From contig JBHLJY010000004.1 in NCBI GenBank assembly GCA_048887225.1, forward strand, positions 64,001 through 128,000: a DNA stretch of 64,000 bases, written 5' to 3'. This DNA comes from Candidatus Hodarchaeota archaeon (lineage in GTDB: Archaea; Asgardarchaeota; Lokiarchaeia; Sigyniarchaeales; SOKP01). Below, piece after piece: positions 1 through 64,000 of the stretch (position 1 is the stretch's first letter; the number at the start of each line of letters is the position of its first letter). Below the pieces are notes generated by a model. That model saw only the letters and a program-made list of their open reading frames with translations. It was not told the DNA's origin and made no database searches. Made by a program: the position numbers and the translations under genes.

Positions 1-415
1 TTACTTGGCCCGTCGGTAATCCTGTATCTCCTGCTGGAACCCATATATCTACTGGAGTGATTTCATCGGGCTTAGCTGGTACCATCCATTCTGTTTCGTT
101 AAAAATCTTTTTTAATTCAAACATATTAGTGTTTGTAAAAACGAGACTTGATTGTCCTGGAATATTTCTTGCAAACTCGTCTAGATTAGGCTTTTTCGAT
201 TCCTTTTGATATTTCTCAATGGCTCGGATTTGTAAGTTTTTCTTTGACATTCGAATTTCCGCTTTTCCTCTTAAAATATTGCGCGTGTCTTGAATTTGCC
301 TATCGTTAATGTGAGCCATTTCTATGACTGCCACATTTTTATATTTCTTAAATAAATCTACTAAATAATCAATCTCGTCTAATTTCCATTGCGGAATTTG
401 TTTTTTCGAAATCAT
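1..415 (-). CDS. rpl10: 50S ribosomal protein L10/P0 (uL10), 5' part; runs off the window edge
   Basis: Manual translation from ATG at 415 gives MISKKQIPQWKLDEIDYL...IRMSKKNL...WMVPAKP...VPAGDTGLPTGQV, a typical archaeal P0 N-terminus; lies directly downstream of rpl1. Confidence 0.93.
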   Translation of the reverse strand, partial: MISKKQIPQWKLDEIDYLVDLFKKYKNVAVIEMAHINDRQIQDTRNILRGKAEIRMSKKNLQIRAIEKYQKESKKPNLDEFARNIPGQSSLVFTNTNMFELKKIFNETEWMVPAKPDEITPVDIWVPAGDTGLPTGQV

Positions 416-419
416 TTTT

Positions 420-1148
420 TCACACACCTACATTTTTTAAGTATACCTCATCAATTTTAATGGGTTTACCCATAGTAGTTTTTATAAACATCGATCTGAA
501 ATTATTATATTTGTGAGGCATTTGGTCTGCGACATAATCAACAACAGCTTTCATGTTTTCTAAAATTTTATCCATTTCCATTGACTTTTTTCCTATCTTT
601 ACCTGTAAAACTGGATGCTTTTTAACAATAATTCTTATAATTTTTTTATATCTCTCAATGGCTATTTTAAGATCACTTACTGATGAGATGATTCCATAAC
701 CACTCGGGAATGGTTTAGGCATTTTCCCTGTGGGTCCCAAGAATCTGGCAAGAAAACGTGCGACATCTCGCATATTTTTGTCTTCAACAATGAAGAAATC
801 ATATTTTTTTACAAATTTCTTTTTGTACTTTTTTTCTTCTCGATCTAAAGCCGCTAATCCATCTGCATTAAGTGTATCTAGTCCTAAATTTTTAGCTTCT
901 AATAATATATCATCAGAAGCAATAACACAGACTTTTGGGTTATCATCAGTTATTACATCGTTAGGCAATATCAACTCTTTGTCAATTCTTTGTTTCGGAT
1001 CATTTAAATTAATATCTTTTATATTTATAATCAAATCAATTGTTTCGTCGAAGTTTCGCACTTTATCTTTGAATCCTTCTCGCTTTATAACCGAAAAATC
1101 AATCGCAGCGTTTAAAGACCTTTTTAATAATTTATCGTCAACTTTCAT
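420..1148 (-). CDS. rpl1: 50S ribosomal protein L1 (uL1)
   Basis: RNFDETIDL, LGPTGKMPKP and KTTMGKPI motifs; L11-L1-L10 gene order. Confidence 0.96.
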   Translation of the reverse strand: MKVDDKLLKRSLNAAIDFSVIKREGFKDKVRNFDETIDLIINIKDINLNDPKQRIDKELILPNDVITDDNPKVCVIASDDILLEAKNLGLDTLNADGLAALDREEKKYKKKFVKKYDFFIVEDKNMRDVARFLARFLGPTGKMPKPFPSGYGIISSVSDLKIAIERYKKIIRIIVKKHPVLQVKIGKKSMEMDKILENMKAVVDYVADQMPHKYNNFRSMFIKTTMGKPIKIDEVYLKNVGV

Positions 1149-1151
1149 TTT

Positions 1152-1713
1152 TTACAAATCCTCCTTTATTTTATCATCGTATTCTCCATTATTAATTCTC
1201 TCTTGAATGATCCTAGGGTCCTCTCCTTCAACAGTTAGGCCTACAGATAAGGCGGTTCCTAATACTGTTTTAACACCAGTTTTAAATGTTTTATCTAAAA
1301 AGATGTCTTTTTTAGCATTTGCGACCGAAATTATTTGGTCAAGAGTTAAATTACCAATTTTATCCTCTCCTGGATTTGAAGAACCCTTCTCAACTCCAAC
1401 TTCTTTCAATAATAATGAAGCTGTAGAAGGAGTTTCTACAAAAATTTCAAATTGTTTTGTCTCAGGATCACACTCAATTCTCACTGGAACAGTTAATCCT
1501 TTAAACACCATTGTTTTTTCGTTTACAGCATCAATGACATCCTTAATATTGATACCCGTTGGACCTTAAGCCAATAATTCGAAATGAATTATTTACAGCC
1601 GGTCCAATTGGAGGTCCTCCTGAAGCATTAGGGGTAATTTTCGAAGTGAAAGTTTATTATACACTCCCTCCAGTCACAAGGGCCTTTACTACAACCTTTC
1701 CTTTTTTACTCAT
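1152..1713 (-). CDS. rpl11: 50S ribosomal protein L11 (uL11), intron-split; exons 1713-1664, 1627-1595, 1566-1152; spliced product 165 aa
   Basis: The ORF track shows only the last 119 aa. Removing 1628-1663 and 1567-1594 gives MSKKGKVVVKALVTGGSASGGPPIGPAVGPTGINIKDVIDAVNEKTMVFKGLTVPVRI..., the conserved L11 N-terminus; 498 nt = 166 codons. Confidence 0.93.
1567..1594 (-). other. BHB-type intron 2 in rpl11 mRNA (28 nt, canonical)
   Basis: UUGGACC-GGCU-[GU^A]-AAUAAUUC-loop AUUUC-GAAUUAUU-GGCU-[UA^A]-GGUCCAA: 7-bp exon stem, 4-bp helix with 2 G-U pairs, 8-bp intron stem; excision restores the frame (GCT GTA GGT CCA, A-V-G-P). Confidence 0.9.
1628..1663 (-). other. BHB-type intron 1 in rpl11 mRNA (36 nt, relaxed exon-side helix)
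   Basis: Minus strand reads AGGG-[AG^U]-GUA...UAC-CCCU-[AA^U]. Central 4-bp helix AGGG/CCCU with two 3-nt bulges; carries in-frame TAA TAA; excision gives GGG AGT GCT (G-S-A). Confidence 0.82.
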
Positions 1714-1917
1714 CGCTATCAAATTATTATCTTAAATTTGTTTCAAAATATATCATTAAAGGTTTAGGAACGCATCGTTTTTTCAATAGAATTTATTTCA
1801 ATATCTCAATTATATTGAAACCGCTATAATTTGCGTCCTAAGTCTATAAGAAAATATTTTGAACTTAGTGTGTTGGAAAGTGAATTAGAATTAAAAAAGT
1901 TTATTAAAAGATATCGT

Positions 1918-2103
1918 TTAAAATCTGCAACATAATCTTCGACCATAGTCGAGATTGCTCTTCAAATATTCATTCTCCAGTATTTTCATAACTTTATCAT
2001 ACTCGAGATTTAACTTTTTTACAATATCTTCTATCTCAATACCAGGTGTAGATATCAATCTAAAAATCTCTTTTTTTACATCTTCATTAACTTCTTCAGT
2101 CAT
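1918..2103 (-). CDS. Small hypothetical protein, HTH-like, ending RRLCCRF
   Basis: 61-aa ORF co-oriented between the Fe-S protein and rpl11. Confidence 0.55.
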   Translation of the reverse strand: MTEEVNEDVKKEIFRLISTPGIEIEDIVKKLNLEYDKVMKILENEYLKSNLDYGRRLCCRF

Positions 2104-2163
2104 TGTTTTTTAGATAATAATTTCTATATTTTAATATTTAGCTTAATTTTTAAAAATAAAATT

Positions 2164-3228
2164 TTATTTCGAACTTTTTCTTTTACCTTCAATTATAGCC
2201 TTCCCTAATTCTAGTACTCTGTCGAAGGGTTCCTCACCATCTTTCCTTAGTTGTAGAATTATTGCTTCTTCTGGACAAACGTTAGCACATAATCCACACC
2301 CGAGGCATAGATCTGTATTAACTATTGCGAAATCTTCCAATTGTATTGCTTCAACTGGGCATCGTTCTACGCAATTACCACATCCAACACATGTTTCTCG
2401 ATCTATTATGGATTCGAACATTGCGTTTAGAAATCTATGTTTATCTAGTCCTTTTTGCGTTATTCCTTTCATAGATGCACAACAACAAGGACAGCAATTA
2501 CATATATTTGACAAGTGTTTGGAATTAACTCCTGCATGAATCAGGCCTGCATTGTCTGCTTCTTCAATAATATTTATAGCCTCCTCAGCAGAAATTTCCC
2601 TACCGACCCCATTTTCAATGTAATATTCAGCTGCAACCCCGAAGGATAAACAGTTTTCTATTGGACCATCGCAACCTTCACCGTTTAATTTTGCTTCTTT
2701 ACGGCAAATACATTCGTATACTGCTATTTTTCTGGCATTTTTAATACTCTCTTTGAGTTTATGGTAAGGGTACAGAACAGTATGAGCTTCTATTGTTTCT
2801 TCAACAGGAAGCACCTTGAATCCCGGTACATTACTTGCCCCCATTTCATTCATATATGCTAAATCATAATATTTTTTAAACATTTTTGCGAGCTCTTCAT
2901 CTAGTTTTCCAACGGAGTACTCATATAATCCAACCATAAACGGTGCTGAATTGTAAAGTGTCTTCCCATCTCGTCTAACACGGAAAATGAGTCCCTTTCT
3001 TGACATTGAATCTAATTTTTCTTCTACTTCTTTTATTTCCGATCCTACTCGTCTAGCAATTCGAGATGCTTTTTCGGGAATAGGAGTTAGGAATATTGCT
3101 ATTTTTGCTTCTTCTTCCGTAAAAAGTCTTTTCAAGATCTTGATTTCAATCCCGTTTGATGTTTTAGGATAGCCTAATGGGAACCGATCTAAAAATTCTC
3201 TTAACTTTAAGTAAGCCTTTTCAGACAT
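2164..3228 (-). CDS. 4Fe-4S dicluster-domain protein with N-terminal winged-helix region
   Basis: CICR, ICNCCPCCC and two CxxCxxCxxxCP motifs. Confidence 0.85.
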   Translation of the reverse strand: MSEKAYLKLREFLDRFPLGYPKTSNGIEIKILKRLFTEEEAKIAIFLTPIPEKASRIARRVGSEIKEVEEKLDSMSRKGLIFRVRRDGKTLYNSAPFMVGLYEYSVGKLDEELAKMFKKYYDLAYMNEMGASNVPGFKVLPVEETIEAHTVLYPYHKLKESIKNARKIAVYECICRKEAKLNGEGCDGPIENCLSFGVAAEYYIENGVGREISAEEAINIIEEADNAGLIHAGVNSKHLSNICNCCPCCCASMKGITQKGLDKHRFLNAMFESIIDRETCVGCGNCVERCPVEAIQLEDFAIVNTDLCLGCGLCANVCPEEAIILQLRKDGEEPFDRVLELGKAIIEGKRKSSK

Positions 3229-3355
3229 ATACTTTAACCTCAGTGCTTATTTTGAAATATTGAAAAATAAATAAGAATTTTATTTTTATCATCAATAGGA
3301 CTCTTATTAATTATGAAAAAACCATAGGTTAATTAAATTTATATTACTTATAGAT

Positions 3356-3955
3356 TTGATGAATAACGAAAAGGACTTATCCATCGTAGATTCTGATGAG
3401 AAAATCAATATCATTAATCAAATTCAAGAGATTCTAAATTATATTAAAGTAAAAAAATTTGTTAAATTAATACCAGAAGTTCGCACAAATATCGCAGGTG
3501 CTTTAAATAATGCAATGAAATTGGAGGATGTTGCCGGAGTTGATGGCAGAATTACAATTATCGATGGTATGCCAAAAGCTGCAGGTGATATTAAATTTGG
3601 AACCGCCGAACATACTGCTAGGTTGATTTTAACAACAAAAAAATTCGATAGTTCAATTAATTTTGTGATTAATCTGAGATATAGTCCTGAATTAATAGAA
3701 GCTATTCAAAAAAAAACTAATTTAGAAATGTTTGAGATAATTCGGGAAAATGAACGCGAAGAAAATCAAAAAAAGGAATTAACCACCATGCAGTGGCTAA
3801 TTAAGGAAAGTTTTATTGAAAAAGGAAAGATTCCAGATATCATTTGGGATAAAGGTGCAATCGGCAAAGAACCAATGATTAGATTGTTTGCAAGAAATTC
3901 AAATGATATGATAAAAAAACTAAGTAAAATTCTTGACCTAATTAATAGTGATTAA
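3356..3955 (+). CDS. Thiamine-phosphate synthase ThiN-family (ThiP_synth) domain protein
   Basis: LIPEVRTNIA, VAGVDGRI, FGTAEHTAR and DKGAIGKEPMI motifs; adjacent to thiW. Confidence 0.85.
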   Translation: MMNNEKDLSIVDSDEKINIINQIQEILNYIKVKKFVKLIPEVRTNIAGALNNAMKLEDVAGVDGRITIIDGMPKAAGDIKFGTAEHTARLILTTKKFDSSINFVINLRYSPELIEAIQKKTNLEMFEIIRENEREENQKKELTTMQWLIKESFIEKGKIPDIIWDKGAIGKEPMIRLFARNSNDMIKKLSKILDLINSD

Positions 3956-4048
3956 TATTTTAAATATAAAAATTTCATATAAATTTAAAAAATATTAAAA
4001 TAGGTTTATTAATTAATTAAAAAAAACCATCTGAATTATGTAGAAACC

Positions 4049-4621
4049 ATGAATGAAGAAATTTCGGAAAGATTAGATGTTAAAGCTAAAGAAAAAACAC
4101 TTTTACAGACTAATCTGACAAAAAGAGTAGCAACGGCTGGAATATTTATTGCGGTTGGGTTAATTTTAAGTTACTTAAATCCCTTTGCCTACTTTACAAT
4201 TTTTGGGACTAAAATCAATCCATTCGCTCACTTCATTAATGCAATGACAGGAGTTTTAATTGGACTATCATTTGCTTGTGTAGTTGCATTAGGTATCGCA
4301 ATTTTACGTTTTGTTCTTGGAATAGGTACAATCCACGCTTTCCATGGGGGGATCTCTGGAGCTGTTGTTGTTGGCCTATCGGCTTATATTTTACGAAAAA
4401 AATCTCCTAAACATGTAGAATTAGCAGCGTTTACTGAACCAATAGGTACAGTATTTATTGGAGGTACAATTGCTCAATTAATCGCACCTCTCGGAGGCAT
4501 TGAGGGTTTATTTATTTATTGGGGATTATTTGCTATGAGCTGTATACCTGGCTGCGTTTTAGGTTATTTAATGTTAAGAGTCCTAAAAAGAGCAGATATC
4601 ACATGGGAAGATTACTTTTAA
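4049..4621 (+). CDS. thiW: ECF transporter S component, ThiW (thiazole) family
   Basis: NPFAHFINAMTGVLIG, GTIHAFHGGISGA and EPIGTVFIG motifs; multiple TM segments. Confidence 0.82.
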   Translation: MNEEISERLDVKAKEKTLLQTNLTKRVATAGIFIAVGLILSYLNPFAYFTIFGTKINPFAHFINAMTGVLIGLSFACVVALGIAILRFVLGIGTIHAFHGGISGAVVVGLSAYILRKKSPKHVELAAFTEPIGTVFIGGTIAQLIAPLGGIEGLFIYWGLFAMSCIPGCVLGYLMLRVLKRADITWEDYF

Positions 4622-4643
4622 TAATTATTCCACTTTTTTTTTA

Positions 4644-5237
4644 ATGTTTATGAAATTCCGCGAGAATTTAGATTTCAACGAGTTTATTGGTCATCAAACT
4701 CTATTATATGGTGAAACAGATACAAAAAAGACCTATTATACAGCAAGATTTGTTCAATTTCTTCTAAAAGTTAAAAAAACTAACCCTAAAGATATAACCA
4801 TCTTAGATTTTGCCCCTAAATTGTTTAAATACTATGGTATAAGGATTGGAGGGAAAATCGAGGATTATTTTCCACAGAGCTTAAAATGTAATAATCTTGT
4901 TTTTAAAGGAGAAATAATACCACCCCGGCTAAGGGCAAGTAATAAAAGTGAGCTATATAATAATACCTGTAAAAACTACAAAAAAACTCACGAAATTTTA
5001 AAATTTTATAACGAGAATCCAACTCAAGTTTTAATAATTAACGATATTTCTATATATCTTCATCTTGGAAGTAAAAAATTTTTATTAGAAACAATTAAAA
5101 AAGCAGATACGTTTTTTGGAAATACTTATTACGGTTCTTTTATAGAGCGTAATTTTGCTAGTCTTTTTAGCTTGAAGGAAAAGCGTGTCGTTGAATCTCT
5201 CATTAAAAAAATTGAAAAGTCTTATTCTACGGATTAA
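4644..5237 (+). CDS. Hypothetical protein with degenerate P-loop (HerA/RecA-like fold)
   Basis: LLYGETDTKKT Walker A-like motif; LIIND Walker B-like motif. Confidence 0.55.
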   Translation: MFMKFRENLDFNEFIGHQTLLYGETDTKKTYYTARFVQFLLKVKKTNPKDITILDFAPKLFKYYGIRIGGKIEDYFPQSLKCNNLVFKGEIIPPRLRASNKSELYNNTCKNYKKTHEILKFYNENPTQVLIINDISIYLHLGSKKFLLETIKKADTFFGNTYYGSFIERNFASLFSLKEKRVVESLIKKIEKSYSTD

Positions 5238-5282
5238 ACACCTTCTAATAGTAAATTAAGGAGGAATAAAGCTTTTTGTCGT

Positions 5283-5597
5283 TTAGCCAATTTCCATCCC
5301 TTTATATTTTTGTTCTTGAACACTCATTATCCATTTTCTTATATTTTTTACCATTTTAAACACATCTGGTAGAGGACGAATTGATTTATTGACAAATTCA
5401 ACACCTTTCATAGAAATAGCATAATACTTCTTTCCATCTTTTTTAAGTGATTTTTCTAAATACCCTTTCTTAATTAACCTATTTATTTCTGTATAAACTG
5501 AAGATTTTCTATTCAAACCTTCTCTAATTTGCCTTTCCGACAATGGTGCTGAATAAAACAACACATATATAATCTTCTCTTCTGTTGTCCCAAGCAA
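5283..5597 (-). CDS. Winged-helix DNA-binding protein
   Basis: HTH plus wing pattern (SVYTEINRLIKKGYLEK...YYAISMKG). Confidence 0.65.
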   Translation of the reverse strand: MLGTTEEKIIYVLFYSAPLSERQIREGLNRKSSVYTEINRLIKKGYLEKSLKKDGKKYYAISMKGVEFVNKSIRPLPDVFKMVKNIRKWIMSVQEQKYKGMEIG

Positions 5598-5731
5598 ATT
5601 TGTTCATCTCAAAAAAAAAATCACTCATTCTTTTTCAATTTCTTCTTTAATTAATTCTTTATTTTATAGCAATTTATACTTATATATTTAAAAAATAAAT
5701 TTAAAACTATAATAATCAAGATGATGATTAT

Positions 5732-7294
5732 ATGAATCGGACTGAAACTGACTCTGAGCCCCCTTTAGAATTTACATTAGATAGAAAAAAAATAATAGCA
5801 AATTTAATGGAATTAATACCAAAAATGAAAGAACTTAATAAGAAATCTAAAGAGATCTTACCAACAATTCAAAAACCAAAATTGCAAGTTATAGCACCTG
5901 ATTCAAATACGATAAAAAATGATTTAGAAAAGATTTGTAGCGTCCCCCACAGGAGGATTGGAACAGAAGAAGCTCATGAGATTGAAAATTTTATTGAAAA
6001 AACATGTAGAAAATTAGGGCTTATTAATGTCAAAAAAGAAACATTTGAGATTATAAATTGGGTTGCGACTAATTGGAAGATATTAATTAAAGCAAATAAT
6101 GAGATTATTGAAATTCCATGTTTCTATGTTTTAAATACTGAATTTACAGATAAAAATGGGATTACTGCGCCTCTAATATATGTAGGAGCTGGTTCAAAAA
6201 AGGATTTTAAAAAAAAAGATGTTAATGGAAAGATTGTAGTAGCAGATATAGAATTCCCTACTCTACCATTAGGCAAATTACTAAAAATAGCAGAACCATA
6301 TTATATCGCTGATCCCACAAATACAATTGCTGATACAACAGAAATTATTCTAACTTTTGCTCTTACAAACTTTCCACCACAATCTTTAGGTGGAAAACCA
6401 AGAGAAGATTCAGTATATTGGCGAGCAGTACGTAGAGGTGCTTTAGGATTAATTCTGATCTTACGTGATGCTCCTACTAATATTAATTCTCATTGGGGGC
6501 CTTATGATGGTTCATTCAAACCTGTTCCTGCTTTATATGTTGGGAAATATGATGGAATGAAGGTTAAAGAATTGGTTCAAACAGAAGCCTCTCAAGGTAC
6601 TATAATCCTTAATGGATATAAAGAAATCAGTAAAGCAAACAATATATGGGGGATCTTACCTGGTCAATCAGAAGAAATGATAATGGTCTCATCTCATACT
6701 GATTCTGCATTCAAAGGAGCTTCTGAAGATGGTACAGGAGTAGCTATGATTCTTGCTCAATTAAGAGCATGGTCAAAAATTCCTAAAGAGGAAAGACCTA
6801 AATCTTTATTATTTGTTTTGACAGCAGGTCATCTTTACGGAGGTATTGGTGCAGAAACATTTGCGAAGAAATACAGAGATAGTTTATTAAGAAATGTTTT
6901 AGTTGATATAAATCTTGAGCATATGTGTGCTAAAGAGGTTGAAGAAGACCCAGAAACTCATAATTATCGATTTACAAACAACCTTGCATTAGGAGCAGTG
7001 TTTTTAACTCATAATGAAACCTTAGTTGCTCATACGATAAAAGCATTCAAAGAGCATAAAATAGAGCGTATGATTTTAATTCCAGAAAACTTCTTCGCTA
7101 CTCCTGCAATTGGAGAAGCAGGACATTTTACCAGTTATAGCGATTTAAAAATTATTCATTGGATACGATCGCCGTATTATCTTCTAACAGCAGAGGATAC
7201 TTTAGATAAAATTGCCATAGATAAATTACACCCAACTGCTCAATGTGTGACTGATTTAATTAATTCATTAATGCAGCTATCAACAAAACCTTAA
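5732..7294 (+). CDS. M28-family metallopeptidase with PA domain
   Basis: HRRIGT, SSHTDS, EDGTG and NLEH motifs; PA insert DVNGKIVV. Confidence 0.8.
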   Translation: MNRTETDSEPPLEFTLDRKKIIANLMELIPKMKELNKKSKEILPTIQKPKLQVIAPDSNTIKNDLEKICSVPHRRIGTEEAHEIENFIEKTCRKLGLINVKKETFEIINWVATNWKILIKANNEIIEIPCFYVLNTEFTDKNGITAPLIYVGAGSKKDFKKKDVNGKIVVADIEFPTLPLGKLLKIAEPYYIADPTNTIADTTEIILTFALTNFPPQSLGGKPREDSVYWRAVRRGALGLILILRDAPTNINSHWGPYDGSFKPVPALYVGKYDGMKVKELVQTEASQGTIILNGYKEISKANNIWGILPGQSEEMIMVSSHTDSAFKGASEDGTGVAMILAQLRAWSKIPKEERPKSLLFVLTAGHLYGGIGAETFAKKYRDSLLRNVLVDINLEHMCAKEVEEDPETHNYRFTNNLALGAVFLTHNETLVAHTIKAFKEHKIERMILIPENFFATPAIGEAGHFTSYSDLKIIHWIRSPYYLLTAEDTLDKIAIDKLHPTAQCVTDLINSLMQLSTKP

Positions 7295-7522
7295 TCGCGC
7301 TCTTTTTTAATAATAATTTGAAGATTTAATAAATTTTAGAATTATTATTGAAATATCGTTTTTAAATAATGTTTTAAAACTGAATCTATTTAGTCTTACT
7401 CACTTTATTTTTTTTTTAAAAATTTTATTGTCAAACATTAACTTTTTAATAAGATATTTTAACAGATAACTTATCTTTTATTATGAACTTTTTTTTATAG
7501 TTTCCTTTTTATAATTTTTTTA

Positions 7523-7768
7523 ATGTTAGATGAAATTGACTATATGAAACCATTGGAAAATTATAATTTAAAAATTAGATATATAAATGGACAAAAATTA
7601 TTAAAGGATATTCTGCATAAATTTAATCAAGAAAGTGTAATGAAGGATTTCTTAGAGGAGATTGAGGGCTTTATAAAAGGTATTCATGAAGTTTTTCCTA
7701 GATATTCAAAAGAAATAAAAATGCAATGTGAAAAAATACATCATTTTTTAAACTCAGAATCAGTCTAA
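7523..7768 (+). CDS. Hypothetical protein
   Basis: 81-aa ATG-initiated ORF in an otherwise empty intergenic region. Confidence 0.4.
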   Translation: MLDEIDYMKPLENYNLKIRYINGQKLLKDILHKFNQESVMKDFLEEIEGFIKGIHEVFPRYSKEIKMQCEKIHHFLNSESV

Positions 7769-7827
7769 TGCTTTTTAAATTTTTTTTTTCTGATTTCTAA
7801 ATAATAGTTTTTAATCTTTTCTTTCTA

Positions 7828-9729
7828 CTATAAAATTGGTAGTTTTACTGTAAATGTACTACCCATTTTTCTTCCTCCAGATTCAGCCCAAATATGACCT
7901 CCATGTAAATCAATGATTTCCTTACAGATATATAAACCAAGGCCTGAACCCTTTCTATCAACATATTCTAATCCTTCTCCAAATCTCTCTATTTTTCCAA
8001 ATCTGGTGAATAATAGATTCATTTCTTTTTTAGTTAATCCTATACCCGTATCACTTACTGAAAAAATAACCCAATCCTCTTGTCTCCATAAACTTATATC
8101 AATTTTTCCATTAGGTGGCGTATTATTTATAGCATTTGACAAGAGATTTGTAATTACTTCTCCAATTCTCTTTTTATCTATATTCAAATATAATGCTTCG
8201 GGGAGATTCAAATTTAGTGAAAGTTTTCTATTAATAAGTAAATACTTCATATCTTGAGAACTTTCTCTAATTAATTCACTTAAATTAAGTTTTTCTTTCT
8301 TGACCTCCATCTTATTATCTTCAATTCGAGATACATTTAGTAATTTTGCTACTAGTTCCTTTAATCTGGAGCCACCTTTATTAATCATTTGAATTATTTC
8401 TAATGCTTCTTTTCCAATTTGATCTTTATAAACTGTTGTAAGAAGTTCTGACCCGCTTATAACTGGTATTAAAGGAGTTTTTAATTCATGTGAAACCCTC
8501 GAGATTAAATCTTTCCGAATTTGTTCGAGTTCTTTTAATTTTTCGAATTCTTCTTGAATTAAAAGTTCTGCTCTCTTTCGCTCAGTAATATCTTGTGCTA
8601 TAAACTGTACTAATGTTTTATTTCCAATTTTTATTAAAGAGCCACGGAGATTTACCCAAATAAAACCTCCAGCTGACCTATATAAAGGAAATTCAATCGA
8701 TTCGTTTTTATCACCTTCAAGTATTTTTTTAAAATAGTATGCAAGTGAAGTTATATGTGCTTTATTTTTCTCATTTAACGAAAATATTTCCTTAAAGTTT
8801 TTTCCGAGATAATCATCTATTTTATGGATACTAAGAAAATGACTAGTGGCACTATTACAGGCAATTAAATTTCCATTTAAATCTAAAAGTCCTATGGAAT
8901 AAGGAGAACTTTCGAATAAATGTCTAAATTTTATCTCAGATTCTTTTAACTTTTGTTCAGCTTTTTTCTCATCAGTAATATCTTGTCCTATAAATTGTAT
9001 TAAGGTTTGGTCTTCTATATTTATTAAAGAACTATTGAGACTTATCCATTGAATACTTTTATTAGATCTAACTAAAGGAAATTCAAAAGATTCCGTAGTT
9101 TCTCCATTAACGTTTCTTTTTATTTGATCTAATATTATTGGGATTATTGGTATTTCCTCTTCTTGTATAGAGAAGATTTCTCTAATATTTTTACCGATTA
9201 AATCATCTCTCGTACGCGAAGTAAGAAAATCATTGACGGCAATGTTTATATCTAAAATATTACCCTCTAAATCTAGTATTCCTATAAGAAATGGTGAGCT
9301 TTCAAATAAGTGTCTATATTTTTCTTCACTTGCTTTGAGTTGCTTTTCTGCTTTCTTTCTCTCTGAAATGTCTCTAGCGATACCCAAAACAGCATATATT
9401 TCATTATTTTCTTTCAAAGGGATGCCAATAGTTTCCACATAAATAGTATTACCAGTTTTACTTTTTAATTCATATTCAGTAAGTGTGGATTGTCCTCCTG
9501 TCGTTAAAGTTTCATTTAACTGGGTAAAAGCCTTTTTCAGTTGAATTGTATCTATTAAGTCACCGAAGGAAAGGTTATTAATATCTTCTATAGTATAACC
9601 TAAACTTCTTAATGCGGCATCATTCGCATCAAGGAAATTCCCTTTAAGATCAAAAACATAAATTAAATCTAATGTTTGTTCAAATAAATCTTTGTATTTC
9701 TCTCTTATTTCATCTTTTTTATATGTCAT
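7828..9729 (-). CDS. PAS-domain sensor histidine kinase (3 PAS + HisKA + HATPase)
   Basis: Repeated PAS/PAC ends (DISERK, DITDEK, DITERK); SHELKTPL H-box, NLLSNA N-box, DTGIG and GSGLGL G-boxes. Confidence 0.95.
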   Translation of the reverse strand: MTYKKDEIREKYKDLFEQTLDLIYVFDLKGNFLDANDAALRSLGYTIEDINNLSFGDLIDTIQLKKAFTQLNETLTTGGQSTLTEYELKSKTGNTIYVETIGIPLKENNEIYAVLGIARDISERKKAEKQLKASEEKYRHLFESSPFLIGILDLEGNILDINIAVNDFLTSRTRDDLIGKNIREIFSIQEEEIPIIPIILDQIKRNVNGETTESFEFPLVRSNKSIQWISLNSSLINIEDQTLIQFIGQDITDEKKAEQKLKESEIKFRHLFESSPYSIGLLDLNGNLIACNSATSHFLSIHKIDDYLGKNFKEIFSLNEKNKAHITSLAYYFKKILEGDKNESIEFPLYRSAGGFIWVNLRGSLIKIGNKTLVQFIAQDITERKRAELLIQEEFEKLKELEQIRKDLISRVSHELKTPLIPVISGSELLTTVYKDQIGKEALEIIQMINKGGSRLKELVAKLLNVSRIEDNKMEVKKEKLNLSELIRESSQDMKYLLINRKLSLNLNLPEALYLNIDKKRIGEVITNLLSNAINNTPPNGKIDISLWRQEDWVIFSVSDTGIGLTKKEMNLLFTRFGKIERFGEGLEYVDRKGSGLGLYICKEIIDLHGGHIWAESGGRKMGSTFTVKLPIL

Positions 9730-9982
9730 CTTAATCTATTTTTCTTGACTCCTAAAAAGTTAATGATAAAAGTAAAATTTATGCTTTTCCTTTTTTAAGG
9801 TATTTATAGATTTTAGTTGCTCTAAGTTATTCGTCGTCATTTTTCGACTTTCTCCTATGACATATCTGTAAAAAACTTTATATATAATGGAAAAAAAAAA
9901 AAAATTAGCTAATAATGGTTAAGGGTGATTATTTATCACATTTGTACAAGAGAAAGGATTATATCAAAAACTATATCAAAAT

Positions 9983-10183
9983 TTGAAAGAAATATCTAAA
10001 CTTCGAACAGATTTAATTAAATTCTTAGAATTAGTTCTGGATTTATTTTCGTATAAAAATTCTACTACTCAAGAAAAGGATATTTCTAATAAGATTTTAT
10101 TCTATATTAAATCTTTCAACGAGAGCCATCCTATAAATATGTTTAGTGAATTAAATCAAGAATTATTAAAAGAAACCGTTTAA
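9983..10183 (+). CDS. Hypothetical protein
   Basis: 66-aa TTG-initiated ORF with no recognisable motif. Confidence 0.3.
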   Translation: MKEISKLRTDLIKFLELVLDLFSYKNSTTQEKDISNKILFYIKSFNESHPINMFSELNQELLKETV

Positions 10184-10248
10184 TATTCTAAGAAACTTTG
10201 AAAATAGAAGTAGAAGATAGTTAATAAATAATTAGGGATAGAATTAAA

Positions 10249-10419
10249 ATGAATAAATTATTTGATGAAATTAAAGAAGGATTGAGAAAAGCATTAAATG
10301 AGCAAGAATCCCGCACTAATTTCGATGGTATAGTTTGCCAAAATTGTGGTTGTTATAACCATAGAGCAAGAAAGGGACAACCATGTGGTAATTGTTTAGC
10401 AAAATTGAATTTTTTTTAA
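10249..10419 (+). CDS. Small zinc-finger protein (56 aa; not in ORF track)
   Basis: Manual translation MNKLFDEIKEGLRKALNEQESRTNFDGIVCQNCGCYNHRARKGQPCGNCLAKLNFF has two CxxC motifs. Confidence 0.6.
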   Translation: MNKLFDEIKEGLRKALNEQESRTNFDGIVCQNCGCYNHRARKGQPCGNCLAKLNFF

Positions 10420-10584
10420 TCATTGTGCTAATAATTTCTATCTCATTTATTATAGAACAATTGAAGCTCTAGATTAAATTTTTATACTTCTTTTTCTTTT
10501 GAGATATCGTTTAGTTAAGTTAACTATTTAAACTTATTCAACCAATATTTAAAAAACATATCTAATTATATATTCAAAAATAAT

Positions 10585-11994
10585 TTGGTAATAGTTATGG
10601 ATAATAAAGATGTTGAAATATTACACTCAAAGAAGAGTATGGCTTCATACGGTTTCGGAAAATTCGTAAATGAATTTTTAAACATGGCCTTTGGAGCATT
10701 TGTCTTTTTCTACTACGAGGCCGAGATTGGTCTGAGTGTTTGGCTCACTGCTTTTGGATACATCATATTTGCAATATGGAATGCAGTCAATGATCCTTTT
10801 ATTGGTTATTTAGTTGATCGCCCCTTCAATTTCACAAAAAAATGGGGTAGAAGATTTCCTTGGGTTTTCATAGGAGGAGTTCCGTGGATAATTTGCTATT
10901 TACTTCTCTTTACACCTCCCGCCGTAGATCCAAAAGGAGAAGGAGCATGGTTAATCTTTTTATGGTTATTAATTATGACTTGCTTATATGACACATTTTA
11001 TTCTATTTTTAATGTAAATTTTTATGGACTTTTTCCAGATAAATTTCGTTCAGAAAATGAACGCAGGGATGCCGCAGGAATTAGCACAATGGTGGGAACT
11101 TTTGGAGTAGCTCTAGGGGCAATTATACCACCATTATTTATAGTTTTTGGGAATAAACAGTCATATATAATTCAGGCAGGAGTAGCTATAATTGTATGCA
11201 TAATAGCCTTAGCATTAACTATTCCGGGGTGTCGCGAAGATCAAGAGCGAATTGACTGCTATCTCGAAAAGTGTGAAGAAGGATTAGAACGAGGATCCTT
11301 TTTTAGAACTTTTAGAACTAGTTTAAAGCATAAGAATTTTATTGCATATACGCTTGCTTTCTTGTTTTACTATTCTTTAGTACTTTGTATGATAGGATCA
11401 ATTCCATACATGGCAAGGTATAGATTAGAAAGAAAAGCGGGAGATATCATATTAATAATGGCCGGACTTCTTATTGGATCTTTTTGTTCAATACCCTTAT
11501 GGACAATTATTGCCCGTAAAATTAAGGATGACCGTAAAACGATAATCATTGCCGCAATCGCTATGATAATCTTTACAGGTCTTCTTATCTTTATAAACGA
11601 TTATTATATACTTTTCATCGGAATGCTAATATGGGGTACTAGCCTTGGAGGTTTTTGGGTTATGCTTTCTCCTAATTTTGCTAATGTTATTGACGAATCC
11701 GTAATATTGACGAGTAAAAGAGAAGAGGGTTTATATAATGGCATCAATACTTTTGTTGCTCGTGCGTCCCTTATTATTCAAGCTGTAAGTTTTGCGGTTG
11801 TACACACCCTAACTGGATTCTCCGAAGGAGCGGCAACACAATCAGCCGAAGCAAAATGGGGAATTCAAATTCATTTTGCCTTACTCCCAATGATTTTTAT
11901 TATCATTACAGCTGTGATATTTATTAAATTCTTTGACCTTACACCGGAAAAAGTAAAATCTAATAAAGAAAAACTAGTTGATATAGGAATTTAG
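10585..11994 (+). CDS. MFS transporter, glycoside-pentoside-hexuronide (GPH/MelB-like) family
   Basis: WNAVNDPFIGYLVDR, WGRRFPW and REEGLYNG motifs; about 12 TM segments. Confidence 0.92.
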   Translation: MVIVMDNKDVEILHSKKSMASYGFGKFVNEFLNMAFGAFVFFYYEAEIGLSVWLTAFGYIIFAIWNAVNDPFIGYLVDRPFNFTKKWGRRFPWVFIGGVPWIICYLLLFTPPAVDPKGEGAWLIFLWLLIMTCLYDTFYSIFNVNFYGLFPDKFRSENERRDAAGISTMVGTFGVALGAIIPPLFIVFGNKQSYIIQAGVAIIVCIIALALTIPGCREDQERIDCYLEKCEEGLERGSFFRTFRTSLKHKNFIAYTLAFLFYYSLVLCMIGSIPYMARYRLERKAGDIILIMAGLLIGSFCSIPLWTIIARKIKDDRKTIIIAAIAMIIFTGLLIFINDYYILFIGMLIWGTSLGGFWVMLSPNFANVIDESVILTSKREEGLYNGINTFVARASLIIQAVSFAVVHTLTGFSEGAATQSAEAKWGIQIHFALLPMIFIIITAVIFIKFFDLTPEKVKSNKEKLVDIGI

Positions 11995-12049
11995 ATTTCT
12001 AAATCTATTCAGAGAATTCTTTAGATAAAAAATCAATTTCGGTTAGATT

Positions 12050-12202
12050 TTACTTTCTTTTTTTTATTTTAATAGAGTTAAATGGTAGCTTTACACCACA
12101 ATAATGACAAATATTTTCCTCATTTTCTTTAAATTCAGAGATTAGGGAACCACAATAAAAACAAAATCTTAACTTTTTTTTGTTTGCTTTAATATATATC
12201 AC
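12050..12202 (-). CDS. Small zinc-ribbon protein (50 aa; not in ORF track)
   Basis: GTG start; MIYIKANKKKLRFCFYCGSLISEFKENEENICHYCGVKLPFNSIKIKKRK has two CxxCG motifs. Confidence 0.55.
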   Translation of the reverse strand: MIYIKANKKKLRFCFYCGSLISEFKENEENICHYCGVKLPFNSIKIKKRK

Positions 12203-12567
12203 CTATACGTAAATTATAATATCTTTAATTAGATAAAAGGGATTTGAATATTAAAATAAACTGTAGTCCAATTATTGTCTTAAATCAATGAATATAAAAG
12301 ATATACTTAATTAATATAAGCATTTTCACTCAATTATTTTTAAAATATAACATTTTTAAGTAAAGACTTATTAAGTTTTTAATAATGGCCAAAACCTAAG
12401 AAATCTTATATCTTGAACTAAATATAATCTATTTAAAAATTATTATTATTGAATATACTTCTGTTTTCTCAATTTCACCAAATTATTGCATATATATGTA
12501 GATAATAAGTCCTTTTTTATATCCGCATTATTAAAAGAAAACCAAAATCTTACATTTTGGTAAAGGA

Positions 12568-13167
12568 ATGAAATATAATAGTATCATTAAAAATACTTTT
12601 ATTTATTTATTTTTGACAGCTGCATTTTTACTAATACATGAAATAGCACATTGTATAACAGCTATTATATTTGGTGGAGAATTTAGAGGAATTTGGTTAA
12701 CTTCCTTTGTTGGTTTTGGAAAAAAATCAAATCAAGTTAGTACATTTAGCGTTTATGCTTATACTAATTATAATGATAGCATTGTATGTTATAGATGTGT
12801 GAAAGTAGCTGGTAGTTTAACTACGATATTATCTGCTTCAGTGGTTAATTATATCTCAAAAAAAAAGAAAAATTTTATTGTGTTTTTAACGACTTCTAAT
12901 GTGATTTTTTATGAAGTATTTTATTGGGCTGTTTCTCCATTATTAAAATTTGGTGATGCTTATCAATTATTACAATCTTTAAAAATAACTAATTTAACTG
13001 CAATTTTATTGTTTTCATTAATATTTTTTCTTGTAATGACTTGGTTATCAATATCATTAACAAGTACGCTTTTAAAATTGTTAGATTCCTCTTCTGGTAA
13101 ATTTAATGCCTATGATCCTAAGCAGACCAAGAAATTACGAGAAGAGGGAGCTTTTAGAGCAATTTAA
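12568..13167 (+). CDS. Membrane Zn-metallopeptidase-like protein (M50B/zincin-like)
   Basis: HEIAH in TM helix; later VAG and GDA motifs. Confidence 0.6.
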   Translation: MKYNSIIKNTFIYLFLTAAFLLIHEIAHCITAIIFGGEFRGIWLTSFVGFGKKSNQVSTFSVYAYTNYNDSIVCYRCVKVAGSLTTILSASVVNYISKKKKNFIVFLTTSNVIFYEVFYWAVSPLLKFGDAYQLLQSLKITNLTAILLFSLIFFLVMTWLSISLTSTLLKLLDSSSGKFNAYDPKQTKKLREEGAFRAI

Positions 13168-13208
13168 TGAATATGGAAATGTCCAAGAGAAAATATAAAA
13201 GATAGTGC

Positions 13209-14255
13209 TTATCTTTTATGAACTTTTTTCCTCATAATTAAGATTGTAATTATAGCAATTAGTGAGCCTGATAGTATTGATAAGTTATATCCGTTAATAG
13301 ACTCGAAATCAAAATCATTATCATCGTCATCATCATTAATTTTTAGAGGAGGTGTATACGGGACTGTAGCATTCACAAGGACATAATTCATTGCCGCAGC
13401 GCAAGCTTTAGTTGCATTGTTTAAATTAGCTTCTATGCGATTATAATACTCTTGATGTTCTAGCGTGTCTGTTGATCGGTCGGCGAAAGTATTATTCCAA
13501 TTACTAAAGAAGTTTTCGTAAAGCCAAAATGCGTTGTGAGCGTAATTGTGGGTACTATCGTTATAAGTATCCCACGCTAAGTCTACAGCTGCATCATATG
13601 GTTTTTTTGAACCGATGGTAAAAGGAAAAATTTTAAAAAATTCTTCCATATCGTCAGCTTCATCTGTTCTTGTTTTTATATAACCTTCTAATTGCGTATG
13701 ATTGTCGTCAAAATTTACAGTATCATAAGGTGGCTCATAATTTTCGGCTACATGGCAGAAAACAGCCATATCAGAGATATAATGCGTCATCGCTCCAAGG
13801 TAGAAGGCAGCTAGATCGTATTTTTCCTCATCCAAATTAACACATGCAAGATCTCCCATAGATTTCGCTCTAAGAGCTGCATCATCTTCATAAACAGAAC
13901 CATCTTGGTGTATATATATATGGTGCCAGCTAAAATCACCGAATCCTATAATTGATTTTCCGTCTAACGTCATTGAAACTCCAGAGTTATCGGGAGCTTC
14001 GGTTCCCACAAAATATATCAATTTTCTATCATTTAACCATTGCCACCTAGTCGCGTTGTCGTTCAGCAGAGCCGTTAGTGAAACATTAGCAACCCAGTCA
14101 TGACCAGCAAAATCATTGTTATAATCATAACTACTTGAGTCGTCGGCATAACTTCCATTAGGTAAAGCTACGCTTTCGTGAGTTAGTGCTGTAAAAATAA
14201 TTATTACTAACAAAAAGCTAACTGGTAATAAAATAAAATTTCTCTTATTTCTCAT
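13209..14255 (-). CDS. Secreted, C-terminally anchored Zn-dependent phospholipase C / S1-P1 nuclease-family protein
   Basis: N-terminal signal peptide; HDW, EAPD, HHIY, HYISD..H and H..LE Zn-ligand pattern; acidic linker, INGY, TM helix and basic tail at the C-terminus. Confidence 0.75.
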   Translation of the reverse strand: MRNKRNFILLPVSFLLVIIIFTALTHESVALPNGSYADDSSSYDYNNDFAGHDWVANVSLTALLNDNATRWQWLNDRKLIYFVGTEAPDNSGVSMTLDGKSIIGFGDFSWHHIYIHQDGSVYEDDAALRAKSMGDLACVNLDEEKYDLAAFYLGAMTHYISDMAVFCHVAENYEPPYDTVNFDDNHTQLEGYIKTRTDEADDMEEFFKIFPFTIGSKKPYDAAVDLAWDTYNDSTHNYAHNAFWLYENFFSNWNNTFADRSTDTLEHQEYYNRIEANLNNATKACAAAMNYVLVNATVPYTPPLKINDDDDDNDFDFESINGYNLSILSGSLIAIITILIMRKKVHKR

Positions 14256-14755
14256 AGTAATACGATTCTTTCTTATTTATTAAATCCCTTTAATAATTAA
14301 ATTATATAATTATTGATTAATTGATAACTAGCGCTTTAATAACAAATTAACATTTTTTTAAAATCTGGGGTATGTTGCGAAAATAAGATATGCAACACAC
14401 AAATATACTTCTTAAAAAAATAGTTTGAAATTTGGCTTTTTTGAATAGGTAAACTTAGAGAATCTTATATCTTAGAACAGATATGAGCTATATTTTAATT
14501 GTAATAATAAAAGAGCTTATTTGTTCAATTCGTATTTTACTCTTTTTTTAACAATTCATTTTTTGACTATTAGAGGAGTAATTAAAAGGATTTGGAAACA
14601 TAAACTAGAAAAGCTTGGGAGCATAAGAAGACTTCTAGAATACCTTAAAAACTCATAATTTTTTTGAACTTCTCTTTTTTTTATATTATACAGAAAATTT
14701 TTATTTTTAAAATTATAAAAACCATTAATTAAATTAGATTATAGAGTGAAATAGC

Positions 14756-15415
14756 TTGAAAAAATTAGTTCTTTTTGGACCACCGGGAAGCGGGAAAGGG
14801 ACGTTAGCTTCATTAATACTTAAAGTTTTACCTAATATTGTTCATGTAAGCACCGGTGATATTTTTCGTGAAAATTTAAAAAACAAAACACCATTAGGCT
14901 TGAAAGCTAAAGAGTATATGGAAAAAGGCGAACTTGTTCCCGATGAAATTGTCATTAAAATGGTAGAGAGCCGTCTAAATCAAGAAGATGTTAAACAGTA
15001 TGGATTTATGTTGGACGGTTTTCCACGAAATACACGGCAAACGAGGGCTCTTGATGGAATAACTCAAATTGATACTTTTCTCCTATTAGAAGTCGAAAGA
15101 AATATAATTAAGAAGAGAATTCTCGGAAGATTTGGCTGCGGTGAATGTGGTGAGATTTACAATAAATATACGCTGCCACCTAAAATACAAAAAGGAACAA
15201 ATCAATGGATTTGCGATAAGTGCGGAGCTGAAATAGAGTTTAAGCAAAGAAGCGATGATACTGAAGAAACACTCGAGAAACGCCTAAATGTGTACGAGGA
15301 AAATGCCAAACCAATAATCAATTACTATCAGGAAAAAGGATTACTGAAAAAGGTTGACGCTGAAAATACTTTAGAAATGTCCGCTGATGATATTAAGAAA
15401 ATAATCGAACTGTAA
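14756..15415 (+). CDS. adk: Adenylate kinase, bacterial-type with Zn-binding LID
   Basis: GPPGSGKGT, HVSTGDIFR, LDGFPR, CGEC..CDKC and QRSDD motifs. Confidence 0.95.
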   Translation: MKKLVLFGPPGSGKGTLASLILKVLPNIVHVSTGDIFRENLKNKTPLGLKAKEYMEKGELVPDEIVIKMVESRLNQEDVKQYGFMLDGFPRNTRQTRALDGITQIDTFLLLEVERNIIKKRILGRFGCGECGEIYNKYTLPPKIQKGTNQWICDKCGAEIEFKQRSDDTEETLEKRLNVYEENAKPIINYYQEKGLLKKVDAENTLEMSADDIKKIIEL

Positions 15416-15451
15416 TATTTAATTAAATTCTATCTTTCTTATTGATATAAA

Positions 15452-16207
15452 ATGAAACCCAATATATGTGTAGCACTTCCAATTAAATCTGGGAATGTAA
15501 AGGAAAATTATGCGATAATCAAAAGGGTTTTAGAAAGTAAACCCGACCTAATTGAATTTAGGTTTGACTACATCGAAGAGATTTCACAGTTAACTCCCGA
15601 TTTTGTAAAGGTCTCATTAAATCTCATTAAACCGGATGTGCTATCCATTTTTACGTTTAGAGATCCATCTGAAGGGGGTCAATGTGCAATTAGCCAAGCA
15701 GATCGCTTAAAAATAATAAATTTGCTGATTGAATCCCATCCTGATTATCTAGATATTGAAATGAACACAAAAACAGAACATTTAAGCGAGATTATAAATC
15801 TCGCTGATAAAAATAAGGTAAAGCTCATATTTTCTTATCATGATTTCGAGAAAACTCCATCTTTCGAAGCAGCATCAGATATTTTTGAAGGCTTTAAAGA
15901 TAAACTATTAAGCAATCGTTTAATCGATGCCCTAACGCTTAAAGAGGTTACCTACAAAATAATATTTACTGCTCAAAGCTTTGAAGATAATTTCATTCCA
16001 ATAAAATTATGTAAAGTTGTATCAGAAAAAGAAAAAGATCAAGGTATCATTAGTTTTTGTATGGGTGAATTAGGCATTTTCTCAAGAATAATGTGCGTAA
16101 AGTTCGGTTCTTTTCTAACTTATGGCTCTTTAGAGGATAAAACTGCACCTGGACAAATAAATATTAAAAAAATTAGAGAATTACACCAATTACTATTTAG
16201 TAATTGA
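15452..16207 (+). CDS. aroD: Type I 3-dehydroquinate dehydratase
   Basis: EFRFD, FTFR..EGG, SYHDF, MGELGIFSR and TAPGQ motifs. Confidence 0.92.
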   Translation: MKPNICVALPIKSGNVKENYAIIKRVLESKPDLIEFRFDYIEEISQLTPDFVKVSLNLIKPDVLSIFTFRDPSEGGQCAISQADRLKIINLLIESHPDYLDIEMNTKTEHLSEIINLADKNKVKLIFSYHDFEKTPSFEAASDIFEGFKDKLLSNRLIDALTLKEVTYKIIFTAQSFEDNFIPIKLCKVVSEKEKDQGIISFCMGELGIFSRIMCVKFGSFLTYGSLEDKTAPGQINIKKIRELHQLLFSN

Positions 16208-16216
16208 TATTTAAAA

Positions 16217-17788
16217 ATGACAGAATTAAACGAAAGTTCATCTTCAGAAATTTACATTATACCAGAACCTGTAAAAATAGTCCAGGAAGATGGAGAATTT
16301 ATTATAAATAATAAAACAACCATTCTAACAGATTCAAAATCAATACAAAATGCTGAATTTCTAAAACAAATATTGACTCCTGCAACTGATTTAAAACTAA
16401 CTATAAAAAATCTTACCCAAAAAGAGGAAGATTCTAATGTTATAATACTTAAAGTTGTTGATAATGAAAAAACTTTAACTTCGGAAGGATATTCTCTTCA
16501 AGTCTCTCCTACAGAAGTTAATCTCTCAGCTCCCACTCCTGCTGGAATTTTTTATGGCATCCAAACACTAAGACAACTTCTTCCACCTGAAATAGAAAGT
16601 TCCAACGTAAAAAATATGGAATGGGCTATTCCATGTGTAAGTATTAAAGATTATCCACGTTTTTCATGGCGAGGATTTATGCTGGACGAATCAAGACACT
16701 TTTTTGGCAAAAATGTAGTAAAAAAATTACTTGATCAAATGGCGCGTTTAAAATTAAATAAATTTCATTGGCATCTTACGGATGATCAAGGTTGGCGGAT
16801 TGAAATAAAAAAATATCCTCTTCTTACAGAAATAGGATCAAAGAGGAAAGGAACAATTACTCCACGAAAAAAATTAGATGGAATTCCCGTTTCAGGTTTT
16901 TATACACAAAACGACTTAAAGGAAATCATTGCTTATGCAGCTGAAAGATTTATTGTAATTATTCCTGAAATAGACGTACCAGGTCATACGACAGCACTTC
17001 TCGCTTCATATCCAGAATTAAGCTGTACGGGGGGACCTTTCGAGGTTAGCACTCATTTTGGAATCCATAAAGAGGTTTGTTGTATAGGGAAAGAAAGAAC
17101 ATTTGAAGTTGTCCAAGGTATTTTGAATGAAATCATAGAGATCTTTCCTTCTGAAATAATTCATACTGGTGGAGATGAAACTCCCACAAGAAGATGGAAA
17201 AGATGTCCTATTTGTCAAGCGCGATTAGAAAAAGAGGAACTTGAGAAAGAAGGAGATCTACAAATTTATTTCACAAATAGAATTGCGGATTATCTGTCTT
17301 CTAAAGGACGCAGATTGATGGGATGGAATGAGATCCTAAATGAAAAATTATCTAATAAAGCGATCTGCCAATATTGGACCTTTAATTTTGATATGGTTTT
17401 AGATCACATAAGAAAGGGAAGGGATTTAATTATGTCAGAAATGAGTGCTGTCTACCTAAATTATCCTTATAAATTAATTCCATTAAGTAAAACTTACCTA
17501 TATGATCCTATTCCAAAAGAATTAGAAAAAAAATACCATAGTTATATCCTCGGACTCGAAGCTTGTTTATGGGCTGAATTTATTCCAAATATTAAGCGCC
17601 TGGAGTGGCAAGCATTTCCGCGCCTAATAGCTGTAGCAGAAACAGGTTGGACACCTAAAAAGAAAAAAAAATTTCGATCATTTCTAACGCGTTTAGATTC
17701 TTATCTCAAAAGACTAAGCTATTATGAGATAAATTTTGCTAAAAAAGAAGAATTTGAAGAAAAAGAAGGAAATATTCAAAACAAGTAA
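16217..17788 (+). CDS. Beta-N-acetylhexosaminidase (GH20), no signal peptide
   Basis: DYPRFSWRGFMLDESRHF, FHWHLTDDQGWR and HTGGDE catalytic motif. Confidence 0.93.
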   Translation: MTELNESSSSEIYIIPEPVKIVQEDGEFIINNKTTILTDSKSIQNAEFLKQILTPATDLKLTIKNLTQKEEDSNVIILKVVDNEKTLTSEGYSLQVSPTEVNLSAPTPAGIFYGIQTLRQLLPPEIESSNVKNMEWAIPCVSIKDYPRFSWRGFMLDESRHFFGKNVVKKLLDQMARLKLNKFHWHLTDDQGWRIEIKKYPLLTEIGSKRKGTITPRKKLDGIPVSGFYTQNDLKEIIAYAAERFIVIIPEIDVPGHTTALLASYPELSCTGGPFEVSTHFGIHKEVCCIGKERTFEVVQGILNEIIEIFPSEIIHTGGDETPTRRWKRCPICQARLEKEELEKEGDLQIYFTNRIADYLSSKGRRLMGWNEILNEKLSNKAICQYWTFNFDMVLDHIRKGRDLIMSEMSAVYLNYPYKLIPLSKTYLYDPIPKELEKKYHSYILGLEACLWAEFIPNIKRLEWQAFPRLIAVAETGWTPKKKKKFRSFLTRLDSYLKRLSYYEINFAKKEEFEEKEGNIQNK

Positions 17789-17798
17789 GAACTTAAAT

Positions 17799-17969
17799 TT
17801 ATTCTTTATCAAAGAAATTTCCACATTCACCACATTTTATCAACCTTTTATAAACAGGAGTACCCTGCATCGAATAATATAATACTTGATTCTTATCAGG
17901 TTCTTCATGTAGCTTACGTGGATTTTCATTTCCACAACTTGGGCATTTAATTCGCTTATAGTCAGACAT
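17799..17969 (-). CDS. Small zinc-ribbon protein (56 aa; not in ORF track)
   Basis: MSDYKRIKCPSCGNENPRKLHEEPDKNQVLYYSMQGTPVYKRLIKCGECGNFFDKE. Confidence 0.7.
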   Translation of the reverse strand: MSDYKRIKCPSCGNENPRKLHEEPDKNQVLYYSMQGTPVYKRLIKCGECGNFFDKE

Positions 17970-18057
17970 TTAAAAATCTCTTATAGTATTTTTTATTATA
18001 AATAGACTGGATTTGATAAATTTAAATTTTCCTTTTATTAAAGATCTTAATAATTTC

Positions 18058-18594
18058 TTATTGAATAGTTACAATCCCCGTTTTTTCAATAATTTCTCCA
18101 ATTATATCATCAAGTTTTTTCCCTGTTGTTTCAATAACAATATCTGCTGCGGCCTCGTAAAAAGGTTTTCTAAAATTTAGAACTTTTTCAATTTCTGCCA
18201 TAGGATCTTGTTTATCAATTACAGGTCTAGTTTCCTTGCCGTCTTTCATGGCTCTTTCATAAATTTCTTCCGAAGTTGCATCCAATAATACAATATGACT
18301 ATTTTGTTTTAAATAGTCAATATTAATTTTGTTTAGAACGATCCCACCTCCACACGAAATAATAACATTTTGATACTTGGAAGCTTTTTTACATGCAGTA
18401 ATTTCATATTCTCTAAATCTAATTTCTCCATCCTCAGCAAATATATCGGGAATTGATTTACCGGCGTCTTCAATAATAATTTGGTCTGTTTCTATAAATT
18501 TGTAATTGTTTCCAAGACGATTTGCTAAGGCTTTGCCTACTACAGTCTTCCCAGTGGCCATAAACCCAATAAGAGCGATACAATTTTTAGTCAT
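18058..18594 (-). CDS. aroK: Shikimate kinase, bacterial P-loop type
   Basis: LIGFMATGKTVVG, DGEIRFREYE, SCGGG and RP motifs. Confidence 0.92.
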   Translation of the reverse strand: MTKNCIALIGFMATGKTVVGKALANRLGNNYKFIETDQIIIEDAGKSIPDIFAEDGEIRFREYEITACKKASKYQNVIISCGGGIVLNKINIDYLKQNSHIVLLDATSEEIYERAMKDGKETRPVIDKQDPMAEIEKVLNFRKPFYEAAADIVIETTGKKLDDIIGEIIEKTGIVTIQ

Positions 18595-18711
18595 ATTTTA
18601 TCCTAATTTTGATTAATTGTTAATTATTAATTATTATAACTCAAAAACTATTATTATATCTTGAATTCTAAATTTAACAATGTAATTAAAAATAGATATT
18701 TTAAAAATACT

Positions 18712-19581
18712 ATGTCAAAACAATCATCGTTTTCGGGAAAAACTAAAACTTTTTGTCTTATAGGACACCCAGCGGAACATAGCATGTCTCCAACAATGTG
18801 GAATCCTGCTCTTCAAGAGTTGGGACTTAATTATGTTTATGTAGTCTTTGATGTTCATCCAGACAATTTAAAAAAGGCTGTTGATGGATTTCGAGTATTC
18901 GGTATTGAAGGAATTAACGTAACTATCCCCCATAAAGAGACAATTATACAATATCTCGATGAAATTGATCCGATTGCTGAGAAAATGGGTGCCATAAACA
19001 CAATTAAAAACGAAAATGGATTTTTAAAAGGCAGAAATACTGATGCTGGAGGAGCTAAGAAATCTCTTTTAGATGCAGGATGCTCTATAAAAGGAAAAAA
19101 AATATTAATGTTAGGATCTGGAGGAGTAGCAAGAGCAATATGCTATATTTTATCTGAGGAAGCTGAAAGAATAGTCTTAACTGATATTATTAAGGAGAGA
19201 GCCATAAATCTTGCTAATGAAGTAAAAGATAAGATGAATGCTGATATTATTGGTAAAATTAGCAACGAAACCACAATTAAAGAAGAAATTAAAGACACAG
19301 ATATATTAATTAATGCAACACCTTTAGGTATGTACCCCAAGGTCGATGCATCCCCCATATCAAAAGACCTTCTACATAGCGAATTATTTGTGTTTGATGT
19401 AGTATATAATCCATTAGAAACAAAATTAATGAAAGAAGCTGCAGAAGTTGGAAGTAAAATCCTTGGAGGCTTAGATATGCTCGTTAATCAAGGAGTTTTA
19501 GCCTTTGAATGGTGGACAGGGAAAACACCTAATAGTGAACTAATGAAAAATAAAATAATCGATTTTCTCAAAATTAAATAA
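18712..19581 (+). CDS. aroE: Shikimate dehydrogenase
   Basis: HSMSP, NVTIPHK, GAINT, NTD, GSGGVAR, NATPLGM and DVVYNP motifs; start moved to ATG 18712. Confidence 0.93.
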   Translation: MSKQSSFSGKTKTFCLIGHPAEHSMSPTMWNPALQELGLNYVYVVFDVHPDNLKKAVDGFRVFGIEGINVTIPHKETIIQYLDEIDPIAEKMGAINTIKNENGFLKGRNTDAGGAKKSLLDAGCSIKGKKILMLGSGGVARAICYILSEEAERIVLTDIIKERAINLANEVKDKMNADIIGKISNETTIKEEIKDTDILINATPLGMYPKVDASPISKDLLHSELFVFDVVYNPLETKLMKEAAEVGSKILGGLDMLVNQGVLAFEWWTGKTPNSELMKNKIIDFLKIK

Positions 19582-20807
19582 TGTCAAAAATCAACAAACC
19601 AGTTGTTTCATTGGCCCGTAATGAGAATATTGATTTAGCGGTTAAATTATGTCTTGATCAACTTAAAATCCCGAATATGACGGGAAAAACAGTTTTATTA
19701 AAACCCAATGTTGGAAGAGAGGAGGATCCCAAATTAGCGATTAATACTAATCCAGAAGTAGTTAGTGCGGTTTTTAATTACTTAAGAGAACAATATAAAG
19801 CACATTTTTTAATTGGCGATTCTCCTATTATAAATACTGATACTAAGAGAGCTTTTGAGCAATCCGGCTATTCTGAATTATTAAAACATAAGGATTTACA
19901 ATTTATTGATTTAGATGATCGACCACCAGTAGAGTTAGAAATTCTTGAAGGTAAAATTCTAAAAAAAATCAAAGTGACTGGTTATTGGCAGGATATTGAT
20001 GTAATTATAACCATTCCTTGCGTGAAAATGCATATGCACTGTGGAGCATCTTTAGGCTTTAAAAATCTCAAGGGCTTAATATATAAAAAAAAAAAAATTG
20101 AACTTCATCATTTCCGAGCACCAGAATTAATTAAGAAATTAAAAAAATCTATTGAAAAAGTTAAAGAATTAGATGTTGCTATTGCAGACCTTGCGCATGT
20201 AATCCGTGCTGACTTGGCTGTAATTGATGCTTCTTATGCTCAAGAAGGAATGGGACCTTCATCGGGAGATCCTGTAAAATTAGACACAATTATAGCATCT
20301 ACAGATTACCTTGCAGCAGACATTATAGCACTTGCAATAACTCAGCCAGAATGGACATTAGAAAATGTTCCTCATTTAAAACTCATATCAGAAATAATAC
20401 CAAATGCACCAAAAAGCCGTAAAGACATTATTACAAATCCAGAAAATATTCAAGAATTTGTTAGACCTTTAAAACCCCCTCCAACTTCAATAAACATTAA
20501 ATATAAAAATGTGAATTTAATAGACATCGATTCATGTTCTGCTTGTTTATCCACAATATTTAATTTATTGAAAAATAACAAAGATTTTATTGACAAACAT
20601 TTTACCCCCGAAAATCCATTAAATTTAGCAGTAGGAAAAGGAATAAAACAATCTGATATTTATGATGAGACTTTCTTAATTGGAAACTGCACATATGACC
20701 AACGAGAAAATGGTATTTTTATTAAAGGGTGTACCCCTGTTGAGTCAACAATTTTTGAAACTATAAAATATAACGTAAAAGAAAAAAAAAAAAAAAATTT
20801 TAAGTAA
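19581..20807 (+). CDS. DUF362-family Fe-S protein
   Basis: LLKPN, NTNPEVV, KMH..CGASLGFKNLKG and EGMGP motifs; C-terminal CSAC..GNC..GCTP. Confidence 0.8.
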   Translation: MSKINKPVVSLARNENIDLAVKLCLDQLKIPNMTGKTVLLKPNVGREEDPKLAINTNPEVVSAVFNYLREQYKAHFLIGDSPIINTDTKRAFEQSGYSELLKHKDLQFIDLDDRPPVELEILEGKILKKIKVTGYWQDIDVIITIPCVKMHMHCGASLGFKNLKGLIYKKKKIELHHFRAPELIKKLKKSIEKVKELDVAIADLAHVIRADLAVIDASYAQEGMGPSSGDPVKLDTIIASTDYLAADIIALAITQPEWTLENVPHLKLISEIIPNAPKSRKDIITNPENIQEFVRPLKPPPTSINIKYKNVNLIDIDSCSACLSTIFNLLKNNKDFIDKHFTPENPLNLAVGKGIKQSDIYDETFLIGNCTYDQRENGIFIKGCTPVESTIFETIKYNVKEKKKKNFK

Positions 20808-21339
20808 GTTTATTTATTATCGAAGTAGCGAAATTCTTAGCGTTCTCAAAATCTTGAACATCAGGATGTCCTTTAACCAAATTTAACCATCTCTCTTCAG
20901 CTATCTTTTGTTCTTCTGGAGTGAAGGTACTCCAAGCAGCACGCCTCTGTTCTTCTGCTTTTTCCACTAAATTTTCTCCGCAACAATCGAACGTTCCTAA
21001 TACTTCACAATTACTTTTTTCTATGATTTTATCGATTGAATTAAAACAATCTGGATAACATCCCCGTTCATAGTTTTCATGTGTATAAAAATATACAAAT
21101 TTGGGTGGGAGTTCGGGTGCTTTTTTAACAAAAGCTGTGAGCTTTCTTGAAACATTAAATGCAAAGAGACCAGACCCTATAAAAGCAACATCGTATGAAC
21201 CTAACAAACTTGGATCAGCACCTTTAATATCCAGGAGATCAACTTCATGTCCAGTTATTCCTTCTTTTATAGCTTTAGCTACTTTTTCAGTATTTCCAGT
21301 TGTAGAAAAATAAGCAACTAATATTTTCAAACTAATCAC
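20800..21339 (-). CDS. Flavodoxin-family protein
   Basis: YFSTTGNTEKVAKAI and GHPD motifs. Confidence 0.85.
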   Translation of the reverse strand: MISLKILVAYFSTTGNTEKVAKAIKEGITGHEVDLLDIKGADPSLLGSYDVAFIGSGLFAFNVSRKLTAFVKKAPELPPKFVYFYTHENYERGCYPDCFNSIDKIIEKSNCEVLGTFDCCGENLVEKAEEQRRAAWSTFTPEEQKIAEERWLNLVKGHPDVQDFENAKNFATSIINKLT

Positions 21340-21438
21340 TAAAGTTATCTAGTTTGGAATTAATTACATAGAAAGTATTAATATTTAAAAAAAAGATTAT
21401 GATTTTTTATAAACAGTGTTAAAAAAGATTAAAATGGT

Positions 21439-21804
21439 TTATATTTTACTTCCACAAGTAGGACAAAAGTTTTGGTATTGACTATCTAATTTACCTCCGC
21501 ACAATGGACAATATTTAACTATGTCAGATTCAATTGTTTTAACTTGGCTATATTGAGCTTGCTGCTGATACGGCAACTGGCTAATGACTTGTGAATCTTG
21601 GCTTAGTAACGCTGAAACTTCTGTACCACAATGAACGCATCTGTTTTCGGGTTTAGAATAATATATAATCAAATAAATGAAAAAACCAATTCCAAACGTA
21701 CAACAGAATAAAACAATAGCTAATAATGCATCAATCGGTTCTCTATGGAGTAAAACGTTTTGCTGACAATGCGAACAAAACCCCATTGGAGGAATACGTG
21801 TCAT
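21439..21804 (-). CDS. LITAF-like membrane-associated Zn-ribbon protein with C-terminal Zn ribbon
   Basis: CSHC-hydrophobic segment-CVHC, Q-rich linker, CPLCG..CPTCG. Confidence 0.7.
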   Translation of the reverse strand: MTRIPPMGFCSHCQQNVLLHREPIDALLAIVLFCCTFGIGFFIYLIIYYSKPENRCVHCGTEVSALLSQDSQVISQLPYQQQAQYSQVKTIESDIVKYCPLCGGKLDSQYQNFCPTCGSKI

Positions 21805-21910
21805 AATATAATACTCATTAATTCTTTACTTTTTCAAAATGAATTGAATTCTAAGATATTCAAAAACAATACTCTCTTATAATTTTTATACTTTTAAATA
21901 TTTAATTTAA

Positions 21911-22525
21911 ATGAAAATAATGAACCTAACTCAAAAAGCATTTTTCGTAGTTATTGATGGCGTAGATGGGTGTGGAAGTACCACTCATAGTCGTCTTCTT
22001 GCTGGATTTTTGGAGAGTAAAACACTCAAAGTCTACTTAACTCAAGAACCTTCCAAAAGCGAAATAGGATTGTTATTAAGAAAATTCTTGAAAAATAATA
22101 ATATTCCACCAACAACTGACGCTCTTTTGTTTGCAGCAGATAGAGATCTCCATTATAATAACGAAATCAAGAAAAAACTTGACGAGGAATATATTGTAAT
22201 ATCAGATCGTTATATTGAATCTTCCATTATATACCAATCATTACAATCTGATGAGATCTCTGTAAAATGGGTAAAAGAGATTAATAAATTCGTAGATAAA
22301 CCAGATTTAACTATTATTTTAGATATCGATCCTAGAGTCTCTTTAGCAAGAAAAACCGAAGAGAAATTAGAAAAATTTGAAGACACACCTTTTTTAAACA
22401 AAGTTAGGGATCTTTATCTAAGCAGAGCTAAAAAGTTAGGTTATTATATTGTTAACTCTGACGATATTATTGAACTTGTACAAGAAAAAATTCAAAAAAT
22501 CGTTATTGATAAATTAAAAGAATAA
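21911..22525 (+). CDS. tmk: Thymidylate kinase
   Basis: IDGVDGCGSTT, TQEP, LLFAADR, ISDRY and PDLTIILD motifs. Confidence 0.92.
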   Translation: MKIMNLTQKAFFVVIDGVDGCGSTTHSRLLAGFLESKTLKVYLTQEPSKSEIGLLLRKFLKNNNIPPTTDALLFAADRDLHYNNEIKKKLDEEYIVISDRYIESSIIYQSLQSDEISVKWVKEINKFVDKPDLTIILDIDPRVSLARKTEEKLEKFEDTPFLNKVRDLYLSRAKKLGYYIVNSDDIIELVQEKIQKIVIDKLKE

Positions 22526-22596
22526 GAAATAAATTTTTATTTTTATTTTAAATTTGCAGCGAAAATTACATCGTATTAATTGAAATTAGACCTAAA

Positions 22597-23880
22597 GTGA
22601 AAGAGGACAACTCATTTAAAAATCAATTGTTTAGAAAAGATAGAGTTTTCAATTATGTTCAAAAATTTAGCTTTCCTCGACTCACTGGAACTGATGGAGA
22701 AAAAGAAGCTGTTGAACTGACTGTACAGACCTTTAAAGAAATAGGATTTAAGGATAATGAAATTCAAAGAGAACCGTTTGAATTATCAGATTTTTACTCT
22801 ACGACCTTAGTTAAATTAATTGCGATAATTAGTTTAAATTCTTTATTAATTTTTGTATTGGCAATATACCTTTACCCAATCTTTACATTTTTTATAATTG
22901 GGTTAATGTCTTTAATTGTTTTTCTAATTGTTAAAGGTTTAAAATATCCGGAAAAGAAAAGATTTTGGAGCGAATATTTTGGAAATACAGTTCAGGCCAC
23001 TAATGTTTTTTTAACAATTCCAGCGAAATTATTGCCAATAGAGGAAGCTGGAAATATTATAATTTCTGCTCATTTGGATTCAAAATCTCAAACATTTAAA
23101 ACTGTGTGGAGGATATTATCGTATAGAATTTGGTTATTTTGCGGTATTATTCTTGGTGGTTTTTACATTGCATTTCTTCTTTATACTTACAATATCGTAG
23201 AACTTAATTATCAAATTGTACAAATTGGCATTTGGACATTAACGGTTTTAATTTCTTTCTCGAATTTAATATTAATATTTCTAAACACTCATAACAAATC
23301 GCCAGGTGCTTTAGACAATGCTTCTGGCATGTCTATTGTATTTGAGTTGAGTAGATATTTTAAAGATCATAAATTAGATAATTTCAATATATGGTTTTGT
23401 CAATTTTCTGGAGAAGAATTAGGAACTATGGGCTCAAGAATTTTTGTAAATAATCGCGAAGACCAATTCGTTAAAGGTAAGGTTTTTCAATTAAATTTTG
23501 ATATGGTTTCTTCAGCTAAACGTAAAAAAAGAAATAGGGTTGAATATTTAAAATCGTATGGATTAATACCCCGTAAAAAAGTCGCCCCAATCCTTAGCAA
23601 GTATCTGGATAAAGCAGCATCGGAGGAAAATGTAAAAATTTGTGGTTTTCATATAACAACAGGAGCACATTTAGATTCTGTTGCATTTCATTTAAGAGGG
23701 TATAGTGCTCTTGATATTACGACTAGAGATGCTGCGTTTTATACCCATAATAAGGGGGATACTCCAGATAAAGTTGATCCTCGTGTTTTGGTAGAAGCAT
23801 GCATAATTGCTCGAAGAGTAATTTTAATGCTTGACAAAGATTATAAGATATTATGTGAAAATCGCGAAAGAGCATGCTAA
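22597..23880 (+). CDS. Membrane-bound M28-family peptidase
   Basis: SAHLDSK, GALDNASG and GEELG motifs; internal TM hairpins. Confidence 0.82.
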   Translation: MKEDNSFKNQLFRKDRVFNYVQKFSFPRLTGTDGEKEAVELTVQTFKEIGFKDNEIQREPFELSDFYSTTLVKLIAIISLNSLLIFVLAIYLYPIFTFFIIGLMSLIVFLIVKGLKYPEKKRFWSEYFGNTVQATNVFLTIPAKLLPIEEAGNIIISAHLDSKSQTFKTVWRILSYRIWLFCGIILGGFYIAFLLYTYNIVELNYQIVQIGIWTLTVLISFSNLILIFLNTHNKSPGALDNASGMSIVFELSRYFKDHKLDNFNIWFCQFSGEELGTMGSRIFVNNREDQFVKGKVFQLNFDMVSSAKRKKRNRVEYLKSYGLIPRKKVAPILSKYLDKAASEENVKICGFHITTGAHLDSVAFHLRGYSALDITTRDAAFYTHNKGDTPDKVDPRVLVEACIIARRVILMLDKDYKILCENRERAC

Positions 23881-25148
23881 AAAGAATGAAAAAGACAATA
23901 GCAGAAAAGATTTTGTTGGAACATTCGGATTTAAAAGAAATATCGCCCGGACAGTATATAGAGTGTGATATTGATTTAATAATGGTCCACGAGCAATTAG
24001 GTGGAAGAATTCATAAAGAATATGAAAAACTTGGAATTGATTATGTTTGGGATCCAAATAAAATCTTCTTTATACTGGATCATTGGGTTCCGGCCCCTAC
24101 GATATCCGCAGCTCAAATGCATCAAGATTGTAGAACCTTTGCCGAAAAGTATAATTTTATACATAATATGGGAATGGACAAGGGAATATGCCACCAAGTA
24201 TTACCAGAGATGGGATTTTCACGACCAGGAATGCTAATTGTTGGTTCTGATAGCCATACAACTACTTATGGGGCGTTTAATTGTTTATCTACAGGTATCG
24301 GAGCTACTGATGTTTCAGTTGTTTTTGCTACTGGTAATCTATGGTTTAAAGTCCCAGAATCATTTAAGATCAAATTATCTGGGGAATTACAAAGAGGAGT
24401 AATGTCGAAGGATTTTATCCTAACTTTAATTGGAGACATTTCTACTAAAGGTGCTATTTATAAATCACTGGAATTTCATGGAGAAGGGATGAAATCATTA
24501 TCAATTGATGGAAGAATGACAATTTCTAACATGATAGTAGAAGCTGGGGCAAAATTCGGTGTTTTTTTACCAGACAAAAAACTAGAAAAATGGCTAAAAA
24601 ACAGAACTAATGAACCATATAAATTTGTAACTCCTGATGATGGTGCAGTTTATGAAAAAACTATCGAGTATAACTTGTCAGAAATAACTCCTGCTGTGGC
24701 AAAACCGTCTAGTCCCGGTAATTTAGCTAAAATTGAAGAAGTAGAAGGAATCGAAATCGATCAGGCGTTCATTGGAAGCTGTACAAACGGTCGAATGGAA
24801 GATTTAAGAATTGCGGCAAAAATCCTAAAAGGTAAAAAAATTCATCCAAGAACAAGGTTAATCATAATTCCTGCCTCTAAGGAAATTTTTAAAAAAGCAT
24901 TAAAAGAAGAATTAATTGAAATTTTTATTGAAGCTGGTGCTGTAGTTGGAAATTCAACATGTGGTCCTTGCATAGGAGGACAGCTTGGCGTATTAGGAGC
25001 AGATGAAATTTGTATTAGTTCTACTAATAGAAATTTTATGGGAAGGATGGGAGATCCAAGCTCTGAAGTTTATCTCGCTTCTCCTGCGACAATTGCGGCT
25101 TCAGCTTTAAGAGGAAAAATTACCGATCCAAGGGAGGAGAGCTTTTAA
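23874..25148 (+). CDS. leuC: 3-isopropylmalate dehydratase / homoaconitase large subunit
   Basis: GICHQ, GSDSHTTTYGA, IGSCTNGR, CGPCIG and STNRNFMGRMG motifs; LeuC versus HacA substrate not resolvable. Confidence 0.88.
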   Translation: MLKRMKKTIAEKILLEHSDLKEISPGQYIECDIDLIMVHEQLGGRIHKEYEKLGIDYVWDPNKIFFILDHWVPAPTISAAQMHQDCRTFAEKYNFIHNMGMDKGICHQVLPEMGFSRPGMLIVGSDSHTTTYGAFNCLSTGIGATDVSVVFATGNLWFKVPESFKIKLSGELQRGVMSKDFILTLIGDISTKGAIYKSLEFHGEGMKSLSIDGRMTISNMIVEAGAKFGVFLPDKKLEKWLKNRTNEPYKFVTPDDGAVYEKTIEYNLSEITPAVAKPSSPGNLAKIEEVEGIEIDQAFIGSCTNGRMEDLRIAAKILKGKKIHPRTRLIIIPASKEIFKKALKEELIEIFIEAGAVVGNSTCGPCIGGQLGVLGADEICISSTNRNFMGRMGDPSSEVYLASPATIAASALRGKITDPREESF

Positions 25149-25649
25149 TTGATGGAAAAAATCGAAGGTTTTGCTTATCTTTTAGGAGATGATATTAATA
25201 CTGACGATATTGTACCTAGTCATACTTTAACTATGAGGAACCCTAATGAAATGGCAAGATGTACCCTTGAATTTATCGATCCTAGTTTTACTAAAAATGT
25301 TGATAAGGAAAATATTATAATTGCTGGTGAAAATTTCGGTACAGGAAGTTCACGTGAAGAAGCCGTTAATGTATTTAAAATTCTCGGAATTAAAGCAATT
25401 ATAGCAAAATCTTTTGCGAGAATTTATTTTAGGAATTTAATAAATGTAGGTATACCCGGAATAACTTTAAATTGGGATGAAAATTTATTTTCTAAAGGTG
25501 ATAATTTGGAAATTTCTCTCGAAAAAGGTATTATTTTCAATATAACTAAAAACATTAAAATTAAATTCACAAAACTGCCTGAATTTTTAACATTAATTTT
25601 AAATGAAGGTGGTATAATCAACCAGTTAAAGAAAATTCTCTCAAAATAA
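25149..25649 (+). CDS. leuD: 3-isopropylmalate dehydratase / homoaconitase small subunit
   Basis: DINTDDI, NFGTGSSRE and SFARIYFRN motifs. Confidence 0.88.
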   Translation: MMEKIEGFAYLLGDDINTDDIVPSHTLTMRNPNEMARCTLEFIDPSFTKNVDKENIIIAGENFGTGSSREEAVNVFKILGIKAIIAKSFARIYFRNLINVGIPGITLNWDENLFSKGDNLEISLEKGIIFNITKNIKIKFTKLPEFLTLILNEGGIINQLKKILSK

Positions 25650-25654
25650 GATCT

Positions 25655-26203
25655 TTAAAATAAATCTTGTATTTCTTTCTGAATTTTTTCAATTCTTTTT
25701 TTAGATTTCAATAAAATTTTACTCTTGCCGTATTTTGTAAACCAGGTCTGAAATCTCTCTTCAATTGTAACTTCTCTTCTTCCCGCCATGTGTTTATCTG
25801 CTAAACATACGATTTTTTCTTCTAACGTCTCTGGCAAATAACTAGAATCTTTGATTTTTAGGTTTAATTCAATAATATCTTCTTTATCTAAACCTCCTAA
25901 AATATGGGTTTCACATATCCTTGCAATTTTCTCTGGAAAACCTTTATCTCGCAATATTTTACCCCCTATTAAGGCATGATTAAAACCATGTGTTTTAGAT
26001 CTTCCAATGTCGTGTAAAAGGGCACCAATTTCTACCAACTCTTTATCAACCTTATATTTTCTTATTTTACTAACAATTTCTAAAGCTTTTTCAGCAACGT
26101 TCATTGAATGACGCCGAACTGAATATGGAACTTTTAATCTTTTCAATAATTCTAATACAAAATCCCGATTGGGTAAAACGGAAGCTTGCTCTTCTTTTAC
26201 CAT
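25655..26203 (-). CDS. HD-domain (HDIG) protein, archaeal TIGR00295-like
   Basis: LLHDIGRS, HALIG, HILGG and EEKIVCLADK motifs. Confidence 0.85.
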   Translation of the reverse strand: MVKEEQASVLPNRDFVLELLKRLKVPYSVRRHSMNVAEKALEIVSKIRKYKVDKELVEIGALLHDIGRSKTHGFNHALIGGKILRDKGFPEKIARICETHILGGLDKEDIIELNLKIKDSSYLPETLEEKIVCLADKHMAGRREVTIEERFQTWFTKYGKSKILLKSKKRIEKIQKEIQDLF

Positions 26204-26396
26204 TATAATTTATATATTAATACTTAAGTTTAAGTTTTAGTTTTTTAAAGAGATGATTAAAAATTTAAATAAACAAGCCTGCTATTGACGAGATTTTAAC
26301 CTAAGCAAAAAATTTTTAATTTATTCACGTTTTTTAAAACTAAATAAGTAGAAAAAGAACAAGCTCAATAAAAAAATAAAAAATAAGGCGGCTTAC

Positions 26397-27197
26397 TTGG
26401 CTAAAAAGAAAAAAGAACCGCAAGAAGAGAAAGAAGGAAATGATGATACACTCGATTTAGACTTTGAGGAAGATTTTGAAGAGGATCTCGACCTTGAAGA
26501 AGAACTAGATTTACTTGACACCGAGAATTTAGAAGCAGAGTTAGAAAAAGAGGAAAAATTAATTGACAAAGATGAGGCTCAGAAACAACTATATTTATCT
26601 TGTGGAATACACATCGGTACTAAGTTATTATCTGGCGATGCCCGAAGATTTATCTACAGGCAGACTAATTATGGATTATACGTCATCGATTTAACTCAAA
26701 CTGACGAACGTTTAAACATTGCAGCAAAATTTTTAAGCAAATATGTTGAGGAAGGAAGCGATAGAGTTATTGTCAGTTCCGTTCGACGATATGGTAAGGA
26801 ACCCGTTCAGAAATTTTGCGAGGTGCTTGGATGCAGAGCTATTATTAATCGTTTTATTCCTGGAAGCTTGACAAATCCAATTATCGAAACTTACATTAAG
26901 GATGCCTCAGTAGTCGTCATTGTTGACCCGCATGCCGATAAAGTGGTTTTACGAGAAGCTCAATTAGCTAGAATACCGGTGATTTCTATATTTGACACTG
27001 ATGATACTCTTACTGGCATTGATCTTGCTATTCCAGCTAATAATCGAGGTAAAAAAGCACTTGGTTTAACATTTTGGCTGCTAGCTAGACAAATCATGCT
27101 TGAATTAGGAAAAATCTCGAGTGAGGACGAATTTCCTTATACTCTAGAAGAATTTACGAGCAAGATAACACCAGTTTATCGTCCACAACAAACATAA
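26397..27197 (+). CDS. rps2: 30S ribosomal protein S2 (uS2) with acidic N-terminal extension
   Basis: GIHIGTK, RFIPGSLTNP, DTD and IPANNRGKKAL motifs. Confidence 0.95.
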   Translation: MAKKKKEPQEEKEGNDDTLDLDFEEDFEEDLDLEEELDLLDTENLEAELEKEEKLIDKDEAQKQLYLSCGIHIGTKLLSGDARRFIYRQTNYGLYVIDLTQTDERLNIAAKFLSKYVEEGSDRVIVSSVRRYGKEPVQKFCEVLGCRAIINRFIPGSLTNPIIETYIKDASVVVIVDPHADKVVLREAQLARIPVISIFDTDDTLTGIDLAIPANNRGKKALGLTFWLLARQIMLELGKISSEDEFPYTLEEFTSKITPVYRPQQT

Positions 27198-27324
27198 ATT
27201 ATTAATTATTGAATTCTCTATAAAAATAGATTTTAGTTCCTTACCATAATTCATATATATCTTTTAAAATATGGATATTTTAATTCAATTTGCATTAATT
27301 ATACAAATTTGATGTGATATAACG

Positions 27325-28101
27325 ATAAAAAAAATTATTGCTTTTTCTGGTAAAGGAGGCGTTGGGAAAACTACTGCTTTAGTTTTGTTTTTAAAATATA
27401 TTCTCGAGACCAAAAATAAACCAGATGTTTTAGTTATAGATTCCGATCCAGATGCTAATATTGCTGATGTGATTGGTGAAGAAGTAAGATTTTGCGACAC
27501 TATTGGCGGAAAGATGAAGGTCTTAAAGGATAAAATTCAAAAACAAAAGTTACCCCCCGATATGCCAAAAAATCAAGTAATAGAATCAGATGTTTTTGAG
27601 TGTCTTATTGAAATGGATGCGTTCGATCTTTTAGAGATGGGTAGACAAGAAGGAGAGGGCTGTTATTGTTTCATTAATTCTGTCCTAAAGAATGTTATAG
27701 ACACTTTATCTAAAAATTACGACTTTACCCTCTTAGATTCACCAGCTGGTTTGGAGCATTTTGCTCGAAAAACGGGTAGAAACGTTACCGATCTCGTCAT
27801 AGTAACAGACCCGAGTAAGATGGGTATTCACACGATGAAACGCATACTTGAAATAACTAATGAATTAGATTTGAAATTTGAAAATGTCTGGGTTCTTGGG
27901 AATCGTTTCCCCGAAAATCTTAGAGATGTTTTAGAAAATGAAGTAGAAAAGTTAAAAGACGGTAACATTCATTTGTTAGGATTCATTTCAAATGATGACG
28001 AGATTAGTAGAATTAACCTAACAGGAGGAAATTTATTAGAAATTCCTAAAGAAAATCCCTCTTATAAACAAGCTAAAGAAATATTCGGAAAAATTGTCTA
28101 A
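27325..28101 (+). CDS. cooC: CooC/AcsF-like nickel-insertion ATPase (MinD/ParA family); start extended to a putative ATA
   Basis: In-frame upstream IKKIIAFSGKGGVGKTT Walker A; IDSDPDAN, EGEGCYC and AGLEHFAR motifs. Confidence 0.85.
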   Translation: MKKIIAFSGKGGVGKTTALVLFLKYILETKNKPDVLVIDSDPDANIADVIGEEVRFCDTIGGKMKVLKDKIQKQKLPPDMPKNQVIESDVFECLIEMDAFDLLEMGRQEGEGCYCFINSVLKNVIDTLSKNYDFTLLDSPAGLEHFARKTGRNVTDLVIVTDPSKMGIHTMKRILEITNELDLKFENVWVLGNRFPENLRDVLENEVEKLKDGNIHLLGFISNDDEISRINLTGGNLLEIPKENPSYKQAKEIFGKIV

Positions 28102-28205
28102 ATTGTTATCTATTTTTATTAAAATTAAAACTATTTTAGACTAGTAGGATTATAGTTATTTATTCATTATCAGTATTTAAAATATAAAAAAATTATAGAT
28201 CTAAA

Positions 28206-30029
28206 ATGGTTAAATACACTGGAAGTGAAATTATTTCCAAATATTTAATTAAGGAAGGAGTAAAATACGTTATTGGCATCCCTGGGCATGGATGTCTTGC
28301 TCTAGTAGATGCTTTCTATAAAGATAGGGATAACCTTACTCTTATTCAACCTAAGCAAGAAATGGCGGGTATACATCTCGCAGTTGGATATTATAGAATA
28401 ACAGGTAAACCCTTAGTAGTTTTCACATCCATAGGACCAGGTGCTATCAATACCGCCATAGGTTTGGCCGATGCATATGTGGATTCGATGCCCGTTTTGT
28501 GTATTACTGGGGATACTCACGTACATATGCGAGGTAAAGGTGTTTTACAAGAAATTGAACGATCAAGAGATTCGGATTTGCCAAGAATTTTAGAACCTAT
28601 AGTCAAACGAAGCTGGCAGGTGAGTGATGTAAAGCAGCTACCAACTATAATGCAACGATCATTTAATCAAATGCTACAAGGCCGTCGAGGACCTGTGCAT
28701 ATTGACCTACCAATGGACGTTCAGGCAGAGGCAATTGATATAAAAATCCCTGAACCTTTAGAAAGAAGAGCTGCAGGCAGGATCTTAGGAGATCCTAAAC
28801 AAATTAAAGAAGCAGTAAAATTATTAAAAGATGCAAAAAGACCGGTATTATTTTTAGGTGGAGGCGTGGTAGCATCTGAAGCATTTTCAGAAATTAAAGA
28901 ATTAGCAGTAAAGATCGGGGCTGCTGTTGTGGTTACAATGATGGCAAAAGATGCTTTCCCAAATGATCATCCCTTATTTTGTTGGTCTGCTGGTAGCAAA
29001 GGAACTACAATTGGATTAAAAATGACATCAACTGCTGATGTAATTTTGGCAGTTGGGTGTCGTTTTGCTGATGAAACCGCAAGTTCATATAAAGATGGTG
29101 TGAGCTTTTCAATCCCTCCCACGAAACTTATACAAATTGATATTGATCCTCATGAAATCGGTAAAAATTACCCAGTTGCAGTAGGAATAATAGGTGACGC
29201 TAAAGCGTGTTTGAAACAAATAAATGAAACTTTAAACGCCGAATATTTTTTAAAAAATTATGAGAGTACAGATTTTTTTAAGGAAATGCAAGAAGAAAAC
29301 AAAAAATGGTTTGAATTTATTGATAAACATCGGGACGATTCGAAAGTTCCTGTCATGATTTCCACTGTGCTTAAAGAAGTGAGAAAGTTTTTCGATAGGG
29401 AAGCTGTAATCGTCACAAGTTCTGGAAACGTTCAAGCTCAAATGCTTCAAGAATTAGAATTTTACGAACCTAAAACTTGTATAACTGCTGGTGGTTTCTC
29501 TACTATGGGCTATAGTGTACCTGCTGCAATAGGGGCCAAATTGGGTTCAATTGATATTGGTAAACTTAATCGCCAAGTAGTTGCTCTTGTTGGTGATGGC
29601 GATTTCATGATGACTCTTTCTGAGCTCTCAGTTGCGGTTCAATTAGGTTTGGATAATATTTTCTTTATTGTAATAAATAACCATGGTTGGATTGCGATTA
29701 AAGACCTTCAGCAAGCCGCTTTTGGAGAAATTCGAGGTTATGGAACGGCTTTTAAAGATAAAGATGGAAATACTTATTCACCTGATTTTGCAAAAATAGG
29801 GGAAGCCTTTGGTTGTTATGCCGAGAAAATTTCAAAAAAAGAAGAGATTATACCTGCCTTGGAAAGAGCAGCTAAATCCCGTCAACCTGCTGTTATAGAA
29901 ATCTTAGTGAATCGTGAGTTTCCCTATACTGGAAGCCCAGCCATGGGTTGGTGGGATGTTCCAATTCCAGAATATTTAACGGAACGCCGAAAAAAATACG
30001 AAGAAGAAATAAAGGGAGAAAAATTATAA
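28206..30029 (+). CDS. Thiamine-diphosphate-dependent enzyme (acetolactate synthase / IolD-like)
   Basis: GIPGHG, SIGPG, GGFSTMGY and GDGDF...NN ThDP motif. Confidence 0.85.
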   Translation: MVKYTGSEIISKYLIKEGVKYVIGIPGHGCLALVDAFYKDRDNLTLIQPKQEMAGIHLAVGYYRITGKPLVVFTSIGPGAINTAIGLADAYVDSMPVLCITGDTHVHMRGKGVLQEIERSRDSDLPRILEPIVKRSWQVSDVKQLPTIMQRSFNQMLQGRRGPVHIDLPMDVQAEAIDIKIPEPLERRAAGRILGDPKQIKEAVKLLKDAKRPVLFLGGGVVASEAFSEIKELAVKIGAAVVVTMMAKDAFPNDHPLFCWSAGSKGTTIGLKMTSTADVILAVGCRFADETASSYKDGVSFSIPPTKLIQIDIDPHEIGKNYPVAVGIIGDAKACLKQINETLNAEYFLKNYESTDFFKEMQEENKKWFEFIDKHRDDSKVPVMISTVLKEVRKFFDREAVIVTSSGNVQAQMLQELEFYEPKTCITAGGFSTMGYSVPAAIGAKLGSIDIGKLNRQVVALVGDGDFMMTLSELSVAVQLGLDNIFFIVINNHGWIAIKDLQQAAFGEIRGYGTAFKDKDGNTYSPDFAKIGEAFGCYAEKISKKEEIIPALERAAKSRQPAVIEILVNREFPYTGSPAMGWWDVPIPEYLTERRKKYEEEIKGEKL

Positions 30030-30059
30030 TATATTAATCCTCTTCCAAAAATGATATTA

Positions 30060-30875
30060 TTATGATTTTGAAAATCCTCCATGATGAAATTCGATACTAA
30101 AATTTAGGTGGTTGTCCTCGCAATATTTCTTGATTTCTTCTTCTATCAAATCCCATCCTATACGATCTCTTCTTAACTCTTGATATGTAGATAAAAGTTT
30201 AGGGTAATTTTTTTTAATTATTTGGAAAATACGGGGAATATTATGAGGTCGAAAATTTAAATTTTCAAACATATAATAATCTGTAAAATTTATCGATTCT
30301 TGAATTATTTTGCGAAAATCTGTTATTTCTGGAAAAAACGGAGATAAGAAAACATAAGTCTTGATTTTATTATCATGTAGTTTTTTAATCACATTTAATC
30401 TTTCGATTGGTCTTGATGCCCCCCGTTCAATGACTTTTGAAAATTCCTCATCTAATGTACTAATTGAAATTCCAACTTCGATATTTTCAAATTTTTTAAA
30501 TAAATCAATATCTCTTGCTACAAATTTTGATTTAGTGAGAACTGTAACTCTTGCTTTAGTTCCAATAAGTTTTTCTAAGATTTTTCGAGTATTCTGATAC
30601 TTTAATTCTAAAGGAATATAGGGATCTGTTACTGAACTAAGTAAGATTGTCTTTTCATTATATTTCTCGGGCTTTATTTTGTTTAAATCAAAAATTTTAA
30701 TATCTAAAAATTGTCCCCACTTATCACCTTTATGATTTGTAAATCTAATCATGAATTCAGCATAACAATAAACACAACCATGCTGACACCCAATATAAGG
30801 ATTAATGACAAAATCTACTCCAGGTATATTGCTTTTAGTTATAATTCCTTTAGCTTCTCGAAAGTTGATTTTCAT
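30060..30875 (-). CDS. Radical SAM protein, SPL/Rv2578c-like DNA-repair family
   Basis: INPYIGCQHGCVYCYA, SVTDPY and LTKS motifs. Confidence 0.85.
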   Translation of the reverse strand: MKINFREAKGIITKSNIPGVDFVINPYIGCQHGCVYCYAEFMIRFTNHKGDKWGQFLDIKIFDLNKIKPEKYNEKTILLSSVTDPYIPLELKYQNTRKILEKLIGTKARVTVLTKSKFVARDIDLFKKFENIEVGISISTLDEEFSKVIERGASRPIERLNVIKKLHDNKIKTYVFLSPFFPEITDFRKIIQESINFTDYYMFENLNFRPHNIPRIFQIIKKNYPKLLSTYQELRRDRIGWDLIEEEIKKYCEDNHLNFSIEFHHGGFSKS

Positions 30876-30906
30876 ATAATAACTAGAGCATATAATTAAA
30901 AATAAA

Positions 30907-32451
30907 TCAGATGGCGTAAATTGAGAATTTTGTATCTAATTTTCTTCTTAGGATCCTAGGAAAATTGAAATTTTTAGAATAATAATTAAATATAAGAATA
31001 TCAATTCTTTTCTGTTCATTAATATAATTGTAATCTAAATCTCTTTTCTTTTCTTCAATTATTTTTTTGACAAGTTGCTCTACCAGCTCTTTAGTGTTAT
31101 TATCAGGTTCTATAAATGGTAGAGCATGAATACCTGTTATTTGAATACTGCTAGTATTATTTATGATTCCTTTAGCAAGGTAATTATATAAAGAGCTGTT
31201 TAATAGGCCTAACGCGTACTCTACTGAAATAGAATTGTTCTTAACAATAAATCCAATAGCTTTGTTCGAATCCCAATAACATCCACTTGGCATATAACGA
31301 GCTGCAAGTCTAGAGCTAACACCACTTATAACAATTCCTTCTTCTTCAAAGGGAACATTTTTAGGAATATCGTAAATTGGAAGTGAATTTTTATCCCATT
31401 CTAATGCTTCCATAATAGGTCTATAGTATTGATCTGCTCCACCTCTCTTCAAATATGGTTTCCATCTATCAGTTTCAAATTCATCCTTCGTTATGATTTT
31501 ATATTTCTTATTAGGATCTATTGTTTTCTCATTTCGCTTTTTAAAGATATTTGCTAATTTAGTCCCCTCAACGGCAGCAATATATTTTAAATTATTATGC
31601 GTATGCATACCGATATGCCCTTTAATGTGAGCTTCCAATCTTGACGAATTTTCAAATAAATTGATAATTTCTTCTTCTACATCGGTAAAAAACAAATTAT
31701 ATGGTAATAGATGATATTTCTTCTGTTTAAATTTATTTATAATTTTAGGTTTTTGATATTCATCTTCATTTTTAACTCTCGGGATGATTCTCATTATATT
31801 TTCTTTTCTCTGAATTCGATTCTCTTTACCAACACATTTCTCAAGGATTATTATAACAGGATTAGTACTCACATCTTGACTCTCAAAAAGATCTTTTGGT
31901 GCTAATAATATTTCGCTGATTTTACAATTTTCTAAAATGAATTTCCTAAATTTTGTGTGCGTATTGAGAGTTAGAAAGGAATCACTGATTATAAAACCTA
32001 ATTTTCCTCCATTTTTTAGCCGCCAAATGCTATTAATAATAAACATTGCGTAAGTTTCATGAGAATTTATTTTTCCGTATATTTTTCTTAATTTTTCTTT
32101 ATGATTACGGATATACACACTAGCTTTATTAAGATATGGAGGATTTCCAACAATAAAATCATATTCATTGTAAGAATCTGGATACATTGCTATTAATGTA
32201 TCTTGGGCTTTAAATGAAACATTTAATCTCTCAATATTTTTTTTATAATCTGGATTAATATCAAAAGAAGAAATTTGCTCTGATTTTATTCCAATTTCCA
32301 ATAATTTTTTAATAAAAATACCTGGACCTACACAAGGATCTAAAATTTTCTGGTTATATTCAATTGGACCTAATCTTGAAATAATATATTGGGCAGTTTT
32401 TGAAGGAGTTAAAACAGCTCCAAACTTTTTATTTCTAAACTTGATTACTAT
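30907..32451 (-). CDS. N6-adenine DNA methyltransferase (TaqI/Eco57I-like, gamma class) with C-terminal TRD; start extended to a putative ATA
   Basis: In-frame upstream of the called ORF lie FGAVLTP and LDPCVGPGIF (motifs X and I); VGNPPY motif IV; TaqI_C-like GLLNSSL. Confidence 0.82.
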   Translation of the reverse strand: MVIKFRNKKFGAVLTPSKTAQYIISRLGPIEYNQKILDPCVGPGIFIKKLLEIGIKSEQISSFDINPDYKKNIERLNVSFKAQDTLIAMYPDSYNEYDFIVGNPPYLNKASVYIRNHKEKLRKIYGKINSHETYAMFIINSIWRLKNGGKLGFIISDSFLTLNTHTKFRKFILENCKISEILLAPKDLFESQDVSTNPVIIILEKCVGKENRIQRKENIMRIIPRVKNEDEYQKPKIINKFKQKKYHLLPYNLFFTDVEEEIINLFENSSRLEAHIKGHIGMHTHNNLKYIAAVEGTKLANIFKKRNEKTIDPNKKYKIITKDEFETDRWKPYLKRGGADQYYRPIMEALEWDKNSLPIYDIPKNVPFEEEGIVISGVSSRLAARYMPSGCYWDSNKAIGFIVKNNSISVEYALGLLNSSLYNYLAKGIINNTSSIQITGIHALPFIEPDNNTKELVEQLVKKIIEEKKRDLDYNYINEQKRIDILIFNYYSKNFNFPRILRRKLDTKFSIYAI

Positions 32452-32587
32452 TCAACATAATTTATTCTTTAACTATAATTTATTATAATTTGCTAACCTT
32501 TTATTTTTAAATATGTCCTACTTAATATTTATGAGGTAGGACTTAATACCAAATAATTTCAATAAAAATTATTTAATTTAACTAGCA

Positions 32588-34138
32588 ATGACAAATCAAA
32601 ATAAAATCAGTATTGATGTAGGTTCTCCTAAAAAGCCTATTGATCCTATGATATATAGTAATTTTATCGAACATTTAGGGGAATGCATTCATAATGGTTT
32701 ATGGGCGTATGATCCTGTCAATGTCCCATTAGTTAAGGAAAATCCGTTCTTAATAGGGATGAGACAAGACATTTTACAAGCGTTAAAAGATTTGAAACCT
32801 TCGGTCTTGAGAGCGTTCGGAGGTTGTTATTCTGATGTTTATCATTGGAAGGACGCAATTGGTCCAAGAGATTCACGAAAATTTGTTAAAAATTTGTTTT
32901 GGGGTGTTCAAAAAGGAGCACCAGAAGAAATTGGACCTGATATCGAAAATCAATTTGGCACCGACGAGTTTTTAACGTTATGTGAAGAAATTGGTGCCAA
33001 AGCTTACCTTAACGTGAATTATGGTACAGGAACACCTGAAGAGGCAGCAGATTGGGTAGAATATTGTAATTGCTCTGTTGATACCGAATATGGTGCTTTA
33101 AGAGCGAGAAATGGAAGAAAAAAACCTTATAATGTCGAAATTTGGGGTATTGCGAACGAAATTTATGCTTTTTGGGAAGTGGGATACGAAAAATTTCCCG
33201 AGAATTACGCAAGGAAATATCTTAAATTCGCAAAGAAAATGAGAGAAAAAGACCCAACAATTAAATTGGTCGCTTGTGGATGGGAAAATTCGAAATGGAA
33301 TTGTACCCTTTTAAAAAATATAGGTGAAGAGTGGGTTGATTATTTAAGTGTTCATCGATACTTTCCTTATTATGCTGGTAAGAGAAAAGGAAATAGCCAT
33401 CCAGATAATCAAAAATGTTATCACGCATTAATGGCATCAAGTCCTTTAATTGAAAACTTTATAAACGATACATGGAACGATATTGTTGCTGCATTGGGGA
33501 AAGATACTCACGTACGTATTAATTTTGACGAATGGGGCGTATGGTATTTAGCGAAAGATGTAATAAGAACTAATTATAATTTACAAGATGGAATCTGGAC
33601 GGCAATAATTCTAATGACTTTTCAAAAAATGTCAGATAAATGCCCTATGGCTAATTGGGCTCAGTTAATTAATTGTATTGGGACAATCCAAACAGATCCA
33701 GATGGATTAATCTTGACTCCAGTTTATTTAGCGTTCAAACTCTTTGTTGATCATACTTATAATAATTTAATTGAAGATGTGAACGTTAAATGTGAAGTAT
33801 TCGATTCAATGAAATTTGGACGTATCCCGAAAGCAACTAATGTTTCGTATATTGATTGTAATGCCACTATTAACGATGAAGGAGATAAATTATCGATATT
33901 GATTATTAATAAATATTTAACAGAAAAATTAAACGCCCTTCTTGAAATAAATGGATTCGTCCCTAAAGAACAAGGAGTCCTTGTAGAACTTAAGAGTCAA
34001 TCTCCATTTGATTATAACACAATAGAAAATCGTAATAAAATTAAATTAGAACAAAAAAACATCGAAGGGATCAAACCTAAAATGATGCTTGAACTACCAG
34101 CACATTCAGTTACGGTTCTAAAATTAAATAAAAAATAA
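32588..34138 (+). CDS. Alpha-L-arabinofuranosidase (GH51)
   Basis: [29 protein letters not shown] acid/base, FDEW and AQLIN motifs. Confidence 0.92.
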
Positions 34139-35794
34139 AGCTCCATCTTTCGCCGAAGAAACGTGAGTTCTGTAAAAATTTAAATATCCTCTTTTTATTT
34201 TAGGTTCTGGTTTTTTCCATTTTTTTAATCTATTGTTTATTTCTTCATCAGAAATCAATAAATTTAATTCACGCTTTTTAATATTAATTTCTATGAAATC
34301 TCCATCTTGAACTATTGCTATAGGTCCACCTTCTATTGCTTCCGGACATACATGTCCAATACAGGGTCCTCTAGTTGATCCCGAATATCTACCATCTGTA
34401 ATCATCGCAATGGAATCGCCTAATCCCATACCAATTAAGATTGCTGCCGGAATGGATAATTCCCTCATCCCAGGTGAACCTTTAGGTCCCTCATAACGTA
34501 TAACTAATACATCGCCTTCCTTTATCTTGTTAGACATCAAAGCATCATTTAAGTCCTCCTCGCATTCGAAAACTTTAGCCGGACCTTTATGATGGAGCAT
34601 TTTAAGATTCACTGCACTTTGCTTAATAATTGCTCCTTCTGGGGCTAAATTTCCTTTTAAAACAGCAATTCCTCCTTCTTTTTCTAATGGATTGTCAGGA
34701 TTTCGAATGATTTCACTTTCTTTTATTTCAATATCTTCAATGTAATCACTTAATCTCATTCCTAAAACATTAATTGTAGATAAATCTAAAAAATTTGATA
34801 ATTTTTTCATTAAGGCACCAACGCCTCCTGCCTTATGAAAGTCGGTGAGGTTGAAATTTGAAGCTGGTTTAAATTTAGCGAGTAATGGAACAGATTTACT
34901 TAAGCGCTCAAAATCAAAGTGGTTTAATTCCTCACCAATTTCATGTGATAATGCGCACATATGAAGTATCATGTTAGTTGATCCCCCAAATGATAACGCA
35001 ACCTTACAAGCATTCTCGATAGATGTATGAGTTATTAGATCTAATGCTTTGGTTCCTTTATCGACTAACTCGACTATAATATTTCCTGTTTTTTTGCTTA
35101 TCAGCTCTCGTTCTCTTCCAATTGCGCTTAATGTAGCACATCCCGGTAAAGAAAGGCCCATTGCTTCAACGATACATGCCATAGTATTAGCAGTTCCCAT
35201 CATATTGCAAGCTCCTGGAGAAAAACAAGTTTCGGACTCAATAATTTGGAACTCTTCTTTAGTAATTTTTCCAGCTTTATACAGACCTATTGCTTCTTTA
35301 ACATCACATGTTACAAAAGTTTTTCCTTTTAGAGGTCCATCTTTAAAAATCTTAGGCTCCATAATACCCCCGGTCATGAAAATAGTAGGAATGTTACACC
35401 TCGTTGCTGCTAATAACATCCCTGGTATTATCTTATCACAGGAACAGAGCATAACCATTCCATCAAAGCTATAAGCTTTAATTGTGCATTCAATTGAAGC
35501 TGCTATAATTTCCCGCGACGGTAAAACGTATTTGGAGAAATTTCCAGAATTAGCGATTCCATCGCAAATCGCAATGGTGTTAAACTCCATCGGAGTCCCT
35601 CCTGCTTCTTTCACTCCACTTTTAACAAATTTACTCAATTTTCGTAGATGAGAATGGCCAGGATTAATCTCATTCCAAGAATTAACAATTGCTATTCGAG
35701 GCTTTTTTAAATCTTCATATGAATATCCACAACCCCGATACAACGCTATTTCATACGCCTTTCTATAATCTAAATCATTATTTTCTGATGTCAT
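34124..35794 (-). CDS. ilvD: Dihydroxy-acid dehydratase (IlvD/Edd family)
   Basis: [39 protein letters not shown] and TDGRYSG motifs. Confidence 0.9.
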
Positions 35795-35903
35795 TGTTAA
35801 AGATATTTATTTTCCAGTAATTTTACTATATTCTAATTTACATACAAAATATTTAAATTTGATAAATATAAACTTAATTAACAATCAAGCTTTCTTTATT
35901 TCT

Positions 35904-37019
35904 ATGTTAAAAGTTGGAATAATCGGGACTGGAAGGATTTTCGACTTAAATGTGCTTGGTTATTTGAATAACAATGATGTAGAAATAATTTGTTTATGTA
36001 ATCGAACCGTCGAAAAAGCCTTAAAAAAAATCAAACAATTTAACCTAAATAAATCTACTCCAGTTTATTCCAACTATAAGAAAATGTTAAATCAAGAAGA
36101 ATTAGACATTGTAGAAATTCTTTTACCTCATAATCTTCACGCTGAAGCAACAATCTTTGCTGCTAATGAAGGGATAAAAGGAATCTCTGTTCAAAAACCT
36201 ATGGCACTTTCGTTAGAGGAAGCTAATCAAATGATTGAGGCATGCAACGAATCGGGGGCAATCCTTTCAATTTACGAGAATTTTCTATTCTTACCTCATA
36301 TTCTAAAAGCAAAGGAACTTATTGACCAAGATTATATTGGAGATTTGTCATATATAAGAATTAAAGTAGCTATGGGTGCCACTGGTGGTTGGAATATTCC
36401 AGAAAGTGCGGATTTATGGAGAAAAGATCCAAAAAAAATAGGTGGTCATCCGAATCGAGGTTCTCCCATATTACTGGATAATGGGTGGCACGCTTTTACC
36501 TTAGGTTGGTGGTTTTTCGGAGAAGAAATTGAAAAAGTGTTTGCATGGGCAGATAACTACCAAGGCATTGATGCTCCAGCTTATGTAATGTGGAAATGTA
36601 AAGAAAATAAAGAACAAGAGCACGTTGTTCCTCAATATGGCAATATGGAATTTTCATTGATGCCAGAAATGGTGATTCCCTCGAATTATTATAATACTGA
36701 TGAGTTTATTGAAATTATTGGAAGTCGTGGTATAATGAAAATTAATCAAGGAACGGCAATGGGCAATATAATGTCAGATTCAGAAATTTTTGCTCCAATT
36801 GTAATTGTCAGGGACGGTGAAGTAGAAACTTACTCTGATTTTGAGAAAGATTGGAAGTATAGTTTTATTAATGCTACTAAACATTTTATTGAAGTTGTTA
36901 AAGGCAATAAAAAACCAATTTTATCTGGTAAACAAGCAAGATATATTTTAAAATTAAATTTAGCTGCAATTCAATCAGTAGAATTAGGCAAAGACGTATA
37001 TCTTGTTGATATGAATTAG
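35904..37019 (+). CDS. Gfo/Idh/MocA family oxidoreductase
   Basis: MLKVGIIGTGRI, QKPMA and LDNGWH motifs; start moved to ATG 35904. Confidence 0.88.
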   Translation: MLKVGIIGTGRIFDLNVLGYLNNNDVEIICLCNRTVEKALKKIKQFNLNKSTPVYSNYKKMLNQEELDIVEILLPHNLHAEATIFAANEGIKGISVQKPMALSLEEANQMIEACNESGAILSIYENFLFLPHILKAKELIDQDYIGDLSYIRIKVAMGATGGWNIPESADLWRKDPKKIGGHPNRGSPILLDNGWHAFTLGWWFFGEEIEKVFAWADNYQGIDAPAYVMWKCKENKEQEHVVPQYGNMEFSLMPEMVIPSNYYNTDEFIEIIGSRGIMKINQGTAMGNIMSDSEIFAPIVIVRDGEVETYSDFEKDWKYSFINATKHFIEVVKGNKKPILSGKQARYILKLNLAAIQSVELGKDVYLVDMN

Positions 37020-37040
37020 TTTTTAATTTTTGTTTTAAAT

Positions 37041-37562
37041 CTACTTTTCATATAAATATTTTGAAAAATACAAAAAATCAACGAATTCTTCTTCTTTTTT
37101 CATTAGACCATTAAACAGGCATCCAAATTCGTTAAAGTCATATTTTTTCAACAAATTAATACTAGCTATGTTATCTGCAGCAACTTCAGCAACCATTATT
37201 TTAATTGTACTCTTCTCTTTTGCTTCAATAATTAAGTTCTCCATAAGCCTGGATGCTACTCCTTTTTTTCTAAAGTTAGAGTGAACTATATATCCAATAT
37301 TAACGATATGGCTCAAACGGCCTTCAGAACGTGGGATAGAAGATATGTGTCCAATTAATTTTTGCTTATATAAAGCAATTAAATATATTGTATTGGGGTG
37401 CTCAAAGTATGTATCAATAAATTGCCTGCTCTCTTCGTTTGAAATCTCGTTTTTTTGAGCCAAAAAATGGGATTCTCTGATAACTGAATTTAGGAGATCT
37501 AAATTTTCATCGTAGTATTTTGTAGTTAATGGCTGAATTTCTAAATCTTCTATATTAAACAT
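37041..37562 (-). CDS. GNAT family N-acetyltransferase
   Basis: VHSNFRKKGVAS motif A; NIASINLLKKYDF. Confidence 0.85.
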   Translation of the reverse strand: MFNIEDLEIQPLTTKYYDENLDLLNSVIRESHFLAQKNEISNEESRQFIDTYFEHPNTIYLIALYKQKLIGHISSIPRSEGRLSHIVNIGYIVHSNFRKKGVASRLMENLIIEAKEKSTIKIMVAEVAADNIASINLLKKYDFNEFGCLFNGLMKKEEEFVDFLYFSKYLYEK

Positions 37563-37568
37563 GTAAAA

Positions 37569-38825
37569 TTATTGCTCAAATTTATAAATAAATTTCTTAT
37601 GCTTTAAACCTTTTTTTATCCCTTTTCTTAAATCTTTCATTTTTCTTAGATAAAAATTAGTTAATCCACTCTGATCTGCTTTAATTGGTTCCTCAACTAC
37701 ACATGACCGATTTTCTTCATTCTCTGGGGTAATTTCTTCCCATAATACGGATCTATTTTGTTGTTGCGAAATATAAGGCATTTTGGCAAAAATACATAAA
37801 TTTTTTCCTTGTTCCCCATTATAAATAGGTTCACCCCCATGTTTCGTCACTTTAATAAAATGTTCTGTAGAATTTATGAAAGAGTATCTCCAATCTCTAG
37901 GTAAATCTTCTCCATAAGTTTTTACTTCTCCATTGACATAGACGACAATAGGTGGAAACTGAGGGCTTTTTGAAAGGAAATTACCACCAGCAGTACATTG
38001 ATTTATCCACATCATTCCCTTTGTTCCAGATATCTCAATAAATTCGTCGCATTCGTAATAATTGCTTGGATAATATAAGTTTGCTGAGAAATTGAATTGC
38101 ATTGAGCCATATTTAGGTGGATCTTCGGGATTTTTACTTGGATATTTCCAAAAAATAGTATTAGGTGCTTCCATAACAGCTGTAAAATAATCAATCCAAC
38201 TATACACTTTTTCTACTCTTTCCTCCCCCATTAACCAAAGTGCCATAGAAAATTTATGAATGCCGTCATCGTAAATCAATGGACCACCCCCGCACATATC
38301 TACTTTAATCCGCCATGTGAGAGATTTGAGGTCTCTTGGCATACCGGGACCTCCCGTTAAAACAGTAATAATTCGAAAATTTAAAAGATCGCCAATTATC
38401 TTTTGATCTAGTAAATCTTTTGCTCTCAGATAAATTGGATAAAACCTGAAATTCTCATATAATTTTAATTTCGCATTTTGTTCTTCGCAAACCTCAATCA
38501 TTTTTACGCAATCCGTAATCGTGTGTGCCATTGGTTTTTGAACTGATATACCGGGGACACCAGCATTAGCACAGTATTTTGTCATAGGGTAGTGAAGGTG
38601 ATGAGGAGTTAAAATTTCGATTATATCTAAGTCTTCTCTATCAACCATTTTTTTGTAATCTGTGTAGGATTTTGTGGTTCTCAATCCCCAGCGCTCTAAT
38701 TTTTCGGCAATTTTTTGCTGATTAACGTCGCACACAGCAACTAGCTCCGTATCTGGAGAATGCAAATAACCAAGCACATTCAAGTTTGCTATATCCCCAG
38801 TTCCAATAATTCCAACTCTAAGCAT
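37569..38825 (-). CDS. Gfo/Idh/MocA family oxidoreductase (paralog of 35904-37019)
   Basis: MLRVGIIGTG, QKPMA and DDGIH motifs; shares LNVLGYL, PSNYY..DEFIEI.G and DWxYSFIN with its paralog. Confidence 0.88.
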   Translation of the reverse strand: MLRVGIIGTGDIANLNVLGYLHSPDTELVAVCDVNQQKIAEKLERWGLRTTKSYTDYKKMVDREDLDIIEILTPHHLHYPMTKYCANAGVPGISVQKPMAHTITDCVKMIEVCEEQNAKLKLYENFRFYPIYLRAKDLLDQKIIGDLLNFRIITVLTGGPGMPRDLKSLTWRIKVDMCGGGPLIYDDGIHKFSMALWLMGEERVEKVYSWIDYFTAVMEAPNTIFWKYPSKNPEDPPKYGSMQFNFSANLYYPSNYYECDEFIEISGTKGMMWINQCTAGGNFLSKSPQFPPIVVYVNGEVKTYGEDLPRDWRYSFINSTEHFIKVTKHGGEPIYNGEQGKNLCIFAKMPYISQQQNRSVLWEEITPENEENRSCVVEEPIKADQSGLTNFYLRKMKDLRKGIKKGLKHKKFIYKFEQ

Positions 38826-38891
38826 AATTCAATTTAAAATAAATAGTTAATACTATTAATTATATTTCTTTTTTAACATATGCTCCAATTT

Positions 38892-39977
38892 TTAATTCGG
38901 CACATTTATTGGATAAGTGCCATAATCCCTCCTAATATTCTGCATTGCTTCAAATCGGTCCACTGTAACGGCAGGATTAATACTGTGTCCCGAACTAAAA
39001 ATGTACCCTCCTCCTGGTGCTAACTCACGAATTAACCTTTTTGCATAAGTTTCAATTTCTGAAATCTCTCCCAATGCTAACATGACGGGGCTTAGATTCC
39101 CGGCAAACGTTAATTTATCACCATATTTTTGGTATAATTTGAAAATATCATATTCGGGATTTGCAGTTGTGGGTTCAATAGGATTCAATACATCGACACC
39201 GCATTTTATAATATCCTCGAAAATTTCTAATAAATCCCCATCAGAATGCAGCATAATTTTACAATCTTGCTTATGAGCAGCATCACATATTCGTTTTATC
39301 CACGGAAATATATATTTTCTATAATTTCTTGGAGCCATAAAGAGCCCATTCTTAAAACCATAATCATCCCATAAAAGGACCATTTTTGCGTCGTTTTCAG
39401 CCAGAATTTTTACCATCTCTAGCGTAAATTTGCCTCGATCATCAAATACTTTTTTCACTTGTTTAGGTCGAGCTAATAATCTTGAAAAATTTTCTAAACC
39501 GAATCCCTCCCACGTACATTCCATTAAGGATCCAGTTGCAGGAATTGAGAATACTTCATTTTTCATTTCTTTTTGGACTTTCTTTCCTATTAAAAAGTTA
39601 TCCATGCGTGCTTTTAAATTGGGATCTGGCCGCTTGAAACTCTCGTAATCTTCAAATGTTTTAAACGATCCCCCATGATATGCCATTATTTGCGTTCCGT
39701 CTTTATATGGTTCCATTTTCATTATCCGCCCATACTCGTCTATAAATCCTTTTCCCCCTTTAAGAAATGTTCTAGGATATAAACTAACAAAACTTAGAAC
39801 CAAATCTATTCCAACTCTACGAGAAAATTCGTAATAACCTTTATAAACTCCGGCACGGCGGGGATCACATCCATAATGCTCAATAATTGTATTATTTACA
39901 AAAGCGCTCTCGAAGGCTGGAACTTTATCGGGTTCTTCATGATTTACTGATGTCAATACTCTTTCTTGGGCATCCAT
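38892..39977 (-). CDS. Uroporphyrinogen decarboxylase / MtaA-like methyltransferase family protein
   Basis: ERVL...HEEPDKVP, DDYG, LHSDG and GGGYIFSSGHSI motifs. Confidence 0.85.
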   Translation of the reverse strand: MDAQERVLTSVNHEEPDKVPAFESAFVNNTIIEHYGCDPRRAGVYKGYYEFSRRVGIDLVLSFVSLYPRTFLKGGKGFIDEYGRIMKMEPYKDGTQIMAYHGGSFKTFEDYESFKRPDPNLKARMDNFLIGKKVQKEMKNEVFSIPATGSLMECTWEGFGLENFSRLLARPKQVKKVFDDRGKFTLEMVKILAENDAKMVLLWDDYGFKNGLFMAPRNYRKYIFPWIKRICDAAHKQDCKIMLHSDGDLLEIFEDIIKCGVDVLNPIEPTTANPEYDIFKLYQKYGDKLTFAGNLSPVMLALGEISEIETYAKRLIRELAPGGGYIFSSGHSINPAVTVDRFEAMQNIRRDYGTYPINVPN

Positions 39978-40014
39978 TTATAATCTTATCGTTAATCTCT
40001 TAAGAATTCATTTA

Positions 40015-41466
40015 TTAATCAGTACCTTTATCTTGTCCGTACCAATGCTTCATTTGACTAATGAGTTTTTCAATCTCCTCTGATGATCTATCTTCTAAAA
40101 GAAGATCCCCTCTTGCATCTTTTTTAATTTTTTCAAATAATTCTGTAGTAATATCAGAGTTATCATCAGCGATATTTTCATTCCACTCGGGATCTTTCGA
40201 TAAATCGAATAGTTTTCTATGTGATTTATCATTATAAGTGATCAGAGCGTAGCGATCGTCTTTATACAAAGTACAAGTACCAAATCCACATGTAATATAA
40301 TCGCGATTCTCTATTAATTGATCCCCATCATCAAGCAATATTGAAAGATCTATGCCATCGAACACTTCTGGCTTCTTTTTTTTCAAAAATCCGAATATAG
40401 TCGGCAAAATGTCATGGTCATAGACATACGATTCTTTAATTCTTTTTGGACCATTTAGATTACCCGGTGGCTTAATCATAAAAGGAATATCTACAAGTTC
40501 TGGATACATATACATTGGAATTTTACCAGTAGCATTATGCTCTCCAATACTATGTCCGTGATCGCTTATTAAAATAATTAAAGAATCATCGTATTCCCCT
40601 ATATTTTTTAATTCTTTAATAAAATAACCAAACCAATTATCGCACATTGAAACTTCTCCAGCATAAGAGGCTCTCATATATTTTAATTCTCCTTCGGTAA
40701 GATACTCTATTGTTTCACTATAAGCGGGTTGAACAACCTTTTTTCCAGTATAATTCTTATCGACGTATAAATCGAGATATTTCTGAGGGGGGTCCCAGAC
40801 CTCGTGAGGATCGAATTCATCAATAACCGCCATTGTATTTTTAATCCTTTTAGTATCTTTAACAAATTCAATTGCTTTTTTAAAAGTTTGCGCAGGAAAA
40901 TAATCCTCCTCAGTCTCTCTATCTTGCATATTACTAAAATAGGTTTTTAACATATAAGTTTGATAAGCTTTTGCTAAAGGATTTTTACTGGCTACATATT
41001 CTTTAATGATCTTATTAAGTTTCGCTCCTCCTTCTCTATATCCTACTCTTAATTTATCCTTTTCATGGCCTCTAATTAAATTCCATTGGTCAAATCCAAG
41101 ATGGAAATTCATTCCCGGTTTGAACTGATGGTAAGTACTAGTTATAAAAGAAGTAATGAACGTGAAATTTCTCATATATTCTGCCAGATGAGTCTGATGT
41201 GGAGGTATTGGGTGCCATCCAGGGATTTTTACTATGTCATCAGATCTAAGTTTTGGCCTTTTATGATTAAAAGGAAAAGTACGAATTCCTGTATGTACGG
41301 CCCGACGCTGTGGAATAGTAGGCAAGGATTCACTATAAGCTTTATCAAAGACGATAGAATCTTTTGCAAATTCGTCAAAATTTGGAGTTTTTATCCAAGA
41401 ATTACCATAGATTTTGCCTGTATGGTCTTTTCTCAAGGTATCAAAAATTATTAGGAAAATCTTCAT
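40015..41466 (-). CDS. Sulfatase-like alkaline-phosphatase-superfamily hydrolase (Thr at the nucleophile position)
   Basis: DTLRKD, TPNFD, SLPTIPQRRAVHTG, DPHE and SDHG motifs. Confidence 0.85.
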   Translation of the reverse strand: MKIFLIIFDTLRKDHTGKIYGNSWIKTPNFDEFAKDSIVFDKAYSESLPTIPQRRAVHTGIRTFPFNHKRPKLRSDDIVKIPGWHPIPPHQTHLAEYMRNFTFITSFITSTYHQFKPGMNFHLGFDQWNLIRGHEKDKLRVGYREGGAKLNKIIKEYVASKNPLAKAYQTYMLKTYFSNMQDRETEEDYFPAQTFKKAIEFVKDTKRIKNTMAVIDEFDPHEVWDPPQKYLDLYVDKNYTGKKVVQPAYSETIEYLTEGELKYMRASYAGEVSMCDNWFGYFIKELKNIGEYDDSLIILISDHGHSIGEHNATGKIPMYMYPELVDIPFMIKPPGNLNGPKRIKESYVYDHDILPTIFGFLKKKKPEVFDGIDLSILLDDGDQLIENRDYITCGFGTCTLYKDDRYALITYNDKSHRKLFDLSKDPEWNENIADDNSDITTELFEKIKKDARGDLLLEDRSSEEIEKLISQMKHWYGQDKGTD

Positions 41467-41761
41467 AATTAGTTATATTTCCGTTCTTTTTTTGTTGATT
41501 TAAATTCACAAATAGATAATCAAATAAATTAGTAAAAAAATATTAAATCTTTGTTAATACAAAACTGTAAGTATCCGTTTATATGTTATGAATATTAATA
41601 AGCTTTACAAATCCCATATCGATAAAGAAATTAATTTTTCTTAATAAAACTTGGAATGGTTTTTATACCTTTTAATACTATTCTTGATCGGATTTTCTTT
41701 ATTTATTAAAAATTTTTCAAAAAATTAATAAAAAATTTATTAAAAATATTTGGTTTAAAAA

Positions 41762-42520
41762 ATGGAATTTTCTATTGAATCTCTATTAATTGACTTGTTA
41801 CTCGTATTGTTGACATATGGCTACATCTTTCTGACTATTATAATTCCTGTGCAATTAAAAAAGAGAGACAAAATTTCAAAATTCACAGCTCGTAAAATGG
41901 TTCATTTTCTTGCAGGCCTAAGCGTTTTGATTACTCCCTTTTTTAATTTTCCATATTTCGCAATTTTAATTGCAGGTTCTTTAACTGTTTTAACATATTT
42001 TAGTTCGAAAGAATCTAAAATTAAACAATTGAAAGATTTATACGATTCTATTGGCGAAGAGGCTGAAGAAAAGTCTGGTCGGCTTATGGGGCCATTCAAC
42101 TACTGCCTTTCAATCACAATTCTAATGACAATATTCGTCATATTTGCACCTCATCAATTATATTTCCCAATTGCAGGAATTCTAATAATGATTGTTGCCG
42201 ATACTCTTGCCTCTGTAGTAGGAAAACATTGGGGAAAAATACCGATACACCTCCCATGGACAAGTACCAGAACTGTTTTAGGTTCAATAACGATGTTCGG
42301 TGCAGCTTTCTTGTTATGTGTAGGTTCGTTTTGGTATTTTGGTATTTTTAATCCACTAACACAGACTCCATTAACCTGGGATATTATTATTCTTTATTCG
42401 ATAATAACTGCATTATTAGCGACTTTTATTGAAATCGCCTCGCCAAGCACATGGGATGATTTAACGGTTCCAATCGGTTCAACTATAATAATTTACCTTT
42501 TGACTTTTATATATTTGTAA
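41762..42520 (+). CDS. CTP-dependent isoprenoid-alcohol kinase family (phytol/dolichol kinase, SEC59/VTE5-like)
   Basis: RKMVH, ADTLASVVGKHWG, RTVLGS and DDLTVP motifs; polytopic membrane protein. Confidence 0.8.
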   Translation: MEFSIESLLIDLLLVLLTYGYIFLTIIIPVQLKKRDKISKFTARKMVHFLAGLSVLITPFFNFPYFAILIAGSLTVLTYFSSKESKIKQLKDLYDSIGEEAEEKSGRLMGPFNYCLSITILMTIFVIFAPHQLYFPIAGILIMIVADTLASVVGKHWGKIPIHLPWTSTRTVLGSITMFGAAFLLCVGSFWYFGIFNPLTQTPLTWDIIILYSIITALLATFIEIASPSTWDDLTVPIGSTIIIYLLTFIYL

Positions 42521-42560
42521 ATTCTTAATTTTTTTTTATTTTTTATTTCTGAACAAAAAA

Positions 42561-43949
42561 ATGGAAAGTCTACAAAAATCTTTTGATGTTATTGTTGTTG
42601 GAGCCGGTACTGGTGGAACGACGGCTGCTAGATTTGCATCTCAAAAAGGCTTAGATGTTTGTCTTATTGACAGTAAAGAAAGAAGCCAAATAGGGAATAA
42701 AATATGTGGTGATGCTGTTGGCTCAGAAATATTCGAAATTTTGAACATTAATCCACCTAAAGACGAAGAACTTTCTTGTCATATAAAGGGGGCAAAATTA
42801 TATTCTCCTAATTTAAATAAATGTTTAACATTAACTGACCCAAAACAGGCTGGTTTTATTGTTAATAGACTAGAATTTGGGCAAAGATTACTAAATGAAG
42901 CACTCGATGCTGGTATTGAACAATTTTTAGATAATGCTTCAGCTTTAGATTTACTTTACAAAGGCAACTCCATCTCGGGTTTAAAAGTTCGATTAAAAAA
43001 CGGTGAAATAATAGATCTTAACACGAATTTAATAATAGATGCGAGCGGATTTTATTCTCCTTTACGAAAAACAATAAAAAGTGATTTGATCGAAAAGGAA
43101 ATTTTACATGAAGATTGTATCTTATGTTATCGGGAAATCGTAAAATATTCGACCACAGATCAACAAGTTGAAGACCCCGAATACATTAAAATAATACTTG
43201 ATCAAGAAAAAGCGCCAGGTGGTTACATTTGGTATTTTCCTAAAAACGAAACTTCCGTTAATATTGGATTAGGAATGTTTATGGATTACAAAGGCGAAGT
43301 AAAAGATTACTATCGAAAAAATGTTTTTAATGAGTTTATAAAGACTAATAATTGTGAGGTATTATCCAGTGGAGGTGGTGTCATCCCCGTAAGAAGACCA
43401 CTTTGGTCGTGTGCTGAAAATGGAATCATGTTTGTTGGAGATGCTGCCTGTCACGTCAATCCGCTTCATGGTGGAGGGATAGATCCTTCAATGAGAGCGG
43501 GTTATTACGCTGCTATAACTGCCTTAGATGCCATTCAAAACAACGATTATTCTTTGAAGAAATTATGGGAATACAATTGTAAAATTATGACTAATTTTGG
43601 CGCCGAGTTTGCTTCTCTTGAGTTATTAAGGATTGCATTACAAAAACTCTCAAATGAATCGTTAAATTTTGGTTTGGAAAAAGAATTATTATCTGGTGAT
43701 GAGATATTAGAAATTTCTTCGACTGGGGGTATAAAATTATCGATAATTGATATGGTTGGTAAGGCCATTAAAGGTATAACTAATCCCAAATTATTATTAG
43801 ATTTAAACTATCTTCGCATTAATATGAACAAAATTTTAGAACATTATAAAGACTTTCCAGAAGATCTAGAAGATATTAATGAATTTGAAGTTTGGAAAGA
43901 AGAAACAAATAAAATTTATAATAAAATAAAAAATACATCATTTGGGTAA
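42561..43949 (+). CDS. Digeranylgeranylglycerophospholipid reductase (GGR family)
   Basis: GAGTGG, KICGD, PGGYIWYFPK and GDAA..VNPLHGGG motifs. Confidence 0.88.
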   Translation: MESLQKSFDVIVVGAGTGGTTAARFASQKGLDVCLIDSKERSQIGNKICGDAVGSEIFEILNINPPKDEELSCHIKGAKLYSPNLNKCLTLTDPKQAGFIVNRLEFGQRLLNEALDAGIEQFLDNASALDLLYKGNSISGLKVRLKNGEIIDLNTNLIIDASGFYSPLRKTIKSDLIEKEILHEDCILCYREIVKYSTTDQQVEDPEYIKIILDQEKAPGGYIWYFPKNETSVNIGLGMFMDYKGEVKDYYRKNVFNEFIKTNNCEVLSSGGGVIPVRRPLWSCAENGIMFVGDAACHVNPLHGGGIDPSMRAGYYAAITALDAIQNNDYSLKKLWEYNCKIMTNFGAEFASLELLRIALQKLSNESLNFGLEKELLSGDEILEISSTGGIKLSIIDMVGKAIKGITNPKLLLDLNYLRINMNKILEHYKDFPEDLEDINEFEVWKEETNKIYNKIKNTSFG

Positions 43950-43992
43950 AGAGTATATAAATGAAATAAAAATTTTTAAAGAAGTGTTATTT

Positions 43993-44811
43993 ATGGTTAA
44001 TATCTTGATTGATGAACCTTCAACAAGCACGTACGAATATATTATAGATAAACTTAATAATGAGGGCGCTCTTCATTTTTCTTTAATCGATCCAGACCCA
44101 ATTCGACAAAGCCCACGAAAATCTGGCGAAATGGCGAAATTAGCCGTAGAGGCTGGAACAGATGCTATATTAGTTGGAGGGAGTACTGTATTTGACCAAG
44201 CGTTTGTAGATAAGACAATTGAGATAATTAAAAATAATATACATGTGCCAATTATTATTTTTCCTGGTGGTATTTCTAACATATCAGCTAGAGCCGATGC
44301 CATCTTTTTTATGTCTTTATTAAATTCAACAGATCCCTATTTTATAATAGGTCAACAAGCTATTGGTTCGTATACTGTTAAAATGGCGAATCTTGAGTAT
44401 ATCTCGACTGGTTATCTAATAATAGAACCAGGTGCTACAGCTGGATGGATTGGAAATGCGAAATTATTGCCTAGAAAAAAACCAAAATTAACTGCTGCTT
44501 ACGCGTTAGCTGCGGAAATGTTTGGCTTTAAATTGATTTATTTAGAAGCTGGTTCTGGTAGTGAAAGTCTACCCCCTGAAATTTTAAAAATTTGTAAAAA
44601 AATAATAAAAATTCCCATAATTGCTGGAGGGGGGATTCAAACCAAAGAAGAAGCAAGGGAACTCGTTGAATCGGGAGCTGACATAATTGTTATGGGGTCA
44701 TTTTTAGAAGATAATATTTTAAACGATAAAGGAGCTTCTCTGAAAGCGATAATTGACGAAATTAAGGACACGGGCAAAAATTCTTGTTCTAAAAAAAATT
44801 TCAAAAAATAG
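43993..44811 (+). CDS. Geranylgeranylglyceryl phosphate synthase (GGGPS, PcrB family)
   Basis: LIDPD, VGGS, FMSLLNS, YLEAGSG and GGGI motifs; start moved to ATG 43993. Confidence 0.92.
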   Translation: MVNILIDEPSTSTYEYIIDKLNNEGALHFSLIDPDPIRQSPRKSGEMAKLAVEAGTDAILVGGSTVFDQAFVDKTIEIIKNNIHVPIIIFPGGISNISARADAIFFMSLLNSTDPYFIIGQQAIGSYTVKMANLEYISTGYLIIEPGATAGWIGNAKLLPRKKPKLTAAYALAAEMFGFKLIYLEAGSGSESLPPEILKICKKIIKIPIIAGGGIQTKEEARELVESGADIIVMGSFLEDNILNDKGASLKAIIDEIKDTGKNSCSKKNFKK

Positions 44812-44901
44812 AAGATATCAGAAGAATTTACTAAATATTTATTAAATCTATTGACGAAATTATATTATTTTATTCGAAATTAAATTTTAAAAAGAATTAA
44901 C

Positions 44902-46302
44902 ATGACTGAAAAAAAAATGGAAATCAAATCACCTTCAAAAAAAAAAATGGCAGCATATGGATGTGGCCAAATATCAGATCAAGGAGCATACCAAGCCTTT
45001 ACATTATTAGTATTTACGTTTTATTTTACCATTGTTGAAATTAATGTTTTATATATCGCTATTGGCTTTATTATATGGTCTATTTGGAATAGCTTAAACG
45101 ATCCAATACTAGGATACTTTTCGGACAGAACACATACAAAATGGGGTCGTAGGAGGCCCTATATTATGGTAGCTCTAATACCATTAGGGGTAATTATGAT
45201 TTTGCTGTTCACACCCCCCTTAGTTATAGGCATAAAGGATGAAATTGCAAACTTTATATATTTTATCATTATAATTATCATTTTTGAATTATTTTATACT
45301 ATGTTTAGTTTAAATTTGACTTCATTGTTTCCAGAGGTATTTATTACTGAGGAAGAAAGGACGGCAGCAAACAATATAAGACAGGGTCTTCTTATCATTG
45401 GATTACTTTTTGCTTTTGTTTTGCCTGGATTAATAATCCCAGATTATACAAAATCAGAATATTTACCACAGTATTTTTTATTTGGCATAATAATAGGAAT
45501 AATTATCATTATCGGAGGCATTATAGTGCTAAGACTTGGTCCAAAAGAAAAAGCAGAATTTCGAGATGAGTATAAAAATGCACCCGGCTTAAAAGACTCA
45601 ATAAAATTATGCGTTAAGAGTAAATCGTTTATGTGGTATATTCCGGCAGAAATCGCTAATTGGTTTGTATATGGCATGTTAGCTGTAATTGTGATTCTTT
45701 ACGCTAAATTCGTGTTAGGCATTCAGGACACATTAATTCAAGCATTATTACTAGGAATTGCGTTTTTATCATCAGTTATTTTCATTACCTTATTATGGAA
45801 ACCTGTTGTTAGAAGAATAGGCCCTAGAAAATCTTGGTTGCTTTCAATGTCAATATGGATTATAACGCTTATACCACTCTTGTTTATTCAAGATCCTATA
45901 TCAGGAATGATTGTATTTTTCTTAGTTGGAATAGGTTTAGCAGGTTCTTTATATATCATCGATTTAATTATTTCGGACATTGTTGATGAGGACGAGTTGA
46001 ATACAGGAGTCCGCAGGGAAGCTGCATATTATGGTGTAAACGCTTTCTTTTTGCGACTTTCAACGGTATTTGTATTTATAGCCATAGGTTTGGTATTTAC
46101 TACAACTGGCTGGGGAGAGTACACCCCAAATCCTGGAACTGATGTAATTTTAGGATTAAGGATTTTAATGGCAGTTTTTCCATCAATAGCGTTATTAATT
46201 GCTATTTTAGTTATATATAAATATCCTTTGGATGGTGAAAGGCTCAGAAAGGTAAAAGAGGACTTACAAAAACTTCACGAAGAGAAAAAATCTAAAATCT
46301 AA
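44902..46302 (+). CDS. MFS transporter, GPH/MelB-like family
   Basis: WNSLNDPILGYFSDRT..WGRRRPY and TGVRREAAYYG motifs. Confidence 0.92.
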   Translation: MTEKKMEIKSPSKKKMAAYGCGQISDQGAYQAFTLLVFTFYFTIVEINVLYIAIGFIIWSIWNSLNDPILGYFSDRTHTKWGRRRPYIMVALIPLGVIMILLFTPPLVIGIKDEIANFIYFIIIIIIFELFYTMFSLNLTSLFPEVFITEEERTAANNIRQGLLIIGLLFAFVLPGLIIPDYTKSEYLPQYFLFGIIIGIIIIIGGIIVLRLGPKEKAEFRDEYKNAPGLKDSIKLCVKSKSFMWYIPAEIANWFVYGMLAVIVILYAKFVLGIQDTLIQALLLGIAFLSSVIFITLLWKPVVRRIGPRKSWLLSMSIWIITLIPLLFIQDPISGMIVFFLVGIGLAGSLYIIDLIISDIVDEDELNTGVRREAAYYGVNAFFLRLSTVFVFIAIGLVFTTTGWGEYTPNPGTDVILGLRILMAVFPSIALLIAILVIYKYPLDGERLRKVKEDLQKLHEEKKSKI

Positions 46303-46342
46303 TCTCTTTCTATTTTTTTTCTAAAATAAAAAAAAAGAATTT
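46203..46342 (+). repeat. Direct repeat A copy 1 (MFS 3' end plus T-rich/A-rich terminator region)
   Basis: About 140 bp nearly identical to 47020-47160. Confidence 0.9.
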
Positions 46343-46391
46343 GAATATAATTATTTTTTTACTTCTATTTTGATGTTTTACCTTTTATAGA

Positions 46392-46727
46392 TTACTCACG
46401 CTCCATTACTCCAGGTATTGCTTTTATAAACATCTGATTTAATTTCGTAGAATCTGCTTCATTTAATACCGGATAAGTCTCCATTGAAAATACACCCTGA
46501 AAATACATTGTAATTAGAGATGTCTCAACGAAGTCTTTTTCATCTATTTCATAAATAACAATACTTAAATTATTGTATGGGCAAAAATTTTGTGAAATTA
46601 TTTTTATTTTTGCCGCTGCAGCTAGTATTTCTTTCGGTGCTGTTCTATTCGGTAAAGATTGCGTTATTTGAAATGCTTCTCTTGCATTTTCAGGTTTCCA
46701 CCTAAAAATAGTTACATATCTAGCCAT
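46392..46727 (-). CDS. Small hypothetical protein (DUF3303-like dimeric alpha/beta barrel?)
   Basis: 111 aa; YVTIFRWKPE...METYPVL pattern; GAGGT Shine-Dalgarno upstream. Confidence 0.6.
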   Translation of the reverse strand: MARYVTIFRWKPENAREAFQITQSLPNRTAPKEILAAAAKIKIISQNFCPYNNLSIVIYEIDEKDFVETSLITMYFQGVFSMETYPVLNEADSTKLNQMFIKAIPGVMERE

Positions 46728-46827
46728 AAAATTTCAACCTCATTTTAATTTATTTTATTTTTTAATATTTTGATAGGAATCGCCTTTTCGTTCCTATAGC
46801 TTTTTTTTTGGATTTCATTTAAATTTC

Positions 46828-47017
46828 ATCCATAAATTTGGATTAAATAAAAAATTGACGAATAAGTATTTAAATGTTTTACATTTTTGTAATAGGCGAT
46901 TTAGAAAGAAACTCAAGAAATTATCTATTTAGTTCAAGATATAAGACTCTATTTCTTATGATTTCTCTCTTAAGAACATCATTCCATTTAAAAGAAACTT
47001 ACTCAGAAATTTGTCGG
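46828..47017 (-). repeat. Repeat B copy 1 (upstream/promoter-like block)
   Basis: Highly similar to 47568-47688 and 49172-49318; first ~50 bp also at 55926-55975. Confidence 0.88.
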
Positions 47018-47019
47018 AG

Positions 47020-47160
47020 TATTTTAGTTATATATAAATATCCCTTGGATGGTGAAAGGCTCAGAAAAGTAAAAGAGGACTTACATAAACTTCACGAAGA
47101 GAAGAAATCTAAAATCTAATCTCTTTCTATTTTTTTTCTAAAATAAAAAAAAAAGAATTT
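47020..47160 (+). pseudogene. Direct repeat A copy 2: orphan duplicate of the last ~32 codons of the MFS gene plus terminator
   Basis: Encodes ILVIYKYPLDGERLRKVKEDLHKLHEEKKSKI versus ...EDLQKLHEEKKSKI in the MFS gene. Confidence 0.85.
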
Positions 47161-47203
47161 TAAATTTTAAATTACTAAGGCTTTTCTAGTTTTTATTGCC
47201 TCT

Positions 47204-47530
47204 TTATTCTGGCATCTTCATTCCAATCATTTCCAAGGCCTCTCCTACCTTGAACCTTACCTCTACAGTATAACTATATCCCTTAATATCATGGAATTTT
47301 GTCATATATTTTTGTTCAGCGAGTAATAATTCTTTTAAATTACCTTCCTTTACATCATGAACACCAGTAACTTCTATATAATCTTTTCTTGCTTTTACAG
47401 CATTTGGAATAATTTCTTTGGATAAACCTCTTATCGAGGATCTATATTCTTTAATAGTTTCAACGTATATCTTTGCAACTTCAGTACCCTGATTATACGG
47501 GAGAAAGCCAGTTGTAAACACATAGGGCAT
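47204..47530 (-). CDS. Small hypothetical protein
   Basis: 108 aa; GAGGT Shine-Dalgarno upstream; normal codon usage. Confidence 0.7.
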   Translation of the reverse strand: MPYVFTTGFLPYNQGTEVAKIYVETIKEYRSSIRGLSKEIIPNAVKARKDYIEVTGVHDVKEGNLKELLLAEQKYMTKFHDIKGYSYTVEVRFKVGEALEMIGMKMPE

Positions 47531-47566
47531 ACTTTTTACCTCAATTTTTATTTTTTAATTGGATTC

Positions 47567-47586
47567 AATCCATAAATTTATGGATT
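47567..47586. promoter_or_regulatory. Perfect 20-bp palindrome AATCCATAAATTTATGGATT, putative operator
   Basis: Lies between a minus-strand TTTAAATA TATA-like box and the start of 47204-47530; the core CCATAAATTTATGG recurs at 55926-55939. Confidence 0.6.
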
Positions 47587-47688
47587 AAATAAAAAATTGA
47601 CAAAAAAGTATTTAAATGTTTTATATTTTTGTAATAGGTGATTCAGAAACAAAATCAAGAAATTATCTATTTTGTTCAAGATATAAGA
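47568..47688 (-). repeat. Repeat B copy 2
   Basis: Similar to 46828-46946. Confidence 0.85.
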
Positions 47689-47749
47689 TAGAAATAAAAA
47701 AAAAAATTATTAGGATTTTTATTATAATCTTAGCTAAACTTGCGCCTTT

Positions 47750-48784
47750 TTAATTAACTTTAACGATCCAGTCAAACTCATCCTTAATATCTAACCGCTG
47801 TATCCCCGTTAGTTTATTATAAAGTTTTAATGTGATTTTTCCGGGTTTTCGATTGTTAAAAGTTTTTGTTTTATCCTTCATGGTAATGGATCCTATAGGC
47901 GTAATGACTGCTGCTGTACCGGTACAAAATGCTTCAGTGCACGATTCGTTAAACAATTCTTTATAAGAAATATCCCTTTCTATAGTTTCGATGCCTATTT
48001 TCTTTTCAGAAATTTCCAATATAGATTTAAGAGTTATTCCTTCGAGTATCGTTCCATCCATTTTTGGTGTAATCAATTTATTCTCTATTATACAGCAAAA
48101 GTTTGCAGCACCAACTTCGTTTATATATTCCATGTGAACCGAGTCCAAATAAAGAATCTGAGAAAATCCCTTTTCTTTTGCTAATTTTGCTGGTTTCATA
48201 GTACCAGCATAATTACTACAGGTCTTTGAAAAACCTGTACCCCCTGGACTTGAACGCGTATATATATTTGAAATTTCCAAATCAATTGCTTTAAAGCCAT
48301 CTGGAAAATAAGGACCTACTGGTGAACTGTAAATTATGAATTTATATTCTTGTGCGGGTGCAATGCCAAGCATAGGACCACTACCAATCATCAAAGGCCG
48401 TATATATAAAGAACCACCACTGTCATATGGGGGTATAAAATCTACGTTTGCTTTGACGATTTGTTTAACTCTTTCAACAAATTCAATCTCATCATATCTC
48501 GGCATTAAAAGCCTATCAGCGCTTTTATTAAATCTTTTTGCATTCTCGTATGGACGAAATAAAGTTATTTCACCCTTTTTGGTTTTTAACGCTTTCATTC
48601 CTTCAAAGATTCCTTGACCATAATTTAATATACATGCTGCGGGAGATATTTCAAAAGACCCAAAAGGCAAAAATTTACCATCATCCCACTTACCATCCTT
48701 ATAATCTGAAATAAACATTGTATCAGTTTCAATGAATTCAAAGCTAAGATTATAAAAATCTATACCTAAATTTTTTGATTGCAT
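47750..48784 (-). CDS. ilvE: Branched-chain amino acid aminotransferase (fold type IV, bacterial-like)
   Basis: LNYGQGIFEGMKA, LFRP, LYIRP, EVGAAN, ILEGIT and TGTAAVITPI motifs. Confidence 0.92.
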   Translation of the reverse strand: MQSKNLGIDFYNLSFEFIETDTMFISDYKDGKWDDGKFLPFGSFEISPAACILNYGQGIFEGMKALKTKKGEITLFRPYENAKRFNKSADRLLMPRYDEIEFVERVKQIVKANVDFIPPYDSGGSLYIRPLMIGSGPMLGIAPAQEYKFIIYSSPVGPYFPDGFKAIDLEISNIYTRSSPGGTGFSKTCSNYAGTMKPAKLAKEKGFSQILYLDSVHMEYINEVGAANFCCIIENKLITPKMDGTILEGITLKSILEISEKKIGIETIERDISYKELFNESCTEAFCTGTAAVITPIGSITMKDKTKTFNNRKPGKITLKLYNKLTGIQRLDIKDEFDWIVKVN

Positions 48785-49171
48785 TTTGATTTACTCTCTT
48801 TTATATTTTGATTTTTGAATAACCCCTAAAAAACAATGCTTAATTCCATGACCTCTTTCTATATAAAATTCCTTTAGAATTTTATTAACCCACAAGATCC
48901 CAAATCCGTAGAAAATTATTAAGAAAAAGTTAGGAAAAGCTATCTTGTTTTATAATACTACTGCAGCAGCGGCAGCATCAGCTGCAATATAGTCTAAATT
49001 AATTACAAACGCTTTAATAGTAATATTATAATTAGAGGTCATTATAACACAATTATTTTATAGTATATTTAAACTTTATTTGAAAAATGGGCATTTATTC
49101 CCGCGGATTATTGTCGGGAATAGATTTTTGATTTCTATCTCTAAAAGCTTCTTTTTATTAGATATTCTATA

Positions 49172-49318
49172 TAAATGTTTTACATTTTTGTAATAGGCGA
49201 TTTAGAAAGAAAATCAAGAAATTATCTATTTAGTTCAAGATATAAGACTCTATTTCTTATGATCCCTCTCATAAGAACACCATTCCATTTGAAAGAAACT
49301 TACTCAGAAATTTGTCGG
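49172..49318 (-). repeat. Repeat B copy 3
   Basis: About 147 bp highly similar to 46871-47017; contains inverted repeat TTCTTATGA/TCATAAGAA. Confidence 0.88.
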
Positions 49319-49572
49319 TGTTATATGATTTTTTAATAATTGCTGGTTTTTTATACCAAAATTGAAAAAAGATAGTAAATCTTAACCGAGTTTTGATTTA
49401 TATATTATTAACGCACTTTTAGAATAATGAAGAAATTTAAGGAGTATCTTTATGATTTTTTTGAAATGATAATTCTATTTCTTTTATTTAATCTCGAGAA
49501 ATATAGCAAGAAATTTGGAGATAATAATTTGAATAGAAATGAAAGAAAATAGAATTTAAATATAAAAATCTC

Positions 49573-50331
49573 TTAATGTATAACTATTTCTTCTTTTTCC
49601 TTTTTCATTATTTTAGAGATTTTTTTTATGACCTTTTTATGTGTTAATACATAACCGGTAAGCAAACCAAATGATTTTAAAGCAGCTTCATGAATCTCAG
49701 GGGCCCAAGCTGCGCAACAGTCTTCCACAATAACAACTTGAAAACCATAGTCAGCAGCCTCTCGTGCTGTTGCGTATACGCAAAAATTCGTCACTACTCC
49801 TGTTACTAAAACTGTCTCAATATCCATATTTCTTAAAAAACTATCAAGTCTTGTAGAAATGAAAGTTCCACTCGTGTTTTTCTGGATAACGAAATCCCTA
49901 TCTTCGGGCTTTAATTCATCAATTATATCGGAGCTGTGGTGAGAGATATAAGGAAATGCGACTTCTCCTACGAGATTTTTGGTAAAATCATTTAAAAACT
50001 TGACAGTTCGACTAATATCACTCCCATCAGGCATAAAACTCGAAAATTTTGTGTATATTACTGGGATTCTAACTTCATTACAATAATCGATCAATTTTCG
50101 TAGATTTGGAATAACTTTGTTTTCCACTTCCTCTACAAAATAATCTAATATTCCTGGAGTAATGTTATTCATTACTTTATATACAGCATAATCTTTCTGT
50201 ACTTGATATTTTTGCATATCAACAACAATCAAGGCTGTCTTTTTCGGTATCATATCATCTATTAGCCTTTGGTGAAATTTATAAAAATTATTAATCCTTT
50301 CCTCCATAAAACCACATACTTTTTTTTTCAC
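49573..50331 (-). CDS. Isochorismatase-family cysteine hydrolase
   Basis: ALIVVDMQ, K..SGTF and GVVTNFCVYATAREAADYG motifs. Confidence 0.9.
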   Translation of the reverse strand: MKKKVCGFMEERINNFYKFHQRLIDDMIPKKTALIVVDMQKYQVQKDYAVYKVMNNITPGILDYFVEEVENKVIPNLRKLIDYCNEVRIPVIYTKFSSFMPDGSDISRTVKFLNDFTKNLVGEVAFPYISHHSSDIIDELKPEDRDFVIQKNTSGTFISTRLDSFLRNMDIETVLVTGVVTNFCVYATAREAADYGFQVVIVEDCCAAWAPEIHEAALKSFGLLTGYVLTHKKVIKKISKIMKKEKEEIVIH

Positions 50332-50428
50332 TAATTTGTAAATTTTGGATATATATGCTAATTTTAATACCTTTCAATTTAAAACTTATGGAAAGATAAA
50401 AAAAGGGTATCTTAAGAAAGAATTTAAA

Positions 50429-50662
50429 TTACGCTATGACTTCACTTTTTTCTAAGACCCAATTGTCAATTATAAAACTTTGAGTTAAATCTTTTGTGCT
50501 TTCAAATTTTGAGTGGATTTTTGATTTTGGAATCCATAATTCTTCTCCGCTCGCAAAATTAATGAGCAACGCTTTGGGAGTTTCGGCTTTTATTGAGCCT
50601 TCAAGACGAATGCACTCTTTGTTATCTATCGTAACTTCTTCTCTAACTAAAGTCTTTTTAAT
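50429..50662 (-). CDS. Small hypothetical beta-barrel protein (77 aa; not in ORF track; putative ATT start)
   Basis: IKKTLVREEVTIDNKECIRLEGSIKAETPKALLINFASGEELWIPKSKIHSKFESTKDLTQSFIIDNWVLEKSEVIA; ETxKA..WIPKS pattern; no ATG/GTG/TTG after the upstream stop. Confidence 0.6.
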   Translation of the reverse strand: MKKTLVREEVTIDNKECIRLEGSIKAETPKALLINFASGEELWIPKSKIHSKFESTKDLTQSFIIDNWVLEKSEVIA

Positions 50663-50786
50663 AGTGAAATTACATAAATGTAAAATATTTTAATTAAAAT
50701 AACTGATTATTAATCATACTTCAAATTTATTATAAGAAATTCAAAATTGATAATAAAGGAAAAATTGCGGTAATTAACGCAGGATT

Positions 50787-53700
50787 ATGCAAACGGAAAA
50801 AGAAGAGGACTTATTAGAAAAGGCGAAACTTGAGGAAAAAGCATACAATTGGTTAGAAGCGGCTAAATTATACGAGAATGTAATAAACTCTTTTATGAAA
50901 AAAAACCTGCTTGAAATGGTAGCTGAAACTTATAAGAGATTAGGACATGCCAACGCACGAGCTGCTGATAAAGCAGACACAGCAGAAAAATATGTTGAAA
51001 TTAATAAAAAAGCGATAAAAGGTTATAAAAATGCGGCAAAAATCTTTAAGGAAGTTGCGAATAAAACCGAAGAATTGGAATGCGAGGCGGAAGCAACCCT
51101 CGTCAGTGGTTTTATTAAGAGCTCTATTAACGAAGCTAAAAGGGTTTTTGAAATTTCCCGCGAACTTTTCACCCAAGCGAGAGCTCTCTTTTCTAAGAAG
51201 AAAAAACAAGATGAAGTTCTAAGGATCTCAATTCGTGAATTAATAGCAATTTATTATCAAACAACCTGTTGTAGCGAAGGAAAGCTAATTGAGCAATTTA
51301 TTAAAGAAGCGAATGAAATTATACCTTTAGATACGATTATTTCTAATTTTAATATTCAATCTATTGCCAAAATATTGGCTTTTAATGTTTTAATAAATTT
51401 GAATCGAAATTATATTATAGATTTTAAATATGATGAGAGTACTAAGAGATATGTTCAGCAGGTTCTTTCTCTTTTTCGCGAACTAAAAAATTTAAAGCTA
51501 ATTGAAGGATGTAAAGATCCTAAAACCCTTGGATTGATTTATTTTGCAATTGGTCTTTGTTATTGTCTTTTCGGATATCAATATATTGAAGACGAGAGGA
51601 AACAGAGAGAATATCTTGACAAGGGTCTAGACTTTCTTAAAAAAAGTGTAGATTTGATAAGAAAAACAGGGGATAAACCTTTAATAATATATATAATATT
51701 CTGGTTGGATTGGTTCCTTTTCTTTACTGGTAGATATAAAGATCTTCAAAAGAGAATAATTAAAGATATTGAAGAGGTTTTGATGTTTGGAAAGATACTT
51801 TCGGGATTATTTTCAATTGGGGGTATATATGCGAATTTTTTGCCTACAATGTATTATACTGGTATGTCAACGTTAAGAGTTTTCACTGCGCGCCAGACAT
51901 CGTCATATGCTAATAAGGCAATTAAATATGCGAAGAATTGCTTGAAAATTTCTAAAAATTTACCCTTTTCTGCGATGGTTTATTGGCCGCTAACCTATTC
52001 ATACTCTTCATTAATCTATCTCGCAAAAGAAAAGAAAAAACAGGATGAATACGCCATTAAAATGCTTCAATCCGCAGAACATGCTAAAAACTTAGCGAAA
52101 AATTATGAAGAAGGGAGTGTTGTATCATCAAGCAACACTTCTCTCTATAAGGCTTATAAAACTCTCGCAGATCTGGCTAAAAGCGATGAAGAAAGAATTA
52201 AAATGCTATCTATTGCTTTAGATGCAGCTGAGAAATATATTCAGCATCCTTGGGAGTCTCCATCCGGTATAATTGAAGGTCAAATGCGGATAGGGCTTCT
52301 TTACGAAAAAATTGGTGTTTTAAGTGGAAAAGACGATAACTTAATAAAGGCAAAAGAGTTATTTTTTAAAATTATTGAGGAAAGTCTTGAAAGAGGGTAT
52401 AAATCGTACGCCGCCACCGCCGCCGAATACATTGCACGCATAGAGGATCGATTAGGTAATCACACTGCTTCTTCAAAATATTACGAGAAAGCCCAAAATG
52501 CTTACGCAGAGTTGTTGAAAAATCTAAGATATAGACTCTTAAAAAAGCGTGTTAATGAAAAAATGGATTACGCGAAGGCTTGGAGCTTAATTGAAAATGC
52601 AAAAGTATTTCATAAGAGGGAAAACCATTTAAAAGCTAACGAGAGCTATAAAAAAGCGTTGGAAATTCTTAAACAACTTCAAAACTTCAATTACGAAGCA
52701 CCATATTACCATGCTTGGGCATCTCAAGAGGAAGCTGAACAACTTAGCAAGCTTGAAAAACACGATAAAGCCATCGAGCAATACGAAATGACCAAAAACA
52801 ACTTTAATAATGCAATAAAATCAATGGAAGATATTTCTAAAAAATTTAAAGATAAATTTGCTCTAGAAAGGATCGATAAACTTAAAAAAGTAGCCAATTT
52901 AAGAATTAAATATTGTTCAGCCAGGTTACACGTTGAAAAAGCAAGAATTTTAGGAAAACAAGGTGAACACTACGCAGCGGCAGAATTATTTGCCTCCGCA
53001 GCTTCTGAATTTAGATACGTTTGTAATCTCTTTAAACTAGAGAGAGAACGAGCTGAACTTGAAGCTGTATATTATCTCTGTAGAGCATGGGAAACTATGG
53101 AGCTTGCGGAAAAATACGAAGACCCTGAAAGATTCGCTGAAGCGGCAAATCTTTTCGTAAAAGCAAGTAAACTTTTTCTTGACAGTAAATTGAAGTTATT
53201 AGCATCGGGCAACTCCATTTTTTGTCAAGCATTAGAACTCGGATGTAAGTTTGACGAGGCTCAAGAATCTGAAATTAAAGCACAATTATATACAAAAATC
53301 CGTTCGATGCTAAGAAAGGCTGCTTCTTCTTATGAAAAAGGTGGTTTTGAAAATGGAGGTAATTGGGCTTTAGCAACATCAACATATTTTGATGCAGCGT
53401 GGTCGCTAATAAGAGCGGACGAAGAATTGGAGTTTAACCAAAGAAAAGAGCTTCTTGGAGTTGGATCTGAGTATTTGAAATCTGCTGCTGAACTATTTAG
53501 CAAAGCAGGCTATAAAGATAAGGAAAAAGAGGTTTTAAAGCGCTTGAACATGGTGGAGAAGGAAGAAAAAATCATATTCTCCGCCTTAAACTCTATCAAA
53601 AAACCTACCATATCTAGCAGTACCGTAGGCATAATTGCTCCTTCTTGTTCCTTAGAAACCAGTCAATCTCCTAGATTAAATGAAGTGCGTCAGTTCACAG

Positions 53701-54710
53701 AAGAAGAAAGACGAATTGCCGAGGAAAAAAGAGCAGAAATATATGAATGCGATACGAATCTTAATATTTTGCACGTATCAGATATTCAAGAAGGACGATT
53801 TGGCATAAAGGAAGACATTTTTGAAGTTAATAAGGTTTATCTTAATTTCTTATCGGATTTGAAGGATAAATTAGAAATCCTCCATAGAAAAAATAAAATC
53901 GATATCATAGTAATTTCGGGAGATTTAACAAGTATAGGAGCTAAAGAAGAATTCGATCATTTAACAAATGAGTTCCTCCCTATTTTGAATGATGTATTTC
54001 TAAAGGGCACAAATATAGTTCCAAAAGATAGATGGATTTTAGTGCCAGGAAATCACGACGTAGAATGGGAGAAGGGAGAGGCACGTTTTAATAATTTCAT
54101 TCAATTCTGTCAAGAAAATGGATTTCATCAGTATAAATTAAATAACCCTGAGTCAATTTATTCAAAAATCATTTGTAGAGATAAAATCTCAGAAAATACC
54201 TTAGGAATAATTGCATTAAATAGTTGTTTAGAAATTTTTGATGAGAATTCACCGAATATATCAAATATTTCAAATTCTTATTTCTCATCATTTTCGAAAG
54301 ATTGGGATAACCTTTTTAGAGAAATGCCTAAACTTATGGTATGTCATCATACTTTACATTCTATTAAAAAGGACAGGTTTAACCACGCATTAAATAAGCT
54401 TAGCGATAATAATGTGCTTTTAGCTTTAGCAGGAGATATTCATAAGTCAGAATCACATGCTGATGAAATAAGTAATATAAGATGTATTCCCGCCGGAACC
54501 ATTTTAGCAAAAAAAACAGAACGACAAGTAGGGATTGATGAGGTGTCGCGGCAATTTAATTTAGTTAATTTAAATCTACAAAGTGGGTATGTTAAGTGGT
54601 ATACCTATATTTTTGAAGGTACTTGGAGAGAAATTAAAAATGAATCCTTTTATCTTGAACACACTTCTTTTTCCTTAGATAAAAATGCATCTAAAAAAAA
54701 TAAATTATAA
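50787..54710 (+). CDS. Large TPR/SNAP-like helical-repeat protein with C-terminal calcineurin-like metallophosphoesterase
   Basis: About 970 aa of AA..YE.A helical repeats; LHVSDIQ, ISGDL, VPGNHD, CHH and GDIH MPE motifs. Confidence 0.85.
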   Translation: MQTEKEEDLLEKAKLEEKAYNWLEAAKLYENVINSFMKKNLLEMVAETYKRLGHANARAADKADTAEKYVEINKKAIKGYKNAAKIFKEVANKTEELECEAEATLVSGFIKSSINEAKRVFEISRELFTQARALFSKKKKQDEVLRISIRELIAIYYQTTCCSEGKLIEQFIKEANEIIPLDTIISNFNIQSIAKILAFNVLINLNRNYIIDFKYDESTKRYVQQVLSLFRELKNLKLIEGCKDPKTLGLIYFAIGLCYCLFGYQYIEDERKQREYLDKGLDFLKKSVDLIRKTGDKPLIIYIIFWLDWFLFFTGRYKDLQKRIIKDIEEVLMFGKILSGLFSIGGIYANFLPTMYYTGMSTLRVFTARQTSSYANKAIKYAKNCLKISKNLPFSAMVYWPLTYSYSSLIYLAKEKKKQDEYAIKMLQSAEHAKNLAKNYEEGSVVSSSNTSLYKAYKTLADLAKSDEERIKMLSIALDAAEKYIQHPWESPSGIIEGQMRIGLLYEKIGVLSGKDDNLIKAKELFFKIIEESLERGYKSYAATAAEYIARIEDRLGNHTASSKYYEKAQNAYAELLKNLRYRLLKKRVNEKMDYAKAWSLIENAKVFHKRENHLKANESYKKALEILKQLQNFNYEAPYYHAWASQEEAEQLSKLEKHDKAIEQYEMTKNNFNNAIKSMEDISKKFKDKFALERIDKLKKVANLRIKYCSARLHVEKARILGKQGEHYAAAELFASAASEFRYVCNLFKLERERAELEAVYYLCRAWETMELAEKYEDPERFAEAANLFVKASKLFLDSKLKLLASGNSIFCQALELGCKFDEAQESEIKAQLYTKIRSMLRKAASSYEKGGFENGGNWALATSTYFDAAWSLIRADEELEFNQRKELLGVGSEYLKSAAELFSKAGYKDKEKEVLKRLNMVEKEEKIIFSALNSIKKPTISSSTVGIIAPSCSLETSQSPRLNEVRQFTEEERRIAEEKRAEIYECDTNLNILHVSDIQEGRFGIKEDIFEVNKVYLNFLSDLKDKLEILHRKNKIDIIVISGDLTSIGAKEEFDHLTNEFLPILNDVFLKGTNIVPKDRWILVPGNHDVEWEKGEARFNNFIQFCQENGFHQYKLNNPESIYSKIICRDKISENTLGIIALNSCLEIFDENSPNISNISNSYFSSFSKDWDNLFREMPKLMVCHHTLHSIKKDRFNHALNKLSDNNVLLALAGDIHKSESHADEISNIRCIPAGTILAKKTERQVGIDEVSRQFNLVNLNLQSGYVKWYTYIFEGTWREIKNESFYLEHTSFSLDKNASKKNKL

Positions 54711-54796
54711 GATATAATCGCAATACAATTTATCCAAAGCACGAGATAGAAAGGAACCTATTTTGTTGGAAAAAAATGGAGATCTAAATTATATAA

Positions 54797-55900
54797 TCAT
54801 TTCCTTAGCGCCCAAATGTAGTCCCCTCTTTCCCTTAAGAATTCTGCTTTTTTAAAGGAGGTTGTAGCAATAAACTCCTGAAATTCCTTTTCGTCATAGA
54901 ATTTCGATTTAAGGCTAACTTCTAGATACTTATGCCATACTTCGAAAAACATAAATCGATCTGTCGGAGTAAACAGTGATGGAATCATGTGTTCGACAAC
55001 AATCAGAAGCCCCCCCTCTTTTAATATGGTATAAAGATCTTCGAGTATACCTCTTCGATAATTCTCGTCGGGATCCATTTCATGCAGTACTTGATTTAGC
55101 ATTGCTACATCAAATTTATTTTTATTTGAAGCAGCAAATTCATCTATTGGGATATGGAGTATTTCAATTCTATCACTCCATTTGTTTTTAGCGACTAATT
55201 CCTTTGTGTATGCAATCCCGAGTGGATCGATATCAATTCCAACTATTTTTGCTTTTTTATATTTTCTAGCCCAGAATTCGAGATTATACCCATAACCACA
55301 CCCAGCTTCCAGCAGAAGCCCCCCTTTACGTAAAATCCGTTTATGATCTTTAAAATGTTTGGAAAATAATCCCTCTATCTGTGGTGCGCTAGAAACCGAT
55401 GCACTCTGAGCCAGTTTATTATCCTCCGAAAATTCATGATATCCTTCAATAAAAGGCTTGAGCTCACCTGTATTAAACGATTTTTCCATTTTTTCTTGGA
55501 ATTTTAACCCTATATAAAATGTATTAAGGGTGCCGCCCATGTAAAACATGCTTTCTCGGTTAACAAGAATATCATAAACGTGTGGTGCCGTTTTTAAACT
55601 TCTATCACATGATTCATCTATTTCGAATATACCACATATAAGAGCCATATGGAGCCAAGCGTCTAAGTGTCTGTGATCTAACTGTAGTTTTTTGGCTAAT
55701 TCATCAAGAGTAAAGGTTATAGAATCTACTTCTCCAGTGGCGCTTAACGCTTTCCCTTTTTCGTAGAGATAATCAAAAATCCCCAATCGGCTACCCAAAG
55801 CATGCACGAGTACCGTTTGAAATCCTAGAGCGCCCTTGAGAATGAATTTTTTTAGTTGATCCCTAACTGTTGGTTGGGAATCTGGTTTAGTTGGGACCAT
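54797..55900 (-). CDS. Class I SAM-dependent methyltransferase with N-terminal wHTH (Rv2258c-like)
   Basis: LGSRLGIFD, LEAGCGYG, GIDID and LHEM motifs. Confidence 0.85.
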   Translation of the reverse strand: MVPTKPDSQPTVRDQLKKFILKGALGFQTVLVHALGSRLGIFDYLYEKGKALSATGEVDSITFTLDELAKKLQLDHRHLDAWLHMALICGIFEIDESCDRSLKTAPHVYDILVNRESMFYMGGTLNTFYIGLKFQEKMEKSFNTGELKPFIEGYHEFSEDNKLAQSASVSSAPQIEGLFSKHFKDHKRILRKGGLLLEAGCGYGYNLEFWARKYKKAKIVGIDIDPLGIAYTKELVAKNKWSDRIEILHIPIDEFAASNKNKFDVAMLNQVLHEMDPDENYRRGILEDLYTILKEGGLLIVVEHMIPSLFTPTDRFMFFEVWHKYLEVSLKSKFYDEKEFQEFIATTSFKKAEFLRERGDYIWALRK

Positions 55901-55925
55901 GTTTTTCCCTCGTTTTAAATTTCAC

Positions 55926-55939
55926 CCATAAATTTATGG
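55926..55939. promoter_or_regulatory. Palindrome CCATAAATTTATGG, putative operator upstream of the methyltransferase
   Basis: Same palindrome and same following AAAAATTGAC..GTATTTAAA context as at 47568. Confidence 0.6.
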
Positions 55940-56060
55940 ATTAATTAAAAAATTGACAAATTCGTATTTAAAGATTTAACAGGTTTTATATAGAAATAAT
56001 TTTTAATTATTTAATTATTGAATATTCTTAAAAAAGAAGAAATTTTTTTATACATTACAA

Positions 56061-56963
56061 ATGGAAAGTAAGTTAAAAAAATCTAAAAAAGATTTAATTA
56101 TTGGAAGCATTGTTATTATGCGCCCTGTCAATTGTCTTATGGGATCTCTCACAGTTATAATTGGTATTCTTAACACCCGTGCAGGTCTTCCGTTAGATAT
56201 CCTAATTATAAACATTATTTTAGGAGTCTTGACCTATTACTTTATTGCTGGCTCAGGTATGATTATAAACGATATATATGACTTACAAATTGACAAAATA
56301 AATAGACCTGAAAGACCAATCCCGAGTGGCTCAGTAAGCTTAACACAGGCTAAGGTATTATTCTTTTTAACGCTTGGTATAGGCATAATGATATCGATTA
56401 TTCACAGCCTAATCTTTTCATTAGGCATTTTTAACATAACCTTAGCAATTTTCTTTGGTTTTATTGGGTGGCTTTATTCCGCTTGGGGGAAAAAGCAAGG
56501 TTTTATTGGCAATATTATCGTTAGCATTTCATTTTCTATAGGGCTTATTTACGGAGCAATCTTAAATAGTTCAATCATTCCCATTTATATCTATTACTTC
56601 TTTTTGACTTCATTTTTCTTATTACTCTCCCGTGAAATTGTTAAAGGTTGCGAAGATATTGAAGGTGATAAGACAAAAGGGGTAAAAACTTTAGCGATTA
56701 AACTTGGAACTAAAAAAGCAATTGTTATATCTATAATATTTGAAATTTTGGCAATATTATTTTTTATTTTACCTCTTTTCACAGATATTATTAATCCAAT
56801 CTTATTTATGATTTTAATGATCTTTGGATTGCTAGTCGTAGGATTCGCGTTAATTTTATCACTGCGCAAAACTTTAGAAAGGAAAGATTTTAAAAAAATA
56901 AGCTTAATTTTAAAGGTAGGAGCATTCCTTGGATTAATTGCTTTTATTTTTGCGAGTATTTAA
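56061..56963 (+). CDS. UbiA-family prenyltransferase, probable DGGGP synthase
   Basis: RPVNC, NDIYDLQIDKINRPERPIPSG and REIVKGCEDIEGD motifs. Confidence 0.88.
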   Translation: MESKLKKSKKDLIIGSIVIMRPVNCLMGSLTVIIGILNTRAGLPLDILIINIILGVLTYYFIAGSGMIINDIYDLQIDKINRPERPIPSGSVSLTQAKVLFFLTLGIGIMISIIHSLIFSLGIFNITLAIFFGFIGWLYSAWGKKQGFIGNIIVSISFSIGLIYGAILNSSIIPIYIYYFFLTSFFLLLSREIVKGCEDIEGDKTKGVKTLAIKLGTKKAIVISIIFEILAILFFILPLFTDIINPILFMILMIFGLLVVGFALILSLRKTLERKDFKKISLILKVGAFLGLIAFIFASI

Positions 56964-58398
56964 TAACTTTTAAATTCACTTTTTTTAATATTTTTAAAAT
57001 TTCGCTAATTTCTTTTTTGTCGATTAATGATTTTAACTTATTCTTATATTCGGCATCTATACCAACAATTGGAAAAGTTTCAATTAATTTTTTTGCTTGA
57101 GTTAGACCTAGATATTTTCTAGTATATTCTGCTTTTGAATATTTATATGTTGTTAAAAATTCACTATCTAATTCCTTCCTAAAATGTTCTAAAATAAAAT
57201 TGAAATAGTTCTTTAATAATAATTGATCTTCAATTGAAATTTGAGGTTCTAAAAATATTTGAATAGGATGGGTACGGTAAGTATTAGAAGACACATAAAT
57301 CCCTTTTACGTCAAAATCGTCTGCTATTATACCAAGCCCAACTCGGCCTTCAATTGAACCTTTATCTACAGTTTGAACATACAATATATTTGATTCGATT
57401 TTTTTATTTAAAGCATCATTTATTTGGAGATTTAATCGTTTATATTCGTTATTTTTATAATTATTAGCATCAATCACAGAGATTTGATTAATTCCTTTAT
57501 TTTCTGATACTTCTTCTTTTAATAAATAATATTTTACTTTTAGTGGATTCCGAGTTTGATAATTCTCAAGAAACTCGTCAAATTCAGAACCGGCACGATA
57601 TTTGAATTTTGGATTTAATATATAATTTTTAGAGCTAATTTCATCTCGATACTTAATTTTTACACCCTTAAATTTTATAGGCTCAGCTCTCGGGACTTCT
57701 TTTCTTTTAAAAAAACCAATGCATATATTTGTCCCTGTGAATTCAAATATTTTTGTTTCGAATATAATCATTTTAAGAATTTCATAATATTTTAAAAAAT
57801 CTTGACGAAATTTATTAGAGACTGACGCTCCAAATAAAAAGTTAGAGGGAATAATATATATTAGGTTTTCAACTTTATTTCTTAAATCGTTAATTATGGC
57901 AATTTGATATAAATCTTGATAACCATTATTTTTGCCTTTGAAGTATTTTAGATATTTTTGAGTTTCTTTATGCTTTCTAATATATCCTAGATATAGGTAA
58001 GGAGGATTTGTAATATGGAAAATCGGAAATTCTCTGTTTTTCAAAAATTTAGGAAAGTTTTCCAAATTATCTCGGACTTTTATATTTTTTCTTGCGAGTT
58101 CAATAGGGATCCCGTATGATATAGCGTTATTAATACATTTTTGTACCATCTCTGGTTGTATATCAAATAGATAAATATGTTTTTTGAAATAATCTACCCT
58201 CTCTTCTGGTGATATTTCGTTTAAAATAGGTAAAACTAAATTCCCTTCACCAGCGTAAAGATCTACCCAAGCATATTTTCTTAATTTCTCTTTTATTTCT
58301 GGAAAAATATATTTTATAAGAATATCTATTGATGTTAAATGAACACCAAATGTTCTTCTTTCTTTTTTATCTTTAATTAAATTGCTTTTATCAACCAT
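56944..58398 (-). CDS. N6-adenine DNA methyltransferase (orphan)
   Basis: DLYAGEGNL motif I; ITNPPY motif IV; IIPSNFL. Confidence 0.8.
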   Translation of the reverse strand: MVDKSNLIKDKKERRTFGVHLTSIDILIKYIFPEIKEKLRKYAWVDLYAGEGNLVLPILNEISPEERVDYFKKHIYLFDIQPEMVQKCINNAISYGIPIELARKNIKVRDNLENFPKFLKNREFPIFHITNPPYLYLGYIRKHKETQKYLKYFKGKNNGYQDLYQIAIINDLRNKVENLIYIIPSNFLFGASVSNKFRQDFLKYYEILKMIIFETKIFEFTGTNICIGFFKRKEVPRAEPIKFKGVKIKYRDEISSKNYILNPKFKYRAGSEFDEFLENYQTRNPLKVKYYLLKEEVSENKGINQISVIDANNYKNNEYKRLNLQINDALNKKIESNILYVQTVDKGSIEGRVGLGIIADDFDVKGIYVSSNTYRTHPIQIFLEPQISIEDQLLLKNYFNFILEHFRKELDSEFLTTYKYSKAEYTRKYLGLTQAKKLIETFPIVGIDAEYKNKLKSLIDKKEISEILKILKKVNLKVIKYSQK

Positions 58399-58467
58399 TT
58401 AGATAGAATTAGCTATTTCTAATAATACAAGTATTTTAGGCAATTTAAGCAAAACTAAAAATTATCT

Positions 58468-59406
58468 TTATATTCCCTTACGAATATACTTTAATTTATG
58501 ATTTTGAGGAATTTCAGCTCGAAATGATTTAATAATCGTTAATGCATCAATTAATTTCTCGTATTCTTCATAAGAGAGGCTATCGAAAAGTAAAATTCCT
58601 TCTCCTTCTTTAAAGGGCTCGGTATTAAACCATATATCATAATTTCCATTGGATTCTTCAATCTCAAAAGATTTTAAACCTTTTAAATTTAATATTGCTA
58701 TTTCCCCTTTTAACTGGAAAATATTTTTAGGGATTTTCGAAAAATCGTAAACTTTATTTAAAATACTATACGAAATAATTTTTTTCTCAGTAATTACGTA
58801 TCTTATTTCGTAATTTTTAAGCTCGATTTCTTTCTCAGCATCTATATTTTTAAATCTTCCTTTATATTTCTTGTTCTTTGATAATGTCTTAATCCAATCT
58901 TTTTTTAATTCTATATTTAAGCTTTTAATCCATAGTATTTTATCCTCTGCGTCTAGAAGATTTTTGATTTCATCTAATTTTGAAATCTTTATAATATCTT
59001 CAGGCTCAGCAAATAATTTTTCCTCTTCCAACTTTTCTCGTTCACGATTTCGAAGATATCGCATATCCGATAATCTTTCTGTCATTTCAATTGATTCTAA
59101 ACCAAAAGCATTTAAAAATTCTTCCTGTTCATCACCCTGATCAACAGGTACTACCTTACAATAAGGTAATCCTTGGTATTTTAATTCAGATTGAACTTTA
59201 GTAGCTGTTTTAGAGCCAATAAATCGTTTTCTGACATTTGCTCTAACACCTTTCCATAGATATATTCTTTTTAAGTCTGTTCTTACTATGATAAATGCTT
59301 TATCAGGATGAAAATAATCTCCTAAATATTCTTGTTGAAATTCGAGCTTTTTTCGATCTCCTGACTCTTCTATTTCATAAACAATGAATTTATGTAGTTC
59401 AGACAT
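58468..59406 (-). CDS. Single-gelsolin-domain protein with C-terminal extension (Asgard gelsolin-like)
   Basis: FHPDKAFII..RIYLWKG..ANVRKRF.....A and VDQGDEQEEFL match the gelsolin-repeat pattern. Confidence 0.72.
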   Translation of the reverse strand: MSELHKFIVYEIEESGDRKKLEFQQEYLGDYFHPDKAFIIVRTDLKRIYLWKGVRANVRKRFIGSKTATKVQSELKYQGLPYCKVVPVDQGDEQEEFLNAFGLESIEMTERLSDMRYLRNREREKLEEEKLFAEPEDIIKISKLDEIKNLLDAEDKILWIKSLNIELKKDWIKTLSKNKKYKGRFKNIDAEKEIELKNYEIRYVITEKKIISYSILNKVYDFSKIPKNIFQLKGEIAILNLKGLKSFEIEESNGNYDIWFNTEPFKEGEGILLFDSLSYEEYEKLIDALTIIKSFRAEIPQNHKLKYIRKGI

Positions 59407-59585
59407 ACTCTTTTCAAATATATGAGAATTGCATAAATATTCTTCAGATATTATTTTAATGAATATATTTTATGTAAATAAAAATTTTCTTAATTCGCAC
59501 ACTTAAACATTAATTTAGTTTTTATTTTAATTATATAATCTCAAATTTTTTTAACTAGACACTAATAATATTCTTTAGATTTAAC

Positions 59586-60416
59586 ATGAATTTGCCAAAA
59601 AATCTTGAACTTAAACTATATAATCTTATCTCTTTTCTAAAAAATAAGAAAATAATTGTTGCTTTCTCAGGAGGCGTAGATAGTTCACTTCTGTCTTATC
59701 TTTCAAAAAAATACGCAAAAGATACTCTACTTATAACTGAGCGTTCAATTCTATACCCTGAAGAAGAACTTGAATTATCAAAGTTATTTGCTAAAAAGCA
59801 TAATATCTCTCATATGATTATAGAACAAAATCCCCTAAATGATGAAAAATTTAAATTAAATCCAATTAATCGTTGCTATATTTGTAAAAAAGGACTTTAT
59901 AATGAAATTATTAAAATTAAAAATAACCAACATTTTGATATAATTTTAGATGGATCAAACTTAGATGACTTAAACGATTATCGTCCGGGCATGCAGGCCT
60001 TAGAAGAATTAGGTATTTTTACCCCTTATATCGAATTTAAAATTAATAAACAAGAAATTAGAGAAATAAGTAAATTCTTTGGTTTAGATGTTCAATCCAA
60101 ACCTTCAATGGCATGCTATTCTTCTCGGATACCGTACAATCAAATCATAAGCGAGAAAAAATTAGATTTAATTAGAGAAAGTGAAAGATTTCTAAAACAA
60201 ACTTTTAATTTAAAGCAATTGAGAGTAAGACTTCACGATGAAAATTTAGCACGTATAGAATTCTTAAAATCCGATTTACCTAGAATTTTAACCGATGTAA
60301 ATCTACAAAAAATAAAAAATAAATTCAAAGAACTTGGTTTTTATTACATAACAATTGATATAGAAGGTTTTCGCAGTGGCTCTATGAATGAAGTATTATG
60401 TCTTAAACAAGACTAA
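59586..60416 (+). CDS. larE: ATP-dependent sacrificial sulfur transferase LarE-like (TIGR00268)
   Basis: AFSGGVDSS, RCYICKK, DGSNLDD..DYRPG, ACYSSRIPY and GFRSGSMN motifs. Confidence 0.88.
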   Translation: MNLPKNLELKLYNLISFLKNKKIIVAFSGGVDSSLLSYLSKKYAKDTLLITERSILYPEEELELSKLFAKKHNISHMIIEQNPLNDEKFKLNPINRCYICKKGLYNEIIKIKNNQHFDIILDGSNLDDLNDYRPGMQALEELGIFTPYIEFKINKQEIREISKFFGLDVQSKPSMACYSSRIPYNQIISEKKLDLIRESERFLKQTFNLKQLRVRLHDENLARIEFLKSDLPRILTDVNLQKIKNKFKELGFYYITIDIEGFRSGSMNEVLCLKQD

Positions 60417-60427
60417 ACTTTAGGGTT

Positions 60428-61854
60428 TTAAGCCGTTAATTTTTCAATGTAGTCTATAACTTTTTTTCTCTTCTCTAACGCTTTAATTGCCGCCTTTTCA
60501 ATTCTATTTTCCATCTCATCGATTAATTTTGGAGTTTGTTCACCAATTTCCTGTTTTATTTTAGTATATGCAGATTCTCGAAACCTTGGCAATATATCTT
60601 TTTTATCTTCATTTTCAAAAATCATAGAAACTTTATTCGAATCATCAACGTACCCAATTTCCGCACATCTAATACCATTATTACCTAAATCAGAAATTAT
60701 TTTCTCAGAAACCTTTTCTGAACAATATATAAGAAGTGCGTCTAATGATACTCCCAAATAATCAACACCGACTTTATCTAATAACTTTAAAACTGTCGAA
60801 TTAACAAGTTTTCTAACTTCTTCTTCATAAATAGTAACACCACAATTTGCCTCATAATTTATCTCATATAAATCACCTCTAAGACCTCCATTGGTCACAT
60901 CGCACATGGCATGAATTTCATCTAAATTATCTGAATTTAAGATTATTTCACATGCTTCGAGGAATTTAACGTTCAACGTCTCTTTTACTACGTCATGATT
61001 ACCAGAATAGATTGCTGTTGTAGTAATCGTCCCACCTCCAGCACCTTCAGTCATTAAAATTTTATCTCCAACTTTAATATTTTTTCGAGCCAATAACGTA
61101 TCGCTTGCAAGACCTACAGCTGCCACACCTCCAACTAAACGATCTCCAATCACCATATCTCCTCCAATTCTTAATGTTGATCCTGCCGTTATTGGAACTT
61201 TTGCTATTTCGGAAACTGCTGAAATGCCCGCCATGAAATCGAACAATTTTCCAACATCAGAATCATCTCCTAAATGAATATCAACCATTATCGAAATAGG
61301 TTTTGCCCCTTTCACATATAGATCCCGAAGTGCAGCCCTCGATACGCTTATGTAAGCTCGTTACATGAAATTACGTGAAAGCCGCATACAAATGGAAAGT
61401 CGCTTAGACGAGAATGAATCCCTTCCATTTTGGAAACAATGATCAAATTATTAGGATCGTAAAGTTCTCCTTTTAATCCCTTTAAATCTCGTAGCCGAAC
61501 AGCTCCCGCATCATCCAAAGAACTAGGTGCTAAATATGCTTTTTGTTTGGTTTCAGATAATTCAGCAATTAATTTATGTACAAAAAAATCTCCCGCACCT
61601 CGACATCCCACTCCCTGTTTTCCGACCGAAACATCAGCATTATAAATATCTAATAATTCTTTAATGAAAGAATCTTTTACTGAACTGATATCACTCTTTT
61701 TGGATTCATCTAAAACTGCTTCAGCTAGCTTCTTTGCTAAATTTTGACCGATCTCTTTATAATCAAGATATTCTTGGACTAATCTTCTAATGATTTGTTG
61801 GTCAGAATTACCCTTTTTAATTAATCTTCTTGTTAAACCTTCTAAATCACTCAT
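60428..61854 (-). CDS. AIR synthase-related (PurM/ThiL/SelD superfamily, MJ0640-like) protein, intron-split; exons 61854-61371 and 61341-60428; spliced product 465 aa
   Basis: The two ORF-track fragments join after removing 29 nt: ...GVGCRGAGDF...DDAG...GIHSRLSDFPFVCGFHVTRAALRDLYVKGAKP...DVTNGGLRGD; 1398 nt = 466 codons. Confidence 0.88.
61342..61370 (-). other. BHB-type intron (29 nt, canonical) in the AIR-synthase-related gene
   Basis: GGCUUUC-ACGU-[AA^U]-UUcAUGUAA-loop CGAGC-UUACAUAA-GCGU-[AU^C]-GAGGGCU: 7-bp exon stem, 4-bp helix, 3-nt bulges; excision gives CAC GTA ACG AGG (H-V-T-R). Confidence 0.88.
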
Positions 61855-62237
61855 ATATATAACACTTAATATTTTAATTCTATCAATCAATAATATAACA
61901 ACGATTTTATTAAGTTAAATAGCAAAAATTAAAAGAAAAATTCTTTGATTACTTAATATTCTGGAATAATTTATTCCAAAAATTAAATATATTTGAACTT
62001 AAATATTTTTAACCAAATCAAGTTAAATTTTAAAAATTATATTAAAGAATTGAAAGATTGTTTTAAATTTTTATTCTATTAATTAATTCTTTTACAAAAA
62101 TAAAGAAAAAAAGTTGTCTATTAGGCAAACCTACACTTAAATATTAGTCTTAATTATTGATATTATAAATAAATTAATGGTGATAGATTCTTCTATTGCC
62201 AACCACTTATATTAGAAAAAAAGATTTTCTTTAAATA

Positions 62238-63083
62238 ATGGAAACTTTTGTATTTGCTCTTATATTAGCCTTATTAGCTGGACTCTCTACAACAGTAGGG
62301 TGTATTATTGCATTCTTAGTGAAAAAACCTAGTCCAGAATTTCTTTCTATAATCATGGGATTTTCAGCGGGAGTGATGATTCTTGTATCTTTTGTAGAGT
62401 TATTAATAGAAGGAATAAACATTAATGGATTTATTATGGGGATTATCTTCTTTTTTGTTGGATTGTTTATGATGTTATTGGTTGATATGACTGTAACTCA
62501 TAAATATGAATTTGAAGACACTTTTAAAATTCTTTATGACGAAAATTTAGAAAAAAATGAGAATAGCCTTCCCCCCTCTACTCGAAGACGACGACGTCGA
62601 TATAGATATGGTCGCGAAAAAACAGAGGTGAACTTAGAAAAAACTTCTTTATTAGTATTTTTAGGTGTATTTATTCATAATATCCCAGAGGGAATAGCTA
62701 CTTTTATAGGTACAATACAAAGTATAGAACTAGGTATTATATTAGCCGTTGCAATTGCACTTCATAACATTCCTGAAGGAATCGCAGTTGCAACTCCAAT
62801 ATACATTAGTACTGAAAGCAGAAAAAAAGCATTTCTTTGGTCGTTTTTGTCAGGAATCAGCGAATTTATTGGAGCGGTTGTTTTTGGATTGATTCTTTAT
62901 CCTTTTATTAACAATTATCTATTAGGAGCAATGCTTGCTATTGTAGCCGGACTTATGGTTTATATATCGTTGGATGAATTATTACCAGTTTCTCATTCCC
63001 TTGGAAGAGAACATCTATCAATCTTAGGACTTATAATGGGAATGCTTGTAATGTCTTTAAGTTTAGTGTTGTTTTTAAAATAA
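62238..63083 (+). CDS. zupT: ZIP-family zinc transporter ZupT
   Basis: GFSAGVMI.VSF.EL, HNIPEG (twice) and GLMVYISLDELLP motifs. Confidence 0.9.
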   Translation: METFVFALILALLAGLSTTVGCIIAFLVKKPSPEFLSIIMGFSAGVMILVSFVELLIEGININGFIMGIIFFFVGLFMMLLVDMTVTHKYEFEDTFKILYDENLEKNENSLPPSTRRRRRRYRYGREKTEVNLEKTSLLVFLGVFIHNIPEGIATFIGTIQSIELGIILAVAIALHNIPEGIAVATPIYISTESRKKAFLWSFLSGISEFIGAVVFGLILYPFINNYLLGAMLAIVAGLMVYISLDELLPVSHSLGREHLSILGLIMGMLVMSLSLVLFLK

Positions 63084-63169
63084 GAGAAATCCAAAAACAA
63101 ATTAAATTATATTTAAATCTTTTTAAAAATTCTAATTCTTAGTTTTGAATTTGTAGAAAATCACTCGCA

Positions 63170-64000
63170 ATGAAAGTCAGAATTACTACGCCCTGCAGAA
63201 TACATTTATCTTTAATAGACGAGAACGGTTATACTGGTAGGGTTGATGGCGGAATCGGTCTTATGCTTGATCAACCGAATGTTGTTTTAGAGGTTTCTAA
63301 TCACGCAAGTAAATTTACTATTGAATGTGATAAATATTATAGAGAATCGATAAATGTAATAAATCAAAAAGCTTCGAAAATCTTTAAATTATTTCACATA
63401 AATAATAAGAACTTTCATTTTGATTTAAAAAAGTATTATCCTAGGCATGTAGGATTAGGTTCAAGAACTCAGCTAAGTCTAGCAATTGGTACTGCGATTG
63501 CTACATTAAAAACTATGGATATCCCTGTAGAAGAAATTACTAAGATGGTCGAAAGAGGGGGAACCTCGGGGATAGGTTGGCGAGGTTTTGAAACCGGAGG
63601 TTTTATTCTCGATGGTGGTCACGATTTTGGTGTAGGAAAGGAAAAAGAAAACTTATTACCATCTTCAGCAGCAAATTCAGCCAATCCAGCATTAACAATA
63701 TCACGGTATGATATTCCAGAAAATTGGCGTTTTGTCCTTGTAATTCCTAATGTAAAACCTGGGGCACATGGAGAAGATGAAGTAAAGATTTTCAAGAATT
63801 ATACTCCTATCCCAAGAGAAGAAGTTAACGAAGTTTCACATCAAATTCTAATGAAGGTCTTACCTGGAATCTTAAAGAATGATTTAGAATGCTTCGGGGA
63901 AGGATTGAAGAGAATTCAAAATATTGGATTCAAAAAAATTGAAATAAGCTTACAACACCAAATTGTGAGGGATATCTTAATGTTTTTCGAAAATAATGGT
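63170..64000 (+). CDS. Beta-ribofuranosylaminobenzene 5'-phosphate synthase (GHMP family), 3' end beyond the window
   Basis: Manual translation gives MKVRITTPCRIHLSLIDENGYTGRVDGGIG...PRHVGLGSRTQL...RGGTSGIG..GFETGGFILDGGH; methanopterin-pathway family. Confidence 0.88.
   Translation, partial: MKVRITTPCRIHLSLIDENGYTGRVDGGIGLMLDQPNVVLEVSNHASKFTIECDKYYRESINVINQKASKIFKLFHINNKNFHFDLKKYYPRHVGLGSRTQLSLAIGTAIATLKTMDIPVEEITKMVERGGTSGIGWRGFETGGFILDGGHDFGVGKEKENLLPSSAANSANPALTISRYDIPENWRFVLVIPNVKPGAHGEDEVKIFKNYTPIPREEVNEVSHQILMKVLPGILKNDLECFGEGLKRIQNIGFKKIEISLQHQIVRDILMFFENNG

Follow-up and report, generated by a model that had tools for sequence, protein, structure and literature searches.

The minus strand of a 64,000-nucleotide stretch of DNA from a Loki-type Asgard archaeon (Promethearchaeota), hereafter the window, contains three mini-inserts of 28-36 nt, two in rpl11 and one in a PurM-like gene, which we interpret, with a probability of roughly 0.88, as bulge-helix-bulge (BHB) introns in protein-coding messages. 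Presence and absence of the inserts among relatives, covariation, selection, single-copy status, independent assemblies and the enzyme set of the genome point to this interpretation. The coordinates, lengths and in-frame stops or frameshifts of the three inserts, as claimed in a first-pass annotation, were all borne out on the sequence. Features of the interrupted genes are shown in Table 1.

Table 1. Features of the interrupted genes and their neighbours, in window coordinates.
Feature	Coordinates	Strand	Description
L10 gene	2-427		after rpl11 and the L1 gene
L1 gene	420-1148		after rpl11
rpl11 exon 3	1152..1566	-	remaining N-domain and C-domain, including stop codon
rpl11 predicted intron 2, site C	1567..1594	-	28 nt, frameshifting; strict BHB motif
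rpl11 exon 2	1595..1627	-	33 nt; ASGGPPIGPA and parts of both flanking codons
rpl11 predicted intron 1, site A	1628..1663	-	36 nt, in frame, two TAA stops; relaxed BHB motif
rpl11 (uL11) exon 1	1664..1713	-	ATG 1713-1711 to base 2 of codon 17; translation MSKKGKVVVKALVTGG(S), as in intron-free orthologues
AIR-synthase-related (PurM-like) gene, whole	60428..61854	-	split by a 29-nt insert
PurM-like gene exon 2	60428..61341	-	including stop codon; PF00586 and PF02769 matches
PurM-like gene predicted intron	61342..61370	-	29 nt, frameshifting; strict BHB motif
PurM-like gene exon 1	61371..61854	-	start codon provisional

Cutting in silico after the second base of each bulge, as the first-pass annotation had proposed, restored the frame and conserved residues at all three inserts. 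Removal of both rpl11 inserts yields a 165-aa L11 protein, whose N-terminus includes ...TGGSASGGPPIGPAVGPTGINIKD... and which is in the same register as intron-free orthologues. The sequence of exon 2 displays full conservation in 75 relatives, while exon 3 matches PF00298 (E = 1.8e-19) and model positions 21-58 of PF03946. Removal of the 29-nt insert yields a 465-aa PurM-like protein reading GFHVTRAALRDLYVKG across the junction, and the open frames of intact orthologues are 462-476 aa long. The PF00586 match in exon 2 begins at model position 43 of 112, indicating that this domain is cut by the insert.

The published rule for BHB motifs places the cut between bulge bases 2 and 3 (PMC2738675). 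The defining geometry, two opposite 3-nt bulges at the insert borders separated by a 4-bp helix, is present together with an internal hairpin at all three inserts, while the strict hBHBh' form, with flanking helices on both sides, is displayed by the 28-nt and 29-nt inserts and not by the 36-nt insert. In the 29-nt PurM-like insert, the outer helix comprises positions 61386-61377/61340-61331 (10 bp) and the central helix 61376-61373/61347-61344, with bulges at 61372-61370 and 61343-61341 and an inner hairpin at 61366-61361/61355-61350, the inner helix consisting of 2 + 6 bp with a 1-nt bulge. The minimum-energy fold is precisely this arrangement of a 10-bp outer helix, 4 bp, two 3-nt bulges and inner hairpin. 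The 28-nt L11 insert (fold z = -4.46) presents an outer helix at 1607-1601/1565-1559 (7 bp), a putative central helix at 1600-1597/1572-1569, bulges at 1596-1594 and 1568-1566, and an inner hairpin at 1593-1586/1580-1573 (8 bp). Its central helix contains two G-U pairs where relatives have G-C and U-A; the thermodynamic model did not predict this G-U-rich helix in the present genome, and support for it rests on comparison with the relatives. The 36-nt L11 insert has a central helix at 1669-1666/1633-1630, bulges at 1665-1663 and 1629-1627, a 3-bp inner helix at 1662-1660/1636-1634 and a hairpin at 1651-1648/1642-1639. A closed outer helix is absent here, as in all 16 relatives examined, and the fold is as stable as that of shuffled sequence (z = 0); the motif is thus classed as relaxed.

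Alignment of orthologues, suggested in the first-pass annotation, revealed that in many genomes the inserts are cleanly present or absent at the same codon, and in around 100 related genomes they behave like genuine introns. When 75 L11 genes of relatives were aligned as spliced sequences without motif input, 36 genes were found to have no insert, 28 one, 9 two and 2 three. The 52 inserts, of 28-38 nt, occupy four recurrent codons (aa 16, 23, 27 and 32/33), and 46 of them carry the 4-bp helix and 3-nt bulges precisely at the borders inferred from the alignment; six site-B inserts have just three of the four central pairs. As a border control, helix and bulges were found at motif-free borders in 47 of 55 insert calls, against 4, 4 and 7 of 55 when the length was offset by -1, +1 and +2, respectively; the -2 offset (30/55) is a poor control because of C/G runs. 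A hairpin with a 5-nt loop that ends in TC and is closed by a C-G pair is common to L11 inserts at all four sites. Intron-free L11 alleles of 90-93% amino-acid identity display clean 36-nt and 28-nt gaps, the 36-nt gap of intron 1 being also seen in the related genome G009 and in close metagenome alleles. G009 and most family members lack the PurM-like intron, and all three inserts are present, with sequence differences, in genome G002. In a quick L11C+L1 tree the minimum numbers of changes per site (11, 10, 3 and 12) were close to those obtained with shuffled labels, reflecting either very fast intron turnover or an unresolved tree. L11 may be a hot spot on account of its Gly-Pro repeats, coded by GGACC/GGTCC-type palindromes that could give ready-made exon-exon helices.

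Compensatory changes in the BHB helices of the PurM-like insert and of L11 sites A and C indicate that the structure has been kept in evolution. In the proposed structures 97% of cells pair, compared with 16-53% when partners are slid; the sequences are mutually related and these counts overstate their independence. For the PurM-like insert, 97.5% of cells pair across ten genomes and four pairs have changed on both sides, while at L11 site C the values are 97.4% in six genomes and three pairs. Central pair 1 of L11 site A covaries, being A-T in 7 sequences, T-A in 6 and T-G in 3. Covariation extends into the exons: in the exon-exon helix at site C, two pairs formed by synonymous third positions are complementary in 6/6 intron alleles, and the same pairs are complementary in 7% and 31% of 67 intron-free L11 alleles. 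Judged by these proportions, exon synonymous sites at L11 site C are constrained only in intron-bearing alleles.

In the proposed mechanism, exon and intron bases of the primary transcript would pair to form the 4-bp helix between two 3-nt bulges, held by the intron hairpin and, at two of the three inserts, also by an exon-exon helix. A heterotetrameric EndA, comprising catalytic and structural subunits, would cut each bulge between bases 2 and 3, and RtcB, aided by Archease, would join the exons; full-length L11 and PurM-like enzyme would be translatable only after this joining. The genome encodes EndA alpha on contig C1 (C1:186656-187258) and EndA beta on contig C3 (C3:60977-61579), each of 201 aa and matching both PF01974 and PF02778, as well as RtcB and Archease on contig C13. 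A 29-nt BHB insert also interrupts the rtcB gene and has to be removed for an intact RtcB. We infer that cleavage and ligation take place in vivo and that these are the enzymes responsible. It is very unlikely that the inserts leave the RNA by a different route, through another endonuclease/ligase pair or a factor recognising the hairpin. The hairpin common to the L11 inserts could be a protein-binding feature and L11 intron 1 is a poor BHB motif, but the shared loop motif is absent from the PurM-like and rtcB inserts, and the borders of 46/52 L11 inserts and of 10/10 PurM-like inserts, in which 3-nt bulges lie 4 bp apart, fall at bulge base 2/3, the defining EndA geometry (PMC2738675). Moreover, the EndA of Asgard archaea is described as belonging to the (alpha-beta)2 class, which has a broad specificity and reportedly tolerates relaxed motifs (PMC5829648).

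At the PurM-like junction the BHB cut predicts a Thr. This residue, which speaks against borders one base off, is found in 27 of 30 orthologues, comprising every one of the 10 intron alleles when cut by this rule and 17 of the 20 intron-free orthologues. Programmed ribosome bypass is known from phage T4 gene 60, and short repeats flank two of the inserts (GGCT...GGCT at L11 intron 2 and CGTA...CGTA in the PurM-like gene), as might be expected if ribosomes hopped or shifted frame across the inserts in an unspliced message. This is less likely again, given that a hop between the PurM-like GTA codons, like a direct-repeat deletion there, would produce Ser, and that at L11 intron 2 the landing codon, the second GCT, directly precedes TAA. 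An essential ribosomal protein would also be made very inefficiently if one gene required three bypasses in a row, and covariation of the central and outer helices would be left unexplained.

The 39 intron-bearing L11 genes display perfect conservation of exons 1 and 2 and contain no other frame-breaking change, and a strain variant carries a 3-nt insertion in exon 1 that stays in frame. Between intron-bearing genes, dN/dS of the predicted spliced frame is 0.06-0.07, by which measure this frame is under strong purifying selection. Both the conservation and the selection argue against small inactivating insertions in genes that are pseudogenes or made as fragments, an explanation we consider extremely unlikely; L11 is in addition essential and single-copy, and the inserts are retained at the same codon in different genera. 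Fragments are what gene callers would give, as the first-pass annotation anticipated, and protein database L11 forms of 119-146 aa from such genomes fit that explanation too. Fragmentation of such genes by gene callers biases the completeness and pseudogene counts of these genomes.

Both rpl11 and PurM-like exon 1 are single-copy in this 98% complete genome, where no intact second copy of either was found, and both L11 inserts are spanned by DNA contigs from two other sediment studies. Least likely of all are assembly or sequencing artefacts, or excision of the DNA from the chromosome in living cells: the genomes are all metagenome bins, in which contigs drop rare variants and a minor excised form could escape, but the inserts, with substitutions, turn up again in dozens of independently made assemblies drawn from different studies, no contig of the other sediment studies skips the L11 inserts, and the insert helices covary. 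No RNA run containing the DNA of window positions 1-6000 was identified, and an exact search of metagenome contigs did not find the spliced L11 and PurM-like junction sequences. The protein collection contains full-length L11 proteins of 165 aa, the closest of which were considered as cDNA and rejected, as they correspond to intron-free DNA alleles. Self-splicing group I/II introns were dismissed on size (28-36 nt versus a ribozyme core of hundreds of nt) and because no Rfam family matched the window at gathering score, and inteins because each insert contains stop codons or causes a frameshift.

The cbf5 pre-mRNA intron was reportedly studied by Watanabe in 2002 and Yoshinari in 2006. It occurs in Crenarchaeota, in Desulfurococcales and Sulfolobales (Yokobori 2009, PMC2738675). 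Like the inserts described here, it is short, lies in coding sequence, displays a BHB or relaxed BHB motif cut between bulge bases 2 and 3, is tied to hetero-oligomeric EndA and presents patchy gain and loss among relatives (PMC2738675). In contrast, the present inserts are in another phylum, Promethearchaeota, and in other genes, and are not homologous to it by position; cbf5 is here uninterrupted, with a TruB_N match inside one 337-aa open frame without stops. Further differences are the occurrence of up to three introns per gene, at four recurrent sites of an essential ribosomal protein gene, and the splitting of rtcB. Splicing has been shown experimentally for cbf5, while here it is predicted from sequence. 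A 2020 paper describes cbf5 as the only BHB intron reported in archaeal mRNA besides its own case, an intron of Haloferax volcanii HVO_1309 that lies in the 5' UTR and was confirmed both by sequencing of circular RNA and by an assay in vitro (PMC7714728). There too the archaeal splicing endonuclease acts on an mRNA, as predicted here, but the intron is a single euryarchaeal case located in an untranslated leader, where no frame is interrupted. BHB introns in archaeal coding sequence are documented in the searchable literature for cbf5 only, and our literature search found no report of them in Asgard protein genes.

Cytoplasmic splicing of HAC1/XBP1 mRNA in eukaryotes involves cleavage by Ire1 and ligation by Trl1 or RtcB. 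This unconventional splicing, mentioned in PMC4090602, resembles the present case in that a short coding-sequence intron changes the frame, is removed independently of the spliceosome at cuts defined by stem-loops and is followed by tRNA-ligase joining. It differs in that the endonuclease is Ire1 rather than EndA, the cuts lie in paired stem-loops and not in a BHB, and the process is stress-regulated. Archaeal tRNA-gene introns, covered in a preprint restricted to tRNA genes, share with the inserts the same predicted motif and enzymes, the size range, repeated gains and a preference for motif-capable sites. The host of the inserts is instead an open reading frame, in which single-base accuracy is needed to keep the frame, and the outer helix is made of coding sequence with co-adapted synonymous sites.

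What is new is an essential single-copy ribosomal protein gene carrying up to three predicted BHB introns in dozens of Asgard genomes, with co-adapted exons. If RNA data confirm this, the archaeal lineage nearest to eukaryotes would regularly express genes through mRNA splicing by the tRNA machinery, a point of relevance to the question of how genes can be interrupted while transcription and translation are coupled. A more tentative proposal, which we hold to be possible rather than probable, is that BHB introns in this Asgard family form a dynamic, repeatedly inserting population that colonises coding genes able to supply a helix, the L11 Gly-Pro palindromes being one such site, and that core genes, those for a ribosomal protein and RtcB among them, as a result need tRNA-type mRNA splicing to be expressed. 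Were this true, the closest relatives of eukaryotes would offer a prokaryotic precedent for interrupted protein genes, one that needs no spliceosome, and the rtcB intron might add a feedback loop.

The suggestion of the first-pass annotation that such splicing may be genome-wide stood in part: the rtcB insert was confirmed and two further candidate split genes were read on the same contig, while the genome-wide scan gave no measurable excess. The strict BHB scan returned 96,203 matches, and combining BHB motifs with rescue of an open frame revealed no usable excess over frame-shifted controls at any helix or energy threshold, in a test that overlooks introns close to the start of a gene (neither L11 intron passes it) and whose background arises because adjacent operon genes also become joinable. 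Within the 64-kb window, no further split genes were identified by Pfam analysis of ORF pairs or by alignment with G009. Five pairs of long ORFs considered as split genes were rejected, their Pfam matches indicating separate genes. In a motif-free 38-kb alignment with the syntenic G009, the only frame-breaking intragenic indels were L11 intron 1 and the PurM-like intron. The tRNA intron borders given by ARAGORN lacked the accuracy required for calibrating the BHB rule in this genome. Only 18 uninterrupted tRNA genes were found by this program, and the genome appears to be rich in tRNA introns, with a heavy BHB load.

The window derives from a metagenome-assembled genome (G000; 3.27 Mb, 98% complete) whose nearest public relatives, from sediments, carry the label Promethearchaeota (Loki-type Asgard archaea). 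Three short inserts break the genes for ribosomal protein L11 and a PurM-like enzyme exactly where the first-pass annotation had placed them, the 29-nt insert severing the N-terminal Pfam domain of the PurM-like protein at model position 42/43. Excision yields an L11 of 165 aa and a PurM-like enzyme of 465 aa, with frame and conserved residues recovered, as had been claimed. No other split gene was found within the 64-kb window, where Pfam assigns the members of five suspicious ORF pairs to separate genes; in a 38-kb motif-free alignment against the syntenic region of a related genome, G009, the only differences that break a frame within a gene are L11 intron 1 and the PurM-like intron. Sequence comparison strongly supports reading the three inserts as introns, and we infer, with a probability of about 0.88, that they are spliced from mRNA in vivo by enzymes of the EndA/RtcB type.

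Interrupted genes, inserts and candidate inserts (window positions unless a contig of G000 is named: C4, the window's contig; C13, another contig), with insert sites in L11 genes of relatives
Feature	Position	Strand	Length	Remarks
Ribosomal protein operon L11-L1-L10	left end of window	minus
L11 gene	start 1713	minus		two interruptions
L11 insert 1	1663..1628	minus	36 nt	in frame, two TAA stops
L11 insert 2	1594..1567	minus	28 nt	frame shifted
AIR-synthase-related (PurM-like) gene	60428..61854, near right end	minus		one interruption
PurM-like gene insert	61370..61342	minus	29 nt
rtcB insert	G000:C13:33458-33486 (L004:1473-1501)	plus	29 nt	BHB motif, TAG stop
Candidate insert	G000:C4:8760-8790	minus	31 nt	acyltransferase-3-like membrane protein gene, near start; BHB-shaped
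Candidate insert	G000:C4:215764-215799	plus	36 nt	acyl-CoA dehydrogenase gene; BHB-shaped, in frame, TAA stop
L11 site A	aa 16		28-38 nt
L11 site B	aa 23		30-36 nt
L11 site C	aa 27		28-30 nt
L11 site D	aa 32/33		28-29 nt

The bulge-helix-bulge (BHB) motif comprises two 3-nt bulges 4 bp apart, each cut between its second and third base (PMC2738675; PMC5829648). The annotated BHB geometry held for the central helix and two bulges of all three inserts, the strict form being displayed by two. The 28-nt insert has an exon-exon helix of 7 bp, a central helix of 4 bp and an intron hairpin of 8 bp (fold z-score of -4.5), and the minimum-energy fold of the 29-nt insert combines helices of 10 bp and 4 bp with two 3-nt bulges and a hairpin. 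The 36-nt insert, with a short inner helix and no closed outer helix, folds no better than shuffled sequence and is a relaxed BHB motif.

A custom protein-to-DNA aligner allowing jumps of 12-90 nt in any codon phase, and blind to BHB motifs, was run on 87 distinct L11 loci of relatives. In the 75 well-aligned genes, 36 carried no insert, 28 one, nine two and two three; these 52 inserts are confined to four codons (sites A to D), and once they are taken out the conserved N-terminus is identical in every gene. The window's own inserts occupy sites A and C, and one more insert, 31 nt long and at site D, lies in a contig-truncated locus outside the 75-gene set. In 46/52 inserts the motif-free borders have the 4-bp helix and 3-nt bulges exactly in place; the six exceptions, all at site B, form 3/4 central pairs. 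Wrong-length controls gave 4, 4 and 7 of 55, with one poor control (30/55) attributable to C/G runs. L11 alleles 90-93% identical in protein, on metagenome DNA contigs, have neither insert, each being missing as a clean gap (36 nt and 28 nt), the presence/absence pattern that the annotation had proposed looking for. In 57 of 72 relatives' loci the adjacent L1 gene aligned as a single contiguous match over all 242 aa (726 nt), shorter matches being partial or ended by contig ends. We take this to mean that L1 probably carries few or no inserts, which would make the L11 N-terminus an apparent hot spot. Inserts at all four sites (loci L006-L107) share a hairpin with a C-G closing pair and a 5-nt loop ending in TC (consensus around TTCATTTCGAA or ATCAAATCGAT), absent from the PurM-like and rtcB inserts; it may reflect common descent, intron movement within L11, or a binding site.

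PurM-like orthologues in 80 family genomes are mostly open frames of 462-476 aa, with about 19 ending at about 303-313 aa, which is the insert site. An insert of 29-30 nt recurs at the same codon in 10 of 30 loci examined, with a canonical BHB motif in 10/10. The insert is flanked by a CGTA repeat, through which slippage or ribosome hopping might bypass it, and removal by that path would yield Ser at the junction; the BHB cut predicts Thr. Thr is found in all 10 intron-bearing alleles after removal and in 17/20 intron-free orthologues (of the other three, two have Ser or Ala at this position; the third, whose alignment is off by one residue, also has Thr), which argues against slippage or hopping and for the BHB cut.

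Stops and frameshifts could also mark pseudogenes. Against this, the spliced L11 frame shows a dN/dS of 0.06-0.07 between intron-bearing genomes, and the genome holds one match to the L11 C-domain, no second N-domain above cut-off and one copy of PurM-like exon 1, thus no intact second copy, which the annotation had named, together with unspliced transcripts only, as a refutation. Assembly artefact, another such refutation, is ruled against by contigs of two other sediment studies (covering 1372-2352 and 1121-2886) that retain both L11 inserts, none among metagenome contigs from other sediment studies skipping them, and by the congeneric genome G002, which carries all three inserts with substitutions. 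In related strains from two other sediment metagenomes, an extra TAC (plus strand) at 1686-1687 adds one Val codon to L11 exon 1, so this short exon is kept in frame.

Covariation was counted over mutually related sequences, so the changes are not independent events. For the PurM-like intron (10 genomes), 97.5% of cells were paired versus 26-53% in slid-partner controls, with four pairs changed on both sides; the values for L11 site C (6 genomes) were 97.4%, 16-50% and three. Two of these three lie in the exon-exon helix at third codon positions, complementary in 6/6 intron alleles and in only 7% and 31% of 67 intron-free alleles. The first pair of the central helix at site A joins a synonymous Gly position with an intron base and is A-T (7 genomes), T-A (6) or T-G (3). 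The outer helices of sites B and C are formed by GGACC/GGTCC-type palindromes that code for the Gly-Pro repeats in the conserved L11 N-terminus. The L11 coding sequence would therein supply helices with the right spacing for a BHB motif, which may favour retention, or insertion, of introns at those positions.

The genome encodes two EndA paralogues of 201 aa, both matching endonuclease domains; judged from the sequences, one retains the catalytic-subunit context around His and Lys and the other does not. Asgard EndA is classed as (alpha-beta)2 with broad specificity (PMC5829648), which fits the relaxed site-A motif. RtcB, the ligase, and its helper Archease are encoded adjacently on C13 on opposite strands. 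An insert whose central helix is UUGG/CCAA and whose hairpin has 8 bp interrupts rtcB itself within the conserved GGVGY-DINCG motif, dividing the HMM match in two (model positions 1-47 and 47-426); joining of the ligase message would thus depend on the ligase. ARAGORN, whose borders for canonical-loop tRNA introns are unreliable, called only 18 uninterrupted tRNA genes; at this completeness, most tRNA genes must be interrupted, in agreement with a preprint, not concerned with protein genes, describing Asgard tRNA genes as heavily interrupted. The suggestion that such splicing is possibly genome-wide is borne out only in part, by the rtcB insert and two candidate inserts on C4, removal of which regains long open frames; that in the acyltransferase-3-like gene has a CUAG/CUAG central helix and AGA bulges. 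Genome-wide BHB scans gave no usable count, since adjacent genes within operons produce a similar signal. In the literature searched, archaeal mRNA BHB introns were found only in cbf5 and one Haloferax 5' UTR. Here cbf5 (TruB_N match; G000:C13:47028-47369) is one uninterrupted 337-aa frame, so the classic crenarchaeal intron is absent from this genome.

Elsewhere in the window, open frames of 429 and 166 aa (23859-25649, plus) and of 184, 76 and 67 aa (25220-26209, minus) run on in frame past single stop codons and may be simply adjacent or antisense frames. Two N6-adenine DNA methylase-like genes with Eco57I/TaqI-type domains (30060-32451 and 56594-58398, minus) probably mark restriction-modification or defence loci; a radical-SAM gene follows one of them.

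What the first reader, a model, noticed from the sequence alone, without database searches (positions are those of the whole stretch)
1595..1663. rpl11 intron 1 with relaxed BHB and a 33-nt micro-exon: possible ordered or regulated splicing
The 36-nt insertion is in frame but contains TAA TAA. The central helix AGGG/CCCU and the intron-side GUA/UAC pairing are intact, but the exon-side helix begins with a G.G mismatch, so the motif is relaxed and would need a broad-specificity endonuclease. Only 33 nt (1595-1627) separate the two introns. Exon 1 UGGAGG can alternatively pair with CCUCCA in the micro-exon, competing with the BHB helix. Inference: splicing of intron 1 may be rate-limiting or conformation-dependent, giving a control point at the head of a ribosomal-protein operon.
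Basis: partly seen in the sequence, partly recalled or inferred. Interest (0 to 1): 0.8.

Follow-up and report, generated by a model that had tools for sequence, protein, structure and literature searches.

The report
Two tRNA-type introns in Asgard rpl11
The only gene for ribosomal protein uL11 in this Asgard (Loki-type) archaeon is split by two tiny inserts shaped like tRNA introns, so its message must almost certainly be cut and rejoined by the tRNA-splicing enzymes; I found no support for the idea that the first intron is a regulatory switch.

Summary
There is a 36-nt in-frame insert with UAA UAA (1663-1628), a 33-nt micro-exon (1627-1595) and a 28-nt frameshifting insert (1594-1567). The AGGG/CCCU helix, the G·G mismatch and the UGGAGG/CCUCCA alternative pairing are all present.

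Across 92 related Lokiarchaeial rpl11 loci, such inserts come and go at four fixed sites, and removing them always restores the conserved protein. Their best bulge-helix-bulge (BHB) register matches the protein-required boundaries in 37 of 47 cases (about 8 expected by chance). Helices covary.

Intron 1's relaxed shape is conserved in all 14 lineages that carry it. It is backed by a displaced exon-exon helix held in place by synonymous codon choice.

The genome encodes a two-subunit EndA (the tRNA-splicing endonuclease) with the broad-specificity loop, and the RtcB ligase.

The regulated or ordered-splicing idea is not supported:
- the competing helix is a by-product of Gly-Gly and Pro-Pro codons;
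- the two motifs share no nucleotides;
- close relatives lack intron 1.

No RNA data exist for this organism. This scan has already reported rpl11 mini-introns in other Asgard genomes.

The parts
1664..1713 (-). rpl11 (uL11) exon 1, 50 nt, ATG at 1713-1711, encodes MSKKGKVVVKALVTGG + first 2 nt of Ser
   Evidence: matches the N-termini of intron-less orthologues
1628..1663 (-). intron 1, 36 nt, in frame, in-frame UAA UAA (1659-1654); relaxed BHB (site a)
   Evidence: same site occupied in 14 distinct lineages, absent in 56
1595..1627 (-). 33-nt micro-exon encoding (S)ASGGPPIGPAV
   Evidence: amino-acid sequence invariant across family orthologues
1567..1594 (-). intron 2, 28 nt, frameshifting; textbook hBHBh' (site c): h 7 bp, H 4 bp, h' 8 bp, bulges GU|A and UA|A
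   Evidence: z = -4.16, 0 of 200 shuffles fold as well
1152..1566 (-). rpl11 exon 3 (137 codons + stop), Ribosomal_L11_N (part) and Ribosomal_L11 domains
1666..1669 (-). intron 1 central helix H, exon strand AGGG; pairs with CCCU 1630-1633
   Evidence: paired 14/14 at all four positions, with A-U / U-A / U-G covariation at position 1
1630..1633 (-). intron 1 central helix H, intron strand CCCU
1674..1681 (-). 5' strand (CCUU.UGA) of the displaced exon-exon helix of intron 1
   Evidence: 6-7 of 7 pairs in 14/14 intron-bearing genes against a mean of 4.1 in 56 others
1616..1623 (-). 3' strand (UCA.GGAG, in the micro-exon) of the displaced exon-exon helix of intron 1
1667..1672 (-).
   Evidence: real complementarity but not associated with intron presence
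1609..1614 (-). CCUCCA, 3' strand of the alternative helix (Pro-Pro codons)
1559..1607 (-). whole BHB motif of intron 2 (h 1607-1601/1565-1559; H 1600-1597/1572-1569; h' 1593-1586/1580-1573)
420..1148 (-). rpl1 (uL1), 3 nt downstream of the rpl11 stop; followed by rpl10 (2-427): same operon

Best explanation
Both inserts are archaeal bulge-helix-bulge (BHB) introns in the rpl11 pre-mRNA.

Proposed steps:
1. The rpl11-rpl1-rpl10 transcript folds.
2. The heterotetrameric (alpha-beta)2 splicing endonuclease EndA cuts after the second nucleotide of each bulge: after G1664 and A1628 for intron 1, and after U1595 and A1567 for intron 2.
3. The RtcB ligase joins exon 1, the 33-nt micro-exon and exon 3 into a 165-codon uL11 message.

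Intron 2 is a textbook hBHBh' motif. Intron 1 is a conserved relaxed form:
- It has a perfect 4-bp central helix, a normal 5' bulge and a short intron helix.
- On the exon side, the AAU bulge is followed by a G·G mismatch and a small internal loop.
- Beyond that loop lies a 7-bp exon 1/micro-exon helix. This helix probably positions the 3' cut and holds the exons together for ligation.

The two motifs use separate nucleotides, so splicing is most likely constitutive and unordered.

Shown here: the anatomy, the comparative support, the covariation and the presence of the enzyme genes. Inferred: that cleavage and ligation actually occur, and which enzymes carry them out.
For: - Removing the inserts at BHB-predicted sites gives TGG-S-ASGGPPIGPAV-GPTGIN, identical to intron-less orthologues.
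- rpl11 is single-copy in a 98% complete genome. The micro-exon peptide is invariant across the family.
- Among 92 loci, a BHB-blind protein-guided search finds 48 intron-less, 30 with one insert, 8 with two and 2 with three. The inserts sit at four fixed sites.
- The best BHB register equals the protein-required register in 37 of 47 insertions, against 7.7 expected.
- At site a, the central helix pairs in 14/14 loci with A-U, U-A and U-G covariation against a synonymous Gly base. The first two pairs of the intron helix h' pair in 14/14 (the first is an invariant G-C, the second covaries). The 3' bulge is AAU in 14/14.
- The displaced exon helix forms 6-7 of 7 pairs in 14/14 intron-bearing genes, against a mean of 4.1 in 56 genes without the intron (p about 2e-8, uncorrected).
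- Wobble bases inside the helices are fixed, while unpaired wobble bases vary. Val is GUG in 14/14 against 9/56. Ser is UCA in 14/14 against 32/56. Gly is GGA in 14/14 against 25/56.
- At site c, the exon helix forms 7/7 pairs in 5/5 intron-bearing genes, against 2/65 others.
- The intron 2 fold has z = -4.16.
- EndA alpha-like and beta-like paralogues and RtcB are present.
- The tRNA-intron load is heavy: 15 of 32 ARAGORN calls carry an intron.
- Independent metagenome contigs carry both inserts.
Against: - No RNA evidence exists: no RNA run holds the locus.
- The intron 1 region folds no better than shuffled sequence (z = +0.26).
- In longer contexts the nearest-neighbour model prefers the alternative UGGAGG/CCUCCA helix.
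- The comparative statistics are not corrected for shared ancestry. Intron-bearing alleles could share flanking codons by descent or by recombination. However, the unpaired wobble positions do vary.
- The substrate range of Asgard EndA has not been measured.
Confidence: 0.8

Rival explanations
1. Intron 1 is a regulatory checkpoint. The exon 1/micro-exon helix UGGAGG/CCUCCA competes with the BHB helix, so that intron 1 removal is slow, conformation-dependent or ordered after intron 2. This would tune uL11 output, and through translational coupling the downstream operon.
For: - The two helices are mutually exclusive.
- In a 266-nt context RNAfold gives the alternative helix P about 0.9 and the BHB central helix about 0.
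- The intron 1 region has no thermodynamic excess stability.
- The intron lies 50 nt from the start codon of the first gene of a tight operon.
Against: - The alternative helix is no more complementary in intron 1 genes (6/6 in 3 of 14) than in genes without it (15 of 56), and its wobble bases vary freely.
- The prediction flips with the folding window (0.86 in a local context) and in the 97%-identical relative (0.94).
- In-silico removal of intron 2 does not change the intron 1 prediction.
- The two motifs share no nucleotides.
- Intron 1 is missing in same-genus relatives and is gained or lost many times.
- Selection visibly maintains the productive exon helix instead.
Confidence: 0.1
2. The inserts are not removed from the RNA. 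Either the ribosome bypasses them (programmed hopping or frameshifting), or the gene is a pseudogene or produces an N-terminally truncated uL11 from Met1511.
For: - No RNA evidence for splicing exists.
- A 119-aa ORF from ATG 1511 is present.
Against: - There are no matched take-off and landing codons.
- Two separate bypasses of 36 and 28 nt would be needed.
- The boundaries fit BHB geometry far above chance, and exon wobble bases covary with intron bases. Bypassing does not predict either.
- The gene is single-copy and essential.
- Exon 1 and the micro-exon keep a perfectly conserved peptide in many lineages, so they are translated.
- The conserved N-terminal domain would be lost in a truncated protein.
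Confidence: 0.04
3. The inserts are assembly or binning artefacts, or strain-level insertions present only in a minority of cells.
For: The genome is a metagenome-assembled genome in 49 contigs.
Against: - Contigs from two other studies span both inserts with only point differences.
- An independent MAG (L002 = L031) has both inserts with compensated substitutions.
- Dozens of other MAGs carry inserts at the same sites.
Confidence: 0.01

Closest known systems
BHB intron in the cbf5 (pseudouridine synthase) pre-mRNA of Crenarchaeota (Watanabe 2002; Yoshinari 2006; Yokobori 2009, PMC2738675)
   Same: - A short protein-coding-gene intron with a bulge-helix-bulge motif.
- Found in archaea that have a hetero-oligomeric EndA.
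- Patchy gain and loss among relatives.
   Different: - cbf5 has a single intron; here there are two in one gene, and up to three in relatives, leaving micro-exons of 21-33 nt.
- The host is an Asgard archaeon.
- The gene encodes a core ribosomal protein.
- There are four recurrent sites within about 55 nt, and turnover is far faster.
- Splicing of cbf5 was shown experimentally; here it is inferred.
BHB intron in the 5'UTR of Haloferax volcanii HVO_1309 mRNA (PMC7714728)
   Same: An mRNA substrate of the tRNA splicing endonuclease outside tRNA and rRNA.
   Different: - The Haloferax intron lies in an untranslated region.
- It is cut by a homodimeric alpha'2 enzyme.
- Its removal is not needed to restore a reading frame.
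Non-canonical and multiple tRNA introns of Thermoproteales and Asgard archaea (PMC11291895; bioRxiv 10.64898/2026.10.13.758758; PMC5829648)
   Same: - The same motif family, including relaxed HBh'/BHL forms.
- The same (alpha-beta)2 EndA with the L1/Crenarchaea-specific loop.
- Repeated gains.
- Persistence where the exon can supply half of the motif.
   Different: - The host RNA is an mRNA with no tRNA body to hold the exon halves together.
- Here exon pairing is provided by coding sequence, through synonymous codon choice.
HAC1/XBP1 unconventional mRNA splicing in eukaryotes (Ire1 cut; ligation by RtcB for XBP1, by the tRNA ligase Rlg1/Trl1 for yeast HAC1)
   Same: - Non-spliceosomal, protein-catalysed removal of a short mRNA intron, with the exons rejoined by a tRNA-type ligase.
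- The intron changes the reading frame.
   Different: - The nuclease is different (Ire1, not EndA).
- The recognition motif is different (twin stem-loops).
- That system is a proven stress-regulated switch; no sign of regulation was found here.

Membership tests
Archaeal BHB (EndA/RtcB-spliced) intron | 4-bp central helix flanked by two 3-nt bulges on opposite strands, with cuts after bulge nucleotide 2 | tested here: met
   Intron 2 is an exact hBHBh' motif. Intron 1 has a 4/4 central helix and a canonical 5' bulge AG|U. Its 3' bulge AA|U is followed by a G·G mismatch, so it is the relaxed form.
Archaeal BHB (EndA/RtcB-spliced) intron | Flanking helices h (exon-exon) and h' (intron) | tested here: met
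   Intron 2: h 7 bp, h' 8 bp. Intron 1: h' 3 bp in this genome (up to about 10 bp in relatives). Its h is displaced by a small internal loop but forms 7 pairs, and it is conserved in 14/14 carriers.
Archaeal BHB (EndA/RtcB-spliced) intron | Precise excision restores the conserved gene product; orthologues exist without the insert | tested here: met
Archaeal BHB (EndA/RtcB-spliced) intron | Compensatory changes maintain the helices | tested here: met
   Site a: central-helix position 1 is A-U 7, U-A 4, U-G 3, and h' position 2 covaries. Site c: exon-helix positions 3 and 6 swap A-U and U-A.
Archaeal BHB (EndA/RtcB-spliced) intron | Host encodes a splicing endonuclease able to cut relaxed motifs, and an RtcB ligase | tested here: met
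   - There are two PF01974 paralogues.
- The alpha-like one keeps Tyr/His/Lys and the KPR loop and aligns to the A. pernix alpha subunit (3p1z_B) at E = 5e-35.
- The second has Ser at the catalytic His.
- RtcB is present.
- Enzyme activity was not tested.
Archaeal BHB (EndA/RtcB-spliced) intron | Spliced RNA and/or circular intron observed | not testable with these tools
   No RNA run holds the locus.
   Full complementarity occurs in 3/14 genes with the intron and 15/56 without it. The wobble bases of the helix vary.
   Intron 1 is absent in same-genus genomes G009, G006, G004, G001 and G007. The tree needs at least 5 changes for site a.
   This needs binding or probing experiments.

The most novel reading that the evidence does not exclude
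The first ~110 nt of rpl11 are a hotspot where one related family of mini-introns repeatedly arrives, moves between four nearby sites and is lost.
- The introns share a C(RNNUC)G pentaloop hairpin. The two introns in this window share the 11-mer UUCANUUCGAA.
- Exon synonymous sites co-evolve to supply the exon half of the splicing motif.

This would be an active system of intron gain and loss with exon adaptation in protein-coding genes of the closest prokaryotic relatives of eukaryotes. It might spread by reversal of the EndA/RtcB reaction or by allele recombination.

In relatives with introns at sites a and b, the two motifs overlap in the micro-exon. There, a forced order of splicing could really exist.
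Probability: 0.3. Interest if true: 0.85.

Novelty: new variant of a known kind. Interest (0 to 1): 0.62.

Why it matters
In the papers I could search, protein-spliced (BHB) introns in archaeal protein-coding genes are documented essentially only for crenarchaeal cbf5. Reviews treat mRNA introns as nearly absent from archaea.

Here an essential ribosomal protein gene in an Asgard archaeon needs two splicing events around a 33-nt micro-exon. The comparison with relatives shows three things:
- fast intron turnover at four fixed sites;
- coding sequence shaped by selection for a splicing structure;
- a relaxed motif that is stably maintained.

This gives a concrete, testable system for asking how introns colonise protein genes in the lineage nearest to eukaryotes.

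It also matters for annotation. Gene callers report uL11 in these genomes as truncated or broken.

Tried and rejected
1. RNA evidence. The look-up of sequencing runs listed no RNA holder for window 1-3300, so splicing could not be observed. Only DNA contigs could be laid.

2. Genome-wide census of BHB motif plus ORF merging. With loose criteria, 18,287 candidates passed against 18,175 decoys. With tighter criteria there was still no excess over the background rate set by ordinary gene boundaries. A 30% GC genome makes BHB-like pairings too common for this approach, so I give no count of mRNA introns for this genome.

3. Census seeded on the C(NNNUC)G hairpin loop. Only 2 ORF-merging loci were found, no more than with control loops. 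The rtcB intron has a different loop. The loop motif is therefore specific to the rpl11 introns and not general in this genome.

4. My first strict BHB scorer, which required contiguous helices, failed on the window's own intron 1 and on many relatives. Two scripts timed out before a memoised search worked.

5. Thermodynamic folding as a test of helix competition. Results depend on the folding window and temperature and differ between near-identical relatives. I do not use them as evidence for or against regulation beyond showing that the signal is not robust.

6. Rfam. There was no match in the window at gathering thresholds, nor at E <= 1 in 1700-1960.

7. The 'joints' that skip 228-320 nt are low-depth contigs of other organisms that match exon 3 and the conserved upstream element. 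They are not intron-less alleles.

8. The careful tree search did not finish, so the quick IQ-TREE tree was used.

Full report
**What is there**

The window is 30% GC. Positions 2-1713 of the minus strand carry a tight rpl11-rpl1-rpl10 operon. rpl11 does not read through. From ATG 1713 the frame gives MSKKGKVVVKALVTGGSV and then two UAA codons. The conserved continuation ASGGPPIGPAV follows 36 nt later in the same frame. GPTGINIKDV... follows in another frame after a further 28 nt.

The layout is:
- exon 1, 1713-1664;
- insert 1, 1663-1628;
- micro-exon, 1627-1595;
- insert 2, 1594-1567;
- exon 3, 1566-1152.

These are the in-frame UAA UAA, AGGG/CCCU, GUA/UAC, the G1670·G1626 mismatch, the 33-nt spacing, and UGGAGG complementary to CCUCCA.

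**Organism and reality of the DNA**

The genome is a 3.27-Mb, 98% complete assembly with one rpl11. Its closest public relatives are Promethearchaeota (Lokiarchaeia-type Asgard) MAGs from sediments. Contigs from two other studies cover 1121-1900 and 1372-1900 with only point differences and no gaps inside either insert. The inserts are therefore genomic and not assembly errors.

**Comparative anatomy**

I collected 102 rpl11 loci from relatives. A search that uses only the conserved peptide, with no RNA structure, resolved 88 of the 92 loci with a complete 5' region. It found 48 uninterrupted, 30 with one insert, 8 with two and 2 with three.

The 47 non-redundant inserts fall, with one exception (a single 76-79-nt call in L056), at four fixed positions within about 55 nt of coding sequence:
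- site a: TGGS|ASGG, the window's intron 1;
- site b: GGPPI|GPAV;
- site c: GPAV|GPTG, the window's intron 2;
- site d: GIN|IKDV.

I scored canonical BHB geometry (cut after bulge nucleotide 2, 4-bp central helix) in 25 registers around each insert. The best register was one that the protein allows in 37 of 47 cases, against 7.7 expected by chance.

**Intron 2**

This is a textbook hBHBh' motif: a 7-bp exon helix, bulge GU|A, central helix GGCU/GGCU, bulge UA|A and an 8-bp intron stem. It folds far better than shuffled sequence (z = -4.16, 0 of 200 shuffles). Its exon helix is complete (7/7) in all 5 lineages that carry the intron, against 2 of 65 that do not. Two exon wobble pairs swap A-U and U-A.

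**Intron 1**

In all 14 distinct lineages with a site-a intron:
- the central helix pairs at all four positions;
- its first pair covaries (A-U 7, U-A 4, U-G 3) between a synonymous Gly third base in the exon and the intron;
- the 3' bulge is AAU;
- the next exon pair is G·G.

The local fold showed what my contiguous-helix scorer had missed. The exon-side helix exists but is displaced. CCUU.UGA (1681-1674) pairs with UCA.GGAG (1623-1616) in the micro-exon, beyond a small internal loop that holds the 3' cut site.

This helix forms 6-7 of 7 pairs in 14/14 intron-bearing genes, against a mean of 4.1 in 56 genes without the intron (Mann-Whitney p about 2e-8; Fisher p about 2e-7 for 6 or more pairs; neither corrected for ancestry).

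The wobble bases inside the helices are fixed:
- Val GUG, 14/14 against 9/56;
- Ser UCA, 14/14 against 32/56;
- Gly GGA, 14/14 against 25/56;
- Gly GGG in the central helix, 14/14 against 10/56.

Neighbouring unpaired wobble bases (Thr, Ala, both Pro) vary. Hitchhiking alone should not produce that contrast. It indicates selection on coding sequence to supply the exon half of a splicing motif. Because an mRNA has no tRNA body, this helix is also the likely tether that keeps exon 1 and the 33-nt micro-exon together for ligation. That last step is inference.

**Machinery**

The genome has two about 201-aa proteins with the tRNA-intron endonuclease domain.
- One aligns over its full length to the catalytic alpha subunit of the Aeropyrum pernix heterotetramer (3p1z_B, E = 5e-35). 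It keeps the Tyr, His and Lys that align to the published M. jannaschii catalytic triad Y115/H125/K156. It also keeps the Crenarchaea-specific loop with its Lys-Pro-Arg.
- The other has Ser where the catalytic His should be.

This fits the (alpha-beta)2 type with the L1 loop reported for Asgard archaea, which is linked to broad substrate range (PMC5829648, PMC2724299, PMC3241643). RtcB is present. ARAGORN finds only 32 tRNA genes, 15 of them with an intron. This is consistent with the heavy tRNA-intron load described for some other Asgard lineages (PMC11291895; bioRxiv 10.64898/2026.10.13.758758).

**The regulatory or ordered-splicing idea**

Four tests were possible.
1. Is the competing helix conserved where the intron is? 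No. It is fully complementary in 3 of 14 intron-1 genes and in 15 of 56 others. At least 4 of its 6 pairs are forced by the GG/CC of Gly-Gly and Pro-Pro codons.
2. Does thermodynamics robustly favour the competitor? No.
   - In a 266-nt context the competitor wins, with P about 0.9 and the central helix at about 0.
   - In a local context the central helix reaches 0.86.
   - In the 97%-identical relative L002 it reaches 0.94.
   - All four sites, including the textbook one, scatter from 0 to 0.99.
3. Are the two introns coupled? Removing either one in silico leaves the prediction for the other unchanged. The exon nucleotides used by the two motifs do not overlap.
4. Is intron 1 retained? No. 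Same-genus genomes have intron 2 only, a site-b intron only, or none.

On a quick maximum-likelihood tree of uL11+uL1, the intron patterns need at least 27 changes. Near-identical sisters differ: L043 has a+d while L045 has b, and L050 has none while L067 has b. All 9 loci outside the family, and the two deepest branches inside it, have none.

A control point that relatives gain and lose freely, and whose proposed competitor is not under selection, is unlikely. It is not excluded, because no RNA data exist.

**Other readings rejected**

- Ribosomal bypassing would need two hops without matched take-off and landing codons. It does not predict BHB geometry or exon-intron covariation.
- A pseudogene or a truncated protein does not fit a single-copy essential gene whose exon 1 and micro-exon keep an invariant peptide across many lineages.
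- An assembly artefact is excluded and by independent MAGs.

**What is known**

In the library I could search, BHB introns in archaeal mRNAs are reported for cbf5 in Crenarchaeota (PMC2738675, and the references it cites) and for one Haloferax 5'UTR (PMC7714728). PMC7714728 states that cbf5 was the only earlier example. I found no paper on such introns in Asgard protein genes.

This scan has already followed up rpl11 mini-introns in other Asgard genomes, and other mini-introns in this same genome. The core phenomenon is therefore not new to the scan.
- the four-site hotspot with rapid turnover;
- the displaced exon helix maintained by synonymous codon choice;
- the negative result on regulation.

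**Verdict**

- Observation: confirmed.
- Identity: two EndA/RtcB-type introns, one canonical and one conserved-relaxed, most likely removed constitutively and independently (confidence 0.8).
- Novelty: a new variant of a known kind.

Noticed in passing
window 1790-1860 (upstream of rpl11, either strand): There is a strongly conserved element upstream of rpl11. It is an inverted repeat, CGGUUUCAAUAU...AUAUUGAAA, enclosed by AGGACGC/GCGUUCCU. It is present upstream of rpl11 in most family members. It draws extra contig depth from many organisms in the metagenomes, about 157 against about 41 in neighbouring bins. It has no Rfam match. It could be a leader, an operator or a small RNA.
   Followed up: partly
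G000 C13:33313-34649 (L105/L106), outside the window: The RNA ligase gene rtcB is itself split at Pfam RtcB model position 47 by a 29-nt insert with BHB geometry: UUGG/CCAA central helix and an 8-bp stem. The enzyme that ligates spliced exons would need splicing of its own mRNA.
   Followed up: partly
G000 C4:215764-215799 (+), outside the window: A candidate 36-nt BHB insert lies in an acyl-CoA dehydrogenase-like gene: GGCU au|a ... AGCU au|g. Its removal joins two 50-codon open stretches.
   Followed up: no
I only read the sequence and did not analyse it.
   Followed up: no
L082 and L100 (relatives), rpl11 5' region: Two relatives carry three introns in rpl11 (sites a, b, d) with micro-exons of 21 and 29 nt. 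The exon helices of sites a and b would use the same 4 micro-exon nucleotides, so the two motifs cannot form at once there. Sites b and c would share 8 nt, and that combination is never seen. A forced order of splicing may exist in those genomes.
   Followed up: partly
window 1581-1591 and 1643-1653 (-); rpl11 introns in L001-L102: - Hairpins of rpl11 introns at all four sites share a 5-nt loop closed by C-G, C(RNNUC)G.
- The two introns in this window share UUCANUUCGAA.
- That 11-mer occurs only 17 times in 3.27 Mb, and two of the 17 copies lie 62 nt apart inside these introns.
- This suggests the introns are related to each other.
   Followed up: partly
whole genome G000: ARAGORN finds only 32 tRNA genes in a 98% complete genome, 15 of them with an intron. 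Several amino acids are unrepresented. Many tRNA genes are probably hidden by non-canonical or multiple introns.
   Followed up: no
window 1686 (-), exon 1: Related strains in two metagenomes and in L002 carry one extra codon (3 nt, TAC on the + strand) in exon 1 of rpl11 (table 4). This is an in-frame length polymorphism in the Lys/Val-rich N-terminus.
   Followed up: no

What the first reader, a model, noticed from the sequence alone, without database searches (positions are those of the whole stretch)
61342..61370. BHB intron in an AIR-synthase-related gene: structure predicts the conserved residue
Two ORF fragments (61348-61890 and 60428-61315) are halves of one protein. Naive removal using the CGTA direct repeat gives H-V-S-R. 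BHB geometry (helix ACGU/GCGU, bulges AA^U and AU^C, 7-bp exon stem GGCUUUC/GAGGGCU) places the cut one base later and gives GFHVTRAALRD, which matches my recollection of the family consensus (FHVTRA). This argues for true endonuclease splicing rather than a random insertion, and shows the introns are not restricted to ribosomal genes.
Basis: partly seen in the sequence, partly recalled or inferred. Interest (0 to 1): 0.88.

Follow-up and report, generated by a model that had tools for sequence, protein, structure and literature searches.

The report
tRNA-type mini-intron in Asgard enzyme gene
A 29-base insert shaped exactly like an archaeal tRNA intron splits a conserved enzyme gene of an Asgard archaeon, and about fifty diverged relatives keep it with compensating base changes, so the messenger RNA is very probably cut and rejoined by the tRNA-splicing enzymes, which the papers I could search report only for the cbf5 gene.

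Summary
Window 61342-61370 (minus strand) is a 29-nt insert.

- **Structure:** The minimum-energy fold is a strict hBHBh' motif. It has a 10-bp exon helix, a 4-bp helix ACGU/GCGU, bulges AAU and AUC, and an intron hairpin.
- **Junction:** Cutting after the second base of each bulge gives GFHVTRAALRD. Of 114 unsplit orthologs, 99 have Thr there, 15 Ala and 1 Ser.
- **Relatives:** The same-site insert occurs in about 28 of 120 genomes of the same family (20 checked by sequence). None was seen in other Asgard families.
- **Length forms:** It occurs as 28-, 29- and 30-nt forms, and the last carries an in-frame TGA.
- **Covariation:** In 49 distinct sequences, 98.6% of the pair positions counted across the sequences form standard pairs. 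Five pairs in the intron stem show compensatory changes.
- **Selection:** Both exons are under purifying selection.
- **Machinery:** The genome encodes two EndA paralogs and RtcB.

No RNA data could be checked, so excision is inferred rather than shown.

The closest known case is the cbf5 pre-mRNA intron of Crenarchaeota. This scan has already noted similar introns in other Asgard genomes. I rate it a new member of a known kind.

The parts
61371..61854 (-). Exon 1 of the AIR-synthase-related gene. It runs from ATG 61854 (MSDLEGLT...) and its last base, 61371, is the A of the junction codon ACG.
   Evidence: The ORF is listed. Orthologs start at MSDLEGLT.
61342..61370 (-). 29-nt BHB intron, UUUCAUGUAACGAGCUUACAUAAGCGUAU. 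It holds the third base of bulge 1, the inner stem and loop, the 3' strand of the central helix, and the first two bases of bulge 2.
   Evidence: Homologous 28-, 29- and 30-nt inserts sit at the same site in relatives.
60428..61341 (-). Exon 2. It begins with the CG of codon ACG, and the stop codon is at 60428-60430. It carries the rest of the AIRS N-domain and the AIRS_C domain.
   Evidence: Pfam PF00586 and PF02769 hits. 75-95% identity to orthologs.
61377..61386 (-). 5' strand of outer exon-exon helix h (UGCGGCUUUC).
   Evidence: Fold. Helix h is 99% paired in 49 sequences.
61373..61376 (-). 5' strand of the central 4-bp helix H (ACGU, in exon 1).
   Evidence: One relative has AUGU, which still pairs (L054).
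61370..61372 (-). Bulge 1 (AAU). The predicted 5' cut lies between 61371 and 61370.
   Evidence: The register matches that of the introns ARAGORN calls at the anticodon-loop (37/38) position in tRNA-Trp, tRNA-Thr and tRNA-Met of the same genome.
61348..61369 (-). Intron hairpin h': UU(C)AUGUAA, loop CGAGC, UUACAUAA.
   Evidence: Five of its pairs show compensatory double changes in relatives.
61344..61347 (-). 3' strand of central helix H (GCGU, in the intron).
61341..61343 (-). Bulge 2 (AUC). The predicted 3' cut lies between 61342 and 61341.
   Evidence: Relatives have AUC, AGC or AAC, always 3 nt.
61331..61340 (-). 3' strand of outer helix h (GAGGGCUGCA, in exon 2).

Best explanation
The insert is an archaeal bulge-helix-bulge (tRNA-type) intron inside a protein-coding pre-mRNA.

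Proposed mechanism:
1. The transcript folds locally into an hBHBh' motif built half from exon and half from intron sequence.
2. The splicing endonuclease EndA cuts after the second base of each 3-nt bulge. Here it is probably an alpha-beta heteromer.
3. RtcB joins the exon ends. The 29-nt intron is released, probably as a circle.
4. The mature mRNA reads TTTCACGTAA|CGAGGGCT and encodes a 465-aa PurM-superfamily (AIR-synthase-related) enzyme with GFHVTRAALRD at the junction.
5. Unspliced mRNA can give only a 168-aa fragment ending ...FHVISCNELT.

Shown here: the structure, its register, its conservation and covariation, selection on both exons, and the presence of EndA and RtcB genes.

Inferred: the cleavage and ligation themselves.

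The intron is old within one Asgard (Lokiarchaeia-like) family. It has since been lost or exchanged many times.
For: - **Geometry:** the fold is a strict hBHBh' in the correct register. Removal at the bulges restores one ORF.
- **Junction residue:** Thr is the residue in 99 of 114 unsplit orthologs.
- **Census:** every one of 20 sequence-checked alleles from a protein-based census carries the insert at the same codon. The BHB rule gives A|CG (Thr) in all of them, even where bulge or helix bases differ: UAA, AGC, AAC, or AUGU instead of ACGU.
- **Three lengths:** 28 and 29 nt shift the frame in different ways, and 30 nt is in frame but carries TGA. One excision mechanism explains all three. Recoding would need three different mechanisms.
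- **Covariation:** in 49 distinct sequences, 98.6% of the pair positions counted across the sequences form standard pairs. Five pairs have changes on both sides, all in the intron stem, which the search pattern did not constrain. Slid controls give 30-56% paired.
- **Exon codons:** intron-bearing alleles are fixed at CAC GTA A|CG AGR, which builds helices H and h. Thirty intronless alleles vary freely, mostly CAT, GTA or GTT, ACT and CGA.
- **Selection on exons:** 32-50% of conserved codons differ synonymously between alleles, while the intron differs at 0-6 of 29 bases in the five closer 29-nt alleles (11 in L044).
- **Machinery:** the genome has two EndA paralogs. One has the Tyr/His/Lys pattern and the other lacks the His. 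It also has RtcB.
- **Register:** the distances are 6 nt from helix h to the 5' cut and 1 nt from the 3' cut to helix h. Introns that ARAGORN calls at the anticodon-loop (37/38) position in tRNA-Trp, tRNA-Thr and tRNA-Met of this genome show the same distances.
- **Precedent:** the cbf5 intron of Crenarchaeota, including lineage-specific loss (PMC2738675).
Against: - There is no RNA-level evidence. No RNA run was listed for this DNA, so the junction is unobserved.
- Thermodynamic stability is ordinary (z = -1.77).
- Ser is tolerated at the junction in one unsplit ortholog. Residue conservation therefore does not by itself fix the cut to the base.
- Most of the 49 aligned sequences were found with a pattern that fixed helix H and part of helix h. 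Only h' and the outer part of h are free tests.
- The sequences are related, so the shuffle statistics overstate independence.
Confidence: 0.88

Rival explanations
1. Translational recoding. Ribosomes pass the insert without RNA splicing. They could hop from the GUA before the insert to the GUA at its end, as in T4 gene 60 or mitochondrial byp elements. Alternatively they could frameshift or read through a stop.
For: In the window the insert is flanked by a CGUA direct repeat and holds a hairpin. Hopping would give HVSR, and Ser is tolerated in one ortholog.
Against: The repeat follows from the near-palindromic central helix. It is broken in relatives, for example CGUU versus CGUA in L050 and GUAG or GUAA at the 3' end in L053 and L056. 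No stop codon follows the take-off codon. The 28-, 29- and 30-nt forms would need different recoding events. Hopping does not explain the conserved 10-bp exon-exon helix or the exact 3-nt bulges. Thr, not Ser, is the family residue.
Confidence: 0.03
2. A split gene. The two ORFs are translated separately and the halves assemble. The hairpin would be an intercistronic RNA element.
For: Gene callers report two ORFs. The second has a GTG start at 61315, and some relatives have an ATG inside the insert (MSVSRAAL).
Against: The break falls inside the AIRS N-domain. The GTG start would drop the conserved RAALRD motif. Start codons are not conserved among alleles, and the 30-nt forms have none after the TGA. 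Unsplit orthologs are the rule. This reading gives no reason for BHB geometry or for the exon-codon constraint.
Confidence: 0.04
3. A decaying pseudogene, or a neutral insertion or mobile-element footprint that is never removed.
For: The insert breaks the frame. Presence is patchy among close relatives.
Against: Both halves keep 72-95% amino-acid identity with abundant synonymous change. This is the only copy of the gene in a 98%-complete genome. The insert is kept at one site across several genera with compensatory changes. No other lesions are present.
Confidence: 0.03
4. Assembly or sequencing artefact.
For: None specific.
Against: The same insert appears in dozens of independent assemblies from NCBI, ENA, JGI and Logan.
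Confidence: 0.01

Closest known systems
BHB intron in the cbf5 (pseudouridine synthase) pre-mRNA of Crenarchaeota (Desulfurococcales and Sulfolobales; Watanabe 2002, Yoshinari 2006, Yokobori 2009 = PMC2738675)
   Same: A short BHB-type intron inside a protein-coding sequence. It is associated with a two-subunit splicing endonuclease, gene callers overlook it, and it is present in an ancestor and then lost in some lineages.
   Different: A different gene (a PurM-superfamily enzyme, not an RNA-modification enzyme) and a different phylum (Asgard). The sample of alleles is much larger, with three length classes and many more presence/absence changes. cbf5 splicing was shown by cDNA, whereas this case is not.
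Canonical archaeal tRNA introns (hBHBh' motif, cut by EndA, joined by RtcB)
   Same: The same geometry: a 4-bp helix between two 3-nt bulges on opposite strands, with flanking helices. The cut register is the same as in this genome's own tRNA-Trp, tRNA-Thr and tRNA-Met introns. The size range is the same.
   Different: The host RNA is an mRNA. The outer helix is made of two coding segments rather than the anticodon stem, so the exon codons are constrained by RNA structure.
Unconventional cytoplasmic splicing of HAC1/XBP1 mRNA in eukaryotes (IRE1 cut; XBP1 exons joined by RtcB, per PMC8718801)
   Same: Spliceosome-independent removal of a short, frame-shifting intron from an mRNA, defined by RNA structure. 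RtcB does the ligation in the XBP1 case.
   Different: The nuclease is IRE1, which recognises twin stem-loops rather than a BHB motif cut by EndA. That splicing is a regulated stress switch. No regulation is known here.
Translational bypass elements (T4 gene 60; mitochondrial byps)
   Same: A short hairpin-containing insert in a coding sequence, flanked in this window by matching codons.
   Different: The defining matched take-off and landing codons are not kept across alleles, and the BHB features are unexplained. I reject this reading (see rival explanations).

Membership tests
Archaeal BHB (EndA-type) intron | [quoted passage not shown] | tested here: met
   The minimum-energy fold gives ACGU/GCGU between bulges AAU and AUC. 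All 20 protein-ascertained alleles keep 3-nt bulges and a 4-bp helix.
Archaeal BHB (EndA-type) intron | Flanking helices h (exon-exon) and h' (intron), i.e. the strict hBHBh' form | tested here: met
   Helix h is 10 bp. Helix h' is 2+6 bp with one bulged C in the window and a perfect 9 bp in the 30-nt forms.
Archaeal BHB (EndA-type) intron | Cutting after the second base of each bulge restores the functional RNA | tested here: met
   It restores one ORF with GFHVTRAALRD. Thr is the majority residue in orthologs. The register agrees with the anticodon-loop tRNA introns of the same genome.
Archaeal BHB (EndA-type) intron | Structure maintained by selection (covariation) | tested here: met
   98.6% of the pair positions counted across the sequences form standard pairs, and five pairs show compensatory changes. 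No shuffle and no slid register reaches these values. Caveats: the sequences are related, and the search pattern fixed part of the columns.
Archaeal BHB (EndA-type) intron | The host encodes the splicing endonuclease and the RtcB ligase | tested here: met
   Two PF01974 genes lie at C1:186989 and C3:61052. One has the Tyr/His/Lys pattern and the other lacks the His. RtcB lies at C13:33313-34649 and is itself interrupted.
Archaeal BHB (EndA-type) intron | Excision observed in RNA (spliced junction or circular intron) | not testable with these tools
   No RNA run was listed for this stretch, so read laying could not be used.
cbf5 pre-mRNA intron (orthologous family) | Located in cbf5 of Desulfurococcales or Sulfolobales | tested here: not met
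   The host gene carries PF00586 and PF02769, and the organism is an Asgard archaeon (source names). This is the same kind of element, not the same intron.
Translational bypass element | Matched take-off and landing codons kept across alleles, and a stop right after the take-off codon | tested here: not met
   The repeat is broken in L050, L053 and L056. AUU, not a stop, follows GUA.
Group I or group II self-splicing intron | Catalytic RNA core of hundreds of nucleotides | tested here: not met
   The insert is 29 nt, and the window has no Rfam match.

The most novel reading that the evidence does not exclude
This intron may be one visible piece of a genome-wide, selectively maintained mRNA-splicing layer in Loki-type Asgard archaea, run by the tRNA-splicing enzymes. 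Under this reading:
- introns of about 30 nt sit in metabolic, ribosomal and even splicing-ligase (rtcB) genes
- they persist for family-level time spans because they gate expression, since unspliced mRNA yields only truncated protein and rtcB's own intron would create feedback
- they are removed from DNA both by precise loss and by microhomology deletion

That would make protein-gene introns, and their turnover, a normal feature of the closest prokaryotic relatives of eukaryotes.
Probability: 0.25. Interest if true: 0.85.

Novelty: new member of a known kind. Interest (0 to 1): 0.66.

Why it matters
In the papers I could search, archaeal protein-gene introns of the tRNA type are documented only for cbf5 in Crenarchaeota. 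NAR papers from 2018 and 2025 still cite only that case.

This case is well supported comparatively. It lies in a metabolic enzyme gene of an Asgard archaeon, the group closest to eukaryotes. The allele series is unusually rich: three lengths, covariation, exon codons bent to the RNA structure, and repeated loss.

- **Practical consequence:** gene callers split or truncate such genes. Public records already hold 283-310-aa fragments named 'AIR synthase-related protein'.
- **Conceptual consequence:** it gives a tractable system for studying intron persistence and loss in a prokaryote, and how coupled translation copes with unspliced mRNA.

This is one instance. The scan has already noted similar inserts in this and other Asgard genomes.

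Tried and rejected
- **RNA evidence:** The look-up of sequencing runs (kind rna) listed no RNA holder for 60428-61890. None was listed, which does not mean none exists.
- **Genome-wide census, first pass:** I scanned G000 for BHB motifs whose removal joins long open frames. With loose structure rules, 218 sites passed against 184-216 in cut-offset controls.
- **Census, stricter passes:** strict structure with 60-codon flanks gave 8 passes against 5-10 in controls. Relaxed flanks gave 47 against 47-60. An ORF-only census does not discriminate in this AT-rich genome and says nothing about how many introns exist. It did recover this intron and the rtcB one.
- **Intronless junction alleles:** I scanned genome contigs for intronless alleles carrying the exact predicted junction (TTTCACGTAACGAGNGCNGCAC) or the naive one (TTTCACGTATCGAGNGCNGCAC). 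Both scans found nothing, which is uninformative.
- **ARAGORN calibration:** most of its 15 intron calls in this genome are unreliable. I used only the Trp, Thr and Met introns it places at the anticodon-loop position.
- **Recombination at the intron:** I asked whether a breakpoint coincides with the intron. The identity drop between the window and its nearest relative lies near 61500, about 130 nt upstream of the intron.
- **Rfam and tRNA scans of the window:** nothing found.
- **Readings considered and rejected:** ribosomal hopping or frameshifting, a two-polypeptide split gene, a pseudogene, and an assembly artefact (see rival explanations).

Full report
**What is there.** On the minus strand the window reads ...TGC GGC TTT CAC GTA A|TTTCATGTAACGAGCTTACATAAGCGTAT|CG AGG GCT GCA CTT CGG GAT....
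- The upstream ORF (61348-61890) runs into the insert and stops at TAA.
- The downstream ORF (60428-61315) is in another frame.
- Removing 61342-61370 (29 nt) gives one open frame reading CGFHVTRAALRDLYVKG.
- Removing 29 nt one base earlier, between the CGTA repeats, gives HVSR.
- Orthologs begin MSDLEGLT, so the real start is the ATG at 61854 and the spliced product is 465 aa.

**The host gene.**
- Exon 2 carries the AIRS_C domain and the AIRS N-domain from profile position 43 onward. The insert therefore cuts a domain.
- NCBIfam gives only sub-threshold similarity to ThiL, HypE, SelD and PurL.
- The nearest solved structures are HypE proteins.
- The gene is an uncharacterised PurM-superfamily, ATP-using enzyme. 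The break lies a few codons before the conserved RD...GAKP motif.

**Structure.** The minimum-energy fold of 61325-61395 is a strict hBHBh' motif:
- outer helix UGCGGCUUUC/GAGGGCUGCA (10 bp, both strands exonic)
- central helix ACGU/GCGU
- bulges AAU and AUC on opposite strands
- inner stem UU(C)AUGUAA/UUACAUAA
- loop CGAGC

Established knowledge of EndA (Thompson and Daniels; Marck and Grosjean 2003; Xue 2006) places the cut after the second base of each bulge. That is exactly 61371|61370 and 61342|61341.

As an internal check, I looked at the introns that ARAGORN calls at the anticodon-loop (37/38) position in tRNA-Trp, tRNA-Thr and tRNA-Met of the same genome. They have the same register: 6 nt from the outer helix to the 5' cut, and 1 nt from the 3' cut to the outer helix.

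Folding energy alone is not unusual (z = -1.77). A strict BHB in one given register, however, is expected at about 6e-6 per position-and-length pair in this genome (2350 sites among about 4.25e8 pairs).

**Orthologs.** The organism is an Asgard archaeon. Sources name the hits Promethearchaeota, Lokiarchaeia, Thorarchaeota and Hodarchaeota MAGs. The assembly is 3.27 Mb and 98% complete.

Orthologs are mostly single proteins of 460-466 aa. At the junction column, unsplit orthologs have T 99, A 15 and S 1. Two further 'S' entries are gene-caller artefacts that start inside the insert (MSVSRAAL).

A protein search of 400 genomes of the phylum found the gene in 157.
- In the window's own family, about 28 of 120 genomes with the gene show a split or an in-frame stop at this place.
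- I cut out 20 of these, and all carry an insert at the same codon.
- None of the 38 genomes of other families does.
- Apparent splits in G133 and G177 are contig ends. G164 has an internal deletion.

**Three length classes.** A DNA pattern scan added many metagenome copies.
- The insert is 28, 29 or 30 nt long.
- The 30-nt form has a perfect 9-bp inner stem. It is in frame but contains TGA.
- The window's 29-nt form lacks one G of that stem, which leaves the bulged C. Another 29-nt form lost a loop base instead.
- Frameshifting, a different frameshift, and stop read-through would each be needed to translate through the three forms. Excision handles all three.

**The BHB rule across alleles.** Applying the BHB rule to all 20 protein-ascertained alleles gives A|CG (Thr) every time. 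This holds where the bulges are UAA, AGC or AAC, and where the central helix is AUGU/GCGU. The naive repeat rule would give Ser, Ala or Thr depending on the allele.

**Covariation.** I aligned 49 distinct sequences (A1) and counted pairs on the stated structure.
- 98.6% of the pair positions counted across the sequences form standard pairs, against 30-56% when the 3' partner is slid.
- Five pairs have changes on both sides: U-A to C-G, G-C to A-U, A-U to G-C, and others.
- All five lie in the intron stem, which the search pattern did not constrain.
- No shuffle reached the observed values.
- Caveats: the sequences are related, and helix H and part of helix h were fixed by the search pattern.

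**Exon codons follow the RNA structure.**
- Thirty intronless alleles use CAT 23 / CAC 7; GTA 17 / GTT 11 / GTG 2; ACT 19 / ACA 8 / ACC 2 / ACG 1; CGN 26 / AGR 4.
- Intron-bearing alleles are essentially fixed at CAC GTA A|CG AGR GCY. These are the bases that build helices H and h.

**Selection on the protein.** Between the window and other intron-bearing alleles, 32-50% of the conserved codons differ synonymously. Amino-acid identity stays at 66-95% in the two exons, and the five closer 29-nt alleles differ from the window's intron at 0-6 of 29 bases (L044 differs at 11). This is not a pseudogene.

**History.** I built a gene tree of 77 distinct proteins.
- Presence or absence needs at least 8 changes, of which 5 are forced by well-supported branches.
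- Intronless alleles nest inside intron-bearing clades. The window's nearest intronless relatives, L010 and L011, are sister to a 29-nt allele.
- In the window's genus, four genomes have the intron and four lack it.
- One origin in the family followed by repeated loss, or allele exchange, fits best.
- Caveats: this is a gene tree, and the intron-bearing rows were enriched by the pattern search.

The one unsplit ortholog with Ser (P0042) reads CAT GTA TCG AGA GCT GCA. That is the sequence expected if the intron were deleted from DNA between the GTA repeats. This suggests a second, DNA-level route of loss.

**Machinery.** The genome has two EndA-domain genes of about 200 aa.
- One shows the Tyr...His...Lys pattern of catalytic subunits. 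The other lacks the His. This fits a two-subunit enzyme, the type linked to broad substrate range and to the cbf5 intron (PMC5829648, PMC2738675).
- RtcB is present but its gene is itself interrupted after codon 47 by a 29-nt BHB-like insert.

**Literature.** Five searches found only the cbf5 case for archaeal mRNA BHB introns (PMC2738675, plus the reference lists of PMC12397907 and PMC5829648). I found nothing on Asgard protein genes. A 2026 preprint treats Asgard tRNA introns only. The library is incomplete, so this is not proof of novelty.

This scan's earlier notes report similar inserts in this genome and in other Asgard genomes. I treat those as leads, not as support.

**Verdict.** It is a BHB intron in an mRNA, and a new member of the kind founded by cbf5. 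Excision itself is still to be shown at the RNA level.

Noticed in passing
G000 contig C13:33458-33486 (+), outside the window; locus L148: The rtcB (RNA-splicing ligase) gene is split after codon 47 by a 29-nt insert. The insert has central helix UUGG/CCAA, a 3-nt bulge and a 9-bp stem. The ligase needed for BHB splicing would therefore itself need splicing.
   Followed up: partly
window 1567-1594 and 1628-1663 (-): Two inserts in the uL11 ribosomal protein gene, noted earlier by the scan. The 28-nt one folds with a 7-bp outer helix and an 8-bp inner stem (z = -3.96). The 36-nt one did not fold convincingly on its own.
   Followed up: partly
L158:301-1695 (P0042, GCA_048886165.1): An unsplit ortholog reads CAT GTA TCG AGA GCT GCA (HVSR). 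This is the sequence expected from a DNA-level deletion of the intron between its flanking GTA repeats. It may be a natural microhomology intron loss that changes Thr to Ser.
   Followed up: partly
window 61500-61853 versus L006: The window and its nearest relative are about 95% identical from 58001 to about 61500. Identity is only 65-80% across the first ~115 codons of the gene, and synteny ends upstream (FeoA/FeoB genes in the relative, a ZIP transporter gene in the window). This looks like a recombination boundary inside exon 1, not at the intron.
   Followed up: partly
window 59586-60416 (+): A LarE-type ATP-dependent sulfur transferase gene (TIGR00268, 264 bits) lies convergent to the AIR-synthase-related gene. 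The same neighbour is present in relatives (L006-L008), hinting at a shared pathway.
   Followed up: no
G252 (three copies) and G203 (two copies): Some MAGs hold two or three copies of the gene, one with and others without the intron. This may be strain mixture in the bins or real paralogs.
   Followed up: no
whole genome G000: ARAGORN finds only 32 tRNA genes in a 98%-complete genome and gives erratic intron calls. This is consistent with heavily interrupted tRNA genes, as described for Asgard archaea in a 2026 preprint.
   Followed up: no
public protein records P0001-P0003, P0011, P0038, P0065: Databases hold 283-310-aa 'AIR synthase-related protein' entries that are really exon 2 alone. Some begin with residues translated from the intron (MSVSRAAL).
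   Followed up: yes
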